NCBI GenBank assembly: GCA_963790475.1
Contig: CAWBOS010000010.1
Span: 1,280,001-1,344,000, forward strand
DNA from: an uncultured delta proteobacterium
GTDB lineage: Bacteria > Desulfobacterota > RBG-13-43-22
Direction: 5' to 3'
Length of the DNA stretch: 64,000 nucleotides
In this document: positions 1 through 64,000 of the stretch, piece by piece
Layout of the letters: each line of letters starts with the position of its first letter
How positions within the stretch are numbered: position 1 is the first letter of the stretch
Notes under the pieces: generated by a model
The model's input: only the letters and a program-made list of their open reading frames with translations
The model's database searches: none
What the model was told of the DNA's origin: nothing
Program-made: the position numbers and the translations under genes

Positions 1-116
1 CGGCGGAGTTGTTTTTCTACCTTGGATATGATCAGTCCTATCTCTTCCCCTTTGTCCGTAACGAACACAACGATCGCCTTCTTATGGTCAATCCATAACC
101 CCACTTTTGTTCTCAT
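1..116 (-). CDS. Partial CDS (5' end; runs off the window), MRTKVGLWIDHKKAIVV..., resembles small eRF1-like/host-attachment family proteins
   Basis: Manual translation; ATG at 116-114 with AAGGAGA RBS; the 'GLWIDH.KA' N-terminus is recalled from that family. Not in the ORF track. Confidence 0.55.
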   Translation of the reverse strand, partial: MRTKVGLWIDHKKAIVVFVTDKGEEIGLIISKVEKQLR

Positions 117-266
117 CGATATCTCCTTTGTTAACTAGTCCACCTGAAAGTCAATTGATATTGCTTATCTCCCAGGCGTTTTAATATAACATATCCAATT
201 TAAATCATTATAAGTCTTATCGAGATCTATTTTCAATAGTTTATTATCTTAAAATCGAGCCGGACT

Positions 267-905
267 CTAATGACAGTCGTCACAGACCTCCCCGCGTAAG
301 CTTTCAAAACCCTCCCGGGTGATGATCGGCACCATGATCAGCGCTGCCACCGGATCGGCCCACCACCAACCCAAAAGGGCATTGAGCGCGAGCCCGCCAA
401 GAAGAATGGCCGAAAGATAAGCGCAAAGGTCAGTCTGACGCGAGTCGGCCTTCATGGCCCGGCTGTCCAAGCTGGTAGCCGACCGGCGTTTTGCCCGAGC
501 CAGGGTAGGCATGAGGATAAGTGAAATGACGGATAAACCGATACCGACAAGGCTGACCTGTGGGGACTCATAGTATAGGATGGACTTTGAGGCATCGAAT
601 GCAACATAAGCCGCCAGGATCAGGAAACTGATCCCTACCAACTTAAGGGCGGTCCGCTCGCGGCTCTCGTCGTGGACAGGAGAAAATAGCCGCCAAAGAA
701 GTATCGAACCGGAAATACACTCGATGAGCGAATCTACCCCGAAACCCACCAGGGCGATGCTGCCGGCAAACCACCCGGCACCAACGGCCACGCCAGCCTC
801 CACCAGGTTCCAGCCGACGGTAAAATACTCAAGCTTTCGGCCCTGTCGCAAATGCCCCAAACGCTCACTAGAATGACAATCAGAACAATCAATGGCATCC
901 TTCAT
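267..905 (-). CDS. Cation efflux (CDF-like) transmembrane protein
   Basis: About 6 hydrophobic segments; 'ALVGFGVDSLIE' and 'GWWWADPVAAL' motifs; Cys/His-rich termini. Confidence 0.8.
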   Translation of the reverse strand: MKDAIDCSDCHSSERLGHLRQGRKLEYFTVGWNLVEAGVAVGAGWFAGSIALVGFGVDSLIECISGSILLWRLFSPVHDESRERTALKLVGISFLILAAYVAFDASKSILYYESPQVSLVGIGLSVISLILMPTLARAKRRSATSLDSRAMKADSRQTDLCAYLSAILLGGLALNALLGWWWADPVAALIMVPIITREGFESLRGEVCDDCH

Positions 906-958
906 TTATTTTTCTCACCTTGAGGTTCCCTGCACCTAGATGCAGGAAGATAAGCTCC

Positions 959-1832
959 TTATGACGACCAGCCGGATTCGGTTCCCAGGGGAATGCTGGT
1001 CAACAGGGCCTCGATATAATGGATCAGTCCATTTCGGATTTTAAATAATTCAGCAACCAGCATGGACCGGGGATATTGGGTGCGGGCCGGCAGTTCAACC
1101 ACACCGTAACCGGGCAATTCGGCCGTTTTTACCGTTCCCGGCACATCAAACATCACCAGGCACCAGACCAGTCCCAGCTCTTCATCGACGACCGGATAGC
1201 GCCGGTCTCTGATTTTGGTCATATAGGTGAACATGGGGATCTGCTGGGCACAGGGAAGGGACAATAATAAACCCAAGTCCGGATTGTTGGTGGTCTGCAA
1301 TCCGTTTTCCAGACGGTTGCACTCCTGGTGAAGGGGAATGAACTCCGCGCTGTTTTTTCCCAAACCCTCTAAATAAAGATCGGCAATAGCGAGCATTTTA
1401 TCCCGCGACACCCTTTCAGGGATGGGCACCATCTCGGTCAACAAAGGATTAGGCGTAACGAGGGCTTTGGGATTGAAGGCCACATCCGTACCGGCATAAC
1501 GGGAAACCATGGTTTCAACCTCGGCAATTTTTTTATCCGTTACTTTCAGACGAAGAGCCAGCAAGGTCAAATGTTCGCACCTTGTCCTGCAGGGTGCAAA
1601 AAACACCCACCTGGCCCTGCAGGGGATCAGCGACGGTATGCCGATATTTTATGGCTGAGGCGGTCTTCCACAACCCTTCGCCCAACTTCATTGCGCGGGT
1701 GTTTTCCGTAAATCGAACGTCGTCCGTTACAGGAAGACGGGAAGGATCGTTGGCTGTCAGGGCATCAAGATACAGATTGGCGATACCAATCAATTCCTCC
1801 TTGCTAAATGTTTTTTCACTTAATTTTGTCAT
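959..1832 (-). pseudogene. Hypothetical (possibly NTF2/SnoaL-like) protein split by a +1 frameshift near 1580
   Basis: ORF 1533-1919 (likely start MTKLSEK at 1832) reads ...QGQVGVFCTLQDK and continues in the 959-1606 frame as EHLTLLALRLKV...; both halves share a 'IA.LYL..L..N....P' repeat. Could be a sequencing error. Confidence 0.7.
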
Positions 1833-1931
1833 CGTTTCTTCTTCACCATTTCTTTTCCATTGACAAATACCAAAGGGTAATATAGGGATCAAAATATCAC
1901 AAGTTAATAGAGGAAGCAAAGGAGAATACCC

Positions 1932-3023
1932 ATGTCTGATGCCCTATACGACCGCTTAGCGGATATTTTCAATATGATCGGTTTCGGGAGCCGGAAGAGC
2001 CCGGAGCTGGAAGCCCTGTTAAAATCCCTTTTCAATCAAGAGGAAGCCCACCTCGCTGTCAATCTCTCGCCCATGGCCCCTGAGGACCCCGGCAAACTGG
2101 CCGAAAGAATCAATGCCGACCCGGTCAGAGTCGCCCAGGTCTTAAACGAAATGGCCGACAAGGGATTGATCTATTCCACCATTAAAAACGGGGAAAACTG
2201 GTACAAGCTGATTCAATTGGTTCCGGGCATATTTGAATTGCAGTTCATGAAAGGGGAGGTTTCCCCCCGGGCCAGGGAGTTGGCCTGTCTGTTTGATGCC
2301 TATTTTCATGTCCGAGTAGCAACCATGGAAAGCACCCCCTCCCCCACCGGGGAAAGCATCCATTTTGCCCGGGTGATCCCTATCGAGAAGACCATCACGC
2401 CGACCATGAATGTCTTCCCTTTTGAAGTGGCCAGCAAATATGTTCAGGAGGCCCAGGTCATCACCGTTTCAATATGCTACTGCCGCCATGAGAAAAGACT
2501 GCTGGACCATGGGTGTCAATATCCGGATGATGTCTGTCTGCAATTGGGTCCCTTTGCCGAATTTGTTAAAAACCGGGGGTTCGGAAAAGAAATCAGCAAG
2601 ACGGGAGCCCTGGACATATTAAAAAGAAGCGCTGAGGCCGGACTGATTCATACCTCAAGCAACACCCAGGAACGGATCGACTTCATCTGCAACTGCTGCA
2701 CCTGCTGCTGCGGGATACTGCAAGGGGTCAGTCTGTTTAACGCCCCGGTCCGCACTGTTTCCAGTAACTACCAGGCCGCTGTGGAGGCCGATACCTGCTC
2801 CGGCTGCGGAGAATGTGTCGACCGCTGTCAAATGAAAGCGGTCACTCTCGAAGAGGATATAGCCACTATAAATCCGGATCGCTGTATCGGCTGCGGGGTT
2901 TGTGTGTATCACTGTCCCACCGAGTCCATGACCCTGACGGCCCGTCCGGATTTTGTGGAACCCCCCAAAAGCTTCCGGGAGCTCATCGCCAAACAGGCGG
3001 CAGCCAAGGCTACGAGTGCCTAA
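1932..3023 (+). CDS. 4Fe-4S dicluster ferredoxin-domain protein with N-terminal wHTH-like region
   Basis: CSGCGECVDRC and CIGCGVCVYHCP motifs, ICNCCTCCC, CYCR; GGAGA RBS. Confidence 0.88.
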   Translation: MSDALYDRLADIFNMIGFGSRKSPELEALLKSLFNQEEAHLAVNLSPMAPEDPGKLAERINADPVRVAQVLNEMADKGLIYSTIKNGENWYKLIQLVPGIFELQFMKGEVSPRARELACLFDAYFHVRVATMESTPSPTGESIHFARVIPIEKTITPTMNVFPFEVASKYVQEAQVITVSICYCRHEKRLLDHGCQYPDDVCLQLGPFAEFVKNRGFGKEISKTGALDILKRSAEAGLIHTSSNTQERIDFICNCCTCCCGILQGVSLFNAPVRTVSSNYQAAVEADTCSGCGECVDRCQMKAVTLEEDIATINPDRCIGCGVCVYHCPTESMTLTARPDFVEPPKSFRELIAKQAAAKATSA

Positions 3024-3028
3024 GGTTT

Positions 3029-3832
3029 TTATCGTGTGATATGTTTTAAGAAAAAAGCGCTTACCGCCCGGTTGAATTCCTCGGCGGCGTCGATGTTGAC
3101 GGCATGGCCAGCATCCAGATCTATGATGTCCAGGAGGGGCATATTTGCGGCGGCAAAGTCCCTCAGGGGTAGGAAACGTTTTTCCCGCTTTCCGCAGACC
3201 AACAAGGTGGGAACCTGGTTGCGGTGAATTTCATCGCGCAGGGAAAGATCGGACACGGTATAACGGATGGCATTGGCCACCCCCAGAACGCTTAAAGCGG
3301 CCGAGTCCTCCACTAAAGCTCCTTTAACCTCTTCCGGGAGAGAGCGGGCGTTAAGCGGATGGACGGGGAACTTTTTGATCCCTTCAGGTCCCCCTTCCAG
3401 GATCATTTGAGCAATAAGAGAGGTGTCTTTAACGGCTTTGTCTCTATCCTTGATTTTCCGTAGACCTGAGGTAGTATTGGTTATGACATGAGCTATGATG
3501 CGATCGGGGTGTTCAAGGGCATATTTTAAAGTCAGGGCCGCCCCCAGGGATTGACCGCATAGCAGCCATTCCGATACTCCCATACGGCGGCGTATTTTTT
3601 CAAAGGCCTGGACATAACCTTCCGGCCTGTAGGGATCCGGGTTTTCCGGAGCCGGTGATCGACCATGTCCCCAAAGTTCAACAACCACCGGTTGGGTTAT
3701 TTTTGACAGGGCCTCCAAATTGAGCATCCACTGGGCCCGGGAGGATAGGATTCCATGAACCAGCAACAAGTAGGGGCCGTTCCCGGGATGAATTTCAAAA
3801 TAGAGTTCAGAGGCCGGTTTTTTTAATTCCAA
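3029..3832 (-). CDS. Alpha/beta fold hydrolase
   Basis: LLLVHG oxyanion motif, GHGRS, GQSLG nucleophile elbow, C-terminal AGH. Confidence 0.88.
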   Translation of the reverse strand: MELKKPASELYFEIHPGNGPYLLLVHGILSSRAQWMLNLEALSKITQPVVVELWGHGRSPAPENPDPYRPEGYVQAFEKIRRRMGVSEWLLCGQSLGAALTLKYALEHPDRIIAHVITNTTSGLRKIKDRDKAVKDTSLIAQMILEGGPEGIKKFPVHPLNARSLPEEVKGALVEDSAALSVLGVANAIRYTVSDLSLRDEIHRNQVPTLLVCGKREKRFLPLRDFAAANMPLLDIIDLDAGHAVNIDAAEEFNRAVSAFFLKHITR

Positions 3833-3864
3833 TCATTCACCCCCCACTCCAATCCTCCCCCATC

Positions 3865-5346
3865 TCAGCCCACCTGCCTGTCCTCTCGTCGAGTATAATA
3901 CCGTGAGACTTGGGCTATGGCCCGGAAGGCGTCGGTGAGGGTCTCAAAGGTCAAAATGCCTTTTTCAAAAAAGACCCTGCCGGCCCTGCGCCGAACCTCC
4001 TCCAGATCCAGATCCTCCACCTCCCGTCGGCTGTTGGGTAAAACCAAAACAACCGGCTTGTCGGTTTTTCTTTCGACCTCTTCTATGGCCTTTATAAGAC
4101 CGCGGTAAGGCGTGGCCTCATCCAGGGTCATTTCCCCCAGGCGTATAATGAACTTGTAGATGTAAAGTAACTGAATCAATATCTGCAGGTCGATCGATTT
4201 CTCTTCCCCGCTTTTTAAGAGGACCTCTTTCAAAATTTCCGGGGGAACTTCGGGGTTGGCGGCATCGACCGGGTTGGTGGCGCTGGAGCCTGGTTTCGGG
4301 AGAATGGCCATGATCTTTTTCTGGGTCTCAGTCGCCAGCAAAGGCAGATCGATGCCGAAGGACTCGGCCGTGTCACTGGCTGCGACGCCGAGGGCGCCCC
4401 CGCCCCCGACCACGGCCACTCCCCGGACAGGCCTTTCAGAAAGCTGCACAAAAGCCAGAGCGGCCTGGGCCATTTCCAAGGAGTTGTTCACCTGAACGGC
4501 ATTAGCCTGGCGCATCATCGATTCCCAGATCTGCCGGCTGCCTCCCAGAGAAGCGGTATGACTGACTACCGCCCGGCTTCCTGCCTGGGAAAGGCCCCCT
4601 TTATAGATAATGACCGGTTTTTTAGCCGTGACCTCCTTAAGGACCTTGGAAAAAGCCCGGCCGTCCTCCACGCCTTCCATATACATGCAGATGACCTTGG
4701 TTCCCGGATCAACCCCCAGATACTGCAGCAATTCCGTTTCCCTGAGATCGACCCCGTTTCCGAAACTGACCACCTTGCTGAAGGTCAACCCCAAGGAGCT
4801 TCCGTTCATGACAAATTCTCCGGCCATGCCTCCGCTCTGGGCCAAAAAGGCAACGGGACCGCTTTCCCGGGAAAAATCCAATCCGGGCAGTATGGTCAAT
4901 CCGCCGGCCGGGCAATAGATACCGAAACAATTGGGACCCACCACGCGTATCCCTTTGCGGGAGATTTTTTTAATCTCCTCCTCTAAGGCCCGGCCTTCGG
5001 GAGTGCCCAATTCCTTAAAGCCGGCAGATAAAATCTCAGCCCCGATCACCCCTTTTTGTCGGCAGGCTTCCAGGGCTTTAGGAACCAGTGGGGCCGGGAC
5101 GGCGATAATCGCCAAATCCAAATCTCCGGGAATTTCTTCAACGGTTTTATGGATTTTCAATCCGGAAATGGTGCCTCCTTTGGGATTAACCGGACATATT
5201 TCACCCTGATATCCGAAGTGGAGCAGGGTCTCGATCGTCCGGCTGCCGAATCCCAGACTTCCGGCCGAAACCCCGATGACCGCAAGCCTTTTCGGATGAA
5301 AAATCCTTTCCAGTTGTGTATGTTCGACTATTGTCTTATCCGTCAT
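3865..5346 (-). CDS. ADP-forming acyl-CoA synthetase alpha-subunit-like CoA-binding protein (no ATP-grasp domain)
   Basis: PVNPK, GPNCFG, AQSGG, SFGN, SHTASL (phospho-His), NPVD motifs. Confidence 0.88.
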   Translation of the reverse strand: MTDKTIVEHTQLERIFHPKRLAVIGVSAGSLGFGSRTIETLLHFGYQGEICPVNPKGGTISGLKIHKTVEEIPGDLDLAIIAVPAPLVPKALEACRQKGVIGAEILSAGFKELGTPEGRALEEEIKKISRKGIRVVGPNCFGIYCPAGGLTILPGLDFSRESGPVAFLAQSGGMAGEFVMNGSSLGLTFSKVVSFGNGVDLRETELLQYLGVDPGTKVICMYMEGVEDGRAFSKVLKEVTAKKPVIIYKGGLSQAGSRAVVSHTASLGGSRQIWESMMRQANAVQVNNSLEMAQAALAFVQLSERPVRGVAVVGGGGALGVAASDTAESFGIDLPLLATETQKKIMAILPKPGSSATNPVDAANPEVPPEILKEVLLKSGEEKSIDLQILIQLLYIYKFIIRLGEMTLDEATPYRGLIKAIEEVERKTDKPVVLVLPNSRREVEDLDLEEVRRRAGRVFFEKGILTFETLTDAFRAIAQVSRYYTRREDRQVG

Positions 5347-5377
5347 TAAAGCAACGCCTTCCGTCTTTTAAAAAGAA

Positions 5378-5500
5378 ATAGGCAATAGGCTATGGGCGAG
5401 AGGCTATGGACTGCGGGCTATAAATAAAAGATGATTTCGACCCCTTATCGCCCTTTGCCTTTTCCCCTCTTGCCTATCGCCTCTTGCCTATTGCCTGCTA
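5378..5500. repeat. Inverted arrays of degenerate heptamers (AGGCAAT/AGGCTAT ... TTGCCTA/TCGCCTC)
   Basis: Seen directly in the intergenic sequence. Confidence 0.7.
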
Positions 5501-5761
5501 TTCATCTATTATCTTTATCCAGTGGGAGTCCATAAATTCCTCTAATTCATCCAACTCTCCTTCCAGGTCGGACAGTAAATCCATTCCATCTTCTCTCGGA
5601 ATTATTAAATCTCCCGATTCACCTGGAACTCCCGAATCTCCCGAATCATCCAAGCCTTCCAAATCCTGTTCGATATCCAACAGAGAATTATCTCCCCACT
5701 CTTTTCCGAAATCCTTTTCGAGGGGATCGAGGTCGTCGAATTTCTTTTGATCCGAAGGCAT
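5498..5761 (-). CDS. Small highly acidic hypothetical protein (MPSDQKKFDDL...)
   Basis: ATG at 5761 preceded by GGAG; 87 aa, D/E-rich. Confidence 0.55.
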   Translation of the reverse strand: MPSDQKKFDDLDPLEKDFGKEWGDNSLLDIEQDLEGLDDSGDSGVPGESGDLIIPREDGMDLLSDLEGELDELEEFMDSHWIKIIDE

Positions 5762-5971
5762 ATTCTTTCTCCAAACGCCGGCTGCTAAACTTGAGGAATC
5801 ATAAAATGCCGGCAATTTCCTGATGACATCATTCCGGAGAAAACCGGCATCAATCATTTAAATCAATCAGACTGCTCCTGCCCACTCCTTCCGCCCCCGG
5901 ATTAAGACATTCCGGGGCGGGCTTGGGAATGACTGGTTATCATTCAACCAAAAAAAAATCCCCTGCCCTGG

Positions 5972-6592
5972 CTACTGCTTAACCTTGGCCACTCCAAGAT
6001 CAAAAGCCTTCAGGTTGATATCCAGGGTTCCGGCCGGCAGGCTTTCTTGTATCACCGCCTGGAAATCCTCACGGGCCATCGGCAAAGATCCGGTCCCGTA
6101 AAGGGCCCCGATCATAATGATGTTTCCTAAAATAGGATTGCCCATTTTTAAGGCTTCATCCGTGGCCTCAATGAACCAGGCCCTGGAAGACAAATCTTTG
6201 ATGGAATCCTGAATCTCCTCCGAAGTCGGATAAACGAGTTCCCCGGAAATGACTCCCACCGGATAGATGGGACGGGTATTGGTCAAAACCGCAACCTCCG
6301 GATTCCCATAGCTCATTAAAACCCTGATGGCTTCAATCGGCTCGAGGGTGACGACGATATCGGCCTTTCCTTTGGGTATTTGCGGACTCCAGGTGGCATC
6401 GGCCGAGACGCGGATGTGGCTCATCACCGAACCGCCCCGTTGGGAGGCCCCGAAAGTTTCCCCGATGGTCACCTGAAAGCCTTTGCGAACCAGCATATTG
6501 GAAAGTATCCTGGAGGCCATGACGTTGCCTTGGCCCCCGACCCCGGTGATAATGATATTGAACGGATCTTTGGGTAACTGAGTTGTTTCCAT
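5972..6592 (-). CDS. iorB: Indolepyruvate:ferredoxin oxidoreductase beta subunit
   Basis: ITGVGGQG, SQRGGSVMSHIR motifs; likely start METTQLPK at 6592, right after iorA. Confidence 0.9.
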   Translation of the reverse strand: METTQLPKDPFNIIITGVGGQGNVMASRILSNMLVRKGFQVTIGETFGASQRGGSVMSHIRVSADATWSPQIPKGKADIVVTLEPIEAIRVLMSYGNPEVAVLTNTRPIYPVGVISGELVYPTSEEIQDSIKDLSSRAWFIEATDEALKMGNPILGNIIMIGALYGTGSLPMAREDFQAVIQESLPAGTLDINLKAFDLGVAKVKQ

Positions 6593-6596
6593 GTTT

Positions 6597-8534
6597 TTAG
6601 GCCGCCTCCTCTCTGATGATGGCCGTGGTCGGGCAGATATAAGAACAAACGCCGCAACCGGCACAGATGACCTCGTCGACCACGGCGGTCTTTTTCTCTT
6701 TGTCCCAGAACAGTCCGGGGCATCGTAAAATCCGAGTACACAGCCGGTTACAGCCGCAATCCTCCCCCTTACACCGGGTCTCATCCACGTGGACCTTAAA
6801 GTATTTCTTGGCCTTCCTTTCCGGAGATAAGGCACATTTTTGACGAAGGATCAAAACTTTGGCCCCTTCTTGATCGGCCATCAGTTGGTTGAGTGTTTCC
6901 TGGGTCTCTTGCAGATTGAAAGGGTCCCTGATTTCCACCCTGGCGCCTAAAGACCGACAAATAGCGGCGATATCGACCTGGGGCATGGCCTCTCCCATGG
7001 CATTGACCTGAAGGCCGGGGTGGGACTGAAAACCGGTCATAGCCGTACCACTGTTGTCCAGAACCACCAGGGTGATGTTGGATTTGTGGTGCACGGCATT
7101 GATCAGGGCCGGAATAACGGCGTGATAGAAGGTCGAATCCCCGGACACGGCCAGCACCGGCTGATCCAGGCCGAATTGGCCCAGCTTCCCGAACCCGCTG
7201 GCCACACCGGTTCCCGAGCCCATGGAGTGCACTGTTTTAAGAGTTCTGAATCCTGTTGTTCCCAGGGCCATGGTATAGCAGCCGATGTCACCGCAGACAA
7301 AACCTTTGCGGTTGTCCATCTGCAGAGCATTATGGATACTCCAGAATGAGGCCCGGTGCGGACAACCGGGGCAGAAGGTCTGTTCTCTGGCCGGAACTTT
7401 GGCAAAATTAAGAAGTTTGGCCTTGTCCTCGTATTCCCTGGACATACCCTGATATTCGATTCCCATGATCTTGGCCAGTGCGGAAACGACAAAATCCGGA
7501 TTCAGCTCCCCGGTCATAGGGATGTCTCCGCTGTTCTTTCCGTAAAAGGTCTTGGCCCCGATGTCTTTGGCCTGTTCGGCGGCGATGATCTTGATATTTT
7601 CCTCCAGAAAGGGCAGGACCTCTTCGATGAACAGAATCTTGTCGGTCAGAGACAGATATTTTTTAATCAGTTTGGGAGGCAGAGGCCAGGTGGTGCCTAT
7701 TTTTAATAAGCCTACCCGGTCTTTCAATCCCAGCAAATGAATGGCCTCCCTACTGTAAAGGGTACAGGCACTGCAGGTAATCAATAGAAGCTCGGGTTTT
7801 TCCGGGCCCACATAGGTATTAAAGGGACTGTCTTCAAAGAGATCCCGGACCTTTTTGATTTTCTCCTGTTGCTGGCCATGTTTGTAACCCACCGGGGCGC
7901 TGATGACCAATCCTTCCATGGGATCGAGAACGAACCCATCGTACTTAAACTCGGCCCGATGTTCCGTCCCGGGCAGTTTACCCAGAGCGACATTCCCGCT
8001 GGCATGAGACATACGGGTCACACTTCGGACCACCACCAGGCTGCGGATTGTTTCCGACAATTCGAAAGCCCACTTGGTCATATCCTTGGCTTCCTGAAAA
8101 TCACCCGGTTCCAGAAGGGGGATTTCCACCATCCTGGCAAAATGCCTCGATTCCCCTTCATTGACACTGGACAAGGCCCCGGGATCATCGCAGGTGACCA
8201 GGACCATGCCTCCCCGGGTTCCGGAACCGGCCAGATGGAGAAGAAAATCAGAAGCCACATTGACCCCGTTCTGCTTCATGACACATAATGATCTGAGCTG
8301 GGCGAAGGAGGCAGCGGCGGCGACCTCCAGGGCCACTTTTTCGTTGGTCGACCACTCCACATACAGATTTCTTTCCTTGGCCGCTTTGGCTAAATTTTCT
8401 ATAATTTCCGAAGAGGGCGTTCCCGGATATCCGCTGGCCACACTTATTCCGGCCTCCAACGCACCCCGGGCAATGGCTTCGTTGCCCATATACAAAACCT
8501 GTCGCCCCTCATCCTGATCCGTCAATCTTGACAT
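6597..8534 (-). CDS. iorA: Indolepyruvate:ferredoxin oxidoreductase alpha subunit
   Basis: GNEAIARGA, GYPGTPSSEI, NEKVALE, FCPGCPHR, GDIGCY, GDSTFYH (TPP binding), C-terminal ferredoxin. Confidence 0.93.
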   Translation of the reverse strand: MSRLTDQDEGRQVLYMGNEAIARGALEAGISVASGYPGTPSSEIIENLAKAAKERNLYVEWSTNEKVALEVAAAASFAQLRSLCVMKQNGVNVASDFLLHLAGSGTRGGMVLVTCDDPGALSSVNEGESRHFARMVEIPLLEPGDFQEAKDMTKWAFELSETIRSLVVVRSVTRMSHASGNVALGKLPGTEHRAEFKYDGFVLDPMEGLVISAPVGYKHGQQQEKIKKVRDLFEDSPFNTYVGPEKPELLLITCSACTLYSREAIHLLGLKDRVGLLKIGTTWPLPPKLIKKYLSLTDKILFIEEVLPFLEENIKIIAAEQAKDIGAKTFYGKNSGDIPMTGELNPDFVVSALAKIMGIEYQGMSREYEDKAKLLNFAKVPAREQTFCPGCPHRASFWSIHNALQMDNRKGFVCGDIGCYTMALGTTGFRTLKTVHSMGSGTGVASGFGKLGQFGLDQPVLAVSGDSTFYHAVIPALINAVHHKSNITLVVLDNSGTAMTGFQSHPGLQVNAMGEAMPQVDIAAICRSLGARVEIRDPFNLQETQETLNQLMADQEGAKVLILRQKCALSPERKAKKYFKVHVDETRCKGEDCGCNRLCTRILRCPGLFWDKEKKTAVVDEVICAGCGVCSYICPTTAIIREEAA

Positions 8535-8593
8535 AATGTCCTCCGTATCCTGTTGACCGACCTTTCCGGTCTTTTTTCAAATCAATCCCCTAC

Positions 8594-9703
8594 TCACTTT
8601 ATCTCGGCATACCATAGATCATCGGTCCCCCGGCCTTTTTCCTTCACACGATCCCGGGCGGCCTTTTTCTTCTCCAGGGCCGCTTTTTTTAGTTCTTCGA
8701 AATTCCCCTCCGGTACCTCGCGGAATTCGAGAACACCTTTTGACCTGGCCAGGTCCATCAGCTCCTGACCCCGTTTGGACCGGACTATGACCTGATTCCA
8801 GATCCTGGTTTCCGACCAGTCCTCCGGCAGCCTGGCTGACCCGACTGAGATATCGGCGAATTCGGCGGTGCTGTCCATACAATAACGACAGGCTTCCCGG
8901 ACACAGTCATTAATGGCCTCCATGGGAAAAGAAAAGGTCTCCTTGTTAGTGTAAATTTCCACCGATCCTTTTCCCGGAGGGATGTCCATGCCGATAATAT
9001 CGGACAGACCGGTTTTGGTCTTCAACAGATCCACGAAGGACCGCCAGGAAAGGGACCAGCCGCAGAAAAGGCCGATAACCAGTTTCAACTTGTCGATTTG
9101 GTTGTCGTTAGTCGCTATGGGTTTCGAACGCATCTTGGCCAGGGTCTGGGCCTGGCAAGGAGTAGCTACGACTCCTATTCGTTGTTTTTCTCCCTGGACC
9201 GTTTTGTTGAATTCAGCGACGGTCGCGGAAACTATAAACTTGCTTTTCCCCCGTTTTCTGATCTCATCGGGGTCGCTAACCGCCACCCCATGATGCTGAA
9301 AATCTTCCGTGTCTTCAGCGACAATGGCTGTATCAATCAGCCCTTCCTGGAGGGCCAGGGTTAAAAGGGCCGTGACCGTTCCTCCGTGTTGGGCCTGGTT
9401 GCGCACCTGTTCATCCGCCGCCCTGGCGATATAAAATCCTTTCACCGACCCTAACTCCGGGGTCAAATCCGCTTCATCAAACAGTTGTTTCCTCAACGAC
9501 TCATAGTCTGTAGGCGTCCGGGGGCAAAAGGCATAACATCGACCTTCCTTGAGGTCACAGGGATGAAGCACGATGGTCTGGTCATTGTAGATCACCTGGT
9601 AAGGGCATAGGCCGACACAGGCCCCGCAGCCGGTGCACAGTTGGGCATTTTGAACCATCTCCTGGAGTTCTTTTTGCCCCCTGCTTTGGTTTTGATCTTC
9701 CAT
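8594..9703 (-). CDS. FrhB/FdhB family (F420 hydrogenase/dehydrogenase beta-like) Fe-S protein
   Basis: CTGCGACVGLCP, QHGGTVT, VATPCQ, IGLFCGW, CRYCMD..AEFADISVG. Confidence 0.88.
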   Translation of the reverse strand: MEDQNQSRGQKELQEMVQNAQLCTGCGACVGLCPYQVIYNDQTIVLHPCDLKEGRCYAFCPRTPTDYESLRKQLFDEADLTPELGSVKGFYIARAADEQVRNQAQHGGTVTALLTLALQEGLIDTAIVAEDTEDFQHHGVAVSDPDEIRKRGKSKFIVSATVAEFNKTVQGEKQRIGVVATPCQAQTLAKMRSKPIATNDNQIDKLKLVIGLFCGWSLSWRSFVDLLKTKTGLSDIIGMDIPPGKGSVEIYTNKETFSFPMEAINDCVREACRYCMDSTAEFADISVGSARLPEDWSETRIWNQVIVRSKRGQELMDLARSKGVLEFREVPEGNFEELKKAALEKKKAARDRVKEKGRGTDDLWYAEIK

Positions 9704-9820
9704 TCGCTAAAACCTCCTCCTTTAATTTAAGGATTGAAGATCCCTATAATTAGATTTTCTAACATTCAGAATATAGGCTGTCAATTGAAATAAAATGCCA
9801 TTTCCTTCTTGTAATTATAA

Positions 9821-10196
9821 TATCAAGTAAGGCAGATACTTAAAGGTATTGAAAGATTGGAGTTGAAAAATTTCAATTAAAATCGATACACCTACCTGAT
9901 CACCTGGTCTGAGTAAGACAACGAATGTGTCGGCTTGTGCCCGGAGTTCCCCGCTCTGAGCTGGCTGGCCCAAACCCCGGAGGCAGCTTTAAAGGGTATT
10001 CGAAAGGTAATTGCGGACGTGGTAAAGGACTTAATAAAAAACCAAGGAACCCATTCCCGAGCCCCTTGCTACCAAGGGATTTAGTGGTAAGTTTATGGTC
10101 CGAGTCCCACCTGAAGTTCATCGGAATCTTGCCATCAAAGCGGCAGAGGCCGGAGTCAGCTTAAACAGATTGGCCAATTCTAAACTAACAAAATGA
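9821..10196 (+). pseudogene. hicB: Decayed hicA-hicB toxin-antitoxin locus (HicA 3' fragment plus HicB with premature stop and frameshift)
   Basis: 9821-9871 reads YQVRQILKGIERLELKN; from 9881 NRYTYLITWSE*DNECVGLCPEFPALSWLAQTPEAALKGIRKVIADVVKD, then a frameshift near 10040 into EPIPEPLATKGFSGKFMVRVPPEVHRNLAIKAAEAGVSLNRLANSKLTK*. Confidence 0.8.
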
Positions 10197-10669
10197 AATG
10201 AGAATAAATACTCGTTAGAGAGAGGGAAGCTGGTAAGTTTTAAGGTTTAAGGATTCCGGCAATCCTTTTGCTCCGTACATATTCAAGAAACTTAAAAACC
10301 GATCCATGAGAAGTAACTCTGTTTTTTGAAATAATGACGGCCTGCATAAGAAATTAATGCAGTATTTACAAGATGGTGAATACAGCATATTCTGACGATC
10401 TGCTTAAAAGGCACTTACTTCTCAGGGATCAAAACCTAACAGCGTCTCTCTTTCCCTCTTATGCTGGCAACAGGAACAGACACTTTTTCTTGATGCCTTT
10501 TTAATGTTATGATTCGGGCGTCAGGGTCCCTCCCATGTGGTTTGAGCTGCTGTAAGGCTTCAAACCCGGGGAAACTGTATAGGCTTTTAAGGGTTCCATT
10601 TATCTTCATACCCTTTCTTAACGGCCTATCCGCAACGTGGTCAAGTTTTCAAAGAGCATTTTTTTGAAG

Positions 10670-11953
10670 TTAAAAAAGGGACTGATGACCCACACTAAAT
10701 CTAGAAGAGCCGATTAAACAAACCAGAGCTTCCATCGTAGGCGAAATCGAGGCAGGCTTTTTCAGGAGCCGCTCCGCCACCTCCGGGACATTTGGGCCCG
10801 CTCCCGTAACGATACAAACAACCGTCTCTTCCTTTGGTATTATTCCCTCCCGGATCAGTTTTCTGGCCGCCATGATCGGAATCGACGATGTGGGCTCGGC
10901 AAAGATGCCCTCTTTCACGGCTAACAACCTCCGCCCTTCCAAGGCTTCTTCATCGGATACTGCAACGGCACGACCACCTGACTCGTGGATGGCATTCAAC
11001 GCAGCAGGGCCAAAGATATTAGAAACAGGGATCGCATCGCAAATTGTTTTCGGTTCAAAGGGCTCCACCTCGAACCACTGCTTGCGTCCCACAAATGCCT
11101 TTACTAGGGGATCTGCTCCTTCTCCCTGGACAGCCGTCATTTTTGGCAGTTTGTCGACAAATCCAAGCTTCTGGAATTCCTTGTATCCCTTCCACTGCAC
11201 AGCGAAACTCTCCCCCGTCGTTGGTGTTAAAAGCCAGTCGGGAGACCTCCATCTCAACTGTTCACAGATCTCATAGGAAATGGATCGATGCCCTTCCATG
11301 AGGTAAGGATTCACTGCCTTTGCCTGAGTAATATTGGCCCAGCCATAGTGGTTGCAGGCCTGCATTACCAGTATCCCCGCTTCGAGAAGAGAGCCCTCAA
11401 TCAGGATGACATTCGCACCATAGACGAGGACCCGGTTGATTTTTGAAGGCGAACTTGTCACCGGCATAAATACGTGGCATGCGATCCCTGCTTTTGCACA
11501 GTATGCAGCCGCTGAGGCACCACAATTTCCATCGGTAGCAAGCGCCGCCGTATGGAGGCCGCTTCTCTTGACTCTGGATATGGCCAGTGACATGACGCGA
11601 TCCTTAAAACTAAGGGTTGGGGATAGAGATTCATTCTTGAGGTAGAGGTTTTCGATCCCGATATCGATAGCGAGACGACTACACTTCACCAATGGGGTTC
11701 CGCCTTCACCCATGGTGACAATGGAGTCGCGGTCCACGCCAGGCATGAATTCCCAATACTTCCATAGGGATGGTGTTCTTCTCTCCAAAACACCCGGATC
11801 AATTTGCTTGGCAATCTCGCCATAGTCATAAACCGGATCGAGAATTCCGTGAAAGATGCCTCGTTGCCCGCATTCCGGGCAGGCCGTCATATCGTCAGCG
11901 ATGCCATATTCCTTTCCACAATCAAGACATTGTAGGCTCTTGAGATAAATCAT
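10670..11953 (-). CDS. thrC: Threonine synthase-family PLP enzyme
   Basis: N-terminal CxxC..CPEC, MGEGGTPL, LYLKNE..SPTLSFKDR (PLP Lys), EGIFAEP, VCIVTG; some motifs are divergent, so it may be a paralogue. Confidence 0.8.
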   Translation of the reverse strand: MIYLKSLQCLDCGKEYGIADDMTACPECGQRGIFHGILDPVYDYGEIAKQIDPGVLERRTPSLWKYWEFMPGVDRDSIVTMGEGGTPLVKCSRLAIDIGIENLYLKNESLSPTLSFKDRVMSLAISRVKRSGLHTAALATDGNCGASAAAYCAKAGIACHVFMPVTSSPSKINRVLVYGANVILIEGSLLEAGILVMQACNHYGWANITQAKAVNPYLMEGHRSISYEICEQLRWRSPDWLLTPTTGESFAVQWKGYKEFQKLGFVDKLPKMTAVQGEGADPLVKAFVGRKQWFEVEPFEPKTICDAIPVSNIFGPAALNAIHESGGRAVAVSDEEALEGRRLLAVKEGIFAEPTSSIPIMAARKLIREGIIPKEETVVCIVTGAGPNVPEVAERLLKKPASISPTMEALVCLIGSSRFSVGHQSLF

Positions 11954-11971
11954 AACTTTTCTCCTAAATAT

Positions 11972-13009
11972 TTATTGTGAAGCGGCCTTACTTTTAATGA
12001 TTTCGTCGGCCATTTTTGCAGCAGCTCCGTCAGTCGTAATGCCTTCGCTTTCAGCTATTTTCAACACCTCAAGACAATTGTCATAAATCTTCGCAACCGC
12101 CTGATTGGTTTCTTCAATTGTTCTACCCATAATCGGGGCAGCGCCTGCAATAACTCCACCTGCGTTTGCTACGTAGTCGGGAACAAAAAGAATACCTTTA
12201 TCCTTCAACATTTGTGCGTGGCGGCCCTCGGCGAGCTGGTTATTAGCTCCTCCACAGATAATGGGGACCTTTATTTTGGGAATGGTATAATCATTTAGAA
12301 CGGCACCCAGAGCGCATGGAGCTAAAACATCAACATCCAGAGAGAATAATTCCTCCAGACCAACTGCAATTGCACCAAATTTCTCTACTGCAAGTTTCAC
12401 ATTATCCTGATTGATATCGCTTACATAAATTTTTATGCCATTTTTGACCAGGTGTCCGGCCAGATATCTACCCACGTTTCCAAACCCCTGCATTGCCACA
12501 GTGACAGCTTTGCGTTTCAATTTATAATCAGCGGCAGCGCGAATGGCATTGTAAATACCCTCACCGGTTGCCGGGGATGTGTCGCCGCTTTGCCCCGGAA
12601 GCCCGGTGACAAAAGGAGTTTGCCGTCTGATCACCACCATATCTTCAGGAGTAGTTCCAACATCTTCAGCGATAATGTAACGGCCTCCCAATCTGTTTAC
12701 AAATCTACCGAGCGCCTCAAACAGAGCTTCGCTTTTATCTTTTTTGGGATCTCCTATAACAACCGTTTTCCCTCCACCTGCAGGCAAACCAGCAATAGCA
12801 CATTTATTAGTCATGGCTCTGCTTAATCTAAGCACATCATTTAACGCCGCATCAGAGTCGGGATATGGGAAAAACCGGCAACCGCCGCCGCATGTCCCCC
12901 CCAGAACCGTACTGTGAATTGCGATGATAGCTCTCAAGCCGCTTTTTTCATCCTCAACAAAACTTACCTGTTCGTGGTTTTGGTATTCTTTGTTTTCAAA
13001 TACTCCCAT
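11972..13009 (-). CDS. Glu/Leu/Phe/Val dehydrogenase (leucine dehydrogenase-like)
   Basis: AIIAIHST, GGCR, MTNKCA, GGGKTV, AEDVGT, QGFGNVG, GGANNQL, PDYVANAGG. Confidence 0.92.
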   Translation of the reverse strand: MGVFENKEYQNHEQVSFVEDEKSGLRAIIAIHSTVLGGTCGGGCRFFPYPDSDAALNDVLRLSRAMTNKCAIAGLPAGGGKTVVIGDPKKDKSEALFEALGRFVNRLGGRYIIAEDVGTTPEDMVVIRRQTPFVTGLPGQSGDTSPATGEGIYNAIRAAADYKLKRKAVTVAMQGFGNVGRYLAGHLVKNGIKIYVSDINQDNVKLAVEKFGAIAVGLEELFSLDVDVLAPCALGAVLNDYTIPKIKVPIICGGANNQLAEGRHAQMLKDKGILFVPDYVANAGGVIAGAAPIMGRTIEETNQAVAKIYDNCLEVLKIAESEGITTDGAAAKMADEIIKSKAASQ

Positions 13010-13758
13010 TATTTTCTACCTCCTAATTTAAATTTGGCTTTGCACCATTATTTTGCGACAGGCCGACAGTAATTTTCAGATGGACAGTTTTTCTTCAGTT
13101 AAGAATTTTAATTTAAAAGGGGGTAGAATGAAAGTGAAAATACACAATAGAGAGATGGTCCCGAAAATCGAATTGTTTTGCTTTCCAATCACCAATTGAA
13201 CCAAAATCAAATGTTACCAAGGAAATAGTATAATTTGGAACGTTGACATCTGGCCGGAATACTTACTTCAAAAGTAAGGAAATGCTCCCTTCACAAAATA
13301 TGGGTAAAGAGAATTCTTTAAGAAACGTTCGGCGTTTCCCGCCTGGGGCGGGAGGGGAAAAAGTCAGATTATAGCTGGCAACTAAGGCTAAGACCAGGAC
13401 ACCAGGCATCCGGGTAATAAGAAAGGATAGAGGATATCATAAGGTCCAGGATGATTCCGTCAGGATGAAGATAATCCAACCGTCATTCAGAAATCGATGA
13501 TTCACGTTGAAGGTTATTGAACGGGGGAGGTGACCAAAAAATACGAAAAACATTTCGGCCGGAAAAAAATAATTTCGGACAGTAGATTAATGAAAAATGG
13601 TTCTTGCTTACTCAAACACTCTTAGAAAAAAATTAAATTTCGCTCGAACCAATAAGAAGAGAGAAATCTCCGAAGTCCCAACACGAAACTCCAAACAATT
13701 TTCAATGAAAGACGGACGTATTATCCTTAAGTCTTCATCCCTCGCCTTTCATACCGCC

Positions 13759-16359
13759 TTACTTATTTTTCCTCCCCTTCCCTTTCATCCCTTTGGGTGC
13801 TTTACCCGGCCACAGGTAAACGATAGGCGAAGCCACAAAAACGGAGGAATAGGTACCAACGAGTACTCCCATGAGCATGGCCAGGGCAAAGTCATGGATG
13901 ACCACCCCTCCCAGAAAAAAGAGGGCAAGGACGACCAGAAAAACCGTCAGGGAGGTGATAATGGTCCGGGAAAGGACTTCGTTGATGCTCAGGTTGATGA
14001 CCTCGCCAAAATCCTTTTTACCGCTGCGGTTCATGGTCTCCCGGATACGGTCAAAGACCACCACCGTGTCCGTCAGAGAATAACCGGCCAAGGTCAGCAG
14101 GGCGGTAACAATCAGCAAGGTAATTTCTTTATCCAATAAATAAAAAATCCCCAGGACGGCCAGGACATCGTGGAAGGTGGCTATGGCCGCGGCCACACCG
14201 AATCGCAATTCAAAACGCCAGGCCAGGTAGATAATGATACCGACCAAAAAAATGGCAATGGCAATCAAAGCGGCCTGCTTCAAGGCCCCGCTGACCGAGG
14301 ACCCGATTTCGTCCTTGCTTTCCAAAACGAATTTATACTCCGGAAAATCCTCCTGCAGGGCCTTTCCGATGGCATCGGTTGCTTTGCTGACCGACAGTTC
14401 TGTTTTTTTAATCCGAACGATCAGGATGTTTTCGTTGGCCACCTGCTGCAACTCAAGGTCCTTAAAACCCCTTTGGGTCAGGGCCGCTCGAACTCTGTCC
14501 AACCGGAATGGCTGAGCGGCCTTGAACTGGGACATGGTTCCGCCGGAGAATTCGACACCCAGGTTGGCCTCTCCCCGGTTTATCTGGACAAAGGCGATCA
14601 AGCCCAGCAGGCACAAGATTCCCGAAAAGATAAAAGCATATTTTTTCAAGCCGATAAAATCGATTTTGGTTTTCTTCAAAAACTGGACAAAATGCAAAGC
14701 CTTGAGCCGCCGTTTGAGGCTTAGGTAATCATAGACCACCCGGGTGCAAAAAAGGGCGGTAAAAAGATTGAAGATAACACCGATACTCAAGGTAACGGCA
14801 AAGCCCTTGATGGGCCCGGATCCAAACAGAAAAAAAGCAAAGGCCGCGATCAGGGTGGTGACATGGGAGTCGATAATGGTCCAGAAGGCCTTGTCGTATC
14901 CGCCGTCCACGCCGGATTTGACCGGTTTCCCTTGATGAAATTCCTCCCGCATCCGTTCAAAGATCAAAACATTGGAATCCACCGCCATACCAACGGACAG
15001 GAGGATGCCGGCGATGCCGGGCAGGGTTAAGGTGGCCCGAAAAATACTCAGGGCGGCCAACATAAAAATTAGATTCAAGATCAAGGCAAAATCAGCTATC
15101 AAACCGGAGAAGCGATAATAGTACAGCATGAACAGGATTACCAGGCCCGTGCCTATCAGACCCGACCAAAATCCTTTTTGAATGGAATCCAGCCCCAGAG
15201 ACGGCCCCACGGTCGCATTCCGGACAACATGGACCGGAGCCGGTAAGGCACCCGCCCGCAGGACAATGGCCAGGTCGGTGGCTTCATCCATGGAAAAAGA
15301 TCCGGTAATCTGGGCCTTGCCCCCTGAAATCCGTTCTTGAATCACCGGTGCCGATTGAACGACTTGATCCAAAATAATAGCCAGCTGACGGTTGACATTA
15401 TCCCGGGTGATCTGATCGAAGACCCGGCTGCCGTGGGCGTTGAGCTCGATGCTGACATAGGGCTCATTATAAGTTCCGCCGATTTGGACTATTGCTGTTT
15501 TAATGGCATCTCCGGTCATCAAGGTCTTGGAAAAAAGCAAGATTGGAATGCGGCTGGCCCGTCCGGTTTCCCGGTTGACCTCTTTCCGGAAGTATACTTC
15601 CCTTTCGGGCGGTATTTGATCCTTCAAGGCCTCGTTCAGTTCCGTATGATTGTAATCCCTTTTTAATTTACCGCTGTTGATAGCTTGTTCGATAAGGCCG
15701 GCAAGATCGATCTTCGTTTCACTGTCCACCAGTTTAAATTCCAATTGGGCGGTCCGGCCGATAAGATCCATGGCCCGCTGGGGATCCTTGACACCTGGCA
15801 ATTGAACCACTATTTCATCTGAGCCCTGGCGGACGATGGTCGGTTCCGTTACCCCGAATTGATCAATCCGGTTTCGGATGATCTCCAGACTTTGTGACAG
15901 GGCATTTTCGGTTATCGACTTCATTTCTTTTTCTTTTAAAGCCAGTTGGACCTGAACCCCCTCCGGCCTGGGGGTTGATGAAACGACGATCAGGTTGGGA
16001 AATTCATCTTTAATCGTTTTCTGGACCTCGGATAAGTTATCAGCATTGGGCAAAAGAAAATTCAGCCGGTTATTTCCCGCGGCTTCTCCCCGGCTGGCCG
16101 GGATCTGTTTTTTCCTCAAACTCTCTCGTAAATCCTGTTGAGAAAGTTCCAGATAATTTTTAGTGGCTGTCTCCAGATCGACCTTGAGGATCAGGTGCAT
16201 CCCACCCTGGAGATCCAATCCCAGCCTCAATCCCTCGCTGGGTAAAACACTGCTCCACCAGGAAGGCAGATCTTTAGTCAGGGAAGGAACGATAAAGAGA
16301 GCGGACAAGGCCACCAAAAGGCCGATCAAAGTAAACTTCCACCTAATCTTCTTAAGCAT
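13759..16359 (-). CDS. secDF: Protein translocase SecDF fusion
   Basis: LGLDLQGG, RNRIDQFGVTEP, LRAGALPAP, GMAVDSNVLIFER (SecD); GVEFSGG, HDV, GYSLTDTVVVFDRIRE (SecF). Confidence 0.96.
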   Translation of the reverse strand: MLKKIRWKFTLIGLLVALSALFIVPSLTKDLPSWWSSVLPSEGLRLGLDLQGGMHLILKVDLETATKNYLELSQQDLRESLRKKQIPASRGEAAGNNRLNFLLPNADNLSEVQKTIKDEFPNLIVVSSTPRPEGVQVQLALKEKEMKSITENALSQSLEIIRNRIDQFGVTEPTIVRQGSDEIVVQLPGVKDPQRAMDLIGRTAQLEFKLVDSETKIDLAGLIEQAINSGKLKRDYNHTELNEALKDQIPPEREVYFRKEVNRETGRASRIPILLFSKTLMTGDAIKTAIVQIGGTYNEPYVSIELNAHGSRVFDQITRDNVNRQLAIILDQVVQSAPVIQERISGGKAQITGSFSMDEATDLAIVLRAGALPAPVHVVRNATVGPSLGLDSIQKGFWSGLIGTGLVILFMLYYYRFSGLIADFALILNLIFMLAALSIFRATLTLPGIAGILLSVGMAVDSNVLIFERMREEFHQGKPVKSGVDGGYDKAFWTIIDSHVTTLIAAFAFFLFGSGPIKGFAVTLSIGVIFNLFTALFCTRVVYDYLSLKRRLKALHFVQFLKKTKIDFIGLKKYAFIFSGILCLLGLIAFVQINRGEANLGVEFSGGTMSQFKAAQPFRLDRVRAALTQRGFKDLELQQVANENILIVRIKKTELSVSKATDAIGKALQEDFPEYKFVLESKDEIGSSVSGALKQAALIAIAIFLVGIIIYLAWRFELRFGVAAAIATFHDVLAVLGIFYLLDKEITLLIVTALLTLAGYSLTDTVVVFDRIRETMNRSGKKDFGEVINLSINEVLSRTIITSLTVFLVVLALFFLGGVVIHDFALAMLMGVLVGTYSSVFVASPIVYLWPGKAPKGMKGKGRKNK

Positions 16360-16469
16360 AATAAGTCCTTATGTAATCCGTTAGGAATATGGGTTTAGGA
16401 TAAATAATCCGACTTTTAAAGCCTTTTTGTTTGTCATTATTTGAGTTAAAAGTCAAGCTTATAATTTAT

Positions 16470-16670
16470 TAATCGGCTTCGCAAAAAGTCCATCTGACCC
16501 GCGCTACGCGGGATTGCACTGCACCCTGCCCCCCTTTTCAGCGGGCAGGCTTATTGCGGCGTACTTCGAGGTACGCCTCATTTCTCTTGGTTTGCGCGCT
16601 TAGTCCCGCCGATAGGCGGGAGAGCTTTTTCCTGTGCCGTCCGGTTAGATGACTTTTAGGGGTTCATTAT
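16470..16670. repeat. MITE-like structured intergenic element (AAAAAGTC ... GACTTTTT ends, internal hairpins)
   Basis: Imperfect terminal inverted repeats; hairpins GGCGTAC/GTACGCC and CCCGCC/GGCGGG. Confidence 0.55.
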
Positions 16671-16822
16671 TTTCGGATGAGGGTGAAAAGGCAAAGGAGC
16701 AATACCTGATTTCCAAGGCTTAGGACCTCCACGGTCCCTTCCTGGGTCTGGATCATTGGTTGGTTATGGAGAAAAAGGATTGGCTAATGGGGTCTTATGT
16801 TCCGCAATCCGAAATCGATAAT

Positions 16823-18295
16823 CTAAAATCCCCCTAGTCTATCCCTGGCCATTTGATAGAGCTTGATATATTCCTTGGCTGAGGTCTCCCAGGAAAAATC
16901 CACGGTCATAGCATTTTTCATCAGTTGAACCCATCGGTCGTGATCCTGATAAACTTCCAGGGCCTCTTCCAGGGCCCACCACAAGGCCTCGGCCTGATAA
17001 AAATTGAATTTAAATCCAGTCCCTTTATTGGTTTTGGTATCAAAAGGAACAACGGTGTCATCCAGACCGCCTGTGGCCCGGACCACCGGGATGGACCCAT
17101 ACTTGAGACTGTAGATCTGATTCAAACCGCAGGGTTCGTATAGGGAGGGCATTAAGAACATATCACTCCCGGCCTCGATTTTATGGGCCAGGGCATTGTC
17201 AAAGGTCAATCGGACCCCCAGCCTTTTCGGATATTTTTCAGCTAATTCGGAAAACAGAAGATGATATTTTTCTTCTCCGGTACCCAGAACGACCAGGGAG
17301 ACTTCCCGTTCCAAAAGCCGATCCATGATCCCGACCAGAAGATCAAAACCCTTTTGATCGGCCAGGCGGGATATGACGCCCAGAACCGGGTGGTTCAGGC
17401 GATCTTCCGGGAGATTATACTGGTTCAGGAGATCTTTCTTGCAAGCCCTTTTTCCGGAGAGGTCCTGCCGGCTATAATGGGCAGCGAGAAAGGAATCGGT
17501 TTCCGGGTTCCAGAGTTGGTAGTCCACCCCGTTGAGGATTCCGAACAGATCATTCTTTCGACATTTCAGGATCCCTTCCAGGCCATAGCCGTATTCGGTG
17601 GTTTGAATTTCCTGGCTGTACTTCCGGCTGACCGTATTGATGATCTGGCTGTAAACAATCCCGGCCTTTAAAAGATTGGCGCTGCCCCAGAATTCCAGTC
17701 CCTCGCATGAAAAACTTTCTTGGGGTAATCCAGCTAACTCCAATATCGATCGGGGAAAGGATCCCTGGTAGGCTATGTTATGGATGGTAAAAAGGGAGGC
17801 GGTTTCCCGATAGAAGGGATCGGTTTCCCGCCCGTAATGCAAACAAGCCGGGATCAATCCGGTCTGCCAGTCATGACAGTGGATGATGTCCGGCCGAAAC
17901 TTCAAGGCCTGGGCCGTGTTCAATGTTCCTCTGGCTAAAAAAGAAAACCGGCTGTCATTGTCAAAGTAGTCGCCTTTGGCACTGCCATATAAATTACCCC
18001 GATCATAGAACTCATCCCTCTCGATGAAATAAACGGGAAGGCCTTCATCCAGTTCCCCCTCATAGATATCGGCGCTGATTTGCCGGTCCCCCAAAGGGAC
18101 GGGTAAACCCTCCAATACTTTCTTAATAGGAAATTTCCCCTGCCGAACCGATTGATAAAGCGGCATCACCAGACGTACCTCGCAACCCAGGGCCTTCAAG
18201 GCCTTGGGCAGAGAGCCGGCCACATCGGCCAGACCGCCGGTCTTGGCAAAAGGAACCACTTCCGGCGAAACGAATAAGATTTTCAAAGGATCCAT
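16823..18295 (-). CDS. glgA: Glycogen synthase
   Basis: KTGGLADV, HCHDWQ, TIHNIAYQG, SRLADQKG, EPCGLNQ; likely start MDPLKIL at 18295. Confidence 0.96.
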   Translation of the reverse strand: MDPLKILFVSPEVVPFAKTGGLADVAGSLPKALKALGCEVRLVMPLYQSVRQGKFPIKKVLEGLPVPLGDRQISADIYEGELDEGLPVYFIERDEFYDRGNLYGSAKGDYFDNDSRFSFLARGTLNTAQALKFRPDIIHCHDWQTGLIPACLHYGRETDPFYRETASLFTIHNIAYQGSFPRSILELAGLPQESFSCEGLEFWGSANLLKAGIVYSQIINTVSRKYSQEIQTTEYGYGLEGILKCRKNDLFGILNGVDYQLWNPETDSFLAAHYSRQDLSGKRACKKDLLNQYNLPEDRLNHPVLGVISRLADQKGFDLLVGIMDRLLEREVSLVVLGTGEEKYHLLFSELAEKYPKRLGVRLTFDNALAHKIEAGSDMFLMPSLYEPCGLNQIYSLKYGSIPVVRATGGLDDTVVPFDTKTNKGTGFKFNFYQAEALWWALEEALEVYQDHDRWVQLMKNAMTVDFSWETSAKEYIKLYQMARDRLGGF

Positions 18296-18671
18296 ATCTT
18301 CCTCAAGTCTGCCGATATCTCCCCGCAAAAAACCTTCTTTCCTTGGAGGGATATTCGGGATGCGGGGTTAATATCAATTTTTTCAATAAATTTCTACCAT
18401 ATACCAATTAAAATGAAAACAGATTTTTTCTTTTAAACAAGGGTCCATTCGGCTCTTGCCTTTTGGAAATTGAAAAAAATATCTTTTCTGATGGAAAGAG
18501 TATAAGTTAATAAACCAAGAACAGGAGGAGGCCGCTCAGGCTATGAATATCGTGTCTCAAAAACAGCTCGACAGAAAATCAACCTGATTCACAAAAACTG
18601 ACCTGAGTTATGATTAATGGATGGGAATAATTACGCAGCAAGGATTACTCAACCAGGAGGTATGAGCTATA

Positions 18672-18938
18672 ATGAACAAAAAAATTTACATTGCCAATAT
18701 ATCCTTCCAAACCAGCGAACCGGAGATCAGAGCCCTTTTCTCCAAAGCGGGAGATGTCACCTCGGTCAAGATCGTCGGGGACAGACAGACCGGGCAACCA
18801 AAAGGTTTTGCCTTCGTCGAGATGTCCACTCAGTGGGAGGCCCGGAGGGCCATCTCCATGTTTAATCAAGCCGAATTCAAGGGAAATATTTTGTTGGTAA
18901 AAGAGGCCATAGTCAGGCGGGGCTTCAACGGAAGATAA
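18672..18938 (+). CDS. Single-RRM RNA-binding protein
   Basis: RNP2 KIYIANI and RNP1 KGFAFVEM; AGGAGG RBS. Confidence 0.92.
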   Translation: MNKKIYIANISFQTSEPEIRALFSKAGDVTSVKIVGDRQTGQPKGFAFVEMSTQWEARRAISMFNQAEFKGNILLVKEAIVRRGFNGR

Positions 18939-19179
18939 GGAAACCCGATCTTTCCTGATCAGGATCAGCAGGAACAAATTACCAACGTATATTCCACCGG
19001 AGGAGAATTCTGCCCCTTGAAGTGTCACAGAAATGGATCCGCCTTATTCAGGATTGACATTCACTATGCTGGGTATTAATAATAATTTTTTATTAATGCC
19101 CTATTCAATTTAATCACGGACCGATACCCAGGCGTATTTTTTCCGAAACAAAATCAAAAAAAGAAAGAGGAGGATTGGA

Positions 19180-20391
19180 ATGGCCGTAAATATTTTCACT
19201 TCACCCCGCGAGATCTATTATGGATCCGGGGCACTAAGTAGTGTGGGCAATGTGCGAGGGCAACGGGTCTTGGTGGTTACCGACAGCGGGGTGAAGGCCC
19301 AAGGCCTGCTTGACAAGCTGGAGGCGATCATTAAAGGCCGGGGCGCGGACTTGGCGGTATTTGATCAAGTGGAGCCGGACCCCTCCCGGGCATTGATTGG
19401 GAGAATCCTTGGCCAGGCCCAGGATTTTCAACCCGACCTTTTGATAGGTTTGGGCGGAGGATCGTCGATTGATGCCGGAAAGGCGGCCTGGGTCCTCTAT
19501 GAAAATCCGGATTGGGCCCACCTTTCCGTGCCAGAGGTGTCGCAGAAGATGCCCCAATGTATCTTAAGACAAAAGGCCCGATACGTGGCTATCCCGACCA
19601 CCAGTGGAACCGGCTCAGAGGTCACTAGAACTGCGGTAGTTACCGATTCAACCAAAGTCCCTCCTTTTAAGGGGGCCTGGACTGCCCCTCAATTGGTCCC
19701 GGATGTGGCCATCCTGGATCCGGAATTAACCGTTACCATGCCGCCTTCGGTTACCGCTAACAGCGGGTTTGACGCCCTGTGCCATGCCCTTGAATGCTAT
19801 GTGTTGACCAATCCCTCCGATTTGGTGGATTCCCTGGCCCTCTGGTCAGCCCGGACCATCTGCGAATGTCTCCCGAAGGCCGTTTCGAATGGAAGGGACC
19901 TTCAAATCCGGGAACGTATGCACCTGGCAGCCTTGCAGGCCGGACAGGCCTTCACCAACGGGAGCCTGGGTCTGGTTCATATGCTGGCCCATATCCTGGG
20001 AGCGGAATACCATATTCCCCACGGCCGGGCCATTGCCTTTGTTATTTGCCCGGTCTTCGCCTATTTTTACAGCACCCGTCGGGAACGTCTGGTCGATTTG
20101 GCCAAGGCCCTGAGTCTTAGGGGTGCCGACGATGAAGCCATGGTTCAGGCCCTGCTTGATTTCTTGAATAAATTAAAACAGGAGGTCGGCATTCCCTTAT
20201 CCATTAAAGATTCAGCACTTCCGGAAGACTTGTTTGTTTCCGGACTTAAGACCCAGATCGAAGGGTTTCAAGCCCGACTATCGGTCCTACCCCCTGTGAT
20301 GCGTTCTATGCTGGGTGTTCCGGATTCAATGGAAGAGGTCCGGACTATTCTGGACCAGGCCTGGAAAGGAACAACGCCTGCCCTCAAGTAA
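19180..20391 (+). CDS. Iron-containing alcohol dehydrogenase
   Basis: GGGSSIDAGK, IPTTSGTGSEVT, DALCHALE, H...H, PHG metal ligands. Confidence 0.93.
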   Translation: MAVNIFTSPREIYYGSGALSSVGNVRGQRVLVVTDSGVKAQGLLDKLEAIIKGRGADLAVFDQVEPDPSRALIGRILGQAQDFQPDLLIGLGGGSSIDAGKAAWVLYENPDWAHLSVPEVSQKMPQCILRQKARYVAIPTTSGTGSEVTRTAVVTDSTKVPPFKGAWTAPQLVPDVAILDPELTVTMPPSVTANSGFDALCHALECYVLTNPSDLVDSLALWSARTICECLPKAVSNGRDLQIRERMHLAALQAGQAFTNGSLGLVHMLAHILGAEYHIPHGRAIAFVICPVFAYFYSTRRERLVDLAKALSLRGADDEAMVQALLDFLNKLKQEVGIPLSIKDSALPEDLFVSGLKTQIEGFQARLSVLPPVMRSMLGVPDSMEEVRTILDQAWKGTTPALK

Positions 20392-20409
20392 AAGAAAGGA
20401 GGCATAACC

Positions 20410-21048
20410 ATGTTTGTGAAAAACAGGATGACCACCGAGGTCATTACCCTAAGCCCCGACCAAACCCTGTTAAAGGCCATGAACATTATCCAACAAAAAC
20501 GGATCCGTCATCTGCCTGTGGTCCAGGGGGGAAAAGTGGTGGGGATCGTCACTGAGCTCGATGTCCGCAGGGCCGGGGCTTCCGATTCCACATCTCTTTC
20601 GATCTTTGAACTGAATTATCTATTAGATCAAATCAAAGTATCCAGCTTTATGACCAAGAAGGTGATTACCGTTTCACCTGATGAACCGATCGAAACAGCA
20701 GCCAAGATAATCTACGATCATAAGATCGGCGCCCTGCCGGTTGTCGACCAAAACCAACTGGTGGGGCTAATCACCAGTTCTGATATCCTGGAAACCTTTA
20801 TCGAGGTTTTGGGTATTAACAAACCCAGCGTCCGGGTCGAACTGGAACTGGAAAACCGGATCGGCGCTCTGGCGGATACGACCAAAATTTTAAAAGAACT
20901 GGGGCTCTATCTGGTCAGCCTGGTCACCTTGCCCGAAGAGGAAGGCCAAAAGACCCGGGGTATGGTTTTTCGTGTCAGCCGCACGGATGAAAATAAATTG
21001 AAGGACTTTCTCCGCACCGTCGGTCCGCCGATTATTTCAGTAAAATAA
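20410..21048 (+). CDS. CBS-pair plus ACT domain protein (AcuB-like)
   Basis: Two CBS domains (IRHLPVV, IGALPVV) and an ACT-like ENRIGALAD. Confidence 0.88.
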   Translation: MFVKNRMTTEVITLSPDQTLLKAMNIIQQKRIRHLPVVQGGKVVGIVTELDVRRAGASDSTSLSIFELNYLLDQIKVSSFMTKKVITVSPDEPIETAAKIIYDHKIGALPVVDQNQLVGLITSSDILETFIEVLGINKPSVRVELELENRIGALADTTKILKELGLYLVSLVTLPEEEGQKTRGMVFRVSRTDENKLKDFLRTVGPPIISVK

Positions 21049-21125
21049 TTCGACCACTTTGATAAAAGGATTCGCTTTAACGATTTCGTTCCCCAGGGCT
21101 ATGCAATACTGGCCTTATCCCAAGA

Positions 21126-22742
21126 ATGAACTTATGGGGGGTAATGATGTTAGAGACCAGCGTTGACCGATTGAAAGCCGATCAATTTGTCAGGAAGACC
21201 CACCGTCTTGAAAAAGAAATTGGCGACCTCAAAAAAACCCTGCAGGCTCTCCGTCGAAAAAACGAACACTTGACGGCCCTCCATGAAACCTCTCTCGGAC
21301 TGATCGATCGCCTGGATAAAGAAGAATTATTAGAGGTGATCCTGAATCGGGCGGCCAAACTGAGCGGAACGGAGAATGGATATATCTATTTGCTCGAATC
21401 CGGGGATTCGGAGATGCAAATGCGCGTCGGGATGGGTTTTTTCAAGGGTCAACTGGGACGGTGTGTGAAATTAGGGGAAGGCGTAGGGGGTAAGGTTTGG
21501 CAGACGAGGCAGCCCATACACGTTGATGATTACCGCTACTGGAAAGATCGGATCGATGATAAAGCCCTGGATGACCTCCGCTCCGTAGTGGGAATTCCGT
21601 TAAAAGACAGAAAACGGTTTCATGGGGTTATCGGTCTGGCCAGTGTCGATCCCGCCAAGAAATTCCAGAATGAAGATATCTCTTTTTTAGGCCTGTTCGC
21701 CGAATTGGCATTAGTGGCCCTGGATAAGGCCCGATTATATGCGGCGGTCCGCAAGGAGCTGGCTGAAAAAAAACTGACCGAAGATACACTGCGCGGGAGT
21801 GAAGAGAGGTATCGTTTATTGTTGAAATCCTCTCCTGATCCTATTGTGGTCTATACCATGAAGGGCCAGGCGGTTTATGTGAATCCTGCTTTTGAACAGA
21901 CTTTTGGCTTCTCCGGGGAGGAAGTATCAGGCAAACAGATCGATTTTGTGCCAGAGGAAAGCTGGCCCGGAACCAAAAAAGCCATTGAACACATGCTGCG
22001 GGGGGAAAAAATAGAACTTTTTGAGACCAAGCGTCTGACTAAAGAAGGCCGGGTGCTTGATGTTCAAATCAGTTCCACGATCTATAAAAACAACGATGGG
22101 CAGCCGGCCGGAAACATTGTCATTCTAAGGGATATCAGCGCCCGTAAGCGGGCCGAGATAGAATTAAAAAAATACCGGAATCATCTGGAGGATAGGGTTG
22201 AAGAACGGACGGCCGAGCTGGCTAAAACCAATACCCAGCTCAAACAGGAAGTGGAAGAACGCAAAAGGGCCGAAAAAACCTTAAGAAAAAGGGAAGTGGA
22301 ATTGAAGGCCCAATCCCATCATCTGGAAGAAGTCAATACCGCCTTAAAGGTGCTTTTAAAGCAGAGGGAAGAAGACAAAAAGGAAACCGGCGAAAACGTG
22401 TTGTCCAACGTCAGGGCGTTTATCTCCCCTTATGTGGAACAATTGAAAAAAAGCCGGTTGAATACTAACCAACAGACCCTGGTCGATATACTGGAATCCA
22501 ATCTGAACAACATCATCTCTCCTTTCATTAGTAAACTTTCTTCCAAATATTTCAACTTTACCTCGATGGAAATCAAAGTGGCCAATCTGGTTAAGGGCGG
22601 GAAAACAAATAAGGAAATTGCCGACCTGCTGTACCTTTCCAAGAATACTATTATGTTTCACAAACAAAACATTCGATCCAAACTACAGATAAAAAATAAA
22701 AAAATCAATTTGAGGTCTCATCTTTTATCGTATGATGAATAG
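21126..22742 (+). CDS. GAF-PAS-LuxR HTH transcriptional regulator
   Basis: GAF (GEGVGGKVW), PAS (YVNPAFEQTFG, DISARKRAE), coiled coil, HTH (GKTNKEIADLL..SKNTIMFHKQNIRSKL); start may be 21144/21147. Confidence 0.88.
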   Translation: MNLWGVMMLETSVDRLKADQFVRKTHRLEKEIGDLKKTLQALRRKNEHLTALHETSLGLIDRLDKEELLEVILNRAAKLSGTENGYIYLLESGDSEMQMRVGMGFFKGQLGRCVKLGEGVGGKVWQTRQPIHVDDYRYWKDRIDDKALDDLRSVVGIPLKDRKRFHGVIGLASVDPAKKFQNEDISFLGLFAELALVALDKARLYAAVRKELAEKKLTEDTLRGSEERYRLLLKSSPDPIVVYTMKGQAVYVNPAFEQTFGFSGEEVSGKQIDFVPEESWPGTKKAIEHMLRGEKIELFETKRLTKEGRVLDVQISSTIYKNNDGQPAGNIVILRDISARKRAEIELKKYRNHLEDRVEERTAELAKTNTQLKQEVEERKRAEKTLRKREVELKAQSHHLEEVNTALKVLLKQREEDKKETGENVLSNVRAFISPYVEQLKKSRLNTNQQTLVDILESNLNNIISPFISKLSSKYFNFTSMEIKVANLVKGGKTNKEIADLLYLSKNTIMFHKQNIRSKLQIKNKKINLRSHLLSYDE

Positions 22743-23197
22743 TTGTTTTTACCCCCTATTTACCAACTATTTTATAAACTTGACAGTTAGATAAAAGTTC
22801 GATAGGAATAATAAAAAAAATTTCCAAATAAAACTCCAATGGCTAAAATATGGATCTGGTTTTTAAAAAATGCCGGTAGCCTCAAAACGATTCCAACAAC
22901 CCTCCTCCGAATCAAACAAAAAATATTTTGATTTTATCTTTTTGATATTTTATTATTTAATGAGCCTCTTACCAAAATCCACAAGCCTGTCGCCATCGCC
23001 AAGGCGGGGGTCAAGAAGGCTTTCAAATACCAGGATCCCAATTCCCCCCTTCAGTTCGAGGACAAACATCGCCGGGATAAGGGAAACAAACTATTGCGAG
23101 AAGCTCTAATAATAATGAAGTATTTTCATAGCCTTTTCTCTTCATGAAGCTCTAATAGACTTTTAATTCCTTATTTTTCAGGAAGGAGAACGGCCGG

Positions 23198-24010
23198 ATG
23201 TCATCCCGTAATCTTGGGCCCCTACTGCTTAAAGTCACTGATATAAATATGTTTTTTGGAAAAGTGGCCGCCCTTTCCGGAGTCGGTTTTGACGTCCGGG
23301 AAGGGGAGATCCATTCCATTATCGGGCCCAACGGGGCCGGCAAAACCGTTCTGCTGAATTGCATCAACGGATTATACCATCCTCAAGAAGGAGAAATTTC
23401 CTATAAAGAGCAGGATATCACCCGGCTTAGACCGCATAACCGGGCCAAACTCGGTATTTCGCGAACCTTTCAGAAGATCGAATTATTTCGGGGGATGACG
23501 GTGCTCGATAACATCCGTTTGGGCCGTCATATCCATTTGAAATCCGGCATTCTCAGCGGATCCGTTTATTTTGGGAAAACAGCCCGTGAAGAAATAAAGA
23601 CCCGGGAGTTTATCGAAGAGGAAATCATCGATCTGCTCGAAATTGAATCCATCCGCAATAAAACGGTCGGCATGTTGCCTTACGGCCTGCAAAAAAGGGT
23701 CGAGTTGGGCCGGGCCCTGGCCTTGAATCCCAAACTTTTGCTTTTGGATGAACCCCTGGCCGGATTGAATCTGGAAGAAGTGGAAGACATGGCCCGTTTT
23801 ATCCTGGATATCAATCTGGAAAAACGCTGGAACGTGACTTGTATCCTGGTGGAACACGACATGGGGGTGGTTATGGACATCTCGGATCGAATCTCGGTAC
23901 TCAGCTTCGGCAATAAAATTACCACCGGCACCCCCAGTGAAGTTCAGAACCATCCTCAGGTGATTGATGCCTATCTGGGCGAGGAGGACTTATATGCCAC
24001 CAGGAGATAA
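23198..24010 (+). CDS. Liv-type ABC transporter ATP-binding protein (LivG-like)
   Basis: GPNGAGKT, LPYGLQKRVELGRALA, LLLLDEP, VEHDM. Confidence 0.93.
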   Translation: MSSRNLGPLLLKVTDINMFFGKVAALSGVGFDVREGEIHSIIGPNGAGKTVLLNCINGLYHPQEGEISYKEQDITRLRPHNRAKLGISRTFQKIELFRGMTVLDNIRLGRHIHLKSGILSGSVYFGKTAREEIKTREFIEEEIIDLLEIESIRNKTVGMLPYGLQKRVELGRALALNPKLLLLDEPLAGLNLEEVEDMARFILDINLEKRWNVTCILVEHDMGVVMDISDRISVLSFGNKITTGTPSEVQNHPQVIDAYLGEEDLYATRR

Positions 24011-25935
24011 TGCCTATACCATTCCTTTCCAGATTAATGAAGACTTGACCTTGCCCAAGGTCCTGATTGAGACGGCCAAAAGGTATGGGGATTCCAAGGC
24101 GGCCATGCGTGAAAAGGAATTCGGGATCTGGCGCCCGATCACCTGGAAAAAATATCTGGACAATGTCAAAACCATCGCCCTGGGTCTGGTCAGCCTGGGT
24201 TTAAAGCGGGGGGACAAGGTGGCTATGATCGGGGACAACCGTCCCGAAGGGTTATGGATGGAAATGGCCACCCTTTCCGTAGGCGGGATCGCCGTCTGGC
24301 TTTTTCAAGACTCTCTCATGGATGAAGTGGCCCATATCATTAACCATTCCGATGCCACTTTCCTGGTGGGAGAGGGTCAGGAGGAGGTGGACAAGGCTCT
24401 ATCCATCCAGGCCAAATGCCCCTTTCTGAAAAAAATCATTTGGGATGATCCCAAAGGGATGAGGGATTATAATGACCCCCTTTTGATCAGTCTCAGAGAG
24501 TTGATGGAAAAGGGAAAAGAATTGGATCAGAAAGACCCCGGACTTTTTGAAAAAATAATTTCCCAGGGAAAGGCCGGGGATGTGGCCCTGCTGTTTTACA
24601 CCTCCGGGACCACGGCCTTGCCCAAAGGGGCACTCCTCTCCCATTATAATTTGCTGACCATGGGTCAAAATATGATGCAGGTCGACCCTTGCACTCCCGA
24701 AGATGATTTTGTCTCTTTTTTACCTTTTGCCTGGATCGGGGAACAGATGATGTCCATCTCTTGCGGACTGCAGGTGGGTTTCACCATTAATTTTCCCGAA
24801 GAGCCGGAAACCGCCCAGGAAAATATCCGTGAGATCGGGCCGCATGTCATGTTCGCCCCGCCCCGAATGTACGAACAAATGACCCGTACCGTTCAGGTCA
24901 AGCATCTGGATTCAACCTGGATCAAAAGATCTCTTTTCGATGTGGCCATAAAAATCGGCTACCGGGTAGCGGATCTGAAGTTTAATAAAAAATCGATTCC
25001 TTTATTCTGGAAGATTATTGGACTGGATGGCCCATGCCCTGGTCTTTAAAAAACTCCGGGATCATCTGGGGCTCTCCCGGATCAGGAACGCCTACACCGG
25101 CGGAGCGGCCATGGGACCGGACCACTTTCGATTTTTCCATGCCCTGGGAGTGAATCTCAAACAGATTTATGGACAGACCGAGATCGCCGGGATCTCGGTG
25201 CTGCACCGCAGCGGGGATATCAAATTCGATACCGTAGGCACCCCGATCATCAATACCGAGGTCCGGATTACCGAAGAAGGTGAGATTATTTCCAAGAGCC
25301 CTTCGGTCTTTCTCGGGTACTATAAGAATCCCGAAGCCACGGCCAAAACCCTCCAGGATGGATGGCTCTATTCCGGAGATAAAGGGTTCATTGATGAAGA
25401 CGGACATCTGGTGGTTTTCGACCGGACCAAAGATGTGATGGTCTTGAGAGACAAGTCGATTTTTTCACCTCAGTATCTCGAAACCCGGCTGAAATTTTCT
25501 CCTTTTCTGAAAGATGCCTGGATTATCGGTCATGAAAAACAGTACATCACCGCCGTGGTTTGTATCGATTATGCCGTGGTCGGCAAATGGGCCGACGAAA
25601 AAAAACTGAATTACACCAGTTACCATGAACTGTCTCAGAAACCGGAAGTCTATGATCTGGTGGAAAAACAGATTCGGGAAGCCAATAAAAGCCTAAAACC
25701 GGCGGCCAAGATCCATAAGTTTGTCAATCTCTATAAGGAATTCGATGCCGATGACGAAGAATTGACCCGGACCCGGAAATTGCGACGGTCCTTTGTGGAA
25801 AATCGCTATCGGGATATTGTGCAGAGCTTGTATGAAGACCAGGACAATGTCCATATGGATACCACCATTACTTATGAAGATGGGCGGGTGGTACGCATCA
25901 AGACCGATCTCCATATCCGAAAACTTCCTGATTAA
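23994..25935 (+). pseudogene. Long-chain acyl-CoA ligase (AMP-binding) interrupted by a +1 frameshift near 25018
   Basis: YTSGTTALPKG in ORF 23964-25049; YGQTE, GWLYSGD and LTRTRKLRR in ORF 25018-25935; 'aag att a ttg gac tgg' carries one extra base; likely start MPPGDN at 23994 after GAGGAGG. May be a sequencing error. Confidence 0.85.
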
Positions 25936-25946
25936 GGAGGAATTTA

Positions 25947-26831
25947 ATGAAGCTGTTTATTCAGGTCATTATTACCGGCATCCTGATGGGCGGTATCTAT
26001 GCCCTGGTGGCCCTGGGCTGGACCGTGATCTATAAATGCTCGGGCGTGTTGAACCTGGCCATGGGTGAACTTACCTTGATCGGGGCTTATGTCTGCCTGA
26101 CCTTTTATTTATGGGGTTTTCCCTTCATCCTGGCCCTCCTTTGCACGGTCATTATCGGTTTTATCCTGGGACTCATTACCGAACGGATATTCCTGGACAA
26201 GCTGATCGGAGAGCCGGTGCTGACAGTTATCATGGTCACCGTCGGTCTGTCCTTTTTCTTCCGGGGAATCATCGAGTTATTTTTCGATATCAACACGGTC
26301 ATCTTCGATCCCCCGGTTTTCCCTATGAAGCCCATTGACATCGGGGGCATCATCATCGGCCAGGTTTATCTGTGGAGTTTTGTGGCCGCCATTGCCCTGT
26401 TGCTCATCTTTGTGGCCTTCTTTCAGTTTACCCGCTGGGGCCTGGCCATGCAGGCCACGGCCGATGATGAAATGGCCGCCCTTTCCCTGGGGGTCAGCGC
26501 CCGCTTCGTTTATGCCACGGCCTGGGGGATCGCCTTTATTGCCGCCGGGGTAGGAGGCGCCTTATTGGGTAATATCAACGGCCTGAATATCTCGGTCGGT
26601 TACCTGGGCCTCTTGGTCTTACCGGCCGTCGTCTTGGGCGGATTGAATTCCGTACCGGGGGCCATCGTCGGCGGGATCATCATCGGGATCCTGCAAAATC
26701 TGAGCGGGGCTTATCTGGACCGCTTTACCCCCGGAGGGGTAAAAGAAATTGCCCCTTTTATCTTTATGGTCATTTTTTTGTTATATAAACCTTATGGTCT
26801 TTGGGGTTGGGAAAGGATAGAGAGGGTCTAA
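25947..26831 (+). CDS. Liv-type ABC permease (LivH-like)
   Basis: YALVALGWTVIY, NLAMGE, TRWGLAMQA, VLGGLNS; hydrophobic. Confidence 0.92.
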   Translation: MKLFIQVIITGILMGGIYALVALGWTVIYKCSGVLNLAMGELTLIGAYVCLTFYLWGFPFILALLCTVIIGFILGLITERIFLDKLIGEPVLTVIMVTVGLSFFFRGIIELFFDINTVIFDPPVFPMKPIDIGGIIIGQVYLWSFVAAIALLLIFVAFFQFTRWGLAMQATADDEMAALSLGVSARFVYATAWGIAFIAAGVGGALLGNINGLNISVGYLGLLVLPAVVLGGLNSVPGAIVGGIIIGILQNLSGAYLDRFTPGGVKEIAPFIFMVIFLLYKPYGLWGWERIERV

Positions 26832-26833
26832 CC

Positions 26834-27901
26834 ATGCAATTTCTACCTTGCGGTGTTTATCACGAATATTATCGTCAGGACCATGCCTGGTGGCAGACAC
26901 GGTTCGTCATTGGAAAGATGATCCTTCTGGGCCTTTTTATCTTTTACATCCTTCCCTATTGGGGGGGTCCCTATTGGGTCGGGGTGGCCAACTTAATCGC
27001 CTATACCATTATGGGGGCCCTGGGTGTCCAGCTTCTGATCGGCTTTTGCGGCCAGGTGACTCTCGGACACGCGGCCTTTATCGCCGTTGGGGCCTATACC
27101 GCCACCTTACTCACCCTGCAACTGAATCTCCCCTATTTATTGAGCATGTTTATCGGAGGCCTGATAGCCGGGCTCTGGGCCGTTCTATTCGGTTTGCCTT
27201 CGGCCAAGGTCAAAGGCTTTTATTTGATTATGACCTCCCTGGCGGCTCAGTTCGTCACCGTGGATTTTATTCTCACCCAGTACGTCAGCCAGATCGGCGG
27301 CCGGGGGCAGGCGTTTTCCCTGCCCCCCGGAACCATCACCATCGGCCCCCTGGTTTTGGACACTGATTTGAAAGTCTACTTTTTAGGCGCGGTTCTGACC
27401 ATTCTCCTGACCATGGGTCTGGCCAATCTGCTTCGATCCAAAGTGGGGCGGGCCTGGATAGCCATCCGGGACAACGATATTGCCGCTGAAACCATGGGGA
27501 TCAATATCATTACTTATAAGTTGATGGCCTTTTTTGTAGCCGGTTTTATCGGCGGAATTGCCGGGGGCTTTTGGGTCAGCACCCTTTCGGCCCTGAGTCC
27601 GGAACATTTTCAATGGTCCTGGTCCCTCTGGCTGGTGGGGGTGATCCTGATCGGGGGGGTGGGCAGTATCTATGGAACCATTTTTGGGTCCATGTTTATG
27701 GTCCTGATCATGGAAGGCTTAAAATTCGTCATCATTCCTCTGACTCCCATCTACCCCCAGTTCACCATGAGGTTTTTATTTCTCAAGGAAGCCGCCTTCG
27801 GACTGACCATTGTTTTGTTCTTGATTTACGAACCCAACGGCTTGGCCTATCGTTGGTGGCAGATCAAGAATTATTTTAATCTGTGGCCGTTTTCGTATTA
27901 A
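26834..27901 (+). CDS. Liv-type ABC permease (LivM-like)
   Basis: GQVTLGHAAF, GRAWIAIRDNDIAAETMGI; likely start MQFLPCG at 26834. Confidence 0.92.
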   Translation: MQFLPCGVYHEYYRQDHAWWQTRFVIGKMILLGLFIFYILPYWGGPYWVGVANLIAYTIMGALGVQLLIGFCGQVTLGHAAFIAVGAYTATLLTLQLNLPYLLSMFIGGLIAGLWAVLFGLPSAKVKGFYLIMTSLAAQFVTVDFILTQYVSQIGGRGQAFSLPPGTITIGPLVLDTDLKVYFLGAVLTILLTMGLANLLRSKVGRAWIAIRDNDIAAETMGINIITYKLMAFFVAGFIGGIAGGFWVSTLSALSPEHFQWSWSLWLVGVILIGGVGSIYGTIFGSMFMVLIMEGLKFVIIPLTPIYPQFTMRFLFLKEAAFGLTIVLFLIYEPNGLAYRWWQIKNYFNLWPFSY

Positions 27902-27970
27902 GAATAGAAGGGTTCAAACGCGTATTAATCGAGTTTCATTTTAGAGTTCGGAGTTCGGAGCAGTTAGTTT

Positions 27971-28104
27971 TAATGGACTTATAAAAAGTCTCCAAACCCT
28001 GAGTAACGTTATTCCGGCGAAAGCCGGAATCCAGTATTTTAAAACGCCTATTCTTATCCTGGACCCCGGCTTTTGCCGAGGTGACGACTTTTGCCGAACT
28101 TATT
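27971..28104. repeat. MITE/REP-like element (ATTCCGGCGAAAGCCGGAATCCAG ... CTGGACCCCGGC) nested inside inverted GAGTTCG heptamer arrays
   Basis: Shares a core with 56892-57000 and 62170-62310; AAAAGTC/GACTTTT ends. Confidence 0.7.
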
Positions 28105-28228
28105 GGTTTTCGCTCTGAACTGAATTGCTCCGAACTAGAAATTGATTCTGTATTCCAAAGGAGGTGATGTATCTTCCGGGAACCACCGACTGTCGTCATA
28201 TCCCATTTGATTTCCTAAAACTTTAAAA

Positions 28229-29524
28229 ATGGAGGTTGCAATGATGAAAAAGAAATCACATTTATGGTTAGTTGCTTTTTTTATGGTCTTTTTAGGGGCT
28301 TCCGGTCTCGCCTGGGCTCAAGCAAAAGGAAAAGTTGAACCCGCCAAGGGAGAAATCAGGCTCGGGGCCCTCAATGACATGACCGGTGCCACATCAGACG
28401 TTGGCAAGGATTATGCCCTGGGCATTTCCGAGGCCATTGCCTATGTGAACGATAACGGCGGTATCAACGGGAAAAAGATCAAACTTTTTCAATATGATTA
28501 TGGTTATCGGATCCCTGAAGCCGTGACCACCTATAAAAGATTCCGTGATTTTGACAAAGTGGTGGCGGTCCTGGGTTGGGGCACCGGAGATACCGAAGCC
28601 CTTTCCCCCACCATCACCAAGGACAAGATGCCTTATGTCTCGGCCTCCTATTCGGCCCATCTCACCGATCCGAAAAAAACCCCTTATAACTTATTTTTCT
28701 GCCCGGATTATTCCACCGGTGCCCGATCGGCGATTACCGCCTGGTATGACAATGTCTGGAAAAAAGATGCCAAATACAAAGCCCGGAGAGATAAAGGGGA
28801 AAAACCCCGTTTGGTCTGTTTTTATATGTCAGCTTCCCCCTATGCCAGCGCCCCCATTAAAGCCATCAAGGATCAGGCCGCCCTCCTGGGATTTGAAGTC
28901 GGCCCTGACCAGGATATCCCTTTAACGGCCCTGGACACCAAAAGCCAGATATTGGGGGCCAAACAATTTAAGCCCGATCTGGTCTGGCATGGCAATACGA
29001 CCATGTCCGTGGCCACGGCCATGCGGGATGCTTATTCCCTGGGCCTGGGGGCCGATCATATCATCGACGTTTGGGGATTTGATGAAAACCTGCCCCGTTT
29101 GGCCGGACCGGCGGCTGAAGGGGCCATGGGGGTTGCCCTCTGCGCCTTTTTTGGAGGGAAAGCGCCGATGATGAATACGATTATGGCCTATGCCAAAAAA
29201 ATCAACCCCGGCGTCCCGGCCAGCAAGAGATTGGTTCGGACTGTCCAGGCCTGGGGGGCGGTCCTCCTATTGACCGATGCCATGAAGGTTGCCGATAAAC
29301 AAGGCAATTTAACCGGCGAAGGGATTGTAAGGGCCGTGGAAACCTTTAAGAACAAAGATTTTGGATTGGGTTCGCCACCGGCCAGCTTTTCAGCCACTGA
29401 TCACCGCCCGACAACAGGGGCTCCGATATATAAAATTGAAAAAGGAAAATTTGTCCTGGTCGAGTCTGTTGATTTAAAAAAACGATGGCCCGAAAAATGG
29501 GAAAAGGAATGGCTGGGCTGGTAG
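28229..29524 (+). CDS. Liv-type ABC periplasmic substrate-binding protein
   Basis: Signal peptide (..GLAWA), DMTGATSDVG, NDNGGING; start may be 28241/28244. Confidence 0.9.
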   Translation: MEVAMMKKKSHLWLVAFFMVFLGASGLAWAQAKGKVEPAKGEIRLGALNDMTGATSDVGKDYALGISEAIAYVNDNGGINGKKIKLFQYDYGYRIPEAVTTYKRFRDFDKVVAVLGWGTGDTEALSPTITKDKMPYVSASYSAHLTDPKKTPYNLFFCPDYSTGARSAITAWYDNVWKKDAKYKARRDKGEKPRLVCFYMSASPYASAPIKAIKDQAALLGFEVGPDQDIPLTALDTKSQILGAKQFKPDLVWHGNTTMSVATAMRDAYSLGLGADHIIDVWGFDENLPRLAGPAAEGAMGVALCAFFGGKAPMMNTIMAYAKKINPGVPASKRLVRTVQAWGAVLLLTDAMKVADKQGNLTGEGIVRAVETFKNKDFGLGSPPASFSATDHRPTTGAPIYKIEKGKFVLVESVDLKKRWPEKWEKEWLGW

Positions 29525-29532
29525 AATAATAA

Positions 29533-29612
29533 CCGTTCAGCGTTCAGCGTTCGGCGTTCAGCCAAAACACGGGTTTATGATTTTGACTGAAGGCTGGAGG
29601 CTGACCGCCGAA
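29533..29612. repeat. CGTTCAG heptamer array with a degenerate inverted partner
   Basis: cgttcag cgttcag cgttcgg cgttcag ... gctgacc gccgaa. Confidence 0.65.
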
Positions 29613-29634
29613 TATTTCCAAGGAGGCAAGATCG

Positions 29635-30444
29635 TTGGCGAAAGAACCGATCCTGAAGATCAATAGTATAGAAGTCAAATACCATGAGGTTATTCTAGTC
29701 CTCAAGGGAGTCTCCATTGAAATCCCTCAAGGAGGGATTGTAGCCCTCCTGGGGGCAAACGGGGCCGGGAAAAGTACCACCCTTAAGGCCATCTCCGGTC
29801 TGTTGAAACATGAGGACGGCAAGGTAACGGACGGCAATATTGTTTTCATGGGAGAACGGATTGACAAAAAAAATGCCGAGGAGATCGCCAAGTCCGGGAT
29901 CCTGCAGGTTATTGAAGGCCGCCGGGTCTTTGAACACCTGACGGTAGAGCAAAATCTCGTCGTCGGGGCTCACCTGCGGAAGGATCGGAGGGCGGTGAAA
30001 GACGGGTTGGAAATGGTCTACCATTATTTCCCTCGTCTGAAAGAAAAAAGAAGTGAAACGGCCGGGTTCATCAGCGGCGGGGAGCAACAGATGACCGTCG
30101 TCGGCCGGGCTTTGATGGCCAATCCCAAGCTGTTGCTTTTGGATGAGCCCTCGATGGGATTGGCCCCCATGCTGATCAAGGAGATCTTCAATATCATTAC
30201 CCGGCTTCATGAGGAATCCAAGATCTCCATTCTCCTGGTGGAACAGAATGCCAAACTGGCCTTAAGCGTCGCCCCCTATGCCTTTGTTATGGAAAACGGA
30301 CGTATCGTCATGGACGACACCGCTGCAAAGCTATCGGAAAATCCGGACATCAAAGACTTCTATCTCGGTCTCACCGATCTTGGAACCCGAAAAAGTTTCC
30401 GGGAGGTCAAACACTATAAACGCCGAAAACGTTGGTTAACCTAA
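29635..30444 (+). CDS. Liv-type ABC transporter ATP-binding protein (LivF-like)
   Basis: GANGAGKST, ISGGEQQM, LLLLDEPSMGLAP, VEQNA; TTG start after AAGGAGG. Confidence 0.93.
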   Translation: MAKEPILKINSIEVKYHEVILVLKGVSIEIPQGGIVALLGANGAGKSTTLKAISGLLKHEDGKVTDGNIVFMGERIDKKNAEEIAKSGILQVIEGRRVFEHLTVEQNLVVGAHLRKDRRAVKDGLEMVYHYFPRLKEKRSETAGFISGGEQQMTVVGRALMANPKLLLLDEPSMGLAPMLIKEIFNIITRLHEESKISILLVEQNAKLALSVAPYAFVMENGRIVMDDTAAKLSENPDIKDFYLGLTDLGTRKSFREVKHYKRRKRWLT

Positions 30445-30456
30445 AGGGAGGATTTT

Positions 30457-31098
30457 ATGAAAAAATGTGTTGTTACTTTAGCTTTACTGATCGGAATCAT
30501 TGTCCTGATCGCCTTACCCTGTCTGGCTGCGGAAGGGAAAGCGGGTGCTGCGGATAAACCGGCCATGGAGAAGAAGATGGCCCATAAAATAATGGCGGCC
30601 AAAGCCCCGGTGGTAAAATTGGACCGGGTTGAGATCGCCAGCTATTGGGGCTACTATTTAGATGGTATTTTGGATAAGGAGGGAAAGTTAACAGCCGGGA
30701 GAAGAGGGGCGCCTCTGATTTTATCTTTTATCTATACTGTCCAAAACCCCAATAACTTTAAAATCATGCTGGATGATTTTCAGTTTACGGTCGCTTTCGA
30801 AGGATTTGAACTGAATACCTTGACCTTCTTCGACGACAACTATATTCCGGGAAAGACGACGGATCACTTCAGATTCAACGGCACCTTTGATTATAATGTT
30901 GCTCAAGGGTCTTTGATGGTTGCCAATGGCACCAGATTATTGGAAATGAAAGTCACGGCCGCTGATCTGCTGAAGAAATGGTGGGAAGGTATTTCAGATT
31001 TCAATTTTCCCATAACGGTCAACGGCACCGGAACCTTTGTCGGTCCCGACGGGAAAAACATCATTGTTCCATTTGAAGGTACCTTTCCGACTAAATAA
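30457..31098 (+). CDS. Exported hypothetical protein (beta-rich, possibly LEA_2/WHy-like)
   Basis: Signal peptide; 'VQNPNNFKIMLDDFQFTV' resembles the LEA_2 NPN motif; GGAGG RBS. Confidence 0.7.
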   Translation: MKKCVVTLALLIGIIVLIALPCLAAEGKAGAADKPAMEKKMAHKIMAAKAPVVKLDRVEIASYWGYYLDGILDKEGKLTAGRRGAPLILSFIYTVQNPNNFKIMLDDFQFTVAFEGFELNTLTFFDDNYIPGKTTDHFRFNGTFDYNVAQGSLMVANGTRLLEMKVTAADLLKKWWEGISDFNFPITVNGTGTFVGPDGKNIIVPFEGTFPTK

Positions 31099-31109
31099 CA
31101 ACCGACTAT

Positions 31110-31333
31110 CAGTTCGGAGTTCGGAGATTTGAGTTCGGAGTAAATACCAACCGCTCCGTATTCCGAACTCCGAACTTTTTTTTAATTAGTTTCCATCCGG
31201 AAACCCTGGGTTTCTGGATTAGCCGATAGCGGTCAGCTTTAAGCAAAAGCCATTTCCCCGGAGGTTTTTTTAAAAGCTGATCGCTAATAGCTGACAGTAC
31301 TCATCCGAAAGCGTCATTTTCGGATGAGTACTG
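31110..31333. repeat. Stacked intergenic repeats: inverted AGTTCGG heptamers, AGCTGAT-type heptamers and a perfect 16-bp stem hairpin (31295-31333)
   Basis: cagtactcatccgaaa-gcgtcat-tttcggatgagtactg; agttcgg/ccgaact arrays. Confidence 0.7.
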
Positions 31334-31354
31334 ACTAACCCTTAGGGGGATTCA

Positions 31355-32638
31355 ATGGTAACTAAGAAAGACCGCTTCTCAGGATTTTTTTCCGAATTGG
31401 AAACCATGACCGTCGGTGAAAGACGCCGGTTTCAAAACAGGAAATTAAAGCAGATCATGGCCTACGCTTATGAAAAGTCCCCGGCGGTCAAAAAGAAATT
31501 AGACCGGGCTAAAGTCAAACCCGGGGATATTACGACTGCCAAGGATCTGGATAAACTACCCATTACCCAGAAGGCTGATTTGATCGGGCTTCAGAAAAAG
31601 AATCCTCCTTTCGGCGGCCTTAATGGGGTGCCTCCGGAAGAACTTAGCCGTATTTTTGTTTCCCCGGGGCCGATCTATGAACCGGGGGAAATAACCTATG
31701 AAGACAGCCGCTGGGCCCAAGGACTATACGCCGGCGGATTCAGGGCCGGCGATCTGTGTCAAATCACCTTTAGTTTTCATCTGGTCCCTTTTGGCTTTAT
31801 GCTGGATTCTTCGTTAAAACTTCTGGGCTGCCGTACCATCCCCGCCGGCGTCGGAAACACCGAGATCCAAGTCCAGATAATGAAAGACTTAAAAGTGACC
31901 GGATTTTTAGGAACCCCCAGCTTCCTCTTTTCCGCCTTGCAGAAAGCCAAGGAAATGGGCTTCAACCCCAAAAAAGACCTGGCCTTAGAAACGGCTTTTG
32001 TAGCCGCCGAGATGCTGCCCGAATCCCTCCGGGACAGCCTGGAATCCGAATTAGGGCTGATGGTCCGCCAGAGCTATGGAACAGCCGATATCGGCTGTCT
32101 GGGTTTTGAGTGTATCGAAAAAAACGGGATGCACTTCCCGGATGACTGTATCGTCGAGATCGTCGATCCCCGGACCGGCAAACAAGGCGGCCCCGGAGAA
32201 ATCGGAGAAGTGGTGGGTACCTGTTTTAACAAGGTCTACCCTTTGATCCGTTTCGGCAGCGGAGATCTGTCCTACTTCAGCGACGAGCCCTGCCCTTGCG
32301 GCCGGACCTCACCTCGACTGATGAAGATCGTCGGCCGGGTGGATCAAATGACCAAGGTCAAAGGCATGTTCATCCATCCCGGATTGGTGGATATAGTGGC
32401 CGCCAAATTTTCTGAAATCTGCGCCTGTCAGGTCGTCGTGACCCGAGAAGGACATCAGGACAAGATGACCTTTCGAGCTGAATTGACCCAACCCTGCCCT
32501 GACCCGAAGAAATTGACTGAGTCCCTAAAAAAAATGATCCAGGAAATCCTGCGGATCCGGGGTGAGGTTCAATTCCTTCCCAAAGGTTCATTGCCCAAGG
32601 AAGCCAAGAAGATCGAAGATAAGAGGGTTTGGGAATAG
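31355..32638 (+). CDS. Phenylacetate-CoA ligase family (PaaK-like) protein
   Basis: FVSPGPIYEP, GTPSFL, QSYGTAD, PLIRFGSGDLS, CPCGRT, GRVDQMTKVKGMFIHP. Confidence 0.88.
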   Translation: MVTKKDRFSGFFSELETMTVGERRRFQNRKLKQIMAYAYEKSPAVKKKLDRAKVKPGDITTAKDLDKLPITQKADLIGLQKKNPPFGGLNGVPPEELSRIFVSPGPIYEPGEITYEDSRWAQGLYAGGFRAGDLCQITFSFHLVPFGFMLDSSLKLLGCRTIPAGVGNTEIQVQIMKDLKVTGFLGTPSFLFSALQKAKEMGFNPKKDLALETAFVAAEMLPESLRDSLESELGLMVRQSYGTADIGCLGFECIEKNGMHFPDDCIVEIVDPRTGKQGGPGEIGEVVGTCFNKVYPLIRFGSGDLSYFSDEPCPCGRTSPRLMKIVGRVDQMTKVKGMFIHPGLVDIVAAKFSEICACQVVVTREGHQDKMTFRAELTQPCPDPKKLTESLKKMIQEILRIRGEVQFLPKGSLPKEAKKIEDKRVWE

Positions 32639-32817
32639 ATCTCGCCACTTCAGACTTATGAAAAAGAAATGAGCGGACAGGATTAACAGGATTTACATAT
32701 ACCTTGCTCAGACTCCGGAGGACCCTGAGCAACCTCGATCCGCTTCCAGCGGAAATTAAGGCTTCCTTCGCAGAACGATTCGGAAATAGGGGTTCCCCGG
32801 TTCGGGGTTGGTGAAAG

Positions 32818-32850
32818 AAAGCCCTTTCCTGCCAGAAAGGGCTTTTTTTT
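32818..32850 (+). terminator. Intrinsic terminator (possibly bidirectional)
   Basis: aaagccctttc-ctgcca-gaaagggcttt followed by a T tract. Confidence 0.8.
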
Positions 32851-32855
32851 ATTCC

Positions 32856-32884
32856 TTGACAACAGCCGGAACGAACAGTAAATT
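32856..32884 (+). promoter_or_regulatory. Sigma70-type promoter candidate for the rubrerythrin-rpoH-TPR operon
   Basis: TTGACA-N17-TAAATT. Confidence 0.5.
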
Positions 32885-33010
32885 AATGGATAACGTTTAT
32901 GCATTCAAGGGAAAAACCGCCCCAAGAACCCAAGGGCTCAAAGAAAACCCTCCGCGGAAAAATTCCTTTGACCTCAAAAAATTCGACCGCAAAAACCAGG
33001 AGGACCGACA

Positions 33011-33457
33011 TTGTCTCTTTCCACTCTTCGAGAAATCATCCAATTTGCTATCGATAAAGAAAAAGACGCCCAAACCTTTTATCGTTCCGCTGCTACGCTT
33101 TCTCAATATCCGGGAATAGCACCCTTCTTTTCAGAATTGGCGGCCGAGGAGGAAAAGCACCAAAAATTATTGGAAGAATTGCCCGATCCCATGACTCTTC
33201 CGGAGAATTCCAAAACCATTCCCGATCTGAAAATCAGCGATTACCTGGTAGATCAGAAATTTCACAAGGACATGAGATATCAAGAGGTGATGATCCTGGC
33301 CATGAAAAACGAGGAGAAATCTCTGAAGTTCTACCAGGCCTGGCAGGCCAAAGCTCAGGATCCGGCCCAGAAAAAACTATTTACCTATTTAGCCGACCAG
33401 GAGGCCGGGCATAAATATCGCCTGGAATCAATTTACGACGAAAAAATATTGGATTGA
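33011..33457 (+). CDS. Rubrerythrin/ferritin-like diiron protein
   Basis: AIDKE..A..FY, EEEKH, NEE....FY, QEAGH; TTG start after GGAGG. Confidence 0.88.
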   Translation: MSLSTLREIIQFAIDKEKDAQTFYRSAATLSQYPGIAPFFSELAAEEEKHQKLLEELPDPMTLPENSKTIPDLKISDYLVDQKFHKDMRYQEVMILAMKNEEKSLKFYQAWQAKAQDPAQKKLFTYLADQEAGHKYRLESIYDEKILD

Positions 33458-33466
33458 TATGAGGAG

Positions 33467-34414
33467 ATGAACCCCTCCCTGCCTGAAGATCCAGCGAATA
33501 CTCTCATTGAGGAGATAGAAACGGAGACCGAGCCCCTTTCAAAAGGCCCGGTAGTCCCCTATGACCCTCTCCAGCGCTATTTGTATGAGATCAATCGCTA
33601 TCCTCTTCTGACTCCGGAAGAAGAGAAGACTCTTCTTACACGCTATCAGCAAGCCCCGGACTCCGATTTGGCCTATAAGTTGATTACCTCCAATCTGCGG
33701 CTGGTGGTCAAGATCGCTATGGAATTTCAACGCTACTGGATGCAGAATTTGCTGGACCTGATCCAGGAGGGGAATATCGGGCTGATGCAGGCCATTAAAA
33801 AATTCGACCCCTTTCGAGGCATTAAGTTTTCTTATTATGCCTCTTTCTGGATCAAGGCCTACATACTCAAATTCATTATGGACAACTGGAAGCTGGTTAA
33901 AATCGGAACCACCCAGGCCCAGCGCAAACTTTTCTATAACCTAAAAAAGGAAAAAGGCCGCCTGCTGGCCTTGGGAATCGATCCGGTTCCCAAACTCCTT
34001 TCGGAAAGATTTGCCGTCAGCGAAAAAGAAATCATTGAAATGGATCAAAGGTTGGGAGAATGGGAACTCTCTCTGGATGCCCCGGTGGCCGAGGATTCAT
34101 CCGTGGATCACAAGTCCATCTTGCCCGATAAAGAAGCCTCTCCGGAAAGGGCCTTGAGCGAACTGGAATTAAAGAATATTTTCAAAACCAAACTCCAAAA
34201 TTTTCAAAAAGGGCTGAGTCCCCGGGAAAATATTATTTTTGAAAAACGGATCCTGGCCGACGAACCCCTTACCTTGCAGGAGTTGGGGGATCAATTCCAG
34301 GTTTCCCGCGAAAGGATCCGGCAGTTGGAGGAAAAACTCTTAAAAAAAGTCAAGGCCTATCTGGAAAAAGAACTCCCGGATTTAAAACCCGACTATTTAT
34401 CTGAAGCCCCTTAA
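33467..34414 (+). CDS. rpoH: RNA polymerase sigma-32 factor
   Basis: SNLRLVVKIA, DLIQEGNIGLM, RpoH-box-like QRKLFYNLK, VSRERIRQLE. Confidence 0.9.
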   Translation: MNPSLPEDPANTLIEEIETETEPLSKGPVVPYDPLQRYLYEINRYPLLTPEEEKTLLTRYQQAPDSDLAYKLITSNLRLVVKIAMEFQRYWMQNLLDLIQEGNIGLMQAIKKFDPFRGIKFSYYASFWIKAYILKFIMDNWKLVKIGTTQAQRKLFYNLKKEKGRLLALGIDPVPKLLSERFAVSEKEIIEMDQRLGEWELSLDAPVAEDSSVDHKSILPDKEASPERALSELELKNIFKTKLQNFQKGLSPRENIIFEKRILADEPLTLQELGDQFQVSRERIRQLEEKLLKKVKAYLEKELPDLKPDYLSEAP

Positions 34415-34515
34415 TAGCTGATAGCAAATAGTTTATAGCTTACAGCTTATAAAAATGGGCCTTTGCTATAAGCTATGAGCCTTGAGCTATAAGCGAATTC
34501 GTGAGCTATCAGCTA
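34413..34515. repeat. Inverted ATAGCT(G/T)/AGCTAT heptamer arrays
   Basis: atagctg atagcaa atagttt atagctt ... agctatg, agctata, agctatc. Confidence 0.7.
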
Positions 34516-34542
34516 ACTTATTTATTTGGACCAATTTCAGTA

Positions 34543-36336
34543 ATGAAAAAAAAATCTCCTGTCACTTCCCTTCTTTTCCTGACCGTGGTTATCCTTTTTC
34601 TCTTCGGGGGTTCCGGGTGTCAGGGCCGATTGCCTATTTTAAGTCCCCAACAACCCACACCGGCGCCCCCCCCGGGAAAACCCCTGTTAAAAACTCCGGA
34701 CAAGGAATCCGAAGCCTATTATCGTTTTTTACTTGGCAGTCTCTATGCCGAGGAAGAGGATAATTCCCAGGCCATAGAAGAAATCAAGAAGACCTTGGTC
34801 TTGGTGCCCGATTCCCCGTTTTTAGAATTTTCCCTGGGTCGTCTTTATCTCAAGACTTCCAAGCCCACCGAGGCCATACAACACACCCAAAAGGCTATTA
34901 CCCTGGATCCGAAATTTCAGGAGGCCTATTCCCTTTTAGCGGAGATTTATATCTCCCTGCAGAAATGGGAAGAGGCTATTAAGACCTATCAGACCCTTTA
35001 TGTTTTGAATCCCCAGGATGAAGAGGCCCTCTTTAATTTGGGAATCTTGTTCCTGCAGGTTCAAAAAGTCCCTCAGGCCGTGGAATCCTTTCAAAAATTG
35101 GTAAAAATAAATCCGCAATCCGAGAAAGGGCATTTCTTCCTGGCCAAGATCTATATGGAGATGAAACAGTACGATCGAGCCAAAACGTATTTCCAGGAAA
35201 CCATCAGGATCAACCCGAATCATCTCAATGCCTATATGGGTCTCGGCCAGGTTTATGAATTGACCGATCAACCCAAAAAAGCCCTGGCCGAGTACCAGAC
35301 CGTCCTCCAAAAGTCCCCGAAAAATTTAGAGGCCCTGGAACGGGCTGGAAATCAATGGTTAAAATTGGGAGACTGGGACCAGGGTCATACCCTTTTGGAG
35401 TCCTTAAAAATATACTCCAATCAAGATTTTGAACGACGATTCCGAATCGGGATCATCTACCTGGAAAACAAGTACCTCAACCAATCCTTTGAAGAACTCA
35501 GCCTTCTGTTGAAAGAAAAATCCGAGGACCAGAAGATTAAATATTTCCTGGCCATAGTCTTGGTGGAACAACAAAATTATAAGAAGGCCCTTGAATTTCT
35601 GACCTCCATTTCCACCCAATCGGAATATTATCCCCAGGCCCTGATCCTGCATTCTTTTATCCTGGAAAAAGAAAAAAAGTTTGAGGAGGCCATACGGCTT
35701 TTGCAGAAGGCCTTGATTATTGTCCCCAAAAAGGTAGAGATTTATCTGACCCTGGCTGCCCTTTATGAGCGGACGAACAATCTGGCGGAGGCAAAAAAAG
35801 TACTCCAGGAAGGGATTGAAATAGATCCTGATCAAGCCGAGCTCTTTTTCCGTCTTGGGGTCATTTTGGACAAAACGGGGCATAAAAGGGAAAGCATCCA
35901 GCAATTGAAATTGGCCATAAAAAAAGATCCTTTTCACGCCAACGCCTTGAATTACTTGGGTTATACCTATGCCGAGCGAGGAACTAATCTGGATGAAGCG
36001 GAAGATTTGATTAAACGGGCGCTGAAGTTTCGTCCCAACGACGGCTACATTCTGGACAGCCTGGGGTGGGTCTATTTTAAAAAGAAAAAATTTGATGAGG
36101 CTCTCATCGAACTGGAGAAGTCCTGGAAGCTGGCCCCCAATGACCCGGTCATAGGAGAACATCTGGGAGATGTCTACGCTAAAAAGGGCCTGTGGGAAAA
36201 GGCCTTGAAGGCTTATCGCCGGATATTGGAGATCAACCCGGCGGTCAAAGAGAAAGAGACCATCCTGAAAAAAATCAAAGAGGCCCAGCAAAAACTGGAG
36301 GACGAAAAAGGGGGGGTAGAAAATTCGAATTTATAA
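34543..36336 (+). CDS. TPR-repeat (lipo)protein
   Basis: Signal peptide with SGC lipobox-like motif, many TPRs, ALNYLGYTYAE and YILDSLGWVYF; likely start MKKKSP at 34543. Confidence 0.88.
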   Translation: MKKKSPVTSLLFLTVVILFLFGGSGCQGRLPILSPQQPTPAPPPGKPLLKTPDKESEAYYRFLLGSLYAEEEDNSQAIEEIKKTLVLVPDSPFLEFSLGRLYLKTSKPTEAIQHTQKAITLDPKFQEAYSLLAEIYISLQKWEEAIKTYQTLYVLNPQDEEALFNLGILFLQVQKVPQAVESFQKLVKINPQSEKGHFFLAKIYMEMKQYDRAKTYFQETIRINPNHLNAYMGLGQVYELTDQPKKALAEYQTVLQKSPKNLEALERAGNQWLKLGDWDQGHTLLESLKIYSNQDFERRFRIGIIYLENKYLNQSFEELSLLLKEKSEDQKIKYFLAIVLVEQQNYKKALEFLTSISTQSEYYPQALILHSFILEKEKKFEEAIRLLQKALIIVPKKVEIYLTLAALYERTNNLAEAKKVLQEGIEIDPDQAELFFRLGVILDKTGHKRESIQQLKLAIKKDPFHANALNYLGYTYAERGTNLDEAEDLIKRALKFRPNDGYILDSLGWVYFKKKKFDEALIELEKSWKLAPNDPVIGEHLGDVYAKKGLWEKALKAYRRILEINPAVKEKETILKKIKEAQQKLEDEKGGVENSNL

Positions 36337-36355
36337 GCTTCTTTTTTCCTCATTT

Positions 36356-37129
36356 ATGCTGACATTTTTCCTGCCGATAGCTGCCCTGGCGTCTGCTCCA
36401 AGTCTGCCACTTCCTCTCAATGCCGACACTATCAAAAAAAATGATTCCGCTCTTGAGACGCTGATCGACCGTTTGGGCGTGCTCGATGACCCTGTTTCCC
36501 GGGAGGGGGCGGGTACTATCGTCGTCCAGTCCCCGGGAGAAAGATACCGGTTTCAATTTCGTCTGATCGCCCGCGGACCCGAGGCCTTACGCATGGAAAT
36601 ATTCGATCCTTTCGGACGGTCCATGCTCTATCTCATTTCTTATCAAGGGGAAGTCCGTTTGTTTTCCATTCCCCAAAAAAAAGAAATCCCTTTCAACCTG
36701 CCCGCCTTAGGCCCGTGGTCCGCTTTCCCGCAAATACCCTTCGTAGAAATGTTAAAAATATTTTGGGGACGTGTCCCCCTTTTCCCTTATCAGACGAACC
36801 AAACCGTTATAGACCTGGAAAAGAAAAATAGATCGATAAAGCTCTCGCTTCTTGGATCTGTTCAACAAGAGTTATGGATGACCCCCAATCCTTTTACATT
36901 GACTCAATCGCGCATAACCAATCCTTCCAATAAAGAGCAAGTTGAGATAGTCTTTTCTAATTTTTCCGAAGCAACCGGGAACCATACCCCGATGCGTTGT
37001 GAAATCAAGGATGAAACCGGGGAACATGTGCTAACCATCCGTTATGAAACCCTGGTCCCCCGACCGGACATTACTGATGAAATTTTCAAATTACCTGAAT
37101 TCTCCGATTCCCAACCCTCCGCTAGATAA
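36356..37129 (+). CDS. LolB/DUF4292-like exported protein
   Basis: LRMEIFDPFG motif, C-terminal '..EIFKLP', and position after the TPR gene. Confidence 0.6.
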   Translation: MLTFFLPIAALASAPSLPLPLNADTIKKNDSALETLIDRLGVLDDPVSREGAGTIVVQSPGERYRFQFRLIARGPEALRMEIFDPFGRSMLYLISYQGEVRLFSIPQKKEIPFNLPALGPWSAFPQIPFVEMLKIFWGRVPLFPYQTNQTVIDLEKKNRSIKLSLLGSVQQELWMTPNPFTLTQSRITNPSNKEQVEIVFSNFSEATGNHTPMRCEIKDETGEHVLTIRYETLVPRPDITDEIFKLPEFSDSQPSAR

Positions 37130-37560
37130 AACCGACCAAGGATGAAACACTCAACGATTGCCGGGTTACCAGCAAGCTCATAAACCCTGCGAAACAGGCA
37201 AAAACCGGCGCCGCCATGGTAATCATGACATTTCGTACTGATCGGTACAACAAAAACAATACGGTCAGGATCAGGAACAAGGAAATGGGGATGGAGACCA
37301 TGAACCGGCCGAAGGATTCCTGCATCTCATTAAACATACCACTCCACACCATAAAATATCCCTCGGGCAATTTGATTTTCGAAATCTCCTTTTGAGCCCG
37401 TTTGACGGCCCCTCCCAGGTCTTTGGAGGGTACGGAGAACTTGATGGGGATGAACCTTCTGAAATCTTCACGGTAGATAAAAGAAGCCCCGGTATCGAAA
37501 TGGATATTGGCCAGACGGGAAAGGGGCACCAGTCCGCCGCCGGGAAGGGCGATTGGGATC
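37122..37560 (-). pseudogene. Internal fragment of a CusA/CzcA heavy-metal RND efflux pump
   Basis: IPIALPGGGLVPLSRLANI..GASFIYRE..DLGGAV..KLPEGY..WSGMF..LSVSSLVGFI; about 145 aa of a roughly 1000-aa family; no proper start. Confidence 0.8.
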
Positions 37561-37826
37561 TCTTAGAGAAAGTTTGAAGGATGCCAGCCTTCAGAAGATT
37601 TAGAGAAAATATTTTTAAGGTATTTTTTGATGGCAGTCACGGAGCGATAATTTCTCATATTCAGGTTCCAACCCTCATCTTTGATAGAATGAAGTCACCC
37701 GATTTGTTTTTTTCTCTCATCTTCAATAGTTACCAATTCTTAATCCCGAAAAAGTCAAACCTTGAAGTCCCTTGGCAAGACCGGGAATCTACCTAAATGA
37801 AATTATGGAGTTAGGAAGAGGGATAT

Positions 37827-38123
37827 TTAGATGGAAATTCCGGATTGGGGCGGTCCTCGGTAAGAGAGGTTGGGATAAAAGGCTGACCCTTCAAAATAAA
37901 ATTTCTTCTCGATCCAAAATGTATAAATTTTATTGAGATCGACTTCGGTAATAGCCGAGAACTGGCTGATGGCCGAGGATAATGATTTCTTTAATGAACA
38001 GAGGGGACAGGTATTGCTGGAGGCAATTTGATGCGGATCAAAGGCAACGTAAACCACGGAAAATAAAAGATACACAGTGAAAAACAGCAAAAATATTTTA
38101 GGCAGGTATTTTCTCGGAAACAT
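37827..38123 (-). CDS. DUF2946-like small protein (N-terminal TM/signal, CPLC, C-terminal RGPP)
   Basis: Hydrophobic N-terminus, H..CPLC, LSYRGPP near the C-terminus; GAGG RBS. Confidence 0.7.
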   Translation of the reverse strand: MFPRKYLPKIFLLFFTVYLLFSVVYVAFDPHQIASSNTCPLCSLKKSLSSAISQFSAITEVDLNKIYTFWIEKKFYFEGSAFYPNLSYRGPPQSGISI

Positions 38124-38287
38124 GACCTCGACTCTATCGGTATTCGCAGATGCTATTTTCCCGTATCTTCAATGGGACATCAGATGGTTGGACGATTTTT
38201 TTACGATCATGCCTGGTTTTATGATTGTGTTTGATTCAAAAAATTCTTTTAAAAAATAACCCTCCTAACTTACTATTATTGATAAGG

Positions 38288-38316
38288 ATTATAATTCAAG
38301 GAAACTTTTTTGTCAA
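38288..38316 (-). promoter_or_regulatory. Consensus sigma70 promoter upstream of the DUF2946-like gene
   Basis: Minus strand TTGACA-N17-TATAAT, a perfect consensus match. Confidence 0.75.
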
Positions 38317-38540
38317 GAAAATATCATAATAAATTTAGGTGAGAACGGGCCTCACGATTCCTTATGATAAATTGACCTGCCTTGGAAGTTGCTTCGGAAA
38401 GGTGAATTAATAAAAGGTAGACAGGCCCATAAACTTGGATTAGATTTCAGAATATTGCTTTGAGAACCTTTGAGGCATAATCTGAAAAATGAGCCACAGC
38501 GGTCCTGGACCGTTGGTGGATAAAATAACTTTTTAACTCC

Positions 38541-39734
38541 ATGAAACCCTGGCAGCAAAATCTTTACAGCCTCTGGCTGGCCCAATTGATTGCGGCGCTC
38601 GGCTTGAGCATGATCATCCCCTTTCTCCCCTTTTACCTGCGCGACCTCGGCGTTTCGGGAAAACAGGCCGTCAAAATCTGGAGCGGGTTTATCTATTCGG
38701 CCCCTTTCATGATCTCCGCCTTCATGCAGCCGGTCTGGGGGTTGTTGGGGGACCGGAAAGGCCGAAAACCTATGGTGGTCAGGGCCATGGTCGCTTTGTC
38801 CCTGGCCAATTTCCTGATGGGCTTTGCCAGGAGCGCTCCACAGCTTTTAATTCTCCGATTTTTACAGGGAAGTCTTTCCGGTTTCGTTGCCCCGTCTCTG
38901 GCCCTGATGGCCTCTTGCGCGCCGGAAGAAAAGACCGGCCACGCCTTGGGCACCCTGCAATCCTCCCTGGTGACCGGTATGATTGCCGGACCTCTCTTGG
39001 GCGGAGTGTTGGCCCATTTTGTGGGCTACCGGCCTCTCTTTTTCGGAACGGCCTTTTTCTGTCTTACCGGCGCAATCATTGTCATCTACTTTGTGAAGGA
39101 AGATTTCGTGCGTCAAGAGAAAAAAGACCGATCCAGTATAAGCCAGAATGTTGGCTTTGTCCTTCATTCTCCGGAACTGCGAGGATTGCTGTTTCTGTTG
39201 ATCCTGGTTCAGTTGTCGACGGTGATTGTCGCTCCCTTCCTAAGTCTTTACGTGGAATACTTAAAAGTCCTTCCAACACAAGTCGGTCTGATGACCGGGG
39301 TCGTTTTCGGTATTACCGGGATAACCAATGCCATCTTTGCCCCCATTTGGGGTAAAAGATCGGATCGGATCGGTTCCGGTAAAATTCTCCGCCGTTCGCT
39401 GCTGGGGATAACCCTGTTCTCCTTTCCCCAGGCTTTTGCCACCAACATCTATCAGTTATTGATCCTCCGCGGCGGATTAGGTGTCTTTTTTTCCGGGGTG
39501 ATCCCGACCATCAATACCATTGTCCGGCGTTCGACCCCTCAAAATAATCAAGGAGGAATTTTTGGAATCTTTCAAAGCGGCCTTCTGCTTGGAAATATGA
39601 TCGGTCCTTTGATCGGGGGGGTCTTGTCCGCTTCACTGGGGTTACGATCGATATTCTTGATTAGTACCGGGATTTTTTGCCTGGCTTTACTTTGGGAAAG
39701 AATTTTAGGGAGAAAGACCCCTGATCAATTCTAG
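38541..39734 (+). CDS. MFS transporter (DHA1/MdtG-like)
   Basis: WGLLGDRKGRKPM motif A, LRFLQG, GPLLGG; about 12 TMs. Confidence 0.92.
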   Translation: MKPWQQNLYSLWLAQLIAALGLSMIIPFLPFYLRDLGVSGKQAVKIWSGFIYSAPFMISAFMQPVWGLLGDRKGRKPMVVRAMVALSLANFLMGFARSAPQLLILRFLQGSLSGFVAPSLALMASCAPEEKTGHALGTLQSSLVTGMIAGPLLGGVLAHFVGYRPLFFGTAFFCLTGAIIVIYFVKEDFVRQEKKDRSSISQNVGFVLHSPELRGLLFLLILVQLSTVIVAPFLSLYVEYLKVLPTQVGLMTGVVFGITGITNAIFAPIWGKRSDRIGSGKILRRSLLGITLFSFPQAFATNIYQLLILRGGLGVFFSGVIPTINTIVRRSTPQNNQGGIFGIFQSGLLLGNMIGPLIGGVLSASLGLRSIFLISTGIFCLALLWERILGRKTPDQF

Positions 39735-39820
39735 CAGCCGATAGGTTTTCCCTAAACTATTTTGGTATAATATTGCTCATCGGCGATTGATGCAAAAAAG
39801 GAGGCTTCAAATCTTTACTG

Positions 39821-40303
39821 ATGCGTTTCTGGATTGCCCCTCATCTGGCCTTTTTGGTCCAATGGCTTCGGGTCCTGGGAGTGGATGTCCGACTCTGGGA
39901 CAAGGGAGTGATTCTTGATCCGGAAGAAGAAACGATCACTCAATGGGATCGTTATCCCCTGCCCCTGGAAGGGACCCCGATCAAGAAAATCACCCTCTCT
40001 TCATCGACCAGGGATACCCTTTTAAAAGAATTTTTTGAGGTCACCGGCATCCAACCCAGCTTGTCTCAAATGTTCAAACGCTGCCTCCGCTGCAACAGCC
40101 TATTGATTGCCTTAAGTCCTGAAGAGGCCAAAAACAAATGGCCCGACTTACCTCCCTACGTGTTCCAAACCCAGAAACAGTTCAACTGGTGTGATCATTG
40201 CCAACAACTCTTCTGGGCCGGAACCCACGTCCGGAACATGATCCGGACCCTGGAAGACTGGAAGGTCATCTCTTATCCGAGCCGGAAGGAAAATAGTATT
40301 TGA
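39821..40303 (+). CDS. Mut7-C RNase-domain (DUF82) protein
   Basis: WLRVLGVD, RCLRCN, CDHCQQLFWAGTH. Confidence 0.82.
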   Translation: MRFWIAPHLAFLVQWLRVLGVDVRLWDKGVILDPEEETITQWDRYPLPLEGTPIKKITLSSSTRDTLLKEFFEVTGIQPSLSQMFKRCLRCNSLLIALSPEEAKNKWPDLPPYVFQTQKQFNWCDHCQQLFWAGTHVRNMIRTLEDWKVISYPSRKENSI

Positions 40304-40353
40304 CAGGATTGACCGAGCGAACAAAATCAATTTCGCATTTTCAGATTTTTTTT

Positions 40354-40382
40354 TTGACGAATAGAACGGGAAAGGGTAATAT
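40354..40382 (+). promoter_or_regulatory. Sigma70-type promoter candidate
   Basis: TTGACG-N17-TAATAT upstream of the AAGGAGG RBS. Confidence 0.55.
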
Positions 40383-40413
40383 ACGCCAACTCAATCAAAT
40401 AAGGAGGTTGACC

Positions 40414-41205
40414 ATGAGCTATGAATTGATCAAGGTAGAAAAGAAGGATCATGTGACCATCGTAACGATTAATCGTCCGGAAGTAATGAATTCCATCAGC
40501 CCCCCGACCAGTGCGGAAATGGATAAGGCCTTTAATGAATTCGACCAGGACCCCGAGGCCTGGATCTGCATCATCACCGGAGCGGGAGAAAAGGCTTTTT
40601 CAGCCGGTAACGACCTGAAGTATCAAGCCACACATGGGTCGGAGAAGATGCGTGAGATCATGAAAGGGGTTAAAGGCGGTTTCGCCGGGATTACCCGGAG
40701 AATGGATTGTTTTAAACCTTTTATAGCCGCCGTAAATGGATTGGCCCTGGGTGGTGGGTTCGAGATCGCCCTGGCCTGCGATATCATCATCGCCTCGGAA
40801 AATGCTTTTTTTGGTCTGCCGGAACCCCGCGTCGGATTGATACCCGGTGCCGGCGGAGTGCATCGTCTTCCAAGGCAGATCCCCTATCATGCGGCCATGA
40901 GTATGATCCTGACCTCAAAACGGATTACCCCCCAGGAAGCCCTGCAACTTGGAATCGTTTCTGAAATAGTCCCCCTGGCCAACCTTCTGCCGACGGCCGA
41001 AAAATACGCCGCTGAAATTTTGAAGGCCGCTCCTTTGTGCATCCGGGCCTGCAAGGAGGCCACAATTAAAGGGATGACCGTTACTCTGGAGGAGGCCATG
41101 GCTACTACCTATCCGGGACAGGTGGCCATGTATCAGTCCGAAGATTTCATCGAAGGACCTAAGGCCTTTGCCGAAAAACGTCCTCCGCAATGGAAAGGAA
41201 GATAA
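40414..41205 (+). CDS. Enoyl-CoA hydratase/isomerase (crotonase) family
   Basis: FSAGNDL, AVNGLALGGGFE, FGLPEPRVG, AFAEKRPPQWKG; likely start MSYELIK at 40414. Confidence 0.93.
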   Translation: MSYELIKVEKKDHVTIVTINRPEVMNSISPPTSAEMDKAFNEFDQDPEAWICIITGAGEKAFSAGNDLKYQATHGSEKMREIMKGVKGGFAGITRRMDCFKPFIAAVNGLALGGGFEIALACDIIIASENAFFGLPEPRVGLIPGAGGVHRLPRQIPYHAAMSMILTSKRITPQEALQLGIVSEIVPLANLLPTAEKYAAEILKAAPLCIRACKEATIKGMTVTLEEAMATTYPGQVAMYQSEDFIEGPKAFAEKRPPQWKGR

Positions 41206-41219
41206 GTCTTCCTATAACT

Positions 41220-41253
41220 TCTCTTGTAGTCCGCATTGACGGACTACAAGAGA
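41220..41253. terminator. Perfect 14-bp stem hairpin (terminator or mRNA stabiliser)
   Basis: tctcttgtagtccg-cattga-cggactacaagaga; no immediate U tract. Confidence 0.5.
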
Positions 41254-41293
41254 TACAACTGCTTTTTTATTCCACACTACACAAGGGGCCCCT

Positions 41294-42514
41294 ATGATCG
41301 TAAAACCTGAGGAAGTCGGATTGTCAGGTGAGCGCCTGACCCGGATCGACCAGCATCTCAAGAGGCGTTATATCGAACCCAAAAAAATTGCCGGAACCCT
41401 GACCCTGGTAGCCCGCCACGGCCAGGTCGCCTATCTCTCCCCTCTGGGTCTTATGGATATGGAACGGCAAAAGCCTATGACCGAAGACACCATATTCCGC
41501 ATCTACTCCATGACCAAACCGATCACCTCCGTGGCCTTGATGATGTTGTATGAAGAGGGGTATTTTCAATTGGACGATGAAGTTTATAAACACATCCCGG
41601 AATGGAGAAATCTTCAGGTCTATGCCTCCGGGAATTATCCCCTGTTTCTCACCCAACGCCCGGAACGGTCTATGACTATCCGCGACCTGATGACCCACAC
41701 CTCCGGTCTAACCTACCACTTTATGGAAAGAACCAATGTTGACGCCGCTTATCGCCAGCTCGGCATAGGAGTTGTGGGCGGCCCCAGTACACTTCGAGAG
41801 ATGATCGAGAAATTAGCCTTCCTGCCCTTGGAGTTTTCACCCGGAACAAGATGGAACTACTCGGTCTCCACCGACGTCCTCGGGTATCTGGTGGAGGTGA
41901 TGTCCGGGATGAGGTTCGATGAATATTTAAAGAAAAAGATATTCGAACCGTTGAAGATGGCTGACACGGGTTTCTATGTGCCTCCGGAAAAATTAGACCG
42001 TTTTGCCGCCAATTACAGCCGGCAGCCGGACAAAACCATTAAAGTGGAAGATGATCCTGGTAACAGCACCTACTCCAAACCGCCGACCTTTTTTTCCGGT
42101 GGCGGGGGTCTCGTTTCAACCGCTGCCGATTATTATCGCTTTTGCAAGATGCTGCTCAACCGTGGAGAGCTGGACGGCGCCCGCATCCTGGGACGTAAAA
42201 CCATCGAGTTGATGACCATGAATCATCTACCCGGGGGAAAGGACATGAGTGAACTGTCCGTCAGCACCTTCACCCAGGTTGCCACGGCGGGAACCGGATT
42301 CGGTCTGGGCTTTTCGGTCCATCTCGGGTCCGACAAATCTCAGGTGATCGGCTCTGTTGGGGAATACGCCTGGGGCGGGGCAGCCAGCACGGCCTTCTGG
42401 ATCGATCCGTTGGAAGACTTGATCGTTATTTTTCTTACCCAGTTTATGCCCAATGCCACCTTCAACTTTCGAAACCAATTGAAGGCCATTATCTATCCGG
42501 CGATTCTGGATTAG
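41294..42514 (+). CDS. Serine hydrolase, beta-lactamase-related esterase family
   Basis: IYSMTKP (SxxK), LMTHTSGL, PGTRWNYS, GGGGLVST, WGGAAST. Confidence 0.92.
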   Translation: MIVKPEEVGLSGERLTRIDQHLKRRYIEPKKIAGTLTLVARHGQVAYLSPLGLMDMERQKPMTEDTIFRIYSMTKPITSVALMMLYEEGYFQLDDEVYKHIPEWRNLQVYASGNYPLFLTQRPERSMTIRDLMTHTSGLTYHFMERTNVDAAYRQLGIGVVGGPSTLREMIEKLAFLPLEFSPGTRWNYSVSTDVLGYLVEVMSGMRFDEYLKKKIFEPLKMADTGFYVPPEKLDRFAANYSRQPDKTIKVEDDPGNSTYSKPPTFFSGGGGLVSTAADYYRFCKMLLNRGELDGARILGRKTIELMTMNHLPGGKDMSELSVSTFTQVATAGTGFGLGFSVHLGSDKSQVIGSVGEYAWGGAASTAFWIDPLEDLIVIFLTQFMPNATFNFRNQLKAIIYPAILD

Positions 42515-42580
42515 ACTTTTTATAGAATTCCCTATAGTCTTTTATCTGTCCCACTTCAACACTCATCTTACTGGGAAGGC

Positions 42581-43111
42581 ATGAAGGAGAATCTCACAGA
42601 AAAGCGGGTTGAAATCCCGCTTTCTGCCAATACGATTTGTAAAAAAATTGCAGAAGCTCAAGATTCTTTTGCCCTTTGGGGAGAAGCTTTGCAGAGGGAC
42701 CCGCACATCGTTTCACTTTTGAAAAGTTCGGAGTTAAAGATTGCCGCATCCGCTAAGGCCGTTCACGATTCTGGCGTTTTCGCCCTCTGCCAGCACTGTT
42801 CCGATGAGGATGGGGAGAGTTGTTGCGGGTCGGGCATCGAGAACAAATACACCCCCCGGCTTCTTTTGATAAACCTTCTCCTTGGGGTAACTCTCCCGGA
42901 AAAGCGTCTTTGGTCAAAGGGCTGTTTCTTCCTTTCGGAAAACGGCTGCGGCCTTAAAATACGGCAGGTGTTGTGCGTCAACTACCTTTGCCTTAAGATC
43001 CAGAGGATGCTGCCTTCAGACGTTCTTGTAACCTTACAGCGAATTACCGGCGAGGAAATGGATGCGGGGTTTATCCTCCACGAGGCAGTCAAAAAATTCA
43101 TTGGGGATTAA
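42581..43111 (+). CDS. Cys-rich hypothetical protein (possible metal/Fe-S binding)
   Basis: CQHC, SCCG, CFFLSENGC, LCVNYLC. Confidence 0.7.
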   Translation: MKENLTEKRVEIPLSANTICKKIAEAQDSFALWGEALQRDPHIVSLLKSSELKIAASAKAVHDSGVFALCQHCSDEDGESCCGSGIENKYTPRLLLINLLLGVTLPEKRLWSKGCFFLSENGCGLKIRQVLCVNYLCLKIQRMLPSDVLVTLQRITGEEMDAGFILHEAVKKFIGD

Positions 43112-43315
43112 CTAAGGGGCAAGTAAATATTCTACAAAAATAGGCCGGGCGGCGATTCTGTTCTTTATCTCATTTAAATTCCGGCCTCCGCTTCCTGCCA
43201 GGACAAATACAAACAGAGCACCTTGCTCGACCGAGGCGTCCGGGTAAGCAATAAAAGTGCTCTCCCAATCATCGGTACTCAATGCAAAAGTTACCTAATT
43301 TTCTTAATTTTCCCC

Positions 43316-43344
43316 TTGACCCTCTCTTTTTCCTGTTTTATACT
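43316..43344 (+). promoter_or_regulatory. Sigma70 promoter candidate heading the STAND array
   Basis: TTGACC-N17-TATACT. Confidence 0.6.
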
Positions 43345-43398
43345 CCCGCAACCCAAAACGATTAATTGCTGTTAACCAACTTTTGAGGAGTTGGCGAA

Positions 43399-43539
43399 AT
43401 GCAGTGTCCTAAGTGCCTGTTCGATAATCCCGAGGGGGCCAAGTTTTGTAATGCCTATGGGGACCCTTCCTCCCTCCCTATCTCCCCGTCTTGTTCCTTG
43501 CTTCAAATAACCCCCAACTCACGGAGAAGGGTTGTTTGA
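43399..43539 (+). pseudogene. 5' stub of a zinc-ribbon STAND paralogue (MQCPKCLFDNPEGAKFCNAYG...)
   Basis: GAGGAG RBS; the first 21 aa match the zinc-ribbon starts at 44315/49026/52429/57091, then similarity is lost. Confidence 0.7.
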
Positions 43540-44236
43540 AAAAATGAAAATAAATCTCTTCGCCTCCATCATTCTCATCCTCATTTCCATTTTAATTCTA
43601 ATCATTCACCATATCACCCAGGCGGAATTTTTGCTTCACCTTGCCGCCATTCCTATCGAGGTCCTCGTGGCCGTTATCATCGTAGAGCAGTTTCTGGAAC
43701 ACAGAGAAAGTCAGGAAAAGCGCCGACAGATGATGTATATCAAGAGCTACATGTTCCGCTCCGAGATGCGTAATCTTTTTATTGCCGATTTCGCCGCCCT
43801 CAAGTCACCCCCGGTCACCTTTGAGAAGATCAGAAGGGCCTCCCTTCAGGAATTGAAGGAATTCAGGAAAAGCGCCAAGATCGTAGAGTATAAGTCTCCG
43901 GAGGCCATGGAGTCCGTAATACAGGAATATGTCAGGGCATTTCACGTCTGGCACAGTTTTTTGGAGCGAGCCATGAATTACGGTTTTGAGAACGTGTTCC
44001 AGGATATGATCTTTATCATCCACTTTATTCATACGGTTAAGAATTTTAAGGAAAAGAACCCGAATAAATTATTTATCGATGAGGCGGCCGGCAACGGGGT
44101 CCTTTTCGAGAGTTCGGTAAAGGTGTTGGGCGATGGTATTCGCTCTTTTCTCGATTACACCCTTGAGCTTAAGGAAAAGCAGCCGAAACTCTTTGACGAG
44201 GTGTTGTCGGACTATGAACGTCCATCAAGAGGATAA
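43532..44236 (+). CDS. Hypothetical protein with two N-terminal TM helices and a soluble helical domain
   Basis: Hydrophobic segments at about aa 8-27 and 33-52; GGAG RBS; start 43532 (TTG) or 43544. Confidence 0.75.
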   Translation: MFEKMKINLFASIILILISILILIIHHITQAEFLLHLAAIPIEVLVAVIIVEQFLEHRESQEKRRQMMYIKSYMFRSEMRNLFIADFAALKSPPVTFEKIRRASLQELKEFRKSAKIVEYKSPEAMESVIQEYVRAFHVWHSFLERAMNYGFENVFQDMIFIIHFIHTVKNFKEKNPNKLFIDEAAGNGVLFESSVKVLGDGIRSFLDYTLELKEKQPKLFDEVLSDYERPSRG

Positions 44237-44314
44237 AGCTGCTCAAGGTTTTCATATAAGACTTTGGTCTTGGCCTGAATTATTTTTACAAATCCGTAAA
44301 TATCAGGAGAAAAA

Positions 44315-47300
44315 ATGAGATGTCCGGCCTGCGGTCATGAGAATTTGGATGGTGCCAAATTTTGTAATGAATGCGGGGCAAAACTTGAGCTGGCCTGTCC
44401 CCGGTGCGGGAAGGTAAATCCCCCGGGAAGCAAATTCTGCTGTGAGTGTGGGCAACCCTTGTCTGCGCCTCAGGAATCACACCCGCCAAAAAGCCTTCCG
44501 GAGAAATGGCCCCAGCCCTACCCCTTTCCCTTGCCCAAAGAATTATCCGAGAAGATCCTGGCCCAGAAGGGCCGGATCGAAGGGGAGCGCCGGCAGGTCA
44601 CGGTCATGTTCTGCGACCTGGAGGGCTCCACCGCCCTGACCGAGAAGCTTGGGGACGAAAGGGCCTTTTCACTCATCGACGAAATCTTCGATATCTTAAC
44701 CCAGCAGGTCCACAGATATGAGGGGACGGTCCAGGAGTTCCGGGGAGACGGCATCATGGCCCTTTTCGGCGCCCCCATTGCTTTGGAAAATGCCGCCCAG
44801 CGGGCTATTCGCTCGGCCTTGGCCATCCACCAGGAGGTGACCAAGTTCGGCCACCAGATTCAGGAGGGAACCAGGGGGACGGGGATTCACATGCGGATCG
44901 GGATCCACACCGGCCCGGTCGTCCTGGGCACCATCGGCAGCGACCTGCGTCTGGAATTCCAAGTCATCGGCGATACGGTAAACCTCGCGGCCCGGATGGA
45001 AAGCCTGGCCGAGCCAGGAAGCACCTATGTGACGAATGATACCTTTAAGCTCACTGAAGGGCTCTTTCGCTTTGAAGGCCTGGGGGAAAAGCTGGTCAAG
45101 GGGAAAGAGACGCCGGTCCGGGTCTATCGGGTCATCGCTCCCAGCAGCCATAGCACGCGGTTCGATGTCAGCGCCGAGCAAGGCCTTACGCCATTCGTGG
45201 GCCGCCTGCGGGAAAGAGAGCTGTTACTGGATGCCTTTGAGCGGGCCCGTGATGGCCGAGGCCAAGCGGTCTCTATCGTTTCCGAGGCCGGGATGGGTAA
45301 ATCACGCCTGCTCTATGAGTTCCGGAAAGCCGTGCTCAACGAGGACATTACTTTTCTGGAAGGCAAATGCCTTTCCTTCAGCCGTGGCGTGGCCTATCAG
45401 CCCATTGCCGACATCCTCAAATCGAACTTCGATATCCGGGAGGATGACTGGGACCCGGCGATCAAAAATAAGGTCAAACAAGGCTTGCAGACCATCAAGA
45501 TGGGAGAAGGTCCTGCCCTGCCCTATCTTCTGGAGCTTCTCTCGGCCAAAGACAGCGGCATTGAAAAGATCCAACTCAGCCCCGAGGGGAAGAAGGATCG
45601 AACCATGGATACGCTCAAAAAAATTATACTGAAGGGCTCCGAAATGCGCCCACTGGTCATAGCCATCGAGGACCTCCATTGGATCGATAAAACTTCGGAA
45701 GACCTCCTGAAATATCTTTTGGGAAGCATCGCCGGGGCCAGGATACTCTTTATCCTCACCTACCGGCCCGAGTTTATTCCCACCTGGGGCCCCCGCTCTT
45801 ATCATAACCAACTTCTTCTTAACCGCCTCTCCAACCGGGAGAGTCTTCTCATGGCCCAGCACATCCTGGACACCAGGCAACTGGAAAGTGCTTTGGAAGA
45901 AGTGATCCTGGAAAAAACCGAAGGGGTCCCCTTCTTTGTCGAGGAGTTTATCAAATCCTTGAAGGACCTGGACATCATCGAGAAAAAAAATCAGACCTAC
46001 CGCATCACCAAGGAGCTTCAGACAGTCCGCATCCCTTCCACTATCCAGGACATCATCATGGCCAGGGTGGATGCCCTGCCCGAGGGGGCCAAGGAAGTGC
46101 TTCAGGTGGGCTCTCTCATCGAGCGTGAGTTCGCTTATAAGCTGATCAAGGCGGTTATGCACCTGCCCGAGGAGGAACTCCTCCGAAGGCTTTCAATTCT
46201 CAAAGATGCGGAACTGCTTTACGAGCGGGGCCTATTTCCTGATTCGACCTTCATCTTTAAACATGCCCTGACCCGGGAAGTGATCTACGGCACCCTCCTG
46301 GAGGGAAAGAAGAAAGAGATCCACGGAGAAATCGGTTGGGCAATCGAGGAATTATATAGTGATAATATAGATGAGTACTGCGGCCTATTAGCAGAGCATT
46401 ATAGGGCGAACGAAAATTATTTGAAAGCCTCGATTAATTACCAGACGGCTGCCAGAAAACCGGCCAGAGCCGTTTCATTTACCAATGCCGTTTCTTTGGC
46501 TGAGAAGGGGTTGATCTGTCTGGAGAAGCTGCCTCGGACAGACGAGGTAGGAAGGAAGATCGTCGATGCCAGGACAACGCTTGGACTTTATTTTATTCAG
46601 TTACAACACTTCGACACCGCCAAGAAAATCATCGACCCCGTGGTCGAACCGGCCTTAAAGCATGATTACCGGCGAAGACTTTCTCAAATTTATACGGTGC
46701 TTGGTATCCATAGTCATTTAATCGCGGAGGACTATCCCCAGGCTATTGAATATTTGGAAAAGGCCATAAAGATGGCCGAAGAGATGGATGATTTTGTTTC
46801 TTTGATATTTGCCCAACATTATTTAGGACATGTTTTCGCGGATAATTGCCTTTTCGACCAAGGCCTGTATTATATAGGAAAGGCCTTGAAGATCGTCGAA
46901 ACCTTTAACGTCCCCTGGAGTATAGCCATGCACAAGGCCTGTATCGCTTATACCATCTATTGTTCTCAGGGGAAAATCGGATTGGCCTATGAGACCGGCA
47001 GGGAGGCCTTATTATTGGCTGAAGAAAGCGGCGATATACTCTCAAAAGCCGAGGCCTATACCAACCATGGGGCCTGCTGTTTCTTTAAAGGATTCCTGGA
47101 GGAAGCGGAGGAGAATCTCTTAAAGGGGATTGATTTTAGTGCCAAAGCCCAATTATTTGGCCAAGGATTTGTGGCCCATTTATCTTTGGGAATGGTCCAT
47201 TCTCGCAATGGTAATTATGGAAAGGCCATAAACTATTTTGGGAAGGCCATCGAGTTTGAGAAATTCGGCACTCTCACCCCTTCCTATTTTAATTTGGCTC

Positions 47301-47680
47301 AGATAGCTCTTGTTTCAGCCAAGGTGATGAACCATGAGAAAGATATCGATTTAGAGCTTTTACCCGTCCATATGTCCCATAACAAAATTAAGAGATTTGA
47401 TAGCTTCTTTAGGAAACGTTTAAGCGAGATTTTTATAAACATTGATGGCGATCATTGGTCGGACGCTGAAAATTGGCTTAAGCAGGCCATTGAAATTGAC
47501 AAGAACAACGGGGTTATTTCTGAGTTGGGCCTGGATTATGTCCTTTACGCTGAATTATCCAGGCATAAAGGAGATCGTTCAAAGGCCAAAGAGCTTCTCG
47601 GAAAGGCCATAGAACTTTTTAAAGAATGCGAGGCCGACGGCTGGGAGAAGAAATATGAGAAGGAGATGGCCGAGATGTGA
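44315..47680 (+). CDS. Double zinc ribbon - class III nucleotide cyclase - AAA_16 STAND ATPase - TPR protein (copy 1, intact)
   Basis: Four CxxC; FCDLEGST, EFRGDG, RIGIHTG, GDTVNLAARME; FVGR, SEAGMGKS, IEDLHWID, EGVPFFVEE, FKHAL; TPR-like C-terminus. Confidence 0.92.
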   Translation: MRCPACGHENLDGAKFCNECGAKLELACPRCGKVNPPGSKFCCECGQPLSAPQESHPPKSLPEKWPQPYPFPLPKELSEKILAQKGRIEGERRQVTVMFCDLEGSTALTEKLGDERAFSLIDEIFDILTQQVHRYEGTVQEFRGDGIMALFGAPIALENAAQRAIRSALAIHQEVTKFGHQIQEGTRGTGIHMRIGIHTGPVVLGTIGSDLRLEFQVIGDTVNLAARMESLAEPGSTYVTNDTFKLTEGLFRFEGLGEKLVKGKETPVRVYRVIAPSSHSTRFDVSAEQGLTPFVGRLRERELLLDAFERARDGRGQAVSIVSEAGMGKSRLLYEFRKAVLNEDITFLEGKCLSFSRGVAYQPIADILKSNFDIREDDWDPAIKNKVKQGLQTIKMGEGPALPYLLELLSAKDSGIEKIQLSPEGKKDRTMDTLKKIILKGSEMRPLVIAIEDLHWIDKTSEDLLKYLLGSIAGARILFILTYRPEFIPTWGPRSYHNQLLLNRLSNRESLLMAQHILDTRQLESALEEVILEKTEGVPFFVEEFIKSLKDLDIIEKKNQTYRITKELQTVRIPSTIQDIIMARVDALPEGAKEVLQVGSLIEREFAYKLIKAVMHLPEEELLRRLSILKDAELLYERGLFPDSTFIFKHALTREVIYGTLLEGKKKEIHGEIGWAIEELYSDNIDEYCGLLAEHYRANENYLKASINYQTAARKPARAVSFTNAVSLAEKGLICLEKLPRTDEVGRKIVDARTTLGLYFIQLQHFDTAKKIIDPVVEPALKHDYRRRLSQIYTVLGIHSHLIAEDYPQAIEYLEKAIKMAEEMDDFVSLIFAQHYLGHVFADNCLFDQGLYYIGKALKIVETFNVPWSIAMHKACIAYTIYCSQGKIGLAYETGREALLLAEESGDILSKAEAYTNHGACCFFKGFLEEAEENLLKGIDFSAKAQLFGQGFVAHLSLGMVHSRNGNYGKAINYFGKAIEFEKFGTLTPSYFNLAQIALVSAKVMNHEKDIDLELLPVHMSHNKIKRFDSFFRKRLSEIFINIDGDHWSDAENWLKQAIEIDKNNGVISELGLDYVLYAELSRHKGDRSKAKELLGKAIELFKECEADGWEKKYEKEMAEM

Positions 47681-47803
47681 TTACCTGTTTATGAGGTTAT
47701 AGGGGTTAATGCAAAAATCACACAACTACGTCTACTAAGGGAGCAAAAAAATAAACACCCCTTTCCTAAAGGGGGATAGCGATTGGACATATTTGCATCC
47801 GGA

Positions 47804-47832
47804 TTGACAATTTGGACAACTTAAGATAATCT
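47804..47832 (+). promoter_or_regulatory. Promoter candidate giving a leaderless transcript
   Basis: TTGACA-N17-TAATCT ending 6 nt before the ATG at 47839; no SD sequence. Confidence 0.5.
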
Positions 47833-47838
47833 CCGTCC

Positions 47839-49008
47839 ATGATCAAAAGAATTTTAGAAAAAAAGCTGGTGGCTCTCTCCGGGCAGTTCCCTGTCGTCAC
47901 CCTGACGGGACCACGACAATCGGGAAAGACAACCCTGGTACAGCAGGCATTTCCTGATTGGGAGTATGTCTCCCTGGAGGAGTTGGATAACCGTGAGTTT
48001 GCGGAGCAAGATCCGCGCGGGTTCCTTTCCACTTACTCTCAAAAAGTGTTGATTGATGAGGCCCAAAGGGTACCATCCCTTTTTTCCTATCTTCAAGGAG
48101 TGGTCGACCGGCTCAACCGACCGGGCCAGTACATCTTAACCGGCTCCCAGAATTTTTTGCTCCATGAAAGAATTTCCCAATCCTTAGCCGGCCGCACCGC
48201 CGTCCTGAAACTGCTTCCCCTGAGCCTGGAAGAGCTTCCTAAGGGGAGGACACCCGGCAAGAATTACTACGCCTTCCTTTTCCGGGGGTTTTATCCCCGG
48301 CTGTATGCCCAAACCGTTTCTCCCACCGATTGGTATAGGAGCTATGTTCAGACCTACCTGGAAAGGGATCTCCGCCTGATCAAGAACATCCCCGACTTGG
48401 GGCTGTTCCAAAAATTTGTGCGCCTTTGCGCCGGACGGGTCGGACAAGTGCTGAACCTGAGTTCCCTGGCCCAGGATACCGGCATCAGCCCCAATACCGC
48501 CCGGTCCTGGATCTCTTTATTGGAAAGCAGTTACCTGGTGTTTCTACTTCAGCCCCACTTCCGCAACTTTAACAAGCGCCTCATTAAAATGCCGAAACTC
48601 TATTTTTACGATCCCGGATTAGCCTGCTATCTCCTGGGAATCGAAACCCCGGAGCAGGTCAAAACGCATTTTCTGAAAGGAGCCCTTTTTGAGTCTCTGA
48701 TCATTTCGGAATTGATCAAGTATCGGGTTCATCGCGGCTTGGAAGCCAACTGTTATTATTGGAGGGACAAGGTCGGCCATGAAGTTGACTGCCTCCTTGA
48801 TTTCGGGGAACGGCTGGTCCCCTTGGAAATCAAATCCGGGGAAACCATCACCTCCGGCTTTTTTGAAGGGCTGAATTACTGGAATCGTCTGGCCAAGGCA
48901 GATCCCCGTCATGCCTTTCTGATTTATGCCGGTTCCAAGAAAGAAGAAAGAAGCCAGGGACGGGTTTTGAGCTGGGGTAAGATTCAGGATGTTTTTAATG
49001 TGGTTTAG
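47839..49008 (+). CDS. AAA_14 ATPase with DUF4143 (PD-(D/E)XK-like) C-terminus
   Basis: GPRQSGKT, IDEAQ, LTGSQ, PKLYFYDPGL, GALFES, YYWRD..GHEVD..PLEIKSG. Confidence 0.92.
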   Translation: MIKRILEKKLVALSGQFPVVTLTGPRQSGKTTLVQQAFPDWEYVSLEELDNREFAEQDPRGFLSTYSQKVLIDEAQRVPSLFSYLQGVVDRLNRPGQYILTGSQNFLLHERISQSLAGRTAVLKLLPLSLEELPKGRTPGKNYYAFLFRGFYPRLYAQTVSPTDWYRSYVQTYLERDLRLIKNIPDLGLFQKFVRLCAGRVGQVLNLSSLAQDTGISPNTARSWISLLESSYLVFLLQPHFRNFNKRLIKMPKLYFYDPGLACYLLGIETPEQVKTHFLKGALFESLIISELIKYRVHRGLEANCYYWRDKVGHEVDCLLDFGERLVPLEIKSGETITSGFFEGLNYWNRLAKADPRHAFLIYAGSKKEERSQGRVLSWGKIQDVFNVV

Positions 49009-49025
49009 ACTCATGGAGAAAGTCG

Positions 49026-52000
49026 ATGAAATGTCTGAAATGCCATACGGAGAATCCTGAGACCAAAAAGTTTTGCACGGAGTGTGGAGCAAAGCTTTCA
49101 CTGATTTGCCCTCATTGTAAGGCAGAGGTCCTGCCGACAGAAAAATTTTGTGGTGAGTGCGGGCACCCTTTATCCGTTCCTCCCAAGACAACCCCCAAAC
49201 CACTCCCCTCTATTGATGAAAAGATTGCCAAAATCCAGCATTATCTTCCCAAGGATCTGGCTGACAAAATCTTACTGCAGCGGGAGCGGATCGAGGGGGA
49301 GCGCAAGCAAGTGACGGTGCTGTTCACCGACATGGTGGGCTCCACCTCCATGTCGGAGAAACTCGATCCCGAAGAGTCCTTCGGCCTGATGGAACAGGTT
49401 TATGAGATCCTCATCCGAACGGTCAATGAGTACGGGGGAACGGTGAACGAGCTGACCGGCGACGGGGTCATGGCCCTCTTCGGCGCCCCCATCGCCCTGG
49501 AGGACGCGCCCCAGCGGGCTATCCGGGCCAGCCTGAGCATCCACCGGGAGCTGGTCCAGTTCAACGAAAAGATGCGCCGAGAGAAAGCCGGTCTGCCCTT
49601 GCTGCGGATGCGGGCCGGGATCAACACCGGACCGGTGGTGATGGGCACCCTGGGTAATGACCTGCGGGTCGATTTCAAGGTCGCCGGCGATACGGTCAAT
49701 CTGGCCTCTCGTATGGAAGGCCTGGCCGAGCCCGGCACCACGTATGTTACCGCTGAGACCTTCAAACTCACCGAGGGGTTCTTTCGCTTTGAAGGATTAG
49801 GGAAGAAAGAAATCAAAGGCAAGGCCGAGCCCATCGAGGTCTTTCGGGTCATTGCCCCCAGCAACCGCAGGACCCGCTTTGATGTGAACGCCGAACAGGG
49901 ACTGACCCCATTCATAGGTCGTCAGCGCGAACTCGAACTTTTGCTCGATGTTTACACCCGGGCCAAAAGCGGCCGGGGCCAGGCCATTTCCATCGTGGCC
50001 GACGCCGGCATGGGCAAGAGCCGGCTGCTCTACGAGTTTCGCAAAGCCCTGGCCAATGAGGAGGTGAACTTTCTGGAAGGCAAATGCCTCTCTTACAGCC
50101 GGGGAGTGGCCTATCACCCGGTGATCGACCTGCTGAAAGGGCAGTTTGACCTCCGGGAAAACGACGGCGACTTTGAGGTGCGGGACAAGGTCAAACGAAA
50201 CCTGAAACTCCTGCAAATTGACGAAATCACCACCCTGCCCTATTTTCTTGAGCTTCTTTCGGTCAAAGACAGCGGCCTGGACCGAATTTCTTTAAGCCCG
50301 GAAGGCAAGAGAGACCAGACCCTTCAGGCCCTGACCCGCTTCGTTCTCAAGGGGGCCGAGATCCAGCCTCTGATCCTGGCCGTGGAAGACCTTCACTGGA
50401 TCGACCGGAGCTCCGAAGAGGTCTTGAAAGACCTCCTGGAACACATTGCCGGGGCCAGGGTATTGCTGATCTTCACCTACCGGACCGAGTACGTCCACAC
50501 CTGGGGGTCCCGCTCCTTTCACAGCCAGGTCACCTTAAACCGGCTCTCCAACCGGGAAGCATTGGCCATGGTCTCTCATCTTTTAGCCACGGAAAGCGTG
50601 GCCGAGAACCTTCAGGACCTCATCTTGGAGAAGACCGAAGGGGTTCCCTTCTTTATCGAAGAGTTTTTGAAGTCCCTCAAGGACCTCCAGGTCATCCGCC
50701 GGCAAGACACGGTTTACGCCCTGACCAAAGACCCCAAAGACGTTACCATCCCTTCCACCATCCAGGACGTGATTATGGCCAGGGTCGATGCCCTGCCCGA
50801 AGGGGCTAAAGAGCTCTTGCAGACAGGGTCGGTCATCGAGCGCGAGTTTTCCCATGAACTTATTCAAAAGGTAACCAAACTCTCTGAATCGGACCTCCTG
50901 ACCCATCTCTCGGCCCTTAAGGATGCCGAGCTCCTCTACGAGCGGGGGGTGTACCCGAACTCCACTTACATCTTTAAACATGCCCTGACCCGAGAGGTGG
51001 TTTATGACTCGATCCTGACCAGAAGGCGCAAGGAAATTCATGCCACCGTGGCCGAGGCCATGGAGCAAATTTATCAACCCAACCTTGATGAACACCTGGG
51101 CACCCTTTGCCATCACTTTATGACCGGGGATAACTACGAGAAAGGCGAGACCTACGCCAGGCTGGCCGTTCAAAAGGCGCAGAAGGCCGGCTCATTGCCG
51201 GATGCCATCAATCAATCCAAGAAAAGAATCGCCTGTCTTGAGAAATTGCCTCTGGCCGAAGAGGTTCAAAGAAAAATAATAGACGCCCGGACAATTATGG
51301 CCCTCCGCCTGATTGAACTCAATCATTTTATTGAAGCCAAAGAAGCTATTGACCCGATTATCGACCTTGTCAAAAAGCTGAATTATAAAAAGCGTCTTGG
51401 CCAGGTGATAACCATTATTGGATCATATCAATCTAGTGTGGAAGAAAATTTCCCGGCAGCCTTTCAATCTTTCGAAAAGGCCTTAACTCTTTCGCAGGAA
51501 GCAAATGACATCGTAACTTCAGTTTTTTTAAATTATTGGCATGGAGTAACTTTGGCCAACAACTGCGAATTTGAAAAGGCCACCGGCCTCATGCAAAAGG
51601 CCGTTGACATAAATGTGGCAGCCAAAAATTTATGGGGGATCGCATCCACTCAAGCCACTTTTGCCTATTTATGTTTTTTCTTGTCCGGAAGGATAGATTT
51701 GGGATTCCGGACCTCGGCCGAAGCCGTTCAAATAGCTGAAGAGAGCGGAGATGGTTATTCCAAAGGTGTAGCTTATGCTTGCCACGGCGTTTCCTGCTTT
51801 GGGCGGGGATTATTCGAAGAAGCAGAAAAGTATTTTTTAAAAGGCATCGCCTTTTGTGAAAGGGTCAATCAACCGACTTTTAACTTGCTCGAACATTGTT
51901 ATTTGGGTGAGATCAATTTTGAAAAAGGAAATTTTTTAAAATCAGAAGAATGGTATAGGAAGCATACCAGATTGTGAAAGAGGGCCGCATATTTCCTTCT

Positions 52001-52396
52001 TTCTTGGGTTGGGGAAAATCAAGATTGCTGAAGACAAAGAGTATGATCGATCCAAAGAATATCGACCTGGAATCTCTTTATGTCTATTCTAAAAATAATA
52101 AAATCAAAGCCTACCAAGGTTTGATTTCCATTGATATCGGGGCCATTCTAATGAATCTGGATGGATGTCTGCCCGAAGCCGAAATTTGGATTCAAAAGGC
52201 CATTGAGGAAGACCAAAGAAACGGCACGCGGTTTTTTTTAGGAAGAGACTACGCCCTTTACGCCGAATGGTTCAAACGAAAGGGCGATCGATCCCAGACC
52301 CGGGAAAACCTGGGGAGAGCCATAGAAATTTTAAAAGAGTGCGGCGCCGATGGCTGGGTGGAAAAATATGAGAAGGAGCTAACCGCACTGCAATAG
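49026..52396 (+). pseudogene. Zinc ribbon - cyclase - STAND ATPase - TPR (copy 2), frameshift near 51957 in the distal TPR region
   Basis: FTDMVGST, ELTGDG, GDTVNLASRME, ADAGMGKS, VEDLHWID; 'tgg tat ag gaa gca tac' lacks one base; ORF 51974-52396 supplies the conserved ..CGADGWVEKYEKEL tail. Confidence 0.88.
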
Positions 52397-52428
52397 ATGA
52401 ACTGAATTCTGACTACCGGAGGTAGAAA

Positions 52429-55400
52429 ATGGAATGTCCTAAATGCCAGGCTGAGAATCCGGAAACTAAAAAGTTTTGCAGCCAGTGCGGGACAAAACTT
52501 TTAAAGGTCTGCCCTCAGTGTGGCGCTGAAATTCTTCCAAACGATAGATTTTGCGGCGAGTGCGGACAGGCCTTGTCTGCACACCGGGAATCACACCCGC
52601 CAAAAAGCTTTCCGGAGAAATGGCCCCAGCCCTACCCCTTTCCCTTGCCCAAAGAATTATCCGAGAAGATCCTGGCCCAGAAGGGCCGGATCGAAGGGGA
52701 GCGCCGGCAGGTCACGGTCATGTTCTGCGACCTGGAGGGCTCCACCGCCCTGACCGAGAAGCTTGGGGACGAAAGGGCCTTTTCACTCATCGATGAAATC
52801 TTCGATATCTTAACCCAGCAGGTCCATAAGTTTGAGGGGACGGTCCAGGAGTTCCGTGGAGACGGTATTATGGCCCTTTTCGGCGCCCCCATTGCCCTGG
52901 GAAATGCCGCCCAGCGGGCTATTCGCTCGGCCCTGGCCATCCACCAGGAAGTGACCAAATTCAGCCACCAGGTTCAAGAAGGAGTCCGGGGAGCGGGGAT
53001 TCGCATGCGGATCGGCATTCATACGGGCCCGGTCGTCCTGGGCACCATCGGCAGCGACCTGCGTCTTGAATTCCAGGTCATCGGCGATACGGTCAATCTC
53101 GCGGCCCGGATGGAAAGCCTGGCCGAGCCGGGAAGCACCTATGTGACCAGCGATACCTTTAAGCTCACCGAGGGGTTCTTTCGCTTTGAAGGCCTGGGGG
53201 AAAAGGTGGTCAAAGGGAAAGGGACGCCGATCCGTGTTTATCGGGTGATCGCTCCCAGCAGCCAAAGTACGCGGTTCGATGTCAGCGCCGAGCAGGGCCT
53301 CACCCCATTCGTGGGCCGCCAGCGGGAGCTGGAACTCCTTCTCGACGGCTATGAACGAGCCAAGTCCGGCAAAGGCCAGGCCTTTTCCCTCATATCGGAG
53401 GCCGGGGTGGGGAAATCCAGGCTGCTTTATGAATTCCGGAAGGCAGTGGGCAACGAAGAGATCACCTTTCTGGAGGGCCGCTGTCTTTCTTACGGCAGGG
53501 ATGTCCCCTACCATCCCTTCATCAGCGTCCTGAAAGCCAACTTTGAGATTAAGGAAGGGGAAATCGATTCAGAAATCAGGCGGAAAGTCGAGCGAGGGCT
53601 GGACCTGATCGGATTGGATCGAGGCTCCAGCCTGCCCTATTTCCTGGAGCTATTATCCGTCAAGGACAGCGGCATCGAACAAATCTCCCTCAGCCCCGAG
53701 GGGAAAAAGGACCGGCTTCAGGAGGCCTTCCGGCGGATCATCCTCAAGGGTTCCCAGGTACGTCCCCTGGTTATTGCCATTGAGGACTTGCAACGGATGG
53801 ACAAAAGCTCCGAGGAGGCCTTGAAGTATATATCGGAAAGCATCCCGGGATCGAGGATTCTTTCCATCTTCACCTACCGTCCGGAATTCATTCCTTCCTG
53901 GGGAGGCAAGTCCTTCCACAGCCAGTTGACCTTGCAGCGTCTTTCCAACCGGGAGACCCTGGATATGGCCGCCCATCTCCTGGGCACTAAAGAAATAGAA
54001 AGGTCCCTGGAGGAGCTGCTTTTAGAGAAGACCGAAGGGATTCCCTTTTTCCTGGAGGAATTTATCCATTCCTTGAAGGACCTGAAAATCATCGAGCGAA
54101 GAGGCCTGGCCTTTGGCTTATCAAAAAGTATCCTGGAAAAAATGGCCGTCCCCACCACCATCCAGGAAGTGATCCTGGCCAGGGTGGACCCCTTGCCCGC
54201 CAGGGCCAAAGAAGTGCTTCAAGCCGGGTCGGTTATCGAGCGGGAGTTCGACTTCCGGCTGATCAAACAAGCCACCGGATTCCCGGAACCGGAGTTGCTT
54301 TCCAACCTTTCCCTTTTAAAGGACGCCGAGCTTTTATATGAACGGGGCATCTATCCCCAGTCGAGCTACATCTTCAAACATGCCCTGCCCCGCGAGGTGG
54401 TTTATGATTCCATCTTGTCCGACCGTAAGAAGAGACTCCACGAAGAAATCGGCCGGGCCTTGGAAACCCTATACCGGGACCGCTTAGGGGAATATTACGG
54501 GGTCCTTTCCGAGCACTTCATAAAAAGCGGCCGTTATGAAAAAGGGGGAGAATATGCCAAATGGGCGGCCAAAAAAGCCGAGAAAACCGTTTCCCTAAAC
54601 GATGCCATTTCCTACATGAAATATCCTGCCTGGAAAAACTGCCCCCATCCGAAGAGAATGAAAAAGAAGAGATCGACGCCCGAACCATCATGGGGACTTA
54701 CATTTTACAAATGAATTATCCGGTCCGGGCCAAAGAGGCCATTGACCCGATCATTGATCGGGCCTTGAAGCTTAACTATAAACGCCGGCTCCCGCTGATA
54801 TATGGCATATTAGGGCAACATTCGCTTGAGGTTGAAGAAGACTTCCCCGCGACCTTCCATCATCTTGAACAGGCCTTAAAGATTTCCGAAGAGACCCATG
54901 ATATTCTTTCCCTGTTTGTCACCAATTATAGCCTGGGTTTCTCGCTGCTGTGCGATTGTGCTTTTGAAAAGGCCTCTCATCACTTTGAAAAAGGCCTGGA
55001 AATAAACCAAGCGGCCAATAATCTTTGGGGCATATCAGCTATGAAATCTTTTTTGACCCTTATCCAGCTTTATCGAGGCCAAATCGATCTTGGCCACCAG
55101 CTCAGTGCGGAGGCCCTTCATTTGGCCGAAGATAGCGGCGATATCTACTCCAAAGGGATTGCCTATACCGCCCATGGTGTTTCTTGTTATTGCAAAGGAT
55201 TTCTTGCTGAGGCGGAAAACCACTTATTAAAAGGAAATGATTTTTGCGAAAGGATCCATTTTTTCGCCTGGAACCTCGTGGCCCAATATCATTTAGGTGA
55301 GCTGTATCACTTTCTCGGAAAATATGAAAAGGCCGTCGGCTGTTTTGAAAAAGGGGTTTCTTGTTTGGAAGAGGCTCGTTTCGGTCCCTCAAGAAAAAAT

Positions 55401-55790
55401 ATAAATAGAATGGGAATTGCCAGGGCCAGGGTTTTGATCGATCGAGGAGATATTAATTTAGGACTCCTGTATGGGTATATCCGGGAGAATAAGCTGAAAG
55501 AGCTCGACGGTCGAATGCGAAGATTCATGGCTGAGATTTTATTGCATCTCGATGATGATCACATGGACGAGGCCGAGTCCTGGATCAATCAGGCTATAGA
55601 AGCCGATCAGCGGAATCAAATGAGGTGGTGTTTGGCCTGGGATTATCTTTCCCATTCCGACCTCTTGAAGAAAAAAGGCGACCGGTTTAAGGCCACGGAG
55701 ATCCTGGGCCGGGCCATAGAAACTTTTAAAAACTGCGGCGCTGATGGGTGGGTGCAAGAGACTGAACAGAAGTTGGCCCTTATTTCATGA
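52429..55790 (+). pseudogene. Zinc ribbon - cyclase - STAND ATPase - TPR (copy 3), frameshift near 54620
   Basis: ORF 52429-54714 plus ORF 54561-55790; alignment to copy 2 (AINQSKKRIACLEKL vs AISYM-aa-ISCLEKL) implies a 7-nt deletion. Confidence 0.88.
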
Positions 55791-55849
55791 CAGTGAATTC
55801 CTAATAATCAATTCTTGATGAGACAGGTTACGAAAGCGAAATGGCTGAA

Positions 55850-56194
55850 CTAATCCGACTGCTGTCTGGCCTCATGGTCGAGCGCTTCAATCATCCAGGT
55901 GTTGATGCTCTTTCCAGAGGCGTCGGCCAAGGCGATAATCCGCTCATGCAAATCCGGAGAAATTCGCAAATTGAACCGCCCGGTGAACTTCCGACGCGGA
56001 TTCACCCCGTCCTCTACGCACATTTTCAGGAAAACCTTGAGGGATTTCCTTCCCTCTTTGCGGAGCCCTTCGACCGAAGAGGCATAAAAGTCAGCACCCC
56101 CATTCAGGCCGACAAACTCCCCCCGAAACATACCGATATCAGGGTCATACTTGATGACCGCTTTGTATCCTTCAATTTCCATAACACTGATCAT
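55850..56194 (-). CDS. hicB: HicB family antitoxin
   Basis: GYKAVIKYDPD..FRGEFVGLNGGADFYA, GRFNLRISPDLH..GKSINTW. Confidence 0.92.
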   Translation of the reverse strand: MISVMEIEGYKAVIKYDPDIGMFRGEFVGLNGGADFYASSVEGLRKEGRKSLKVFLKMCVEDGVNPRRKFTGRFNLRISPDLHERIIALADASGKSINTWMIEALDHEARQQSD

Positions 56195-56445
56195 GGCTTC
56201 ACCCCGTGTTGTTCAAACCACTTGCGGATGCTTTCTACGCAGCCCTTATCCGTATCCGGAGATGGATGCGGACGATGGAACACCCGACGCTCGCCGAAAA
56301 GCCGAACTCCGACGCGTGAGCCTTCATGCTCGGTCATTTCGGCCCCCAATTCACGAAATAACGCCAGGATGTCAGACCATTTAATGCCTCCGCTCGTGGG
56401 ACGACTGAAAATTATTTCCAACGTTGAATGGTGCCTGCGTTTCAT
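56191..56445 (-). CDS. hicA: HicA family toxin
   Basis: IKWSDI.ALF..LGA....EGSRV....VFHRPHP; ATGA overlap with hicB; likely start MKRRHH at 56445. Confidence 0.92.
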   Translation of the reverse strand: MKRRHHSTLEIIFSRPTSGGIKWSDILALFRELGAEMTEHEGSRVGVRLFGERRVFHRPHPSPDTDKGCVESIRKWFEQHGVKP

Positions 56446-56453
56446 GAAAATAT

Positions 56454-56482
56454 ATGGTGCCAATTATTAGTGCCATTGTCAA
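56454..56482 (-). promoter_or_regulatory. hicAB promoter/operator candidate
   Basis: Minus strand TTGACA-N17-CACCAT with TGGCAC repeated twice; ends 8 nt before the ATG. Confidence 0.45.
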
Positions 56483-56517
56483 TAGAAATTGTTTCGAGGA
56501 ATAAATAGGATAACGCC

Positions 56518-56758
56518 TTTAGCGTTTGAAAAGAGGTTTTTTATTCACCGCGAAGACACAAAGGACGCAAAGAGAATCATTTTTATTCAATCCCGTGAGA
56601 GGCGGGATTGAATGAACCAGCTCTGGCCTCCGGCCAAAAAATTACCTTGAGGGTAGCGAAGGTTATTCATTGCCGGCCCCTCACCGGCAATCAATAAAAA
56701 ATTCTCTTCATGGCGCCCTCCGCGTCTGCGGTGGAAACATATATTTCAAAAAGCTAAA
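56518..56758. repeat. Structured twin-hairpin repeat, copy A
   Basis: TTCACCGC..GCGGTGGAA ends; hairpins with loops TGAGAGG (56596-56602) and CCCCTCA (56677-56683). Confidence 0.7.
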
Positions 56759-56891
56759 CTGAGACTAAATATGATTATAAACATAAAACACGGAAGCAAA
56801 TGGATTTCCAAAGATTTATCACGATATCCCCCCGGAAGACGGCTAGGCCCCGTCCGGAAGTTACCCGGAAGAGGTAGTCCCTAACCGGGCA

Positions 56892-57000
56892 GTTGACTTC
56901 GAAAAATTCGCCAAAGCCCAATTTCGTCATTCCGGGCATGACCCGGAATCCAGGAATTTAATTTTTTCCTGGACCCCGGCTTTCGCCGGGGAGACGGTTA
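56892..57000. repeat. MITE/REP-like element (GTCATTCCGG..CCGGAATCCAG..CTGGACCCCGGCTTTCGCCGGGG)
   Basis: Same core as 27971-28104 and 62170-62310. Confidence 0.7.
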
Positions 57001-57025
57001 AAGGGGGTCTTTTGGTCTAAGAAAG

Positions 57026-57045
57026 ATCGACAAAACTTTGTCGAT
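57026..57045. promoter_or_regulatory. Palindrome upstream of the kinase-STAND gene (possible operator)
   Basis: ATCGACAAA-AC-TTTGTCGAT. Confidence 0.35.
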
Positions 57046-57090
57046 GTTCAGGCACTAAGCGCCTAACACCTTCGGTGAGGAGGAGTTAAA

Positions 57091-60000
57091 ATGAATTGTC
57101 CGATGTGCGGGCTTGATAATCGAGAAGGGGTAAAGTTCTGCGAGGAATGCGGGGCCAAGATGGAGCTGACGTGTCCCGGTTGCGGGTCAATAATCCCATC
57201 AGGCAAAAAATTCTGTGGCGGGTGCGGCCGGTCCCTGATCTCGACTCAACCCCCAACTCCGGTTGCATCCGCACCACCTTCCTCTCCCCCACCCGCTTCC
57301 TTCGCCAATGGCCGCTACGCGGTCAAGAAGTTTCTGGGAGAAGGGGGCAAGAAGAAGGTTTATCTGGTCCATGACAGTTTGCTGGACCGGGATGTGGCCT
57401 TTGCCCTGATTAAGACTGAGAAGCTGGATGCCGCCAGCCGGCAGCGCATCAGCCGGGAGGCCCAGGCCATGGGAAGATTGGGCGACCATCCCAACATCGT
57501 CGGAATCTATGATATGGGGGAAGAAAAAGGCCAGCCCTATGTAGTCCTGCCCCTCCTGCCGGGGGGAGATGTAGAAGGTTTGATGGAGAAGGCCCCGGAG
57601 CGGCGGCTGCCCATCGAAAGATCCATCGATATTGCCAAGGCCGTCTGCCGGGGCCTGGAATATGCCCACAGCAAAGGGGTGATTCACCGGGACATCAAGC
57701 CGGGTAATGTCTGGCTGAACGCCGATGGTATCGCCCAGATCGGCGACTTCGGACTGGCCCTGGCCCTCGACCTTTCCCGCCTTACGAATGAAGGGATGAT
57801 GGTCGGTACCTATTATTATATGCCTCCGGAACAGGCCATGGGCGGTGAGGTTTCTCCCCAGGCCGACTTGTATTCCTTAGGGGCTATGCTCTACGAGATG
57901 GTTGCCGGCCGGCCGCCCTTCACCGGTGATGACACAGTGGCCATTATCGGCCAGCATATCAATACCCCGCCCGTTTCTCCTTCCTGGCACCGTCCCGAAC
58001 TGTCCCCTGCTTTGTCTGCTCTGATCATGCGGCTTTTGGAAAAAGATCCCCACCATCGCCCTGCCTCAGCCGGAGAAGTCCTCAAGGCCCTGGAGGTCAT
58101 TGAGACCGGCAATGCGGAAAAAGTCACCTCCAGGGAAGAAGCAGTCCTGACTGAGAACCCCCTATATAGGCGGGTATTCGTCGGCCGGGAGCCGGAACTC
58201 CGGCAACTGCAATCGGCCTTTGATCTGGCCGCCTCCGGCCAGGGCTCTCTGATGATGGTGGTGGGGGAACCGGGTATCGGCAAGACATCACTCAGCGAAC
58301 AATTGGCCACCTATGCCACCCTTCGAGGCGGCCAGGCCTTAGTGGGACACTGCTACGAAGAAGGCTCCCTGTCTCTGCCTTATCTCGCTTTTGTGGAGGC
58401 CTTGCGCTCTTATGCCGGAACTCGAGACATCAGTGAGCTTCAAAAAGAACTGGGTCCGTGGGCGGCCGATGTGGCCCGAATTGTCTCCGAGGTCCGGGAG
58501 AGGCTGAGCATTCCACCCCGGCTCAAGGGTGACCCCGAGGAAGAAAGGTACCGGCTGATGCAGGCCGTCTCCGACTTCCTGGGAAATGTCGCAGCAAACA
58601 AGCCCCTGGTGATCGTGCTGGAAGACCTGCACTGCGCCGACCGCGGCACATTAGAAATGCTGGGCCATGTGGCCCGCAATCTGGGTAATAAAAGACTTCT
58701 CCTGGTGGGCACCTACCGGGATATCGAGGTGGACCGGACTCATCCCCTCTCCTCTTCCCTGGCCGACTTAAGACGTCTGCCCACTTTCAGCCGCGTACTG
58801 CTTAGAGGACTCAATGCCGATGAGGTACGACGGATGCTGGCCGGAATTGCCGGGCAGGAGGTGCCCTGGGGTCTGGCCCAGGTTGTGCACCGCCAGACCG
58901 AGGGCAATCCCCTTTTTGTCCAGGAAGTGATTCGTTATTTAGCCGAAGAAGGGGTCTTCGTCCGGGACAAAGGACGCTGGCAGCCGGCCAAAGATACGCC
59001 GGTGGAAATGCGCATACCCGACGGGTTGAGGGATGTAATCGGCAAGCGTCTTTCATCCCTGAGCGAGACCTGCAACCGGCTGCTCTCCACCGCCGCAGTC
59101 ATCGGCCGGGACTTTCGTTTGGAGGTCCTCCAGAGGGTAGCCGGACTGTCCGATGAGGACCTGTTCAAGGCCCTGGAGGAGGCCAGAAAAGCAGCCGTGA
59201 TCGAAGAACGGACCGGCACCGGGGCTGTGGTCAACTACCGATTTGCCCACGCCTTCTTCCGCCAGACCCTCTATGAAGAGATCATCGCCCCCCGGCGCAT
59301 CCGCCTCCACCAGCAGGTGGCCAGGGCACTGGAGGAGGTCTACAAAAACCGGCTGGCAGAGCATGCTGCGGAGTTAGCCGAGCACTTCTCCTATTCATCC
59401 GATTCAGAGGACCTTAAAAAAGCAATCAGTTATTCTGAAATGGCGGCCGAGAGGGCGACCTCAGTCTTTGACTACGGGGAAGCGGTCAGACTTCTGGAGA
59501 AAGCGCTTCAGGTGCAGGAAGTTTTAGATCCCGAGGACAAAATCAGAATGTGTGATCTTTTACTCTCCCTGGGGGATACCTTGACCATGGCCGGTAATCC
59601 CAGGAGGGCACTCGATCACGAGTTTGAAAAGGCCTTTCATTTAGCGGAAGATGCAGGCAGCAGGCATCGTGCCGCCAAGGCAGCGGTGCTGTCCATGACT
59701 GCTTTGAGGTTTTATGGCTGGGGTTTCGCTGAGAGTTCGCCCGAAATGGTGAAATGGGTTGAACGCGCCGATCGATATGCTAAGCCGGGTTCGGCGGAAC
59801 GGGTAAAAGCCGATATCGGCTTGGGAACGGTTAAAATGTACAGTCAGTATAACGAGCCCTTTGAATCCTGGGTATCATACTTTGACCGGGCACTCGAATT
59901 ATCCCGTGAATTAAAAGATCCCGGGACTTTCTGGGAAACTGCAGGGGATTATCTGTTTTGGGTTTGGTCTCCTGATCATGCCGAAAAGCAATTAGAACTG

Positions 60001-60912
60001 GCTGAAGAAATATTGCTGAAATCACATGCAGGAGTAAATATCAGAGGACTTGTCTATGCTATGGGATATGCCGCCAATGTTTTTTTGGCCCGGGCCCATT
60101 ATGAAAAAATGAAAGAGATAATAAATATTATACAAAAAATTACAGACCAATCCAATCAAATACACAATAAAATAGGTTTTCTGGTTTGGGAAATTATTTT
60201 GAAACTATTGGATGGCGAGTTATCGCCAGCCGTTCAAAAATGCCATGAGCTGGCCGAATTGGGGGAAAAGGAGTCTTTAGTAGAGTTTGTTGATGTCGCC
60301 ATGATTTCGTTTCTGCCCAGGCCTCTCCAATACTTAGGGATAAGCAGTGATGTTTTAAATAAGTCCAGGTCTCGCATCCAGGATCCCTCTATACATGGAA
60401 CAATCTTCTCATTCCTGCATAATAATCAACTTGATAAAGCCCTGGAGCTTATTGACTGGTTGATTGAATTAAGAATGAAAAGAGGAGCCTCTCAAGATGA
60501 AACGTTGAGTTATCCCGATGTGTTTCTACTTGAAGCCTGTATACGATTAAACCATACCAAGGCCATCCAATTTTTATATGACCGCCTCAAGACCTGCCCG
60601 CATGTCACCAGCGCTGTCTGGTCAACGACATGCACGGCCCTTCCCCTGGGAAGGGCCGCGGAATTACTGGGCCATCCGGATGAAGCACTATCTCATTACA
60701 GAGACGCCTTGAAAGTGGCTATTTCACTCAGATATCGGCCGGAAATTGCCATTGCCCGCTATGAGATTGCCCGGCTGTTACTGGAAAAATATCCTGAAGA
60801 GAAAAAAACAGCCTTGGAGCATCTGGATTTTGCTATCGGCGAATTCCGGGAGATGAAAATGCAGCCATTCCTGGAAAGAGCACTGAGGCACAAGGAGATC
60901 CTTAAGGCGTAG
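57091..60912 (+). CDS. Double zinc ribbon - Ser/Thr kinase - AAA_16 STAND ATPase - TPR-like protein
   Basis: Four CxxC; GEGGKKKVY, HPNIV, HRDIKPGN, DFGLA, GTYYYMPPEQ, DLYSLG; FVGR, GEPGIGKT, LEDLH, EGNPLFV, FAHAF; GAGGAGG RBS. Confidence 0.92.
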   Translation: MNCPMCGLDNREGVKFCEECGAKMELTCPGCGSIIPSGKKFCGGCGRSLISTQPPTPVASAPPSSPPPASFANGRYAVKKFLGEGGKKKVYLVHDSLLDRDVAFALIKTEKLDAASRQRISREAQAMGRLGDHPNIVGIYDMGEEKGQPYVVLPLLPGGDVEGLMEKAPERRLPIERSIDIAKAVCRGLEYAHSKGVIHRDIKPGNVWLNADGIAQIGDFGLALALDLSRLTNEGMMVGTYYYMPPEQAMGGEVSPQADLYSLGAMLYEMVAGRPPFTGDDTVAIIGQHINTPPVSPSWHRPELSPALSALIMRLLEKDPHHRPASAGEVLKALEVIETGNAEKVTSREEAVLTENPLYRRVFVGREPELRQLQSAFDLAASGQGSLMMVVGEPGIGKTSLSEQLATYATLRGGQALVGHCYEEGSLSLPYLAFVEALRSYAGTRDISELQKELGPWAADVARIVSEVRERLSIPPRLKGDPEEERYRLMQAVSDFLGNVAANKPLVIVLEDLHCADRGTLEMLGHVARNLGNKRLLLVGTYRDIEVDRTHPLSSSLADLRRLPTFSRVLLRGLNADEVRRMLAGIAGQEVPWGLAQVVHRQTEGNPLFVQEVIRYLAEEGVFVRDKGRWQPAKDTPVEMRIPDGLRDVIGKRLSSLSETCNRLLSTAAVIGRDFRLEVLQRVAGLSDEDLFKALEEARKAAVIEERTGTGAVVNYRFAHAFFRQTLYEEIIAPRRIRLHQQVARALEEVYKNRLAEHAAELAEHFSYSSDSEDLKKAISYSEMAAERATSVFDYGEAVRLLEKALQVQEVLDPEDKIRMCDLLLSLGDTLTMAGNPRRALDHEFEKAFHLAEDAGSRHRAAKAAVLSMTALRFYGWGFAESSPEMVKWVERADRYAKPGSAERVKADIGLGTVKMYSQYNEPFESWVSYFDRALELSRELKDPGTFWETAGDYLFWVWSPDHAEKQLELAEEILLKSHAGVNIRGLVYAMGYAANVFLARAHYEKMKEIINIIQKITDQSNQIHNKIGFLVWEIILKLLDGELSPAVQKCHELAELGEKESLVEFVDVAMISFLPRPLQYLGISSDVLNKSRSRIQDPSIHGTIFSFLHNNQLDKALELIDWLIELRMKRGASQDETLSYPDVFLLEACIRLNHTKAIQFLYDRLKTCPHVTSAVWSTTCTALPLGRAAELLGHPDEALSHYRDALKVAISLRYRPEIAIARYEIARLLLEKYPEEKKTALEHLDFAIGEFREMKMQPFLERALRHKEILKA

Positions 60913-60945
60913 GTTGGATATTGGACGATTCGAAATGGGAATAAA

Positions 60946-61164
60946 TCAGGCGGCCAGGTTTGGAGAAGATGAATATTTTATAGGCAGAAGTCTATCAAGA
61001 GAAACGTGTTTTGAGGCATCCATGATTTCTATCCCGACAATCTTTTCATTTTCCCCGATATCAAGAACAATGTCTTCGGAAACCCTCCGATTAATGACAT
61101 CCTGCCTTCTGTCATCAAGCCTGATATATAGAAGGTCACCCTTTTCCTTGTATATTATATCCAT
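60946..61164 (-). CDS. DUF2283 family protein (putative antitoxin)
   Basis: DLLYIRL...EDIVLDIGENEKIVGIEIMDAS; likely start MDIIYK at 61164. Confidence 0.85.
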   Translation of the reverse strand: MDIIYKEKGDLLYIRLDDRRQDVINRRVSEDIVLDIGENEKIVGIEIMDASKHVSLDRLLPIKYSSSPNLAA

Positions 61165-61165
61165 G

Positions 61166-61429
61166 CTATTCCTTCCATTGCCCGTAATAAACATACACAG
61201 TTACAGTAATAATGTTTTCATTTTCGTTAAGGGAAAAAACCTCCACGCGCTTTTGTTCATAATGCCTGCCATGACGATACCCATTAAATTCATAAACTTT
61301 GGCTTTCCCTTGCCTTTCATATTTGGCCGGAATGGGAAGACCCGAAATAATAACGTCCTTTATTTCTTCCTGGTTTGTACCCCGCTCCAAAGCACGTTCC
61401 AACGTGTGGGTATCTATCTGGATTTCCAT
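61166..61429 (-). CDS. DUF4258 family protein (putative RelE/BrnT-like toxin)
   Basis: HTLERALERG...EIKDVI..G ... IITVTVY; adjacent to DUF2283. Confidence 0.8.
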   Translation of the reverse strand: MEIQIDTHTLERALERGTNQEEIKDVIISGLPIPAKYERQGKAKVYEFNGYRHGRHYEQKRVEVFSLNENENIITVTVYVYYGQWKE

Positions 61430-61653
61430 TTATTAACTCATAATAATATCTATAGAGAAAATCACGCTGGTAGAATTTTAGAAGATTTTACCTTTAGACA
61501 GAAAGAGTATAAAACAAGAAAAAGATCGGGTCAAGGAGAAAGACAGCCCAAATAACAAGATAACAATTCGTTTACCGGGAACTTTTTAAAGAGGAAAGCC
61601 GACTAACATTAAGTACAAACGAATACTGATTAGAATAAAAAAAGGAGGAAGAT

Positions 61654-62112
61654 ATGCTCGATTTAAAATCTGAATTCATTTGTGAAGTTGTCGGGGATTT
61701 GGGGGAACCGCAACAAATCGGTCTGACACCCCATGGTGCCCGCATGATATTGCCGGTGATCGGTGGCACCGTGAAAGGACCGGAAATAAACGGGGAGGCG
61801 CTGTCCTTTGGAGCGGACTGGCTTCTCTTCCGGTCCGATGGTGTAGGCGAGGTGGACGTTCGCGTCACCATGCGCACCGACGATGGCGAACTCATTTATG
61901 CCTCTTATAGAGGAATATTGAAAGTCGATCCGGGGATTATGGCCCGTATTCAAAACGGCGAGGACATCGATCCCTCGGAGTATTATTTTCGTACCACCCC
62001 GGTATTTGAGACCGGCTCTGAAAAATACAACTGGCTGAATCAGATCGTCTGCGTCGGGGTGGGGAAAATCGAACCAAAGCGCGTGCGCTATAAAATTTAT
62101 CAGATACTTTAA
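61654..62112 (+). CDS. DUF3237 family protein
   Basis: GGTVKGP, GADW, TDDGELIY, YYFRTTPVFETGSEKYNWLN. Confidence 0.88.
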   Translation: MLDLKSEFICEVVGDLGEPQQIGLTPHGARMILPVIGGTVKGPEINGEALSFGADWLLFRSDGVGEVDVRVTMRTDDGELIYASYRGILKVDPGIMARIQNGEDIDPSEYYFRTTPVFETGSEKYNWLNQIVCVGVGKIEPKRVRYKIYQIL

Positions 62113-62169
62113 AGGAAGCCGCCTCCGGTGCAGAAGTTGACCCTCTCCTCGACGCCATTCCGGACTTGG

Positions 62170-62310
62170 AGACTGTGTCACAATTGCATTTATGTCATTC
62201 TGCGCAAGCGAAGCGCGACACGGAATCCAGTATTTTCCAATAAGTTCTGGATACCGGCTTTCGCCGGTATGACGGCTTTGATGGCACTTTCAGTAATTAC
62301 GACACAGTCT
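62170..62310. mobile_element. MITE-like element with terminal inverted repeats
   Basis: AGACTGTGTC ... GACACAGTCT perfect 10-bp TIR (extends imperfectly to AATT); internal GGAATCCAG..CTGGATACCGGCTTTCGCCGG core. Confidence 0.7.
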
Positions 62311-62351
62311 TTAGGGAATTAACCCTAATAGAGATTAGGGAGGACTGATCC

Positions 62352-63005
62352 ATGAAACTTCAAAAGGTTGGTGGTTATGCATCAATAGTGTACGGACTCC
62401 TGGCATTATTCTTCCTGGTGATCATTATTTTTGTTCTCCCCGGCTTGGGGCTCGTTGAACCGAGCGATTGGAGTGACCCGGTTAAGGGCATGGCCGCTGG
62501 TGACAAGTCTCCTGCTACATTTTTCTTAATGAATTTGGATTTTGTCTTGTTAGGCATTACCATCGTACTTATCGCTCTGGCCCTTCAGGAGCGGATGGAA
62601 GAAGAGGCGCCGAATCTCATGCGGCTCGTCGTTATCGGCGCCTCCATCAGCGCCGCCTTGTGGTTCAGTGGCGGTTTGATCGCGATCACCGGTTTTCCAC
62701 CGATCATCAGCGCCAAAGATATCTCAGCCTACCGGGCGCTTAATAATGTGTATTTTGGTCTGGGTATTGCCGGAGACCATGCCTCCGGCTGGTCTTTACT
62801 ATTGAGCGGCTGGGTTGCCATTAAGACCGGTAAGCTCCCACGCCTGCTCGGTTTCCTGCTCATTTTTGTAGGGATCCTCTGGATACTGGAATTTTTTTCC
62901 TGTGGACATTACCTCTATGGCCTGCTGGTGCTGGTAGGCCTATTGATCCATGTTATAGCCAACCTCTGGCTGGGCACGGTATTCTTGCGGAACAGGAGTT
63001 ATTAA
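62352..63005 (+). CDS. Multi-pass membrane protein (DUF4386-like)
   Basis: About 6 TM segments; '..KLPRLLGFLLIFVG' motif; GGGAGG RBS. Confidence 0.7.
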   Translation: MKLQKVGGYASIVYGLLALFFLVIIIFVLPGLGLVEPSDWSDPVKGMAAGDKSPATFFLMNLDFVLLGITIVLIALALQERMEEEAPNLMRLVVIGASISAALWFSGGLIAITGFPPIISAKDISAYRALNNVYFGLGIAGDHASGWSLLLSGWVAIKTGKLPRLLGFLLIFVGILWILEFFSCGHYLYGLLVLVGLLIHVIANLWLGTVFLRNRSY

Positions 63006-63028
63006 AGGAGAACAGATAACAAATCGGA

Positions 63029-63205
63029 TTCACCACAGAGTCGCAAAGAGCGCAGAGGTAGAATATTTTTTCTTTCCGCTGAGAAGGCGGAAAGGGAAAA
63101 GAGCTCTATGCATTTGCCTGCCCCTCACAGGCAAATGCAAAATCTTACTTGGCGTACTCGGCGTCTCTAACGAGTCCTGTTTTTATCAGGGCGAGTGGGC
63201 GGTGG
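63029..63205. repeat. Structured twin-hairpin repeat, copy B
   Basis: TTCACCAC start; hairpin loops TGAGAAG (63080-63086) and CCCCTCA (63121-63127); GCGGTGG end. Confidence 0.7.
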
Positions 63206-63243
63206 CCATAATTGCTTAACGAATGATCGGAGAAAACTCGGAT

Positions 63244-64000
63244 ATGCCTGCTGATGAAAAAAATATTCCGGAGGGAACCATCACTCTTTTTATCATTGAT
63301 TTGGTGGGTTCCACCGGTCTCAACCAATCCTTAGGGGATGAGGTTTACGCCACTGTAGAGCGCGGAATTAAAAAAATAGCTTTTGAGCTGATATCCACGA
63401 ACAACGGCATCGTCTTTAAGGATACCGGTGATGGTCTGATGGCGGCCTTTCGGTCGGCCCGCAAGGCCGTGGGGTGTGCCAGGGAGTTCCAGCGGTCGGT
63501 CGCCCAGCGCAATCGAACCCAGGGCGGGGCACCTATTAGATTGAGGATCGGTCTTCACACCGGAGAGGTTCTCGCCGAGAATGGCGACTTCCGGGGCGAG
63601 ACCGTGATCATCACCAAAAGAATCGAGGAGGTGACCCCTCCCGGAGCGATATATGCTTCCGAGACGGTCCATGGTGTTTTGGGCACCACACGCACAGAGT
63701 TAGAGGATCGGGGCGAATTCGAGTTGAAAGGAATCACTGCGCCCTGGCGTCTTTACGAGGTACCATGGGTCGAGATGGAAGCCGGCAGGGTCCTTCCTCA
63801 CAATGAGCCGACGCCCTTTGTGGGGCGATCGATGGAATTCTCACACCTGCTCGAATTGGTCGAGCGAACCAAGAAGTCATCAGGTAGCATGGTTTTTATC
63901 GGAGGCGAGGCCGGGATCGGAAAGACCAGGCTGACCGAGGAGACTGCCAGGGAAGCAAGGCGATTAGATCTGCTGGTTCTGACCGGTCATTGTTTGGAGA
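63244..64000 (+). CDS. Partial class III cyclase - AAA_16 STAND ATPase (no zinc ribbon; runs off the window)
   Basis: Manual translation, open to the end: MPADEKNIPEGTITLFIIDLVGST..FKDTGDGLMAAF..RIGLHTGE..GETVIITKRIE..ELKGI..PFVGR..GEAGIGKT; absent from the ORF track. Confidence 0.9.
   Translation, partial: MPADEKNIPEGTITLFIIDLVGSTGLNQSLGDEVYATVERGIKKIAFELISTNNGIVFKDTGDGLMAAFRSARKAVGCAREFQRSVAQRNRTQGGAPIRLRIGLHTGEVLAENGDFRGETVIITKRIEEVTPPGAIYASETVHGVLGTTRTELEDRGEFELKGITAPWRLYEVPWVEMEAGRVLPHNEPTPFVGRSMEFSHLLELVERTKKSSGSMVFIGGEAGIGKTRLTEETAREARRLDLLVLTGHCLE

Follow-up and report, generated by a model that had tools for sequence, protein, structure and literature searches.

The 64,000-nucleotide stretch of delta proteobacterial DNA analysed here (the window) carries an array of five co-oriented paralogues, in which a class III nucleotide cyclase or a Ser/Thr kinase precedes a STAND ATPase core and TPR repeats, and within this one genome the family can be seen to evolve by the exchange of modules, its chassis being conserved and its sensor hypervariable. 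Eukaryotic NLR repertoires evolve in a like manner. New here are the mosaic make-up of the copies, the conserved chassis and variable TPR core of the kinase type, a drop in GC3, and the non-canonical, copy-dependent base-specifying pairs of the cyclases. To our knowledge, no ligand or role has been assigned to any cyclase- or kinase-STAND-TPR protein. The reading we prefer, and consider evenly poised between right and wrong, is that of a recombining family of MalT/PknK-like STAND switches, gated by ligands and expanded in this lineage, with outputs that would feed the cell's own networks.

Organisation of the array and its domains

Pfam searches agree with the core of the preliminary description, namely five co-oriented genes with a common AAA_16 domain, in which the effectors in front of the ATPase are four class III cyclases and one Ser/Thr kinase, and four of which (A1, A2, A3 and K) begin with a double zinc ribbon (DZR). 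Five paralogues on one strand within 20 kb are far beyond chance. A1 (44315-47680, forward strand, as are all copies) is intact and encodes 1121 residues with DZR (3.4e-11), cyclase (Guanylate_cyc, 7e-28), STAND NOD (AAA_16, 1.6e-24) and TPR (TPR_12, 1e-14) modules. A2 (49026-52396) and A3 (52429-55790) have the same order of domains, and while the TPR tails earlier ascribed to them are real, neither gene is complete as assembled, each being split by one frameshift. In A2, the ORF 49026-51977 covers the DZR, cyclase (7.7e-25) and AAA_16 (2.3e-23) domains, and a frameshift between 51955 and 51977 leaves the last 140 residues to be read from 51974-52396 in another frame; in A3, the ORF 52429-54714 covers the DZR, cyclase (8.9e-28) and AAA_16 (2.5e-22) domains, and a frameshift near 54610-54625 places the TPR tail in the ORF 54561-55790, again in a different frame. 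K (57091-60912) is intact, encodes 1273 residues and combines DZR (2.8e-10), a Hanks-type Ser/Thr kinase (Pkinase, 1.8e-47), the NOD (AAA_16, 2.9e-29) and TPR (TPR_12, 6.8e-10). The fifth gene, B, is likewise a cyclase/AAA_16 member; it starts at 63223 rather than at the previously given 63244, lacks the zinc ribbon, matches the cyclase (7.4e-12) and AAA_16 (8.9e-12) models between its start and the window end at 64000, and extends 2636 bases further (to L001:2636) as an intact gene of 1137 residues with TPR. A sixth array copy lies 5.8 kb past the window end (L001:5830-9198).

Other features lie before and between the copies. Upstream of A1, a 46-residue ORF (43399-43539, forward strand) appears to be, as had been suggested, an orphan 5' stub, in which unrelated sequence follows what would be the N-terminal zinc ribbon of the family: its first 18 residues are similar to the paralogues' N-termini, and its zinc-ribbon matches (Zn_Ribbon_1 7.7e-4, DZR 1.1e-3) are weak, both below the Pfam cut-off. 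Comparable stubs occur at C13:251639-251920 and near C10:2003620. The AAA_14/DUF4143 ATPase reported between A1 and A2 (47839-49008, forward strand) is recovered as such (Pfam DUF4143 1.9e-47; PADLOC candidate family PDC-S01 5.5e-102), and its stop codon precedes the A2 start by 18 nt. As for the two toxin-antitoxin pairs described earlier, the first stands: HicB (55850-56194, 1.3e-16) and HicA (56191-56463, 2e-10), both on the reverse strand and above their cut-offs, are adjacent with a 4-nt overlap and constitute a HicAB type II system. The second, also on the reverse strand, is a putative TA-like pair of a DUF2283 gene (60946-61194, 2.7e-10) and a partner (61166-61429) that matches DUF4258 weakly, at 4e-3 and below cut-off.

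The ATPase core is, by its predicted fold, a true STAND module with NBD-HD-WHD organisation. AAA_16 scores amount to 80-103 bits against a cut-off of 32.6, and the Walker A motif (GxGK[ST]), an EDLHW-type Walker B motif and a sensor-1-like Arg are retained in all ten aligned copies, with the A3 Walker B departing from the pattern right after the acidic pair. When the NOD by itself was compared with PDB sequences, A1 gave no match and K gave four, none of them significant (E 0.13 or worse), and the assignment is therefore based on a fold search. The AF2 model of the A1 NOD (pLDDT 89.5) finds among its best Foldseek matches the TPR-STAND protein PH0952 (6mfv), Apaf-1, CED-4, MalT and Avs3, all at prob 1.00 and TM 0.31-0.49, with 6mfv ranked best, MalT (8bob) seventh and Avs3 (8dgc) twelfth, which bears out the STAND assignment made at the outset. 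In keeping with STAND-class architecture, matches to TPR_12, TPR_2 and TPR_MalT lie C-terminal to the NOD and the cyclase or kinase N-terminal to it; TPR_MalT (PF17874) scores 20-42 bits in the window copies (cut-off 45) and 58.8 bits in the L001:5830-9198 copy.

Catalytic positions of the cyclases were mapped through alignments with CyaB and Cya2, the nearest cyclase structures (100 and 93 bits, respectively) and both of housekeeping type. The residues that we take to be catalytic, namely the metal-binding Asp pair and the transition-state Asn and Arg, are kept in eight of the nine aligned cyclase copies (A1, A2, A3, A6, A7, A8, A9 and A10); in B, Ile replaces the transition-state Asn and the strand bearing the second specificity residue is missing. 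The eight catalytically complete copies carry the base-specifying pairs E/Q, E/K, E/T or Q/T, which are non-canonical and vary with the copy, and Lys occupies the first position in B only. Among 120 family members, the pair is E/K in 98 and K/T in 2, with 12 unmatched. The copies thus depart from the adenylate cyclase pattern of Lys first and Asp or Thr second, despite being annotated as adenylate cyclases in the sources, and given these non-canonical residues the product need not be cAMP; their variation makes the cyclase product a directly testable question. The kinase of K scores 162 bits with Pkinase, and its translation shows the beta-3 Lys, HRD and DFG of Hanks-type kinases. Its NOD is closest to that of the cyclase copy B (252 bits vs 112-150 bits for the other cyclase copies), which supports the proposal that the effectors are interchangeable.

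Mosaic copies and hypervariable sensors

Comparison of the copies segment by segment indicates that they are mosaics, in which the recently shared portion is the cyclase, the NOD or the TPR, depending on the pair. The linker and cyclase segment of A3 has 87-99% DNA identity with A1, and dS between the two is 0.23 in the cyclase vs 1.96 in the NOD and 2.35 in the DZR; for A1/A7, dN is 0.09 in the NOD vs 0.33 in the cyclase and 0.74 in the TPR; and for A6/A8, dS is 0.74 in the TPR vs a saturated value in the NOD. All three kinds of segment have been swapped between paralogues, in support of the interchangeable modules put forward in the preliminary description. The exchange borders match domain borders, and the same pattern recurs in a second genome. 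Selection on the chassis is strongly purifying (dN/dS 0.05-0.11), and intact copies show dN/dS of 0.05-0.26 across all domains. Furthermore, in eight of ten copies GC3 falls by 0.12-0.27 on passing from NOD to TPR. Nine of ten have chassis values of 0.59-0.78 and TPR values of 0.40-0.52, where the genome median is 0.59, a contrast that could stem in part from amino-acid composition or relaxed selection instead of biased gene conversion.

The divergence of the TPR sensors, likewise anticipated, is evident from the segment comparisons above and is most pronounced in a set of 67 kinase-type homologues from many metagenomes, which are of near-constant length (1255-1285 residues). Median identity in this set is 79% for the kinase, 81% for the NBD and 80% for the rest of the NOD, vs 35% and 32% for the TPR; chassis entropy amounts to 0.3-0.7 bits, compared with 1.3-1.9 bits for residues 840-1160, which approximate the hypervariable sensor core of K, and entropy is low again at the C-terminus. 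The K sensor matches 2 other proteins among 3476 word-sharing candidates, and the K NOD at least 6294. A specific co-variation of DZR with TPR was considered and rejected (Spearman 0.43 vs 0.38 with the chassis).

Homologues are not the stably conserved, syntenic single-copy genes that would have argued against a receptor repertoire. Ten of 13 congeners have a match, with 0 to 16 matches per genome and a best cross-species identity of 54%, and the three without one at E 1e-30 are 98-100% complete. Cyclase- or kinase-STAND-TPR proteins form at least 7592 clusters in one search of public data and at least 6294 in another, and cyclase-ATPase-TPR genes have often expanded in soil bacteria, one rhizobial replicon having as many as 17 matching places.

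Relation to known systems

By analogy, the family resembles MalT/PknK and PH0952 (6mfv), in which an AAA_16-type NOD is likewise followed by a repeat sensor, here putatively TPR/SUPR-like, and opening and multimerisation driven by an inducer would be expected here too. According to the accessible part of PMC4381067, MalT and PknK belong to a single STAND subfamily, whose members have repeat sensors and multimerise in response to inducers, and PknK has the order kinase-NOD-repeat, as in K. MalT, however, is a conserved single-copy gene with a C-terminal DNA-binding effector and a maltotriose sensor, whereas the present family has an N-terminal enzymatic effector and a double zinc ribbon and is multi-copy, mosaic and hypervariable in its sensor.

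In the mycobacterial mclx proteins Rv0386, Rv1358 and Rv2488c, too, a MalT-like ATPase is preceded by a class III cyclase, and non-canonical base-specifying residues are a further point in common. Rv0386 also has TPR, and the Gln/Asn base-specifying pair with dual AC/GC activity presumably belongs to it. In the available portion of 10.1101/2024.03.06.583649, the cyclase-ATPase-TPR architecture is described for mycobacteria and that pair is attributed to Rv2488c; the title of PMC4452763 raises the question of pseudogenes in the mclx family. The copies studied here differ from mclx proteins in their N-terminal double zinc ribbon and in their specificity pairs (E/Q, E/K, E/T, Q/T), and the C-terminal LuxR/GerE HTH (PF00196) that marks mclx proteins gave no match at E 0.01 in any copy. 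The best NCBIfam match, the TOMM kinase/cyclase fusion TIGR03903 (E 1e-82 to 1e-110), spans cyclase-ATPase-TPR or just ATPase-TPR, and its scores of 278-370 bits fall under the cut-off of 705.75 bits; that family joins kinase and cyclase in a single chain, whereas here each chain has one effector, and no TOMM genes lie nearby.

Among defence proteins, Avs and bNACHT share the effector-NOD-TPR logic and fold (Avs3, 8dgc), and the variable TPR-like sensors described for Avs in the accessible text of 10.64898/2026.01.04.697583 resemble those of the family. Their effectors, though, are nucleases, proteases or TIR domains, whereas the array carries signalling enzymes and sits outside any defence-island context, which sets it apart from them. 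Pycsar and Pucsar have a class III-type cyclase in common with the array, but in those systems a small cyclase stands next to a cNMP-binding effector with TIR or TM domains, which the array lacks. The array cyclases score higher with the general Pfam model and with CyaB/Cya2 than with PycC, and, as in Cya2, the Glu that they carry as first specificity residue is guanylate-cyclase-like.

Proposed switch, immune alternatives and genomic context

In the ligand-gated switch that we prefer, the TPR would keep the ADP-bound NOD closed, as in the STAND paradigm, and ligand binding to the TPR would release the NOD for ADP/ATP exchange and oligomerisation. The N-terminal enzymes would thereby be brought together, cyclases assembling into the dimer that they require, with active sites at its interface, to produce cyclic nucleotide, and kinase domains trans-activating one another. 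Outputs would pass not to a suicide effector but to the cell's cNMP and phospho-Thr networks, for which a CRP-type regulator, a cNMP-gated channel and an FHA-cNMP-sigma54 activator are candidate receivers. The genome's ten cNMP-binding proteins are of CRP, sigma54-activator, ion-channel, BrkB-like and rhodanese types, with four in which no second domain was detected, and its cNMP receivers are of physiological kinds, a point against an immune role. Recombination at domain borders would generate diversity, homogenising the enzyme-NOD chassis among copies, while the TPR cassettes, flanked by conserved sequence, would remain old and highly diverse and so provide a sensor repertoire for many ligands. 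If the sensors read metabolites or peptides, the family would offer large-genome bacteria a general route to new second-messenger inputs.

The extreme sensor diversity, the copy-number flux and the TA and PDC-S01 genes between copies in two genomes count against metabolic sensors and are expected of immune receptors. A possible, if on the whole unlikely, alternative is that the proteins are anti-phage or anti-mobile-element receptors, an NLR-like repertoire shaped by an arms race, whose TPR would bind a foreign protein, whose NODs would then oligomerise and switch on the cyclase or kinase, and whose cNMP or phosphorylation signal would act on effectors encoded elsewhere to arrest the infected cell. 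Such a reading would fit the logic and fold shared with Avs and NLR proteins, the tandem arrangement with divergent, patchily distributed homologues, and the shuffling of modules around rare sensors on a conserved chassis. It would make sense of the HicAB, DUF2283/DUF4258 and PDC-S01 candidate genes inside the array, to which a relative's kinase-type array offers a parallel, containing an antitoxin, HepT and a PDC-S09-like MNT, as well as a DUF4143 gene that immediately precedes a copy. The available text of 10.64898/2026.08.12.744502 predicts an immune clade of cNMP cyclase-STAND NTPase fusions, and that of 10.64898/2026.01.04.697583 reports most defence STAND sensors to be TPR-like; the STAND partners named in the former text, however, are NACHT and AP-ATPase rather than AAA_16/MalT-type.

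The genomic context speaks against this alternative. The defence association proposed earlier is not supported by PADLOC, whose STAND models (Avs, bNACHT and others) gave no NOD match at E 0.01, and of the 56 genes that neighbour seven loci of two genomes, none belongs to an established defence system, most being housekeeping genes (hydrolases, beta-oxidation enzymes, EF-G, RNR, HisG). PycC HMMs match A1-A3 at 1e-18 to 1e-21 and B at 1.4e-8 (best 74 bits), and the kinase domain matches PD-T4-6 and MAD6 with PknB scoring equally well; these, like the pVip, QatD and LeoA matches, were judged generic domain similarity and set aside as defence evidence. A Pycsar-like output fares no better, since the cyclase similarity is generic and the window array neither contains nor adjoins a PF00027 cNMP-binding gene. 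No cNMP-binding TIR, TM or other killer adjoins any copy; near the C15 copy, the sole cNMP-binding gene adjacent to a copy encodes a rhodanese fusion, of which only the cNMP-binding part matches PycTIR. A 234-residue membrane ORF (43532-44236) considered as a PycTM-like effector retrieved only unnamed clusters from the ESM Atlas and was dropped, and the position of a DUF4143 gene just before a copy, seen in two genomes, may be due to chance, with one of 11 DUF4143 genes in this genome so placed. Full-length homologues are absent from 50,697 phage records, plasmid matches lie mainly on 0.4-2.5 Mb records (Cupriavidus, Burkholderia, rhizobia), and the strong purifying selection on the chassis also runs counter to an immune role. 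Of the sensing or immune repertoire first proposed, the variable sensors and swapped modules therefore stand, and the immune half is put forward tentatively because defence STAND matches, defence neighbours and an array cNMP effector are all lacking. Were the sensors to read foreign proteins, the family would represent a large unrecognised bacterial immune arm signalling by cNMPs or phosphorylation. We regard as somewhat more doubtful a recombination-driven NLR-like repertoire, in which gene conversion would keep the chassis uniform, a fixed-length TPR cassette would be swapped and diversified, giving every genome a shifting set of receptors, and foreign proteins (of phages or mobile elements) would be reported through cNMPs of varied base specificity or phosphorylation with no fused killer.

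Interrupted copies are found at four of the 11 family loci in the whole genome, in addition to the three stubs, which would suit immune receptors, except that the A2 and A3 frameshifts and the broken copies may be assembly errors. An AMP-binding gene is also split in this assembly (25018-25049) and mutS is broken into three frames, and rpoB and secA are unbroken; two low-depth contig sets cover part of 51700-54900, but neither spans 51955-51977, and the nearest piece stops at 54611, short of the A3 junction. Loss of MutS raises homeologous recombination and frameshifts. A reading with no repertoire logic, in which an ordinary signalling gene of a large genome was simply duplicated in tandem and its copies are decaying, with mosaicism a by-product of gene conversion possibly boosted by a defective mutS and no selected function for diversity, accords with these interruptions and with the soil-bacterial expansions. 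It is nonetheless improbable given the catalytic and nucleotide-binding residues and the low dN/dS retained in intact copies, the constant length and conserved chassis of the 67 homologues with their variable sensors, the coincidence of exchange and domain borders, and the recurrence of the pattern in a second genome.

A search of a genome-contig collection for related loci yielded nine, of which five were useful and one (L009) was heavily fragmented, too few for a neighbourhood statistic. A PF00144 or PF00561 hydrolase lies within 5 kb at three of five independent STAND loci, and other esterases at a fourth, with a rough nominal p of ~0.02 for families picked after seeing the data, which makes the association a lead only; the hydrolase neighbours were not co-duplicated, with 26% identity in one comparison and, in another, 31% identity in a local alignment of 95 residues.

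Array architecture and the STAND core

In Pfam searches, the five co-oriented genes that run from position 44315 to the window end share one plan, in which an N-terminal double zinc ribbon (found in four of the five) is followed by an enzymatic domain and an AAA_16 ATPase, with a TPR tail at the end, as the preliminary description had correctly observed. The enzymatic slot holds a class III nucleotide cyclase in A1 (44315), A2 (49026), A3 (52429) and B (63223), and a Hanks-type Ser/Thr kinase in K (57091); A2 and A3 each carry one frameshift in this assembly, and B is intact, ending 2636 bases beyond the window. Interspersed with these copies are the gene of an AAA_14/DUF4143 ATPase (47839-49008), a minus-strand HicB/HicA pair and a DUF2283 gene whose DUF4258 partner scores weakly; a sixth copy, A6, lies downstream of B past a beta-lactamase-fold gene and an acyl-CoA dehydrogenase. 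A search of all ORFs in the assembly (6.34 Mb in 20 contigs, the window being C10:1280001-1344000) with NOD, cyclase, kinase and zinc-ribbon parts revealed 11 family loci: the six of the window cluster including A6, a tandem pair on C13 (A7, A8), a single copy on C15 (A9), a copy in two pieces on the minus strand (A10, C10:1709514-1712878) and a further copy in three pieces (C10:226972-230037). Three orphan zinc-ribbon stubs, one of them at window position 43399, were also found.

Although the NOD, the AAA_16 core module, has no sequence match in the PDB, it is, as judged from its predicted structure, a true STAND module: the best fold matches of a model built on 68 sequences (mean pLDDT 89.5) are the TPR-STAND protein PH0952 (6mfv), Apaf-1, CED-4, MalT (8bob) and Avs3, with plant NLRs and ORC/Cdc6 ranking next. 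The GxGK[ST] motif, an acidic EDLHW-type Walker B and the Arg after it are kept in all 10 aligned copies, and a LuxR HTH is absent from every family copy by Pfam. The best NCBIfam model, TIGR03903, gives a strong match yet stays under its cut-off, and its proteins differ in carrying kinase and cyclase in a single chain.

Judging by their residues, the effector enzymes look active. K has the beta-3 Lys, HRD and DFG elements. For the cyclases, the closest relatives of known structure are CyaB (3r5g) and Cya2 (2w01), the latter a guanylate cyclase; their alignments served to locate what we take to be the catalytic and base-specifying positions. Both metal Asp residues and the Asn/Arg pair are kept in eight of nine cyclase copies; the exception, B, retains the metal Asp residues but has Ile in place of the transition-state Asn, has lost one strand and carries Lys at the first specificity position. 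We speculate that B may be inactive as a homodimer and might work only in a heterodimer, where it would complement another copy. The base-specifying pair of adenylate cyclases is Lys/Asp or Lys/Thr, and neither occurs in any of the cyclase copies aligned, the eight catalytically complete ones having E/Q (A1, A3, A9), E/K (A2), E/T (A6, A7) or Q/T (A8, A10); the source label 'adenylate cyclase' is therefore unsupported, and the nucleotide product may differ between copies. Across 120 family members, 98 have E/K and 12 fall outside the patterns used.

Module exchange and sensor diversity

Pairwise comparison of the copies reveals uneven kinship. A1 and A3 are 94% identical in the linker and 93% in the cyclase versus 52% in the zinc ribbon, 64% in the NBD and 35-42% in the TPR region; A1 and A7 agree best in the NBD (85%) and rest of the NOD (75%) versus 64% in the cyclase and 25-30% in the TPR region; and A1 and A9 are 75% identical in the cyclase versus 31% in the NOD. 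In DNA windows, identity steps sharply at domain borders, as in A1/A3, where it is 87-99% over approximately nt 150-830, then ~65% and finally ~50%. Synonymous divergence follows suit, with dS of 0.23 for the A1/A3 linker and cyclase versus 1.96 for the NOD and 2.35 for the ribbon, 0.97 for the A1/A9 cyclase versus a saturated NOD, and 0.74 for the A6/A8 TPR region versus 1.60 for the cyclase and a saturated NOD. These differences show that the domains have had separate histories, beyond unequal constraint alone, and the pattern across pairs implies that for each of the three large modules there is a pair in which it is the one recently shared. Furthermore, the NOD of K is nearest to that of cyclase copy B (252 bits versus 112-150), which indicates that kinase and cyclase have been swapped on a single NOD lineage. 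The modular reading proposed at the outset proves right, and stronger than could be seen at that point.

The sensor is the most variable part. We took the best 120 of at least 6294 matches, of which 119 were proteins other than K itself, picked 67 full-length homologues from these by length (1255-1285 aa) and compared them with K, obtaining median identities of 79% for the kinase, 81% for the NBD and 80% for the rest of the NOD versus 35% and 32% for the TPR halves and 42% for the zinc ribbon. Column entropy is 0.3-0.7 bits across kinase and NOD, rises to 1.3-1.9 at residues 840-1160 and returns to 0.5-0.7 in the final 70 residues. DNA identity shows this same step between K and three copies of a congener genome, G010, and among those three, with identity climbing again at the 3' end; the TPR region has the higher dS (1.48 versus 0.53-0.68 in the closest pair) and a dN/dS of 0.26 versus 0.05. 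Among 3476 word-sharing candidates, only two other proteins match the K sensor (residues 830-1180), a count that the word filter makes a lower bound; they do so at 68-70% identity, both on a kinase chassis of conserved enzyme and NOD. The trend is weaker in the cyclase type (cyclase 68% and NBD 67% versus TPR 48% among 116 homologues). GC3 is 0.59-0.78 in the chassis versus 0.40-0.52 in the TPR region in nine of 10 copies examined, B being the exception (genome median 0.59 over 1511 long ORFs), a contrast that would fit either biased gene conversion acting on the chassis or relaxed, AT-biased drift in the sensor.

Four K homologues (P0145, P0205, P0232, P0233) carry Dehalococcoidia or Chloroflexi labels, and the NODs of homologues so labelled are 76-83% identical to that of K, as are those labelled Deltaproteobacteria or Thermodesulfobacteriota; this cross-phylum similarity points to horizontal transfer of the chassis or to errors in binning.

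Signalling, immunity or decay

The reading that we rank first, with moderate confidence, is a repertoire of STAND signalling switches, gated by ligands and shuffled by recombination. One study places MalT and PknK in a single STAND subfamily with repeat sensors and inducer-driven multimerization (PMC4381067), and another describes M. tuberculosis cyclase-ATPase-(TPR)-LuxR proteins as known, the roles of their ATPase and TPR parts being unstudied (10.1101/2024.03.06.583649). In our literature search we found no experiments on the zinc-ribbon-cyclase/kinase-AAA_16-TPR family or on its arrays.

An immune repertoire ranks second and strikes us as possible but rather unlikely; a role in conflict is favoured by the flux in copy number, the hypervariable sensors and the insertions of TA type. 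One 2026 preprint counts 198 defence-associated clades among 589 STAND clades, with non-defence clades scattered between them (10.64898/2026.01.04.697583), and another from 2026 predicts that cNMP cyclases fused to STAND modules of the NACHT and AP-ATPase types form an immune clade (10.64898/2026.08.12.744502). Against immunity, PADLOC matches within the family are confined to the cyclase (PycC) and kinase (PD-T4-6, MAD6) domains, with none to the NOD. Around seven loci of two genomes, 56 neighbouring ORFs were checked, and no established defence system includes any of them. Two of the 56 match the single-gene candidate families PDC-S01 and PDC-S09, and six others match through generic domains only (cNMP-binding, radical SAM in two ORFs, TatD, GTPase, TPR); the remainder include hydrolases, beta-oxidation enzymes, EF-G, amino-acid transporters, ribonucleotide reductase, HisG and the like. 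The genome as a whole contains 18 cyclase-domain matches and 10 cNMP-binding proteins, the latter all outside the window array and comprising a CRP-type regulator, an FHA-cNMP-sigma54 activator, a cyclic-nucleotide-gated channel, a BrkB-like membrane protein, two rhodanese fusions and four with no detected second domain. Because the PADLOC matches are domain-only, the neighbours are mostly of housekeeping type and the cNMP-binding proteins are of these kinds, we favour a physiological signalling role for the array. Duplication and decay without any repertoire logic ranks third and seems very improbable.

Several further loci are of interest. The DUF4143 ATPase at 47839-49008, which also matches PDC-S01 (5.5e-102), ends 18 nt before a cyclase-type copy, and its counterpart in the second genome (L017:60-863) ends 29 nt before a kinase-type copy; only one of 11 DUF4143 genes in the source genome is placed directly upstream of a STAND copy. 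A9 on C15 is the sole copy with a cNMP-binding neighbour, a rhodanese fusion (L003:8753-9676; G000:C15:30753-31676), alongside a MauE-like membrane protein and two radical SAM enzymes. The 1068-aa FHA-cNMP-sigma54 activator (C10:1869825-1873031) is directly followed by the genome's second-best Ser/Thr kinase match (whole locus G000:C10:1869825-1874798), and it is a candidate node that could read the array's two outputs, phospho-Thr and cNMP. Esterase-type hydrolases (beta-lactamase fold, alpha/beta hydrolases, carboxylesterase) flank four of five independent family loci, at window 41294-42514, at L001:2831-4033 past the window end, and at L002:2244-3155, L005:5703-6545 and L004:1399-2949 and 4177-5082 around further copies; neither of the two pairs compared is co-duplicated (identities of 26% and, over a local match of 95 residues, 31%), and the flanking may hint at metabolic coupling or be due to chance.

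Assembly reliability and distribution

Homology to A1 carries on in a different frame at 51955-51977 in A2 and near 54610-54625 in A3, with no long homopolymer at either site. Public contigs over 51700-54900 are sparse, and none spans either junction. While rpoB and secA are whole, mutS (G000:C15:24321-26911, minus strand) lies in three frames (model positions 2-124, 126-468 and 468-839), and an AMP-binding, acyl-CoA ligase-like gene within a branched-chain amino-acid ABC cluster (window 23964-25935) breaks at 25018-25049 into two ORFs, one carrying Pfam positions 3-273 and the other 280-384. Since these genes too are split and public contigs miss the junctions, we term A2 and A3 only "interrupted in this assembly". 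The split in mutS either stems from several assembly errors or is real; in the latter case it would mark a mutator genotype, and the paralogues could then undergo more frameshifts and more homeologous recombination.

Matches to the cyclase architecture number at least 7592, nearly all of ~1122 aa and named 'class 3 adenylate cyclase/TPR' or 'AAA family ATPase' at source, a few with Desulfobacterales or Deltaproteobacteria labels. At E 1e-30 the family is matched in 21 of 30 relatives and 10 of 13 congeners (0 to 16 matching pieces each), the three congeners with no match being 98-100% complete. Many of the relatives' matches contain stops, and cross-species identity is at most 54%, no closer than between paralogues inside the genome; in G010, a stretch of 45 kb contains at least four copies of the kinase type. 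A phage collection yielded no full-length homologue, its 86 matching records showing the kinase domain only, while 864 plasmid records match, 14 of them over at least 80% of the query, and those listed are 0.4-2.5 Mb replicons of Cupriavidus, Burkholderia and rhizobia.

Finally, the enoyl-CoA hydratase gene that flanks the array on the left has immediately upstream of it a Mut7-C RNase-domain ORF (39821-40303; 1e-22), perhaps a toxin-like gene standing alone, and ordinary signalling genes are dense around a GAF-PAS-LuxR regulator (21126-22742) that adjoins a CBS-domain protein and an Fe-alcohol dehydrogenase.

Follow-up and report, generated by a model that had tools for sequence, protein, structure and literature searches.

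The Ser/Thr kinase described here, encoded in the window (the whole 64,000-nucleotide stretch of DNA that was analysed), has no lysine in strand β3, where canonical kinases carry the VAIK lysine, and has one instead at the third glycine of the glycine-rich loop (G-loop). This arrangement is strictly conserved and has a single origin within the bacterial kinases, and the domain that carries it has the protein kinase fold and lies between a zinc ribbon and a STAND ATPase. It is probably a working Ser/Thr enzyme whose lysine has been relocated in the manner of WNK, and through it a STAND sensor would deliver its output. We also lean, by a little, towards the broader view that a PknB-like bacterial clade reached the WNK solution independently, with the lysine moved from β3 to the third G-loop glycine, Met127, Trp208 and Gly218 remodelled, and the enzymes active.

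The open reading frame at 57091-60912 is intact across 1273 codons. The gene and its modules are as follows.

57091..60912, + strand: whole gene, 1273 aa, with a double zinc ribbon, a Ser/Thr kinase, an AAA_16 STAND ATPase and a TPR-like sensor (ORF list, translation, Pfam)
57097..57228, + strand: double zinc ribbon, residues 3-46 (Pfam PF12773 DZR, E 2.8e-10)
57316..58080, + strand: Hanks-type protein kinase domain, residues 76-330 (Pfam PF00069, E 1.8e-47)
58177..58707, + strand: AAA_16 STAND-type P-loop ATPase, residues 363-539, with Walker A motif GEPGIGKT (Pfam PF13191, E 2.9e-29)
59314..60909, + strand: TPR-like C-terminal region, residues 742-1273, the presumed sensor (Pfam TPR_12 and TPR_MalT matches)

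The kinase domain scored 162.4 bits against the Hanks-type profile PF00069, for which the Pfam cut-off is 31.7. With an N-terminal effector domain, a Walker A ATPase and then TPR repeats, the protein has the layout of an AAA_16-type STAND protein (Pfam and sequence). Among 31 full-length members, the kinase was the best-conserved module (mean identity to the query of 75%), followed by AAA_16 (66%) and the TPR region, which was the least conserved (33%). The first-pass annotation had regarded such a kinase as unusual for a STAND effector. We found no support for this, because fusions of a kinase with a COG3899/AAA_16-type ATPase are already described in the text of two sources (PMC12599244 section 10; bioRxiv 10.1101/2025.01.12.632604), namely CP1 (kinase + COG3899 ATPase) and PknK, and because the present family by itself accounts for no fewer than 75 clusters at 50% identity. 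Like our protein, CP1 and PknK are soluble multidomain proteins in which a STAND-like predicted ATPase follows the kinase. In contrast, CP1 members come with GAF, PAS or FhlA and show a heterogeneous loss of Lys, HRD and DFG, and the text descriptions of CP1 and PknK, by which alone they were compared, mention no conserved G-loop lysine.

The stretch at 57334-57414 (+) encodes LGEGGKKKVYLVHDSLLDRDVAFALIK, which corresponds to residues 82-108. PknB of M. tuberculosis aligned without a gap to residues 70-109 (phmmer against PDB chains). In this HMMER alignment, Lys40 of PknB (VAVK) pairs with Ala105 (VAFA), and the PknB G-loop GFGGMS pairs with GEGGKK, which places Lys88 at the third-glycine position (PknB G-loop position 23). 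The residues that matter for catalysis are located as follows.

57337..57357, + strand: glycine-rich loop GEGGKKK, residues 83-89 (alignment to the PknB G-loop)
57352-57354, + strand: Lys88, the proposed relocated catalytic lysine (third-glycine position by PknB alignment; 196/196 family domains)
57403..57405, + strand: Ala105, in the place of the canonical β3 (VAIK) lysine (aligned to PknB Lys40)
57412..57414, + strand: Lys108 of 'ALIK', a rival candidate lysine, 3 residues past the β3-Lys position (PknB alignment)
57457..57471, + strand: αC Glu123, which pairs with the catalytic Lys in a salt bridge, and family-specific Met127 (family alignment)
57685..57714, + strand: catalytic loop HRDIKPGN (199-206) and family-specific Trp208, which falls on PknB Met145 (family alignment)
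57742..57753, + strand: family-specific Gly218, which falls on PknB Met155, then DFG (219-221) (family alignment)
57784..57786, + strand: activation-loop Thr232 (HMMER alignment to PknB Thr171)

The αC Glu, HRD Asp, catalytic-loop Asn and DFG Asp expected of a Hanks-type kinase are thus all present (Glu123, Asp201, Asn206 and Asp219), and the β3 VAIK lysine is the one such residue that is absent. The exact translation and the ungapped PknB alignment bear out the first-pass reading that the β3 lysine was lost (VAFA), that a lysine occupies the third G-loop glycine and that HRDIKPGN and DFG are intact.

A total of 343 kinase domains were aligned; 196 had Lys88 without a β3 lysine, 132 had the β3 lysine without Lys88, and none had both. 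We define the family as those 196 domains with Lys88 and a residue other than lysine at position 105, and their identity to the query ranges from 45 to 100%. Lys88 is invariant (196/196), and position 105 is nearly always small and never Lys (A in 185, S in 7, G in 2, Y in 1 and C in 1). The αC Glu is kept in 195/196, and the HRD-Asp, the Asn and the DFG-Asp each in 194/196, the remaining two being fragments. Ten residues never vary across 74 sequences (H134, R135, D136, N141, D154, G174, T175, P181, E182 and D194 in model numbering), and Thr232 (T167 in the model) is kept in at least 90% of these family sequences. The Lys88 clade makes up one side of a single tree branch, beside canonical bacterial kinases (SH-aLRT 99), which indicates a single event followed by strict conservation. 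The relocated-lysine arrangement is therefore a clade trait with a single origin inside the bacterial kinases. The proposal that the loop lysine covaries with loss of the β3 lysine holds only in part: the split of 196 against 132 is clean, but it reflects one evolutionary event and so cannot count statistically as repeated co-evolution.

Five of 280 positions (88, 105, 127, 208 and 218) reach 90% conservation or more in the family but stay below 15% in canonical relatives. Through the PknB alignment, they correspond to G55, K72, L95, L173 and T183 in PKA numbering. On this placement, all five are nucleotide-pocket or spine positions and line the ATP pocket. Met127 was found in 77/78 family rows, where canonical relatives have A, I, V or L; Trp208 in 72/78, where canonical rows have L or M; and Gly218 in 76/78, where canonical rows have T, L, A or M.

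An AF2 model of the kinase domain (pLDDT 90.2) was superposed on PknB, as the first-pass annotation had suggested, and the fold was the same (VIA Z 34.0; 254 residues superposed at an rmsd of 1.5 Å, model 10..278 on chain 10..282). PknB was also the best PDB sequence match (E 3.9e-51), and by sequence, Foldseek and VIA the nearest solved structures were of the PknB/PknA type, at 33-36% identity. Among the 2718 PDB sequence matches, the best 60 comprised PknB, StkP, PknE, PknA, Nek7, PAK, PLK, Aurora and others, with no WNK among them. WNK was also absent from the 8 matches to a 37-aa N-lobe segment, from the Foldseek matches through rank 50 and from the best 50 VIA entries of 999 chains aligned. 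PknB-type kinases are thus closer than WNK; these fold lists are silent on active-site geometry. With PknB and PknA rather than WNK as the nearest structures, the likeness to WNK appears to be convergent. A WNK relative by descent is ruled out by the position of the clade beside canonical bacterial kinases and by the absence of WNK from the best 60 PDB sequence matches. Our kinase shares with PknB and PknA the fold, the RD motif and an activation-loop threonine, Thr232, aligned to PknB Thr171, which we take to be an autophosphorylation site. Unlike our kinase, PknB retains the VAVK lysine and has a Ser where Lys88 sits. PknB sits in the membrane as a receptor kinase, carries PASTA domains and has no STAND fusion.

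WNK kinases are characterized by a DLG motif and by autoinhibitory and CCT-like domains. In contrast, the motif is DFG in our kinase, whose fusion partners are a zinc ribbon, a STAND ATPase and TPR repeats; Pfam reported only DZR, Pkinase, AAA_16 and TPR families, and no WNK-type accessory domain, in the 1273-aa protein. The best sequence and structure matches also differ, being bacterial (PknB, PknA, StkP and Stk1). What the two have in common is a small residue in place of the β3 Lys, a lysine at the G-loop position of PKA G55, and a retained αC Glu and HRD. WNK1 also resembles our kinase in having a Gly directly before its DLG motif. Kannan et al. 2007 (PMC1821047) place the WNK lysine (K233) at PKA G55, the third G-loop glycine; given this equivalence, the PknB alignment shows that our kinase has the WNK combination of no β3 Lys and a Lys at the third G-loop glycine. 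The G-loop lysine of WNK is needed for catalysis (PMC1821047; PMC10211241). In 2007, WNK was viewed as the sole functional ePK family without a β3 lysine (PMC1821047), and POMK joined it later (PMC10211241). In POMK (SGK196), the absent VAIK lysine is likewise functionally replaced from β2 (PMC10211241); however, the HRD and DFG counterparts of POMK are non-canonical and its substrate is a sugar, whereas the Hanks motifs of our kinase are otherwise canonical. In CAK-chloro too, the charge has moved from β3 to β2, with Met at position 72 and Arg at 55, but these are small-molecule kinases without the αC Glu that is kept here (PMC1821047).

Based on these observations, we propose that the gene product would function as a cytoplasmic signalling protein of four modules: double zinc ribbon, Ser/Thr kinase, STAND (AAA_16) ATPase and TPR-like sensor. 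The ATP-anchoring role would have shifted from β3 (now Ala105) to Lys88 on the neighbouring strand β2, as in eukaryotic WNK. By homology, Lys88 and Ala105 are predicted to be cross-strand neighbours that face the nucleotide, so that a small residue at 105 would let the side chain of Lys88 extend to αC Glu123 and the ATP phosphates. Three further pocket residues, Met127, Trp208 and Gly218, appear to have been altered alongside these two. The domain would be catalytically active and controlled through phosphorylation of Thr232. A signal sensed by the TPR region would lead to nucleotide-dependent oligomerisation, as in other STAND switches, and oligomerisation would allow the kinase domains to meet, with trans-autophosphorylation and output as the result.

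Alternatively, the domain could be a true pseudokinase that binds ATP via its basic KKK loop without phosphotransfer and acts as a nucleotide-dependent switch or scaffold heading the STAND protein. We consider this unlikely, though it deserves serious attention. Absence of the VAIK lysine is the standard criterion for a pseudokinase in the text of bioRxiv 10.1101/2025.01.12.632604, and our kinase falls under that sequence definition through this lysine alone, which gives it a label and is no evidence of inactivity. Section 13 of PMC12599244 describes bacterial families with basic β2 residues and predicted non-canonical ATP binding, such as DLHK. The surroundings of the gene are also compatible with an inactive domain: no PP2C phosphatase gene, FHA gene or other adjoining substrate candidate was found among 27 of 50 ORFs selected in the window, those from position 28,229 to its end, or among 23 ORFs in a 43-kb stretch of a related genome. 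On the other hand, the HRD-Asp, the HRDxK Lys, the Asn, the DFG-Asp, Thr232 and the GT/PPE motifs, which serve only phosphotransfer and its regulation, vary little or not at all over the 45-100% identity of the family. The bacterial pseudokinase families described in the preprint text mostly lose HRD and/or DFG as well (bioRxiv 10.1101/2025.01.12.632604), and the kinase here is the best-conserved module of its protein. The conservation pattern therefore favours an active kinase over a pseudokinase.

It is more doubtful still that the kinase is active through a different lysine, either Lys108, by a register shift or bulge in β3, or Lys87 or Lys89 at the loop tip, with Lys88 kept for some other reason. 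All three positions are largely basic in the family: position 108 is K or R in 188/196 domains against 36/125 aligned canonical domains, position 87 in 181/196 and position 89 in 180/196. However, position 108 (K in 178, R in 10, N in 6, S in 1 and Q in 1) becomes non-basic in 8/196 domains with all other catalytic residues kept, and S, T, Q, M, F, Y, I, V, N and H also occur at positions 87 and 89, whereas Lys88 never changes. There is no indel from the G-loop to β3 relative to PknB, and β3 of the AF2 model (model residues 35-42) ends one residue before Lys108, which is thus the first residue outside the strand. Three positions further along a strand, the side chain would be expected on the opposite face. 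These results agree with the first-pass view that the Lys of 'ALIK', which it had named as the residue that could overturn its reading, does not occupy the canonical β3 position. The enrichment of Lys108 in the family over canonical domains counts against the relocation model.

An artefact, be it a mistake in sequencing or assembly or a gene copy that was inactivated recently, has a negligible likelihood; a pair of neighbouring cyclase-STAND genes in the window seem to be split and the genome bin has an estimated contamination of 9.68%, but the ORF is intact, the same residues occur in 120/120 close homologues listed, from many independent contigs, and in 75/150 representatives of 50%-identity clusters, and the Lys88 codon switches synonymously between AAG and AAA at ten related loci (AAA in 4/10), so that chance or an assembly artefact is ruled out by this recurrence and these synonymous changes.

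A WNK-like relocated lysine in an active kinase thus remains our preferred reading. No bacterial WNK-like kinase is described in the literature searched, which includes the bacterial STK atlas as text, its figures and supplements being places where the clade might be shown, and the Lys88 clade is apparently a large, undescribed bacterial family. If our reading is correct, this would be the first bacterial Hanks-type case of a relocation for which WNK and POMK are the other known examples. The clade would then represent an independent natural replicate of the WNK relocation with the remaining catalytic residues intact, and would reveal which compensating pocket changes recur. Since the catalytic lysine would lie on the mobile G-loop, the conformation of the loop could gate kinase activity under the STAND oligomerisation switch. 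It would also be a warning that sequence-based 'pseudokinase' calls in bacterial kinomes can mislabel active enzymes. We propose the kinase domain as a soluble, easily expressed test case for catalysis by a G-loop lysine.

The neighbouring adenylate/guanylate cyclases have the same chassis of zinc ribbon, AAA_16 and TPR repeats (Pfam architecture), with a class III cyclase as output instead of a kinase. The zinc ribbon of our protein shares 45% identity over 87 aa with the N-terminus of a neighbouring cyclase protein, and its STAND and TPR part shares 24% identity over 613 aa with a neighbouring cyclase protein (E 1e-38). PADLOC assigned PycC-type matches to the neighbouring cyclases and generic kinase-domain matches (PD-T4-6, mad6 and MkoA) to the kinase; these matches were not taken as evidence of a defence role. 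Part of the gene is also present in three DNA runs from one study.

Our analyses have shown that the kinase gene (57091-60912, + strand) is an intact ORF of 1273 codons. Searches against Pfam identified the following domains in its product:

Residues 3-46, double zinc ribbon
Residues 76-330, protein kinase domain (E 1.8e-47)
Residues 363-539, AAA_16 STAND-type ATPase (E 2.9e-29)
Towards the C-terminus, TPR / MalT-like repeats

The active-site segment in question is LGEGGKKKVYLVHDSLLDRDVAFALIK (residues 82-108, translated from window 57334-57414, + strand). When the protein was compared with all PDB chains by phmmer, the top match was M. tuberculosis PknB (E 3.9e-51), to which residues 70-109 align with zero gaps. 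Ala105 of VAFA is paired with Lys40 of PknB's VAVK, and the PknB loop GFGGMS is aligned with GEGGKK, which places Lys88 at the third-glycine position of GxGxxG. HRDIKPGN, DFG and the alphaC Glu (Glu123) are retained. This alignment bears out the motif description in the first-pass annotation, namely a beta3 Lys replaced by Ala and a third loop Gly replaced by Lys, with HRDIKPGN and DFG intact. The other two Hanks kinases in the window's 6.34-Mb genome are canonical (GQGAMG...VALK and GKGAMG...VAIK).

A register in which the 'ALIK' lysine, Lys108, occupies the canonical beta3 position, raised by the same annotation as an objection to its own proposal, is disfavored by the gapless PknB alignment and by an AlphaFold2 model in which beta3 ends before Lys108. 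The model, built from a 74-row alignment, folds as a kinase with high confidence (mean pLDDT 90.2, pTM 0.88), low values being confined to the activation loop (model residues 158-173; model numbering is the protein residue minus 65). DSSP assigned beta2 to model residues 23-30, Lys88 being the first, and alphaC to 49-64; beta3 spans 35-42, so that Ala105 (40) lies inside the strand and Lys108 (43) comes directly after it. PknB and PknA were the top-ranked structural matches (Foldseek and VIA-align; TMq 0.82-0.89, Z 34.0), and VIA-align superposed model residues 10..278 on chain residues 10..282 with an rmsd of 1.5 A over 254 residues. The equal numbering at both ends, together with the gapless sequence alignment, argues against a register shift placing Lys108 in the beta3-Lys site. 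Given an antiparallel hairpin whose length is unchanged, positions 88 and 105 would be direct cross-strand neighbours, on a face that probably also bears the adenine-contacting pair Val90 and Ala103; position 108, three residues further, would face the opposite side.

The Lys88/non-Lys105 arrangement is the trait of a family and not a peculiarity of a single gene. Across 5.8 billion proteins, a word-indexed search gave 6623 matches among 8000 scored candidates, and all of the best 120 of these matches (kinase domain 76-100% identical to the query) possess it. HMMER, run exhaustively over 1.84 billion cluster representatives, gave 1,214,476 kinase matches; the best 150 comprised 75 with Lys88/non-Lys105, 9 N-terminally truncated fragments and 66 that were canonical or other. 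Kinase domains from 272 proteins were aligned to the query by phmmer, giving 385 domain rows, 343 of which have both key columns filled:

Table. Residues at positions 88 and 105 in 343 kinase domains
Lys88, 105 not Lys: 196 (the query counted twice, as entries P0003 and P0004)
Gly88, Lys105: 90
Other residue at 88, Lys105: 42
Neither Lys: 15
Lys88, Lys105: 0

Of the 15 domains with neither lysine, at least three have an ordinary VAIK that the alignment has shifted, and most of the others are degenerate repeats in proteins with several kinase domains. Furthest from the query among the family members seen (45-50% identity) are the tandem kinase domains of a 3024-aa metagenomic protein, P0126 (residues 604-875 and 896-1176), both Lys88/Ala105, with the loops GEGAYKRVY and GEGAFKRVY.

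A maximum-likelihood tree was built from 78 family and 45 canonical domains. For the family, rows were drawn from the 190 domains that had 255 or more aligned residues (every one below 72% identity, eight closer ones picked at random, and the query), and the canonical rows were the 45 closest to the query among 108. A single branch separates the Lys88 group from the canonical domains (SH-aLRT 99), and the same split was recovered with five trait columns (described below) removed. The covariation of Lys88 with loss of the beta3 Lys that the first-pass annotation proposed as a check is therefore a perfect association, but one that reflects a single evolutionary event rather than repeated co-evolution. 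The arrangement arose once and was then strictly maintained; with one event only, the functional evidence rests on conservation and not on a covariation statistic.

Conservation was counted over the 196 family domains, which are 45-100% identical to the query:

Table. Residue counts in 196 family domains
Position 87: K151 R30 S7 T3 Q2 M1 F1 Y1
Position 88: K196
Position 89: K138 R42 T5 I3 V3 Q2 N1 H1 S1
Position 105: A185 S7 G2 Y1 C1
Position 108 ('ALIK' Lys): K178 R10 N6 S1 Q1
AlphaC Glu (Glu123): E195 Q1
HRD-Asp, catalytic-loop Asn, DFG-Asp: 194 each, the remaining 2 being fragments

Lys88 is encoded by AAA at four of ten related genomic loci and by AAG at the others. Columns that never vary in an alignment of 74 family sequences include G83, G85, K88, H199, R200, D201, N206 and D219, as well as the GT and PE motifs of the P+1 and APE region. 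Conservation of Thr232 in this alignment is 90% or higher, and phmmer pairs it with PknB Thr171, an activating autophosphorylation site. Trait positions were defined as those at least 90% conserved in the family with the same residue in less than 15% of relatives (78 family versus 45 canonical rows). Just five of 280 positions qualify:

Table. Trait positions (family; canonical; PknB; presumed PKA equivalent)
88: Lys; Gly/Ala; Ser23; G55
105: Ala/Ser; Lys; Lys40; K72
127: Met; Ala/Ile/Val/Leu; Ala63; L95, regulatory spine
208: Trp; Leu/Met; Met145; L173, catalytic spine, beneath adenine
218: Gly; Thr/Leu/Ala/Met; Met155; T183, the residue preceding DFG

All five line the ATP site or its framing spines, a pattern characteristic of a nucleotide pocket that has been rebuilt yet still works, and not of decay. 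As judged from sequence, the arrangement is strictly conserved and of single origin across a large clade, with coordinated remodelling of the ATP pocket.

Taken together, these analyses make it reasonably probable that the domain is a working Ser/Thr kinase whose catalytic lysine has been relocated by convergence, and that it provides the output of a STAND signalling protein. Activity is favored because residues needed only for phosphotransfer or its control are invariant or nearly so across the family (HRD-Asp, HRDxK Lys, Asn, DFG-Asp, RD arginine, activation-loop Thr and P+1/APE motifs), and because the salt-bridge partner Glu123 is retained in 195/196 domains. It is also favored because the kinase is the best-conserved module, with a mean identity to the query among 31 full-length members of 75%, versus 66% for AAA_16, 66% for residues 540-740, 33% for the TPR-like part and 30% for the zinc ribbon. 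There is direct precedent as well: WNK requires its G-loop Lys for catalysis (PMC1821047) and POMK likewise relies on a beta2 Lys (PMC10211241). The main rival is that the domain is an ATP-binding pseudokinase switch. By sequence definition it is classed as a pseudokinase, and position 108 (window 57412-57414) is K/R in 188/196 family domains versus 36/125 canonical domains, an enrichment that the relocated-lysine model leaves unexplained and that counts against it. On the side of activity, the bacterial pseudokinase families described to date mostly also lack HRD and/or DFG, according to a 2025 atlas of bacterial Ser/Thr kinases (bioRxiv 10.1101/2025.01.12.632604).

The likeness to WNK is one of lysine placement and is convergent. 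The nearest relatives of the family kinases are bacterial and they are not WNK members; they have DFG whereas WNK has DLG, and the accessory regions of WNK are absent. In the portions consulted, the atlas and its companion review (PMC12599244) catalogue seven pseudokinase families (ActPs1-3, GLW, CP1, DYD and DLHK) and cite WNK solely as a eukaryotic analogy, and a conserved G-loop Lys with intact HRD and DFG was not found in that text. No description of a bacterial WNK-like kinase turned up in the literature texts searched; the Lys88 clade may nevertheless have been catalogued before. Kinase-ATPase fusions are already known, namely CP1 with COG3899 and PknK (PMC12599244 section 10; bioRxiv 10.1101/2025.01.12.632604). 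Both resemble our protein in joining a kinase to an ATPase, so the first-pass view that it is unusual as a STAND effector was unwarranted.

At E <= 1e-70 the family is present in 5/301 sampled same-phylum genomes, counting the window's own, including 3/8 other same-genus genomes and a single genome from a different family. Two of the five (G105 and G031) each encode seven Lys88-type kinase-STAND copies, and in G105 five copies of identical architecture lie within ~37 kb (G105:C23:257558-293426, loci L013-L015). One copy in this cluster appears split into a kinase-AAA_16 part (L013:5303-7252) and a TPR part (L013:7274-9190). The conserved effector and ATPase, the divergent C-terminal repeats and the expanded copy number in particular lineages are consistent with a STAND sensor. 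By analogy with general STAND behaviour, we predict that ligand-induced oligomerisation would bring the kinase domains together, the kinase acting as the output. No substrate or phosphatase gene adjoins the kinase gene among 27 window ORFs from 28,229 on or among 23 ORFs in a 43-kb stretch of one related genome, which weighs against the active-kinase reading.

The window also carries a run of paralogous adenylate/guanylate cyclase STAND genes (44315-55790 and 63223-63999):

44315-47680, zinc ribbon, class III cyclase, AAA_16 and TPR, upstream of the kinase gene
49026-51977, zinc ribbon, class III cyclase, AAA_16 and TPR, upstream of the kinase gene
52429-54714 with 54561-55790, zinc ribbon, class III cyclase, AAA_16 and TPR, upstream of the kinase gene
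63223-63999 (start 63223), cyclase and AAA_16 without zinc ribbon

The kinase protein and the product of 44315-47680 share 45% identity over 87 aa in the zinc ribbon and 24% over 613 aa in the STAND-TPR body (E 1e-38). Because these parts are shared, kinase and cyclase are alternative outputs on one chassis, and the locus brings together STAND sensors that carry either of two output domains. Two of the cyclase genes look split: 49026-51977 is overlapped by a 140-aa ORF (51974-52396) resembling a paralogue's C-terminal end, and 52429-54714 overlaps the ORF bearing its TPR part (54561-55790). The apparent splits in 49026-52396 and 52429-55790 could be frameshifts, pseudogenes or assembly errors. 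Immediately upstream of the kinase gene (55841-57090) lie a 209-aa ORF without a Pfam match and then ~620 bp devoid of long ORFs. Two of the cyclase-STAND genes are separated by an AAA_14 + DUF4143 ATPase gene (47839-49008), and such a gene recurs between two kinase-STAND genes in a related genome (L014:17694-18863).
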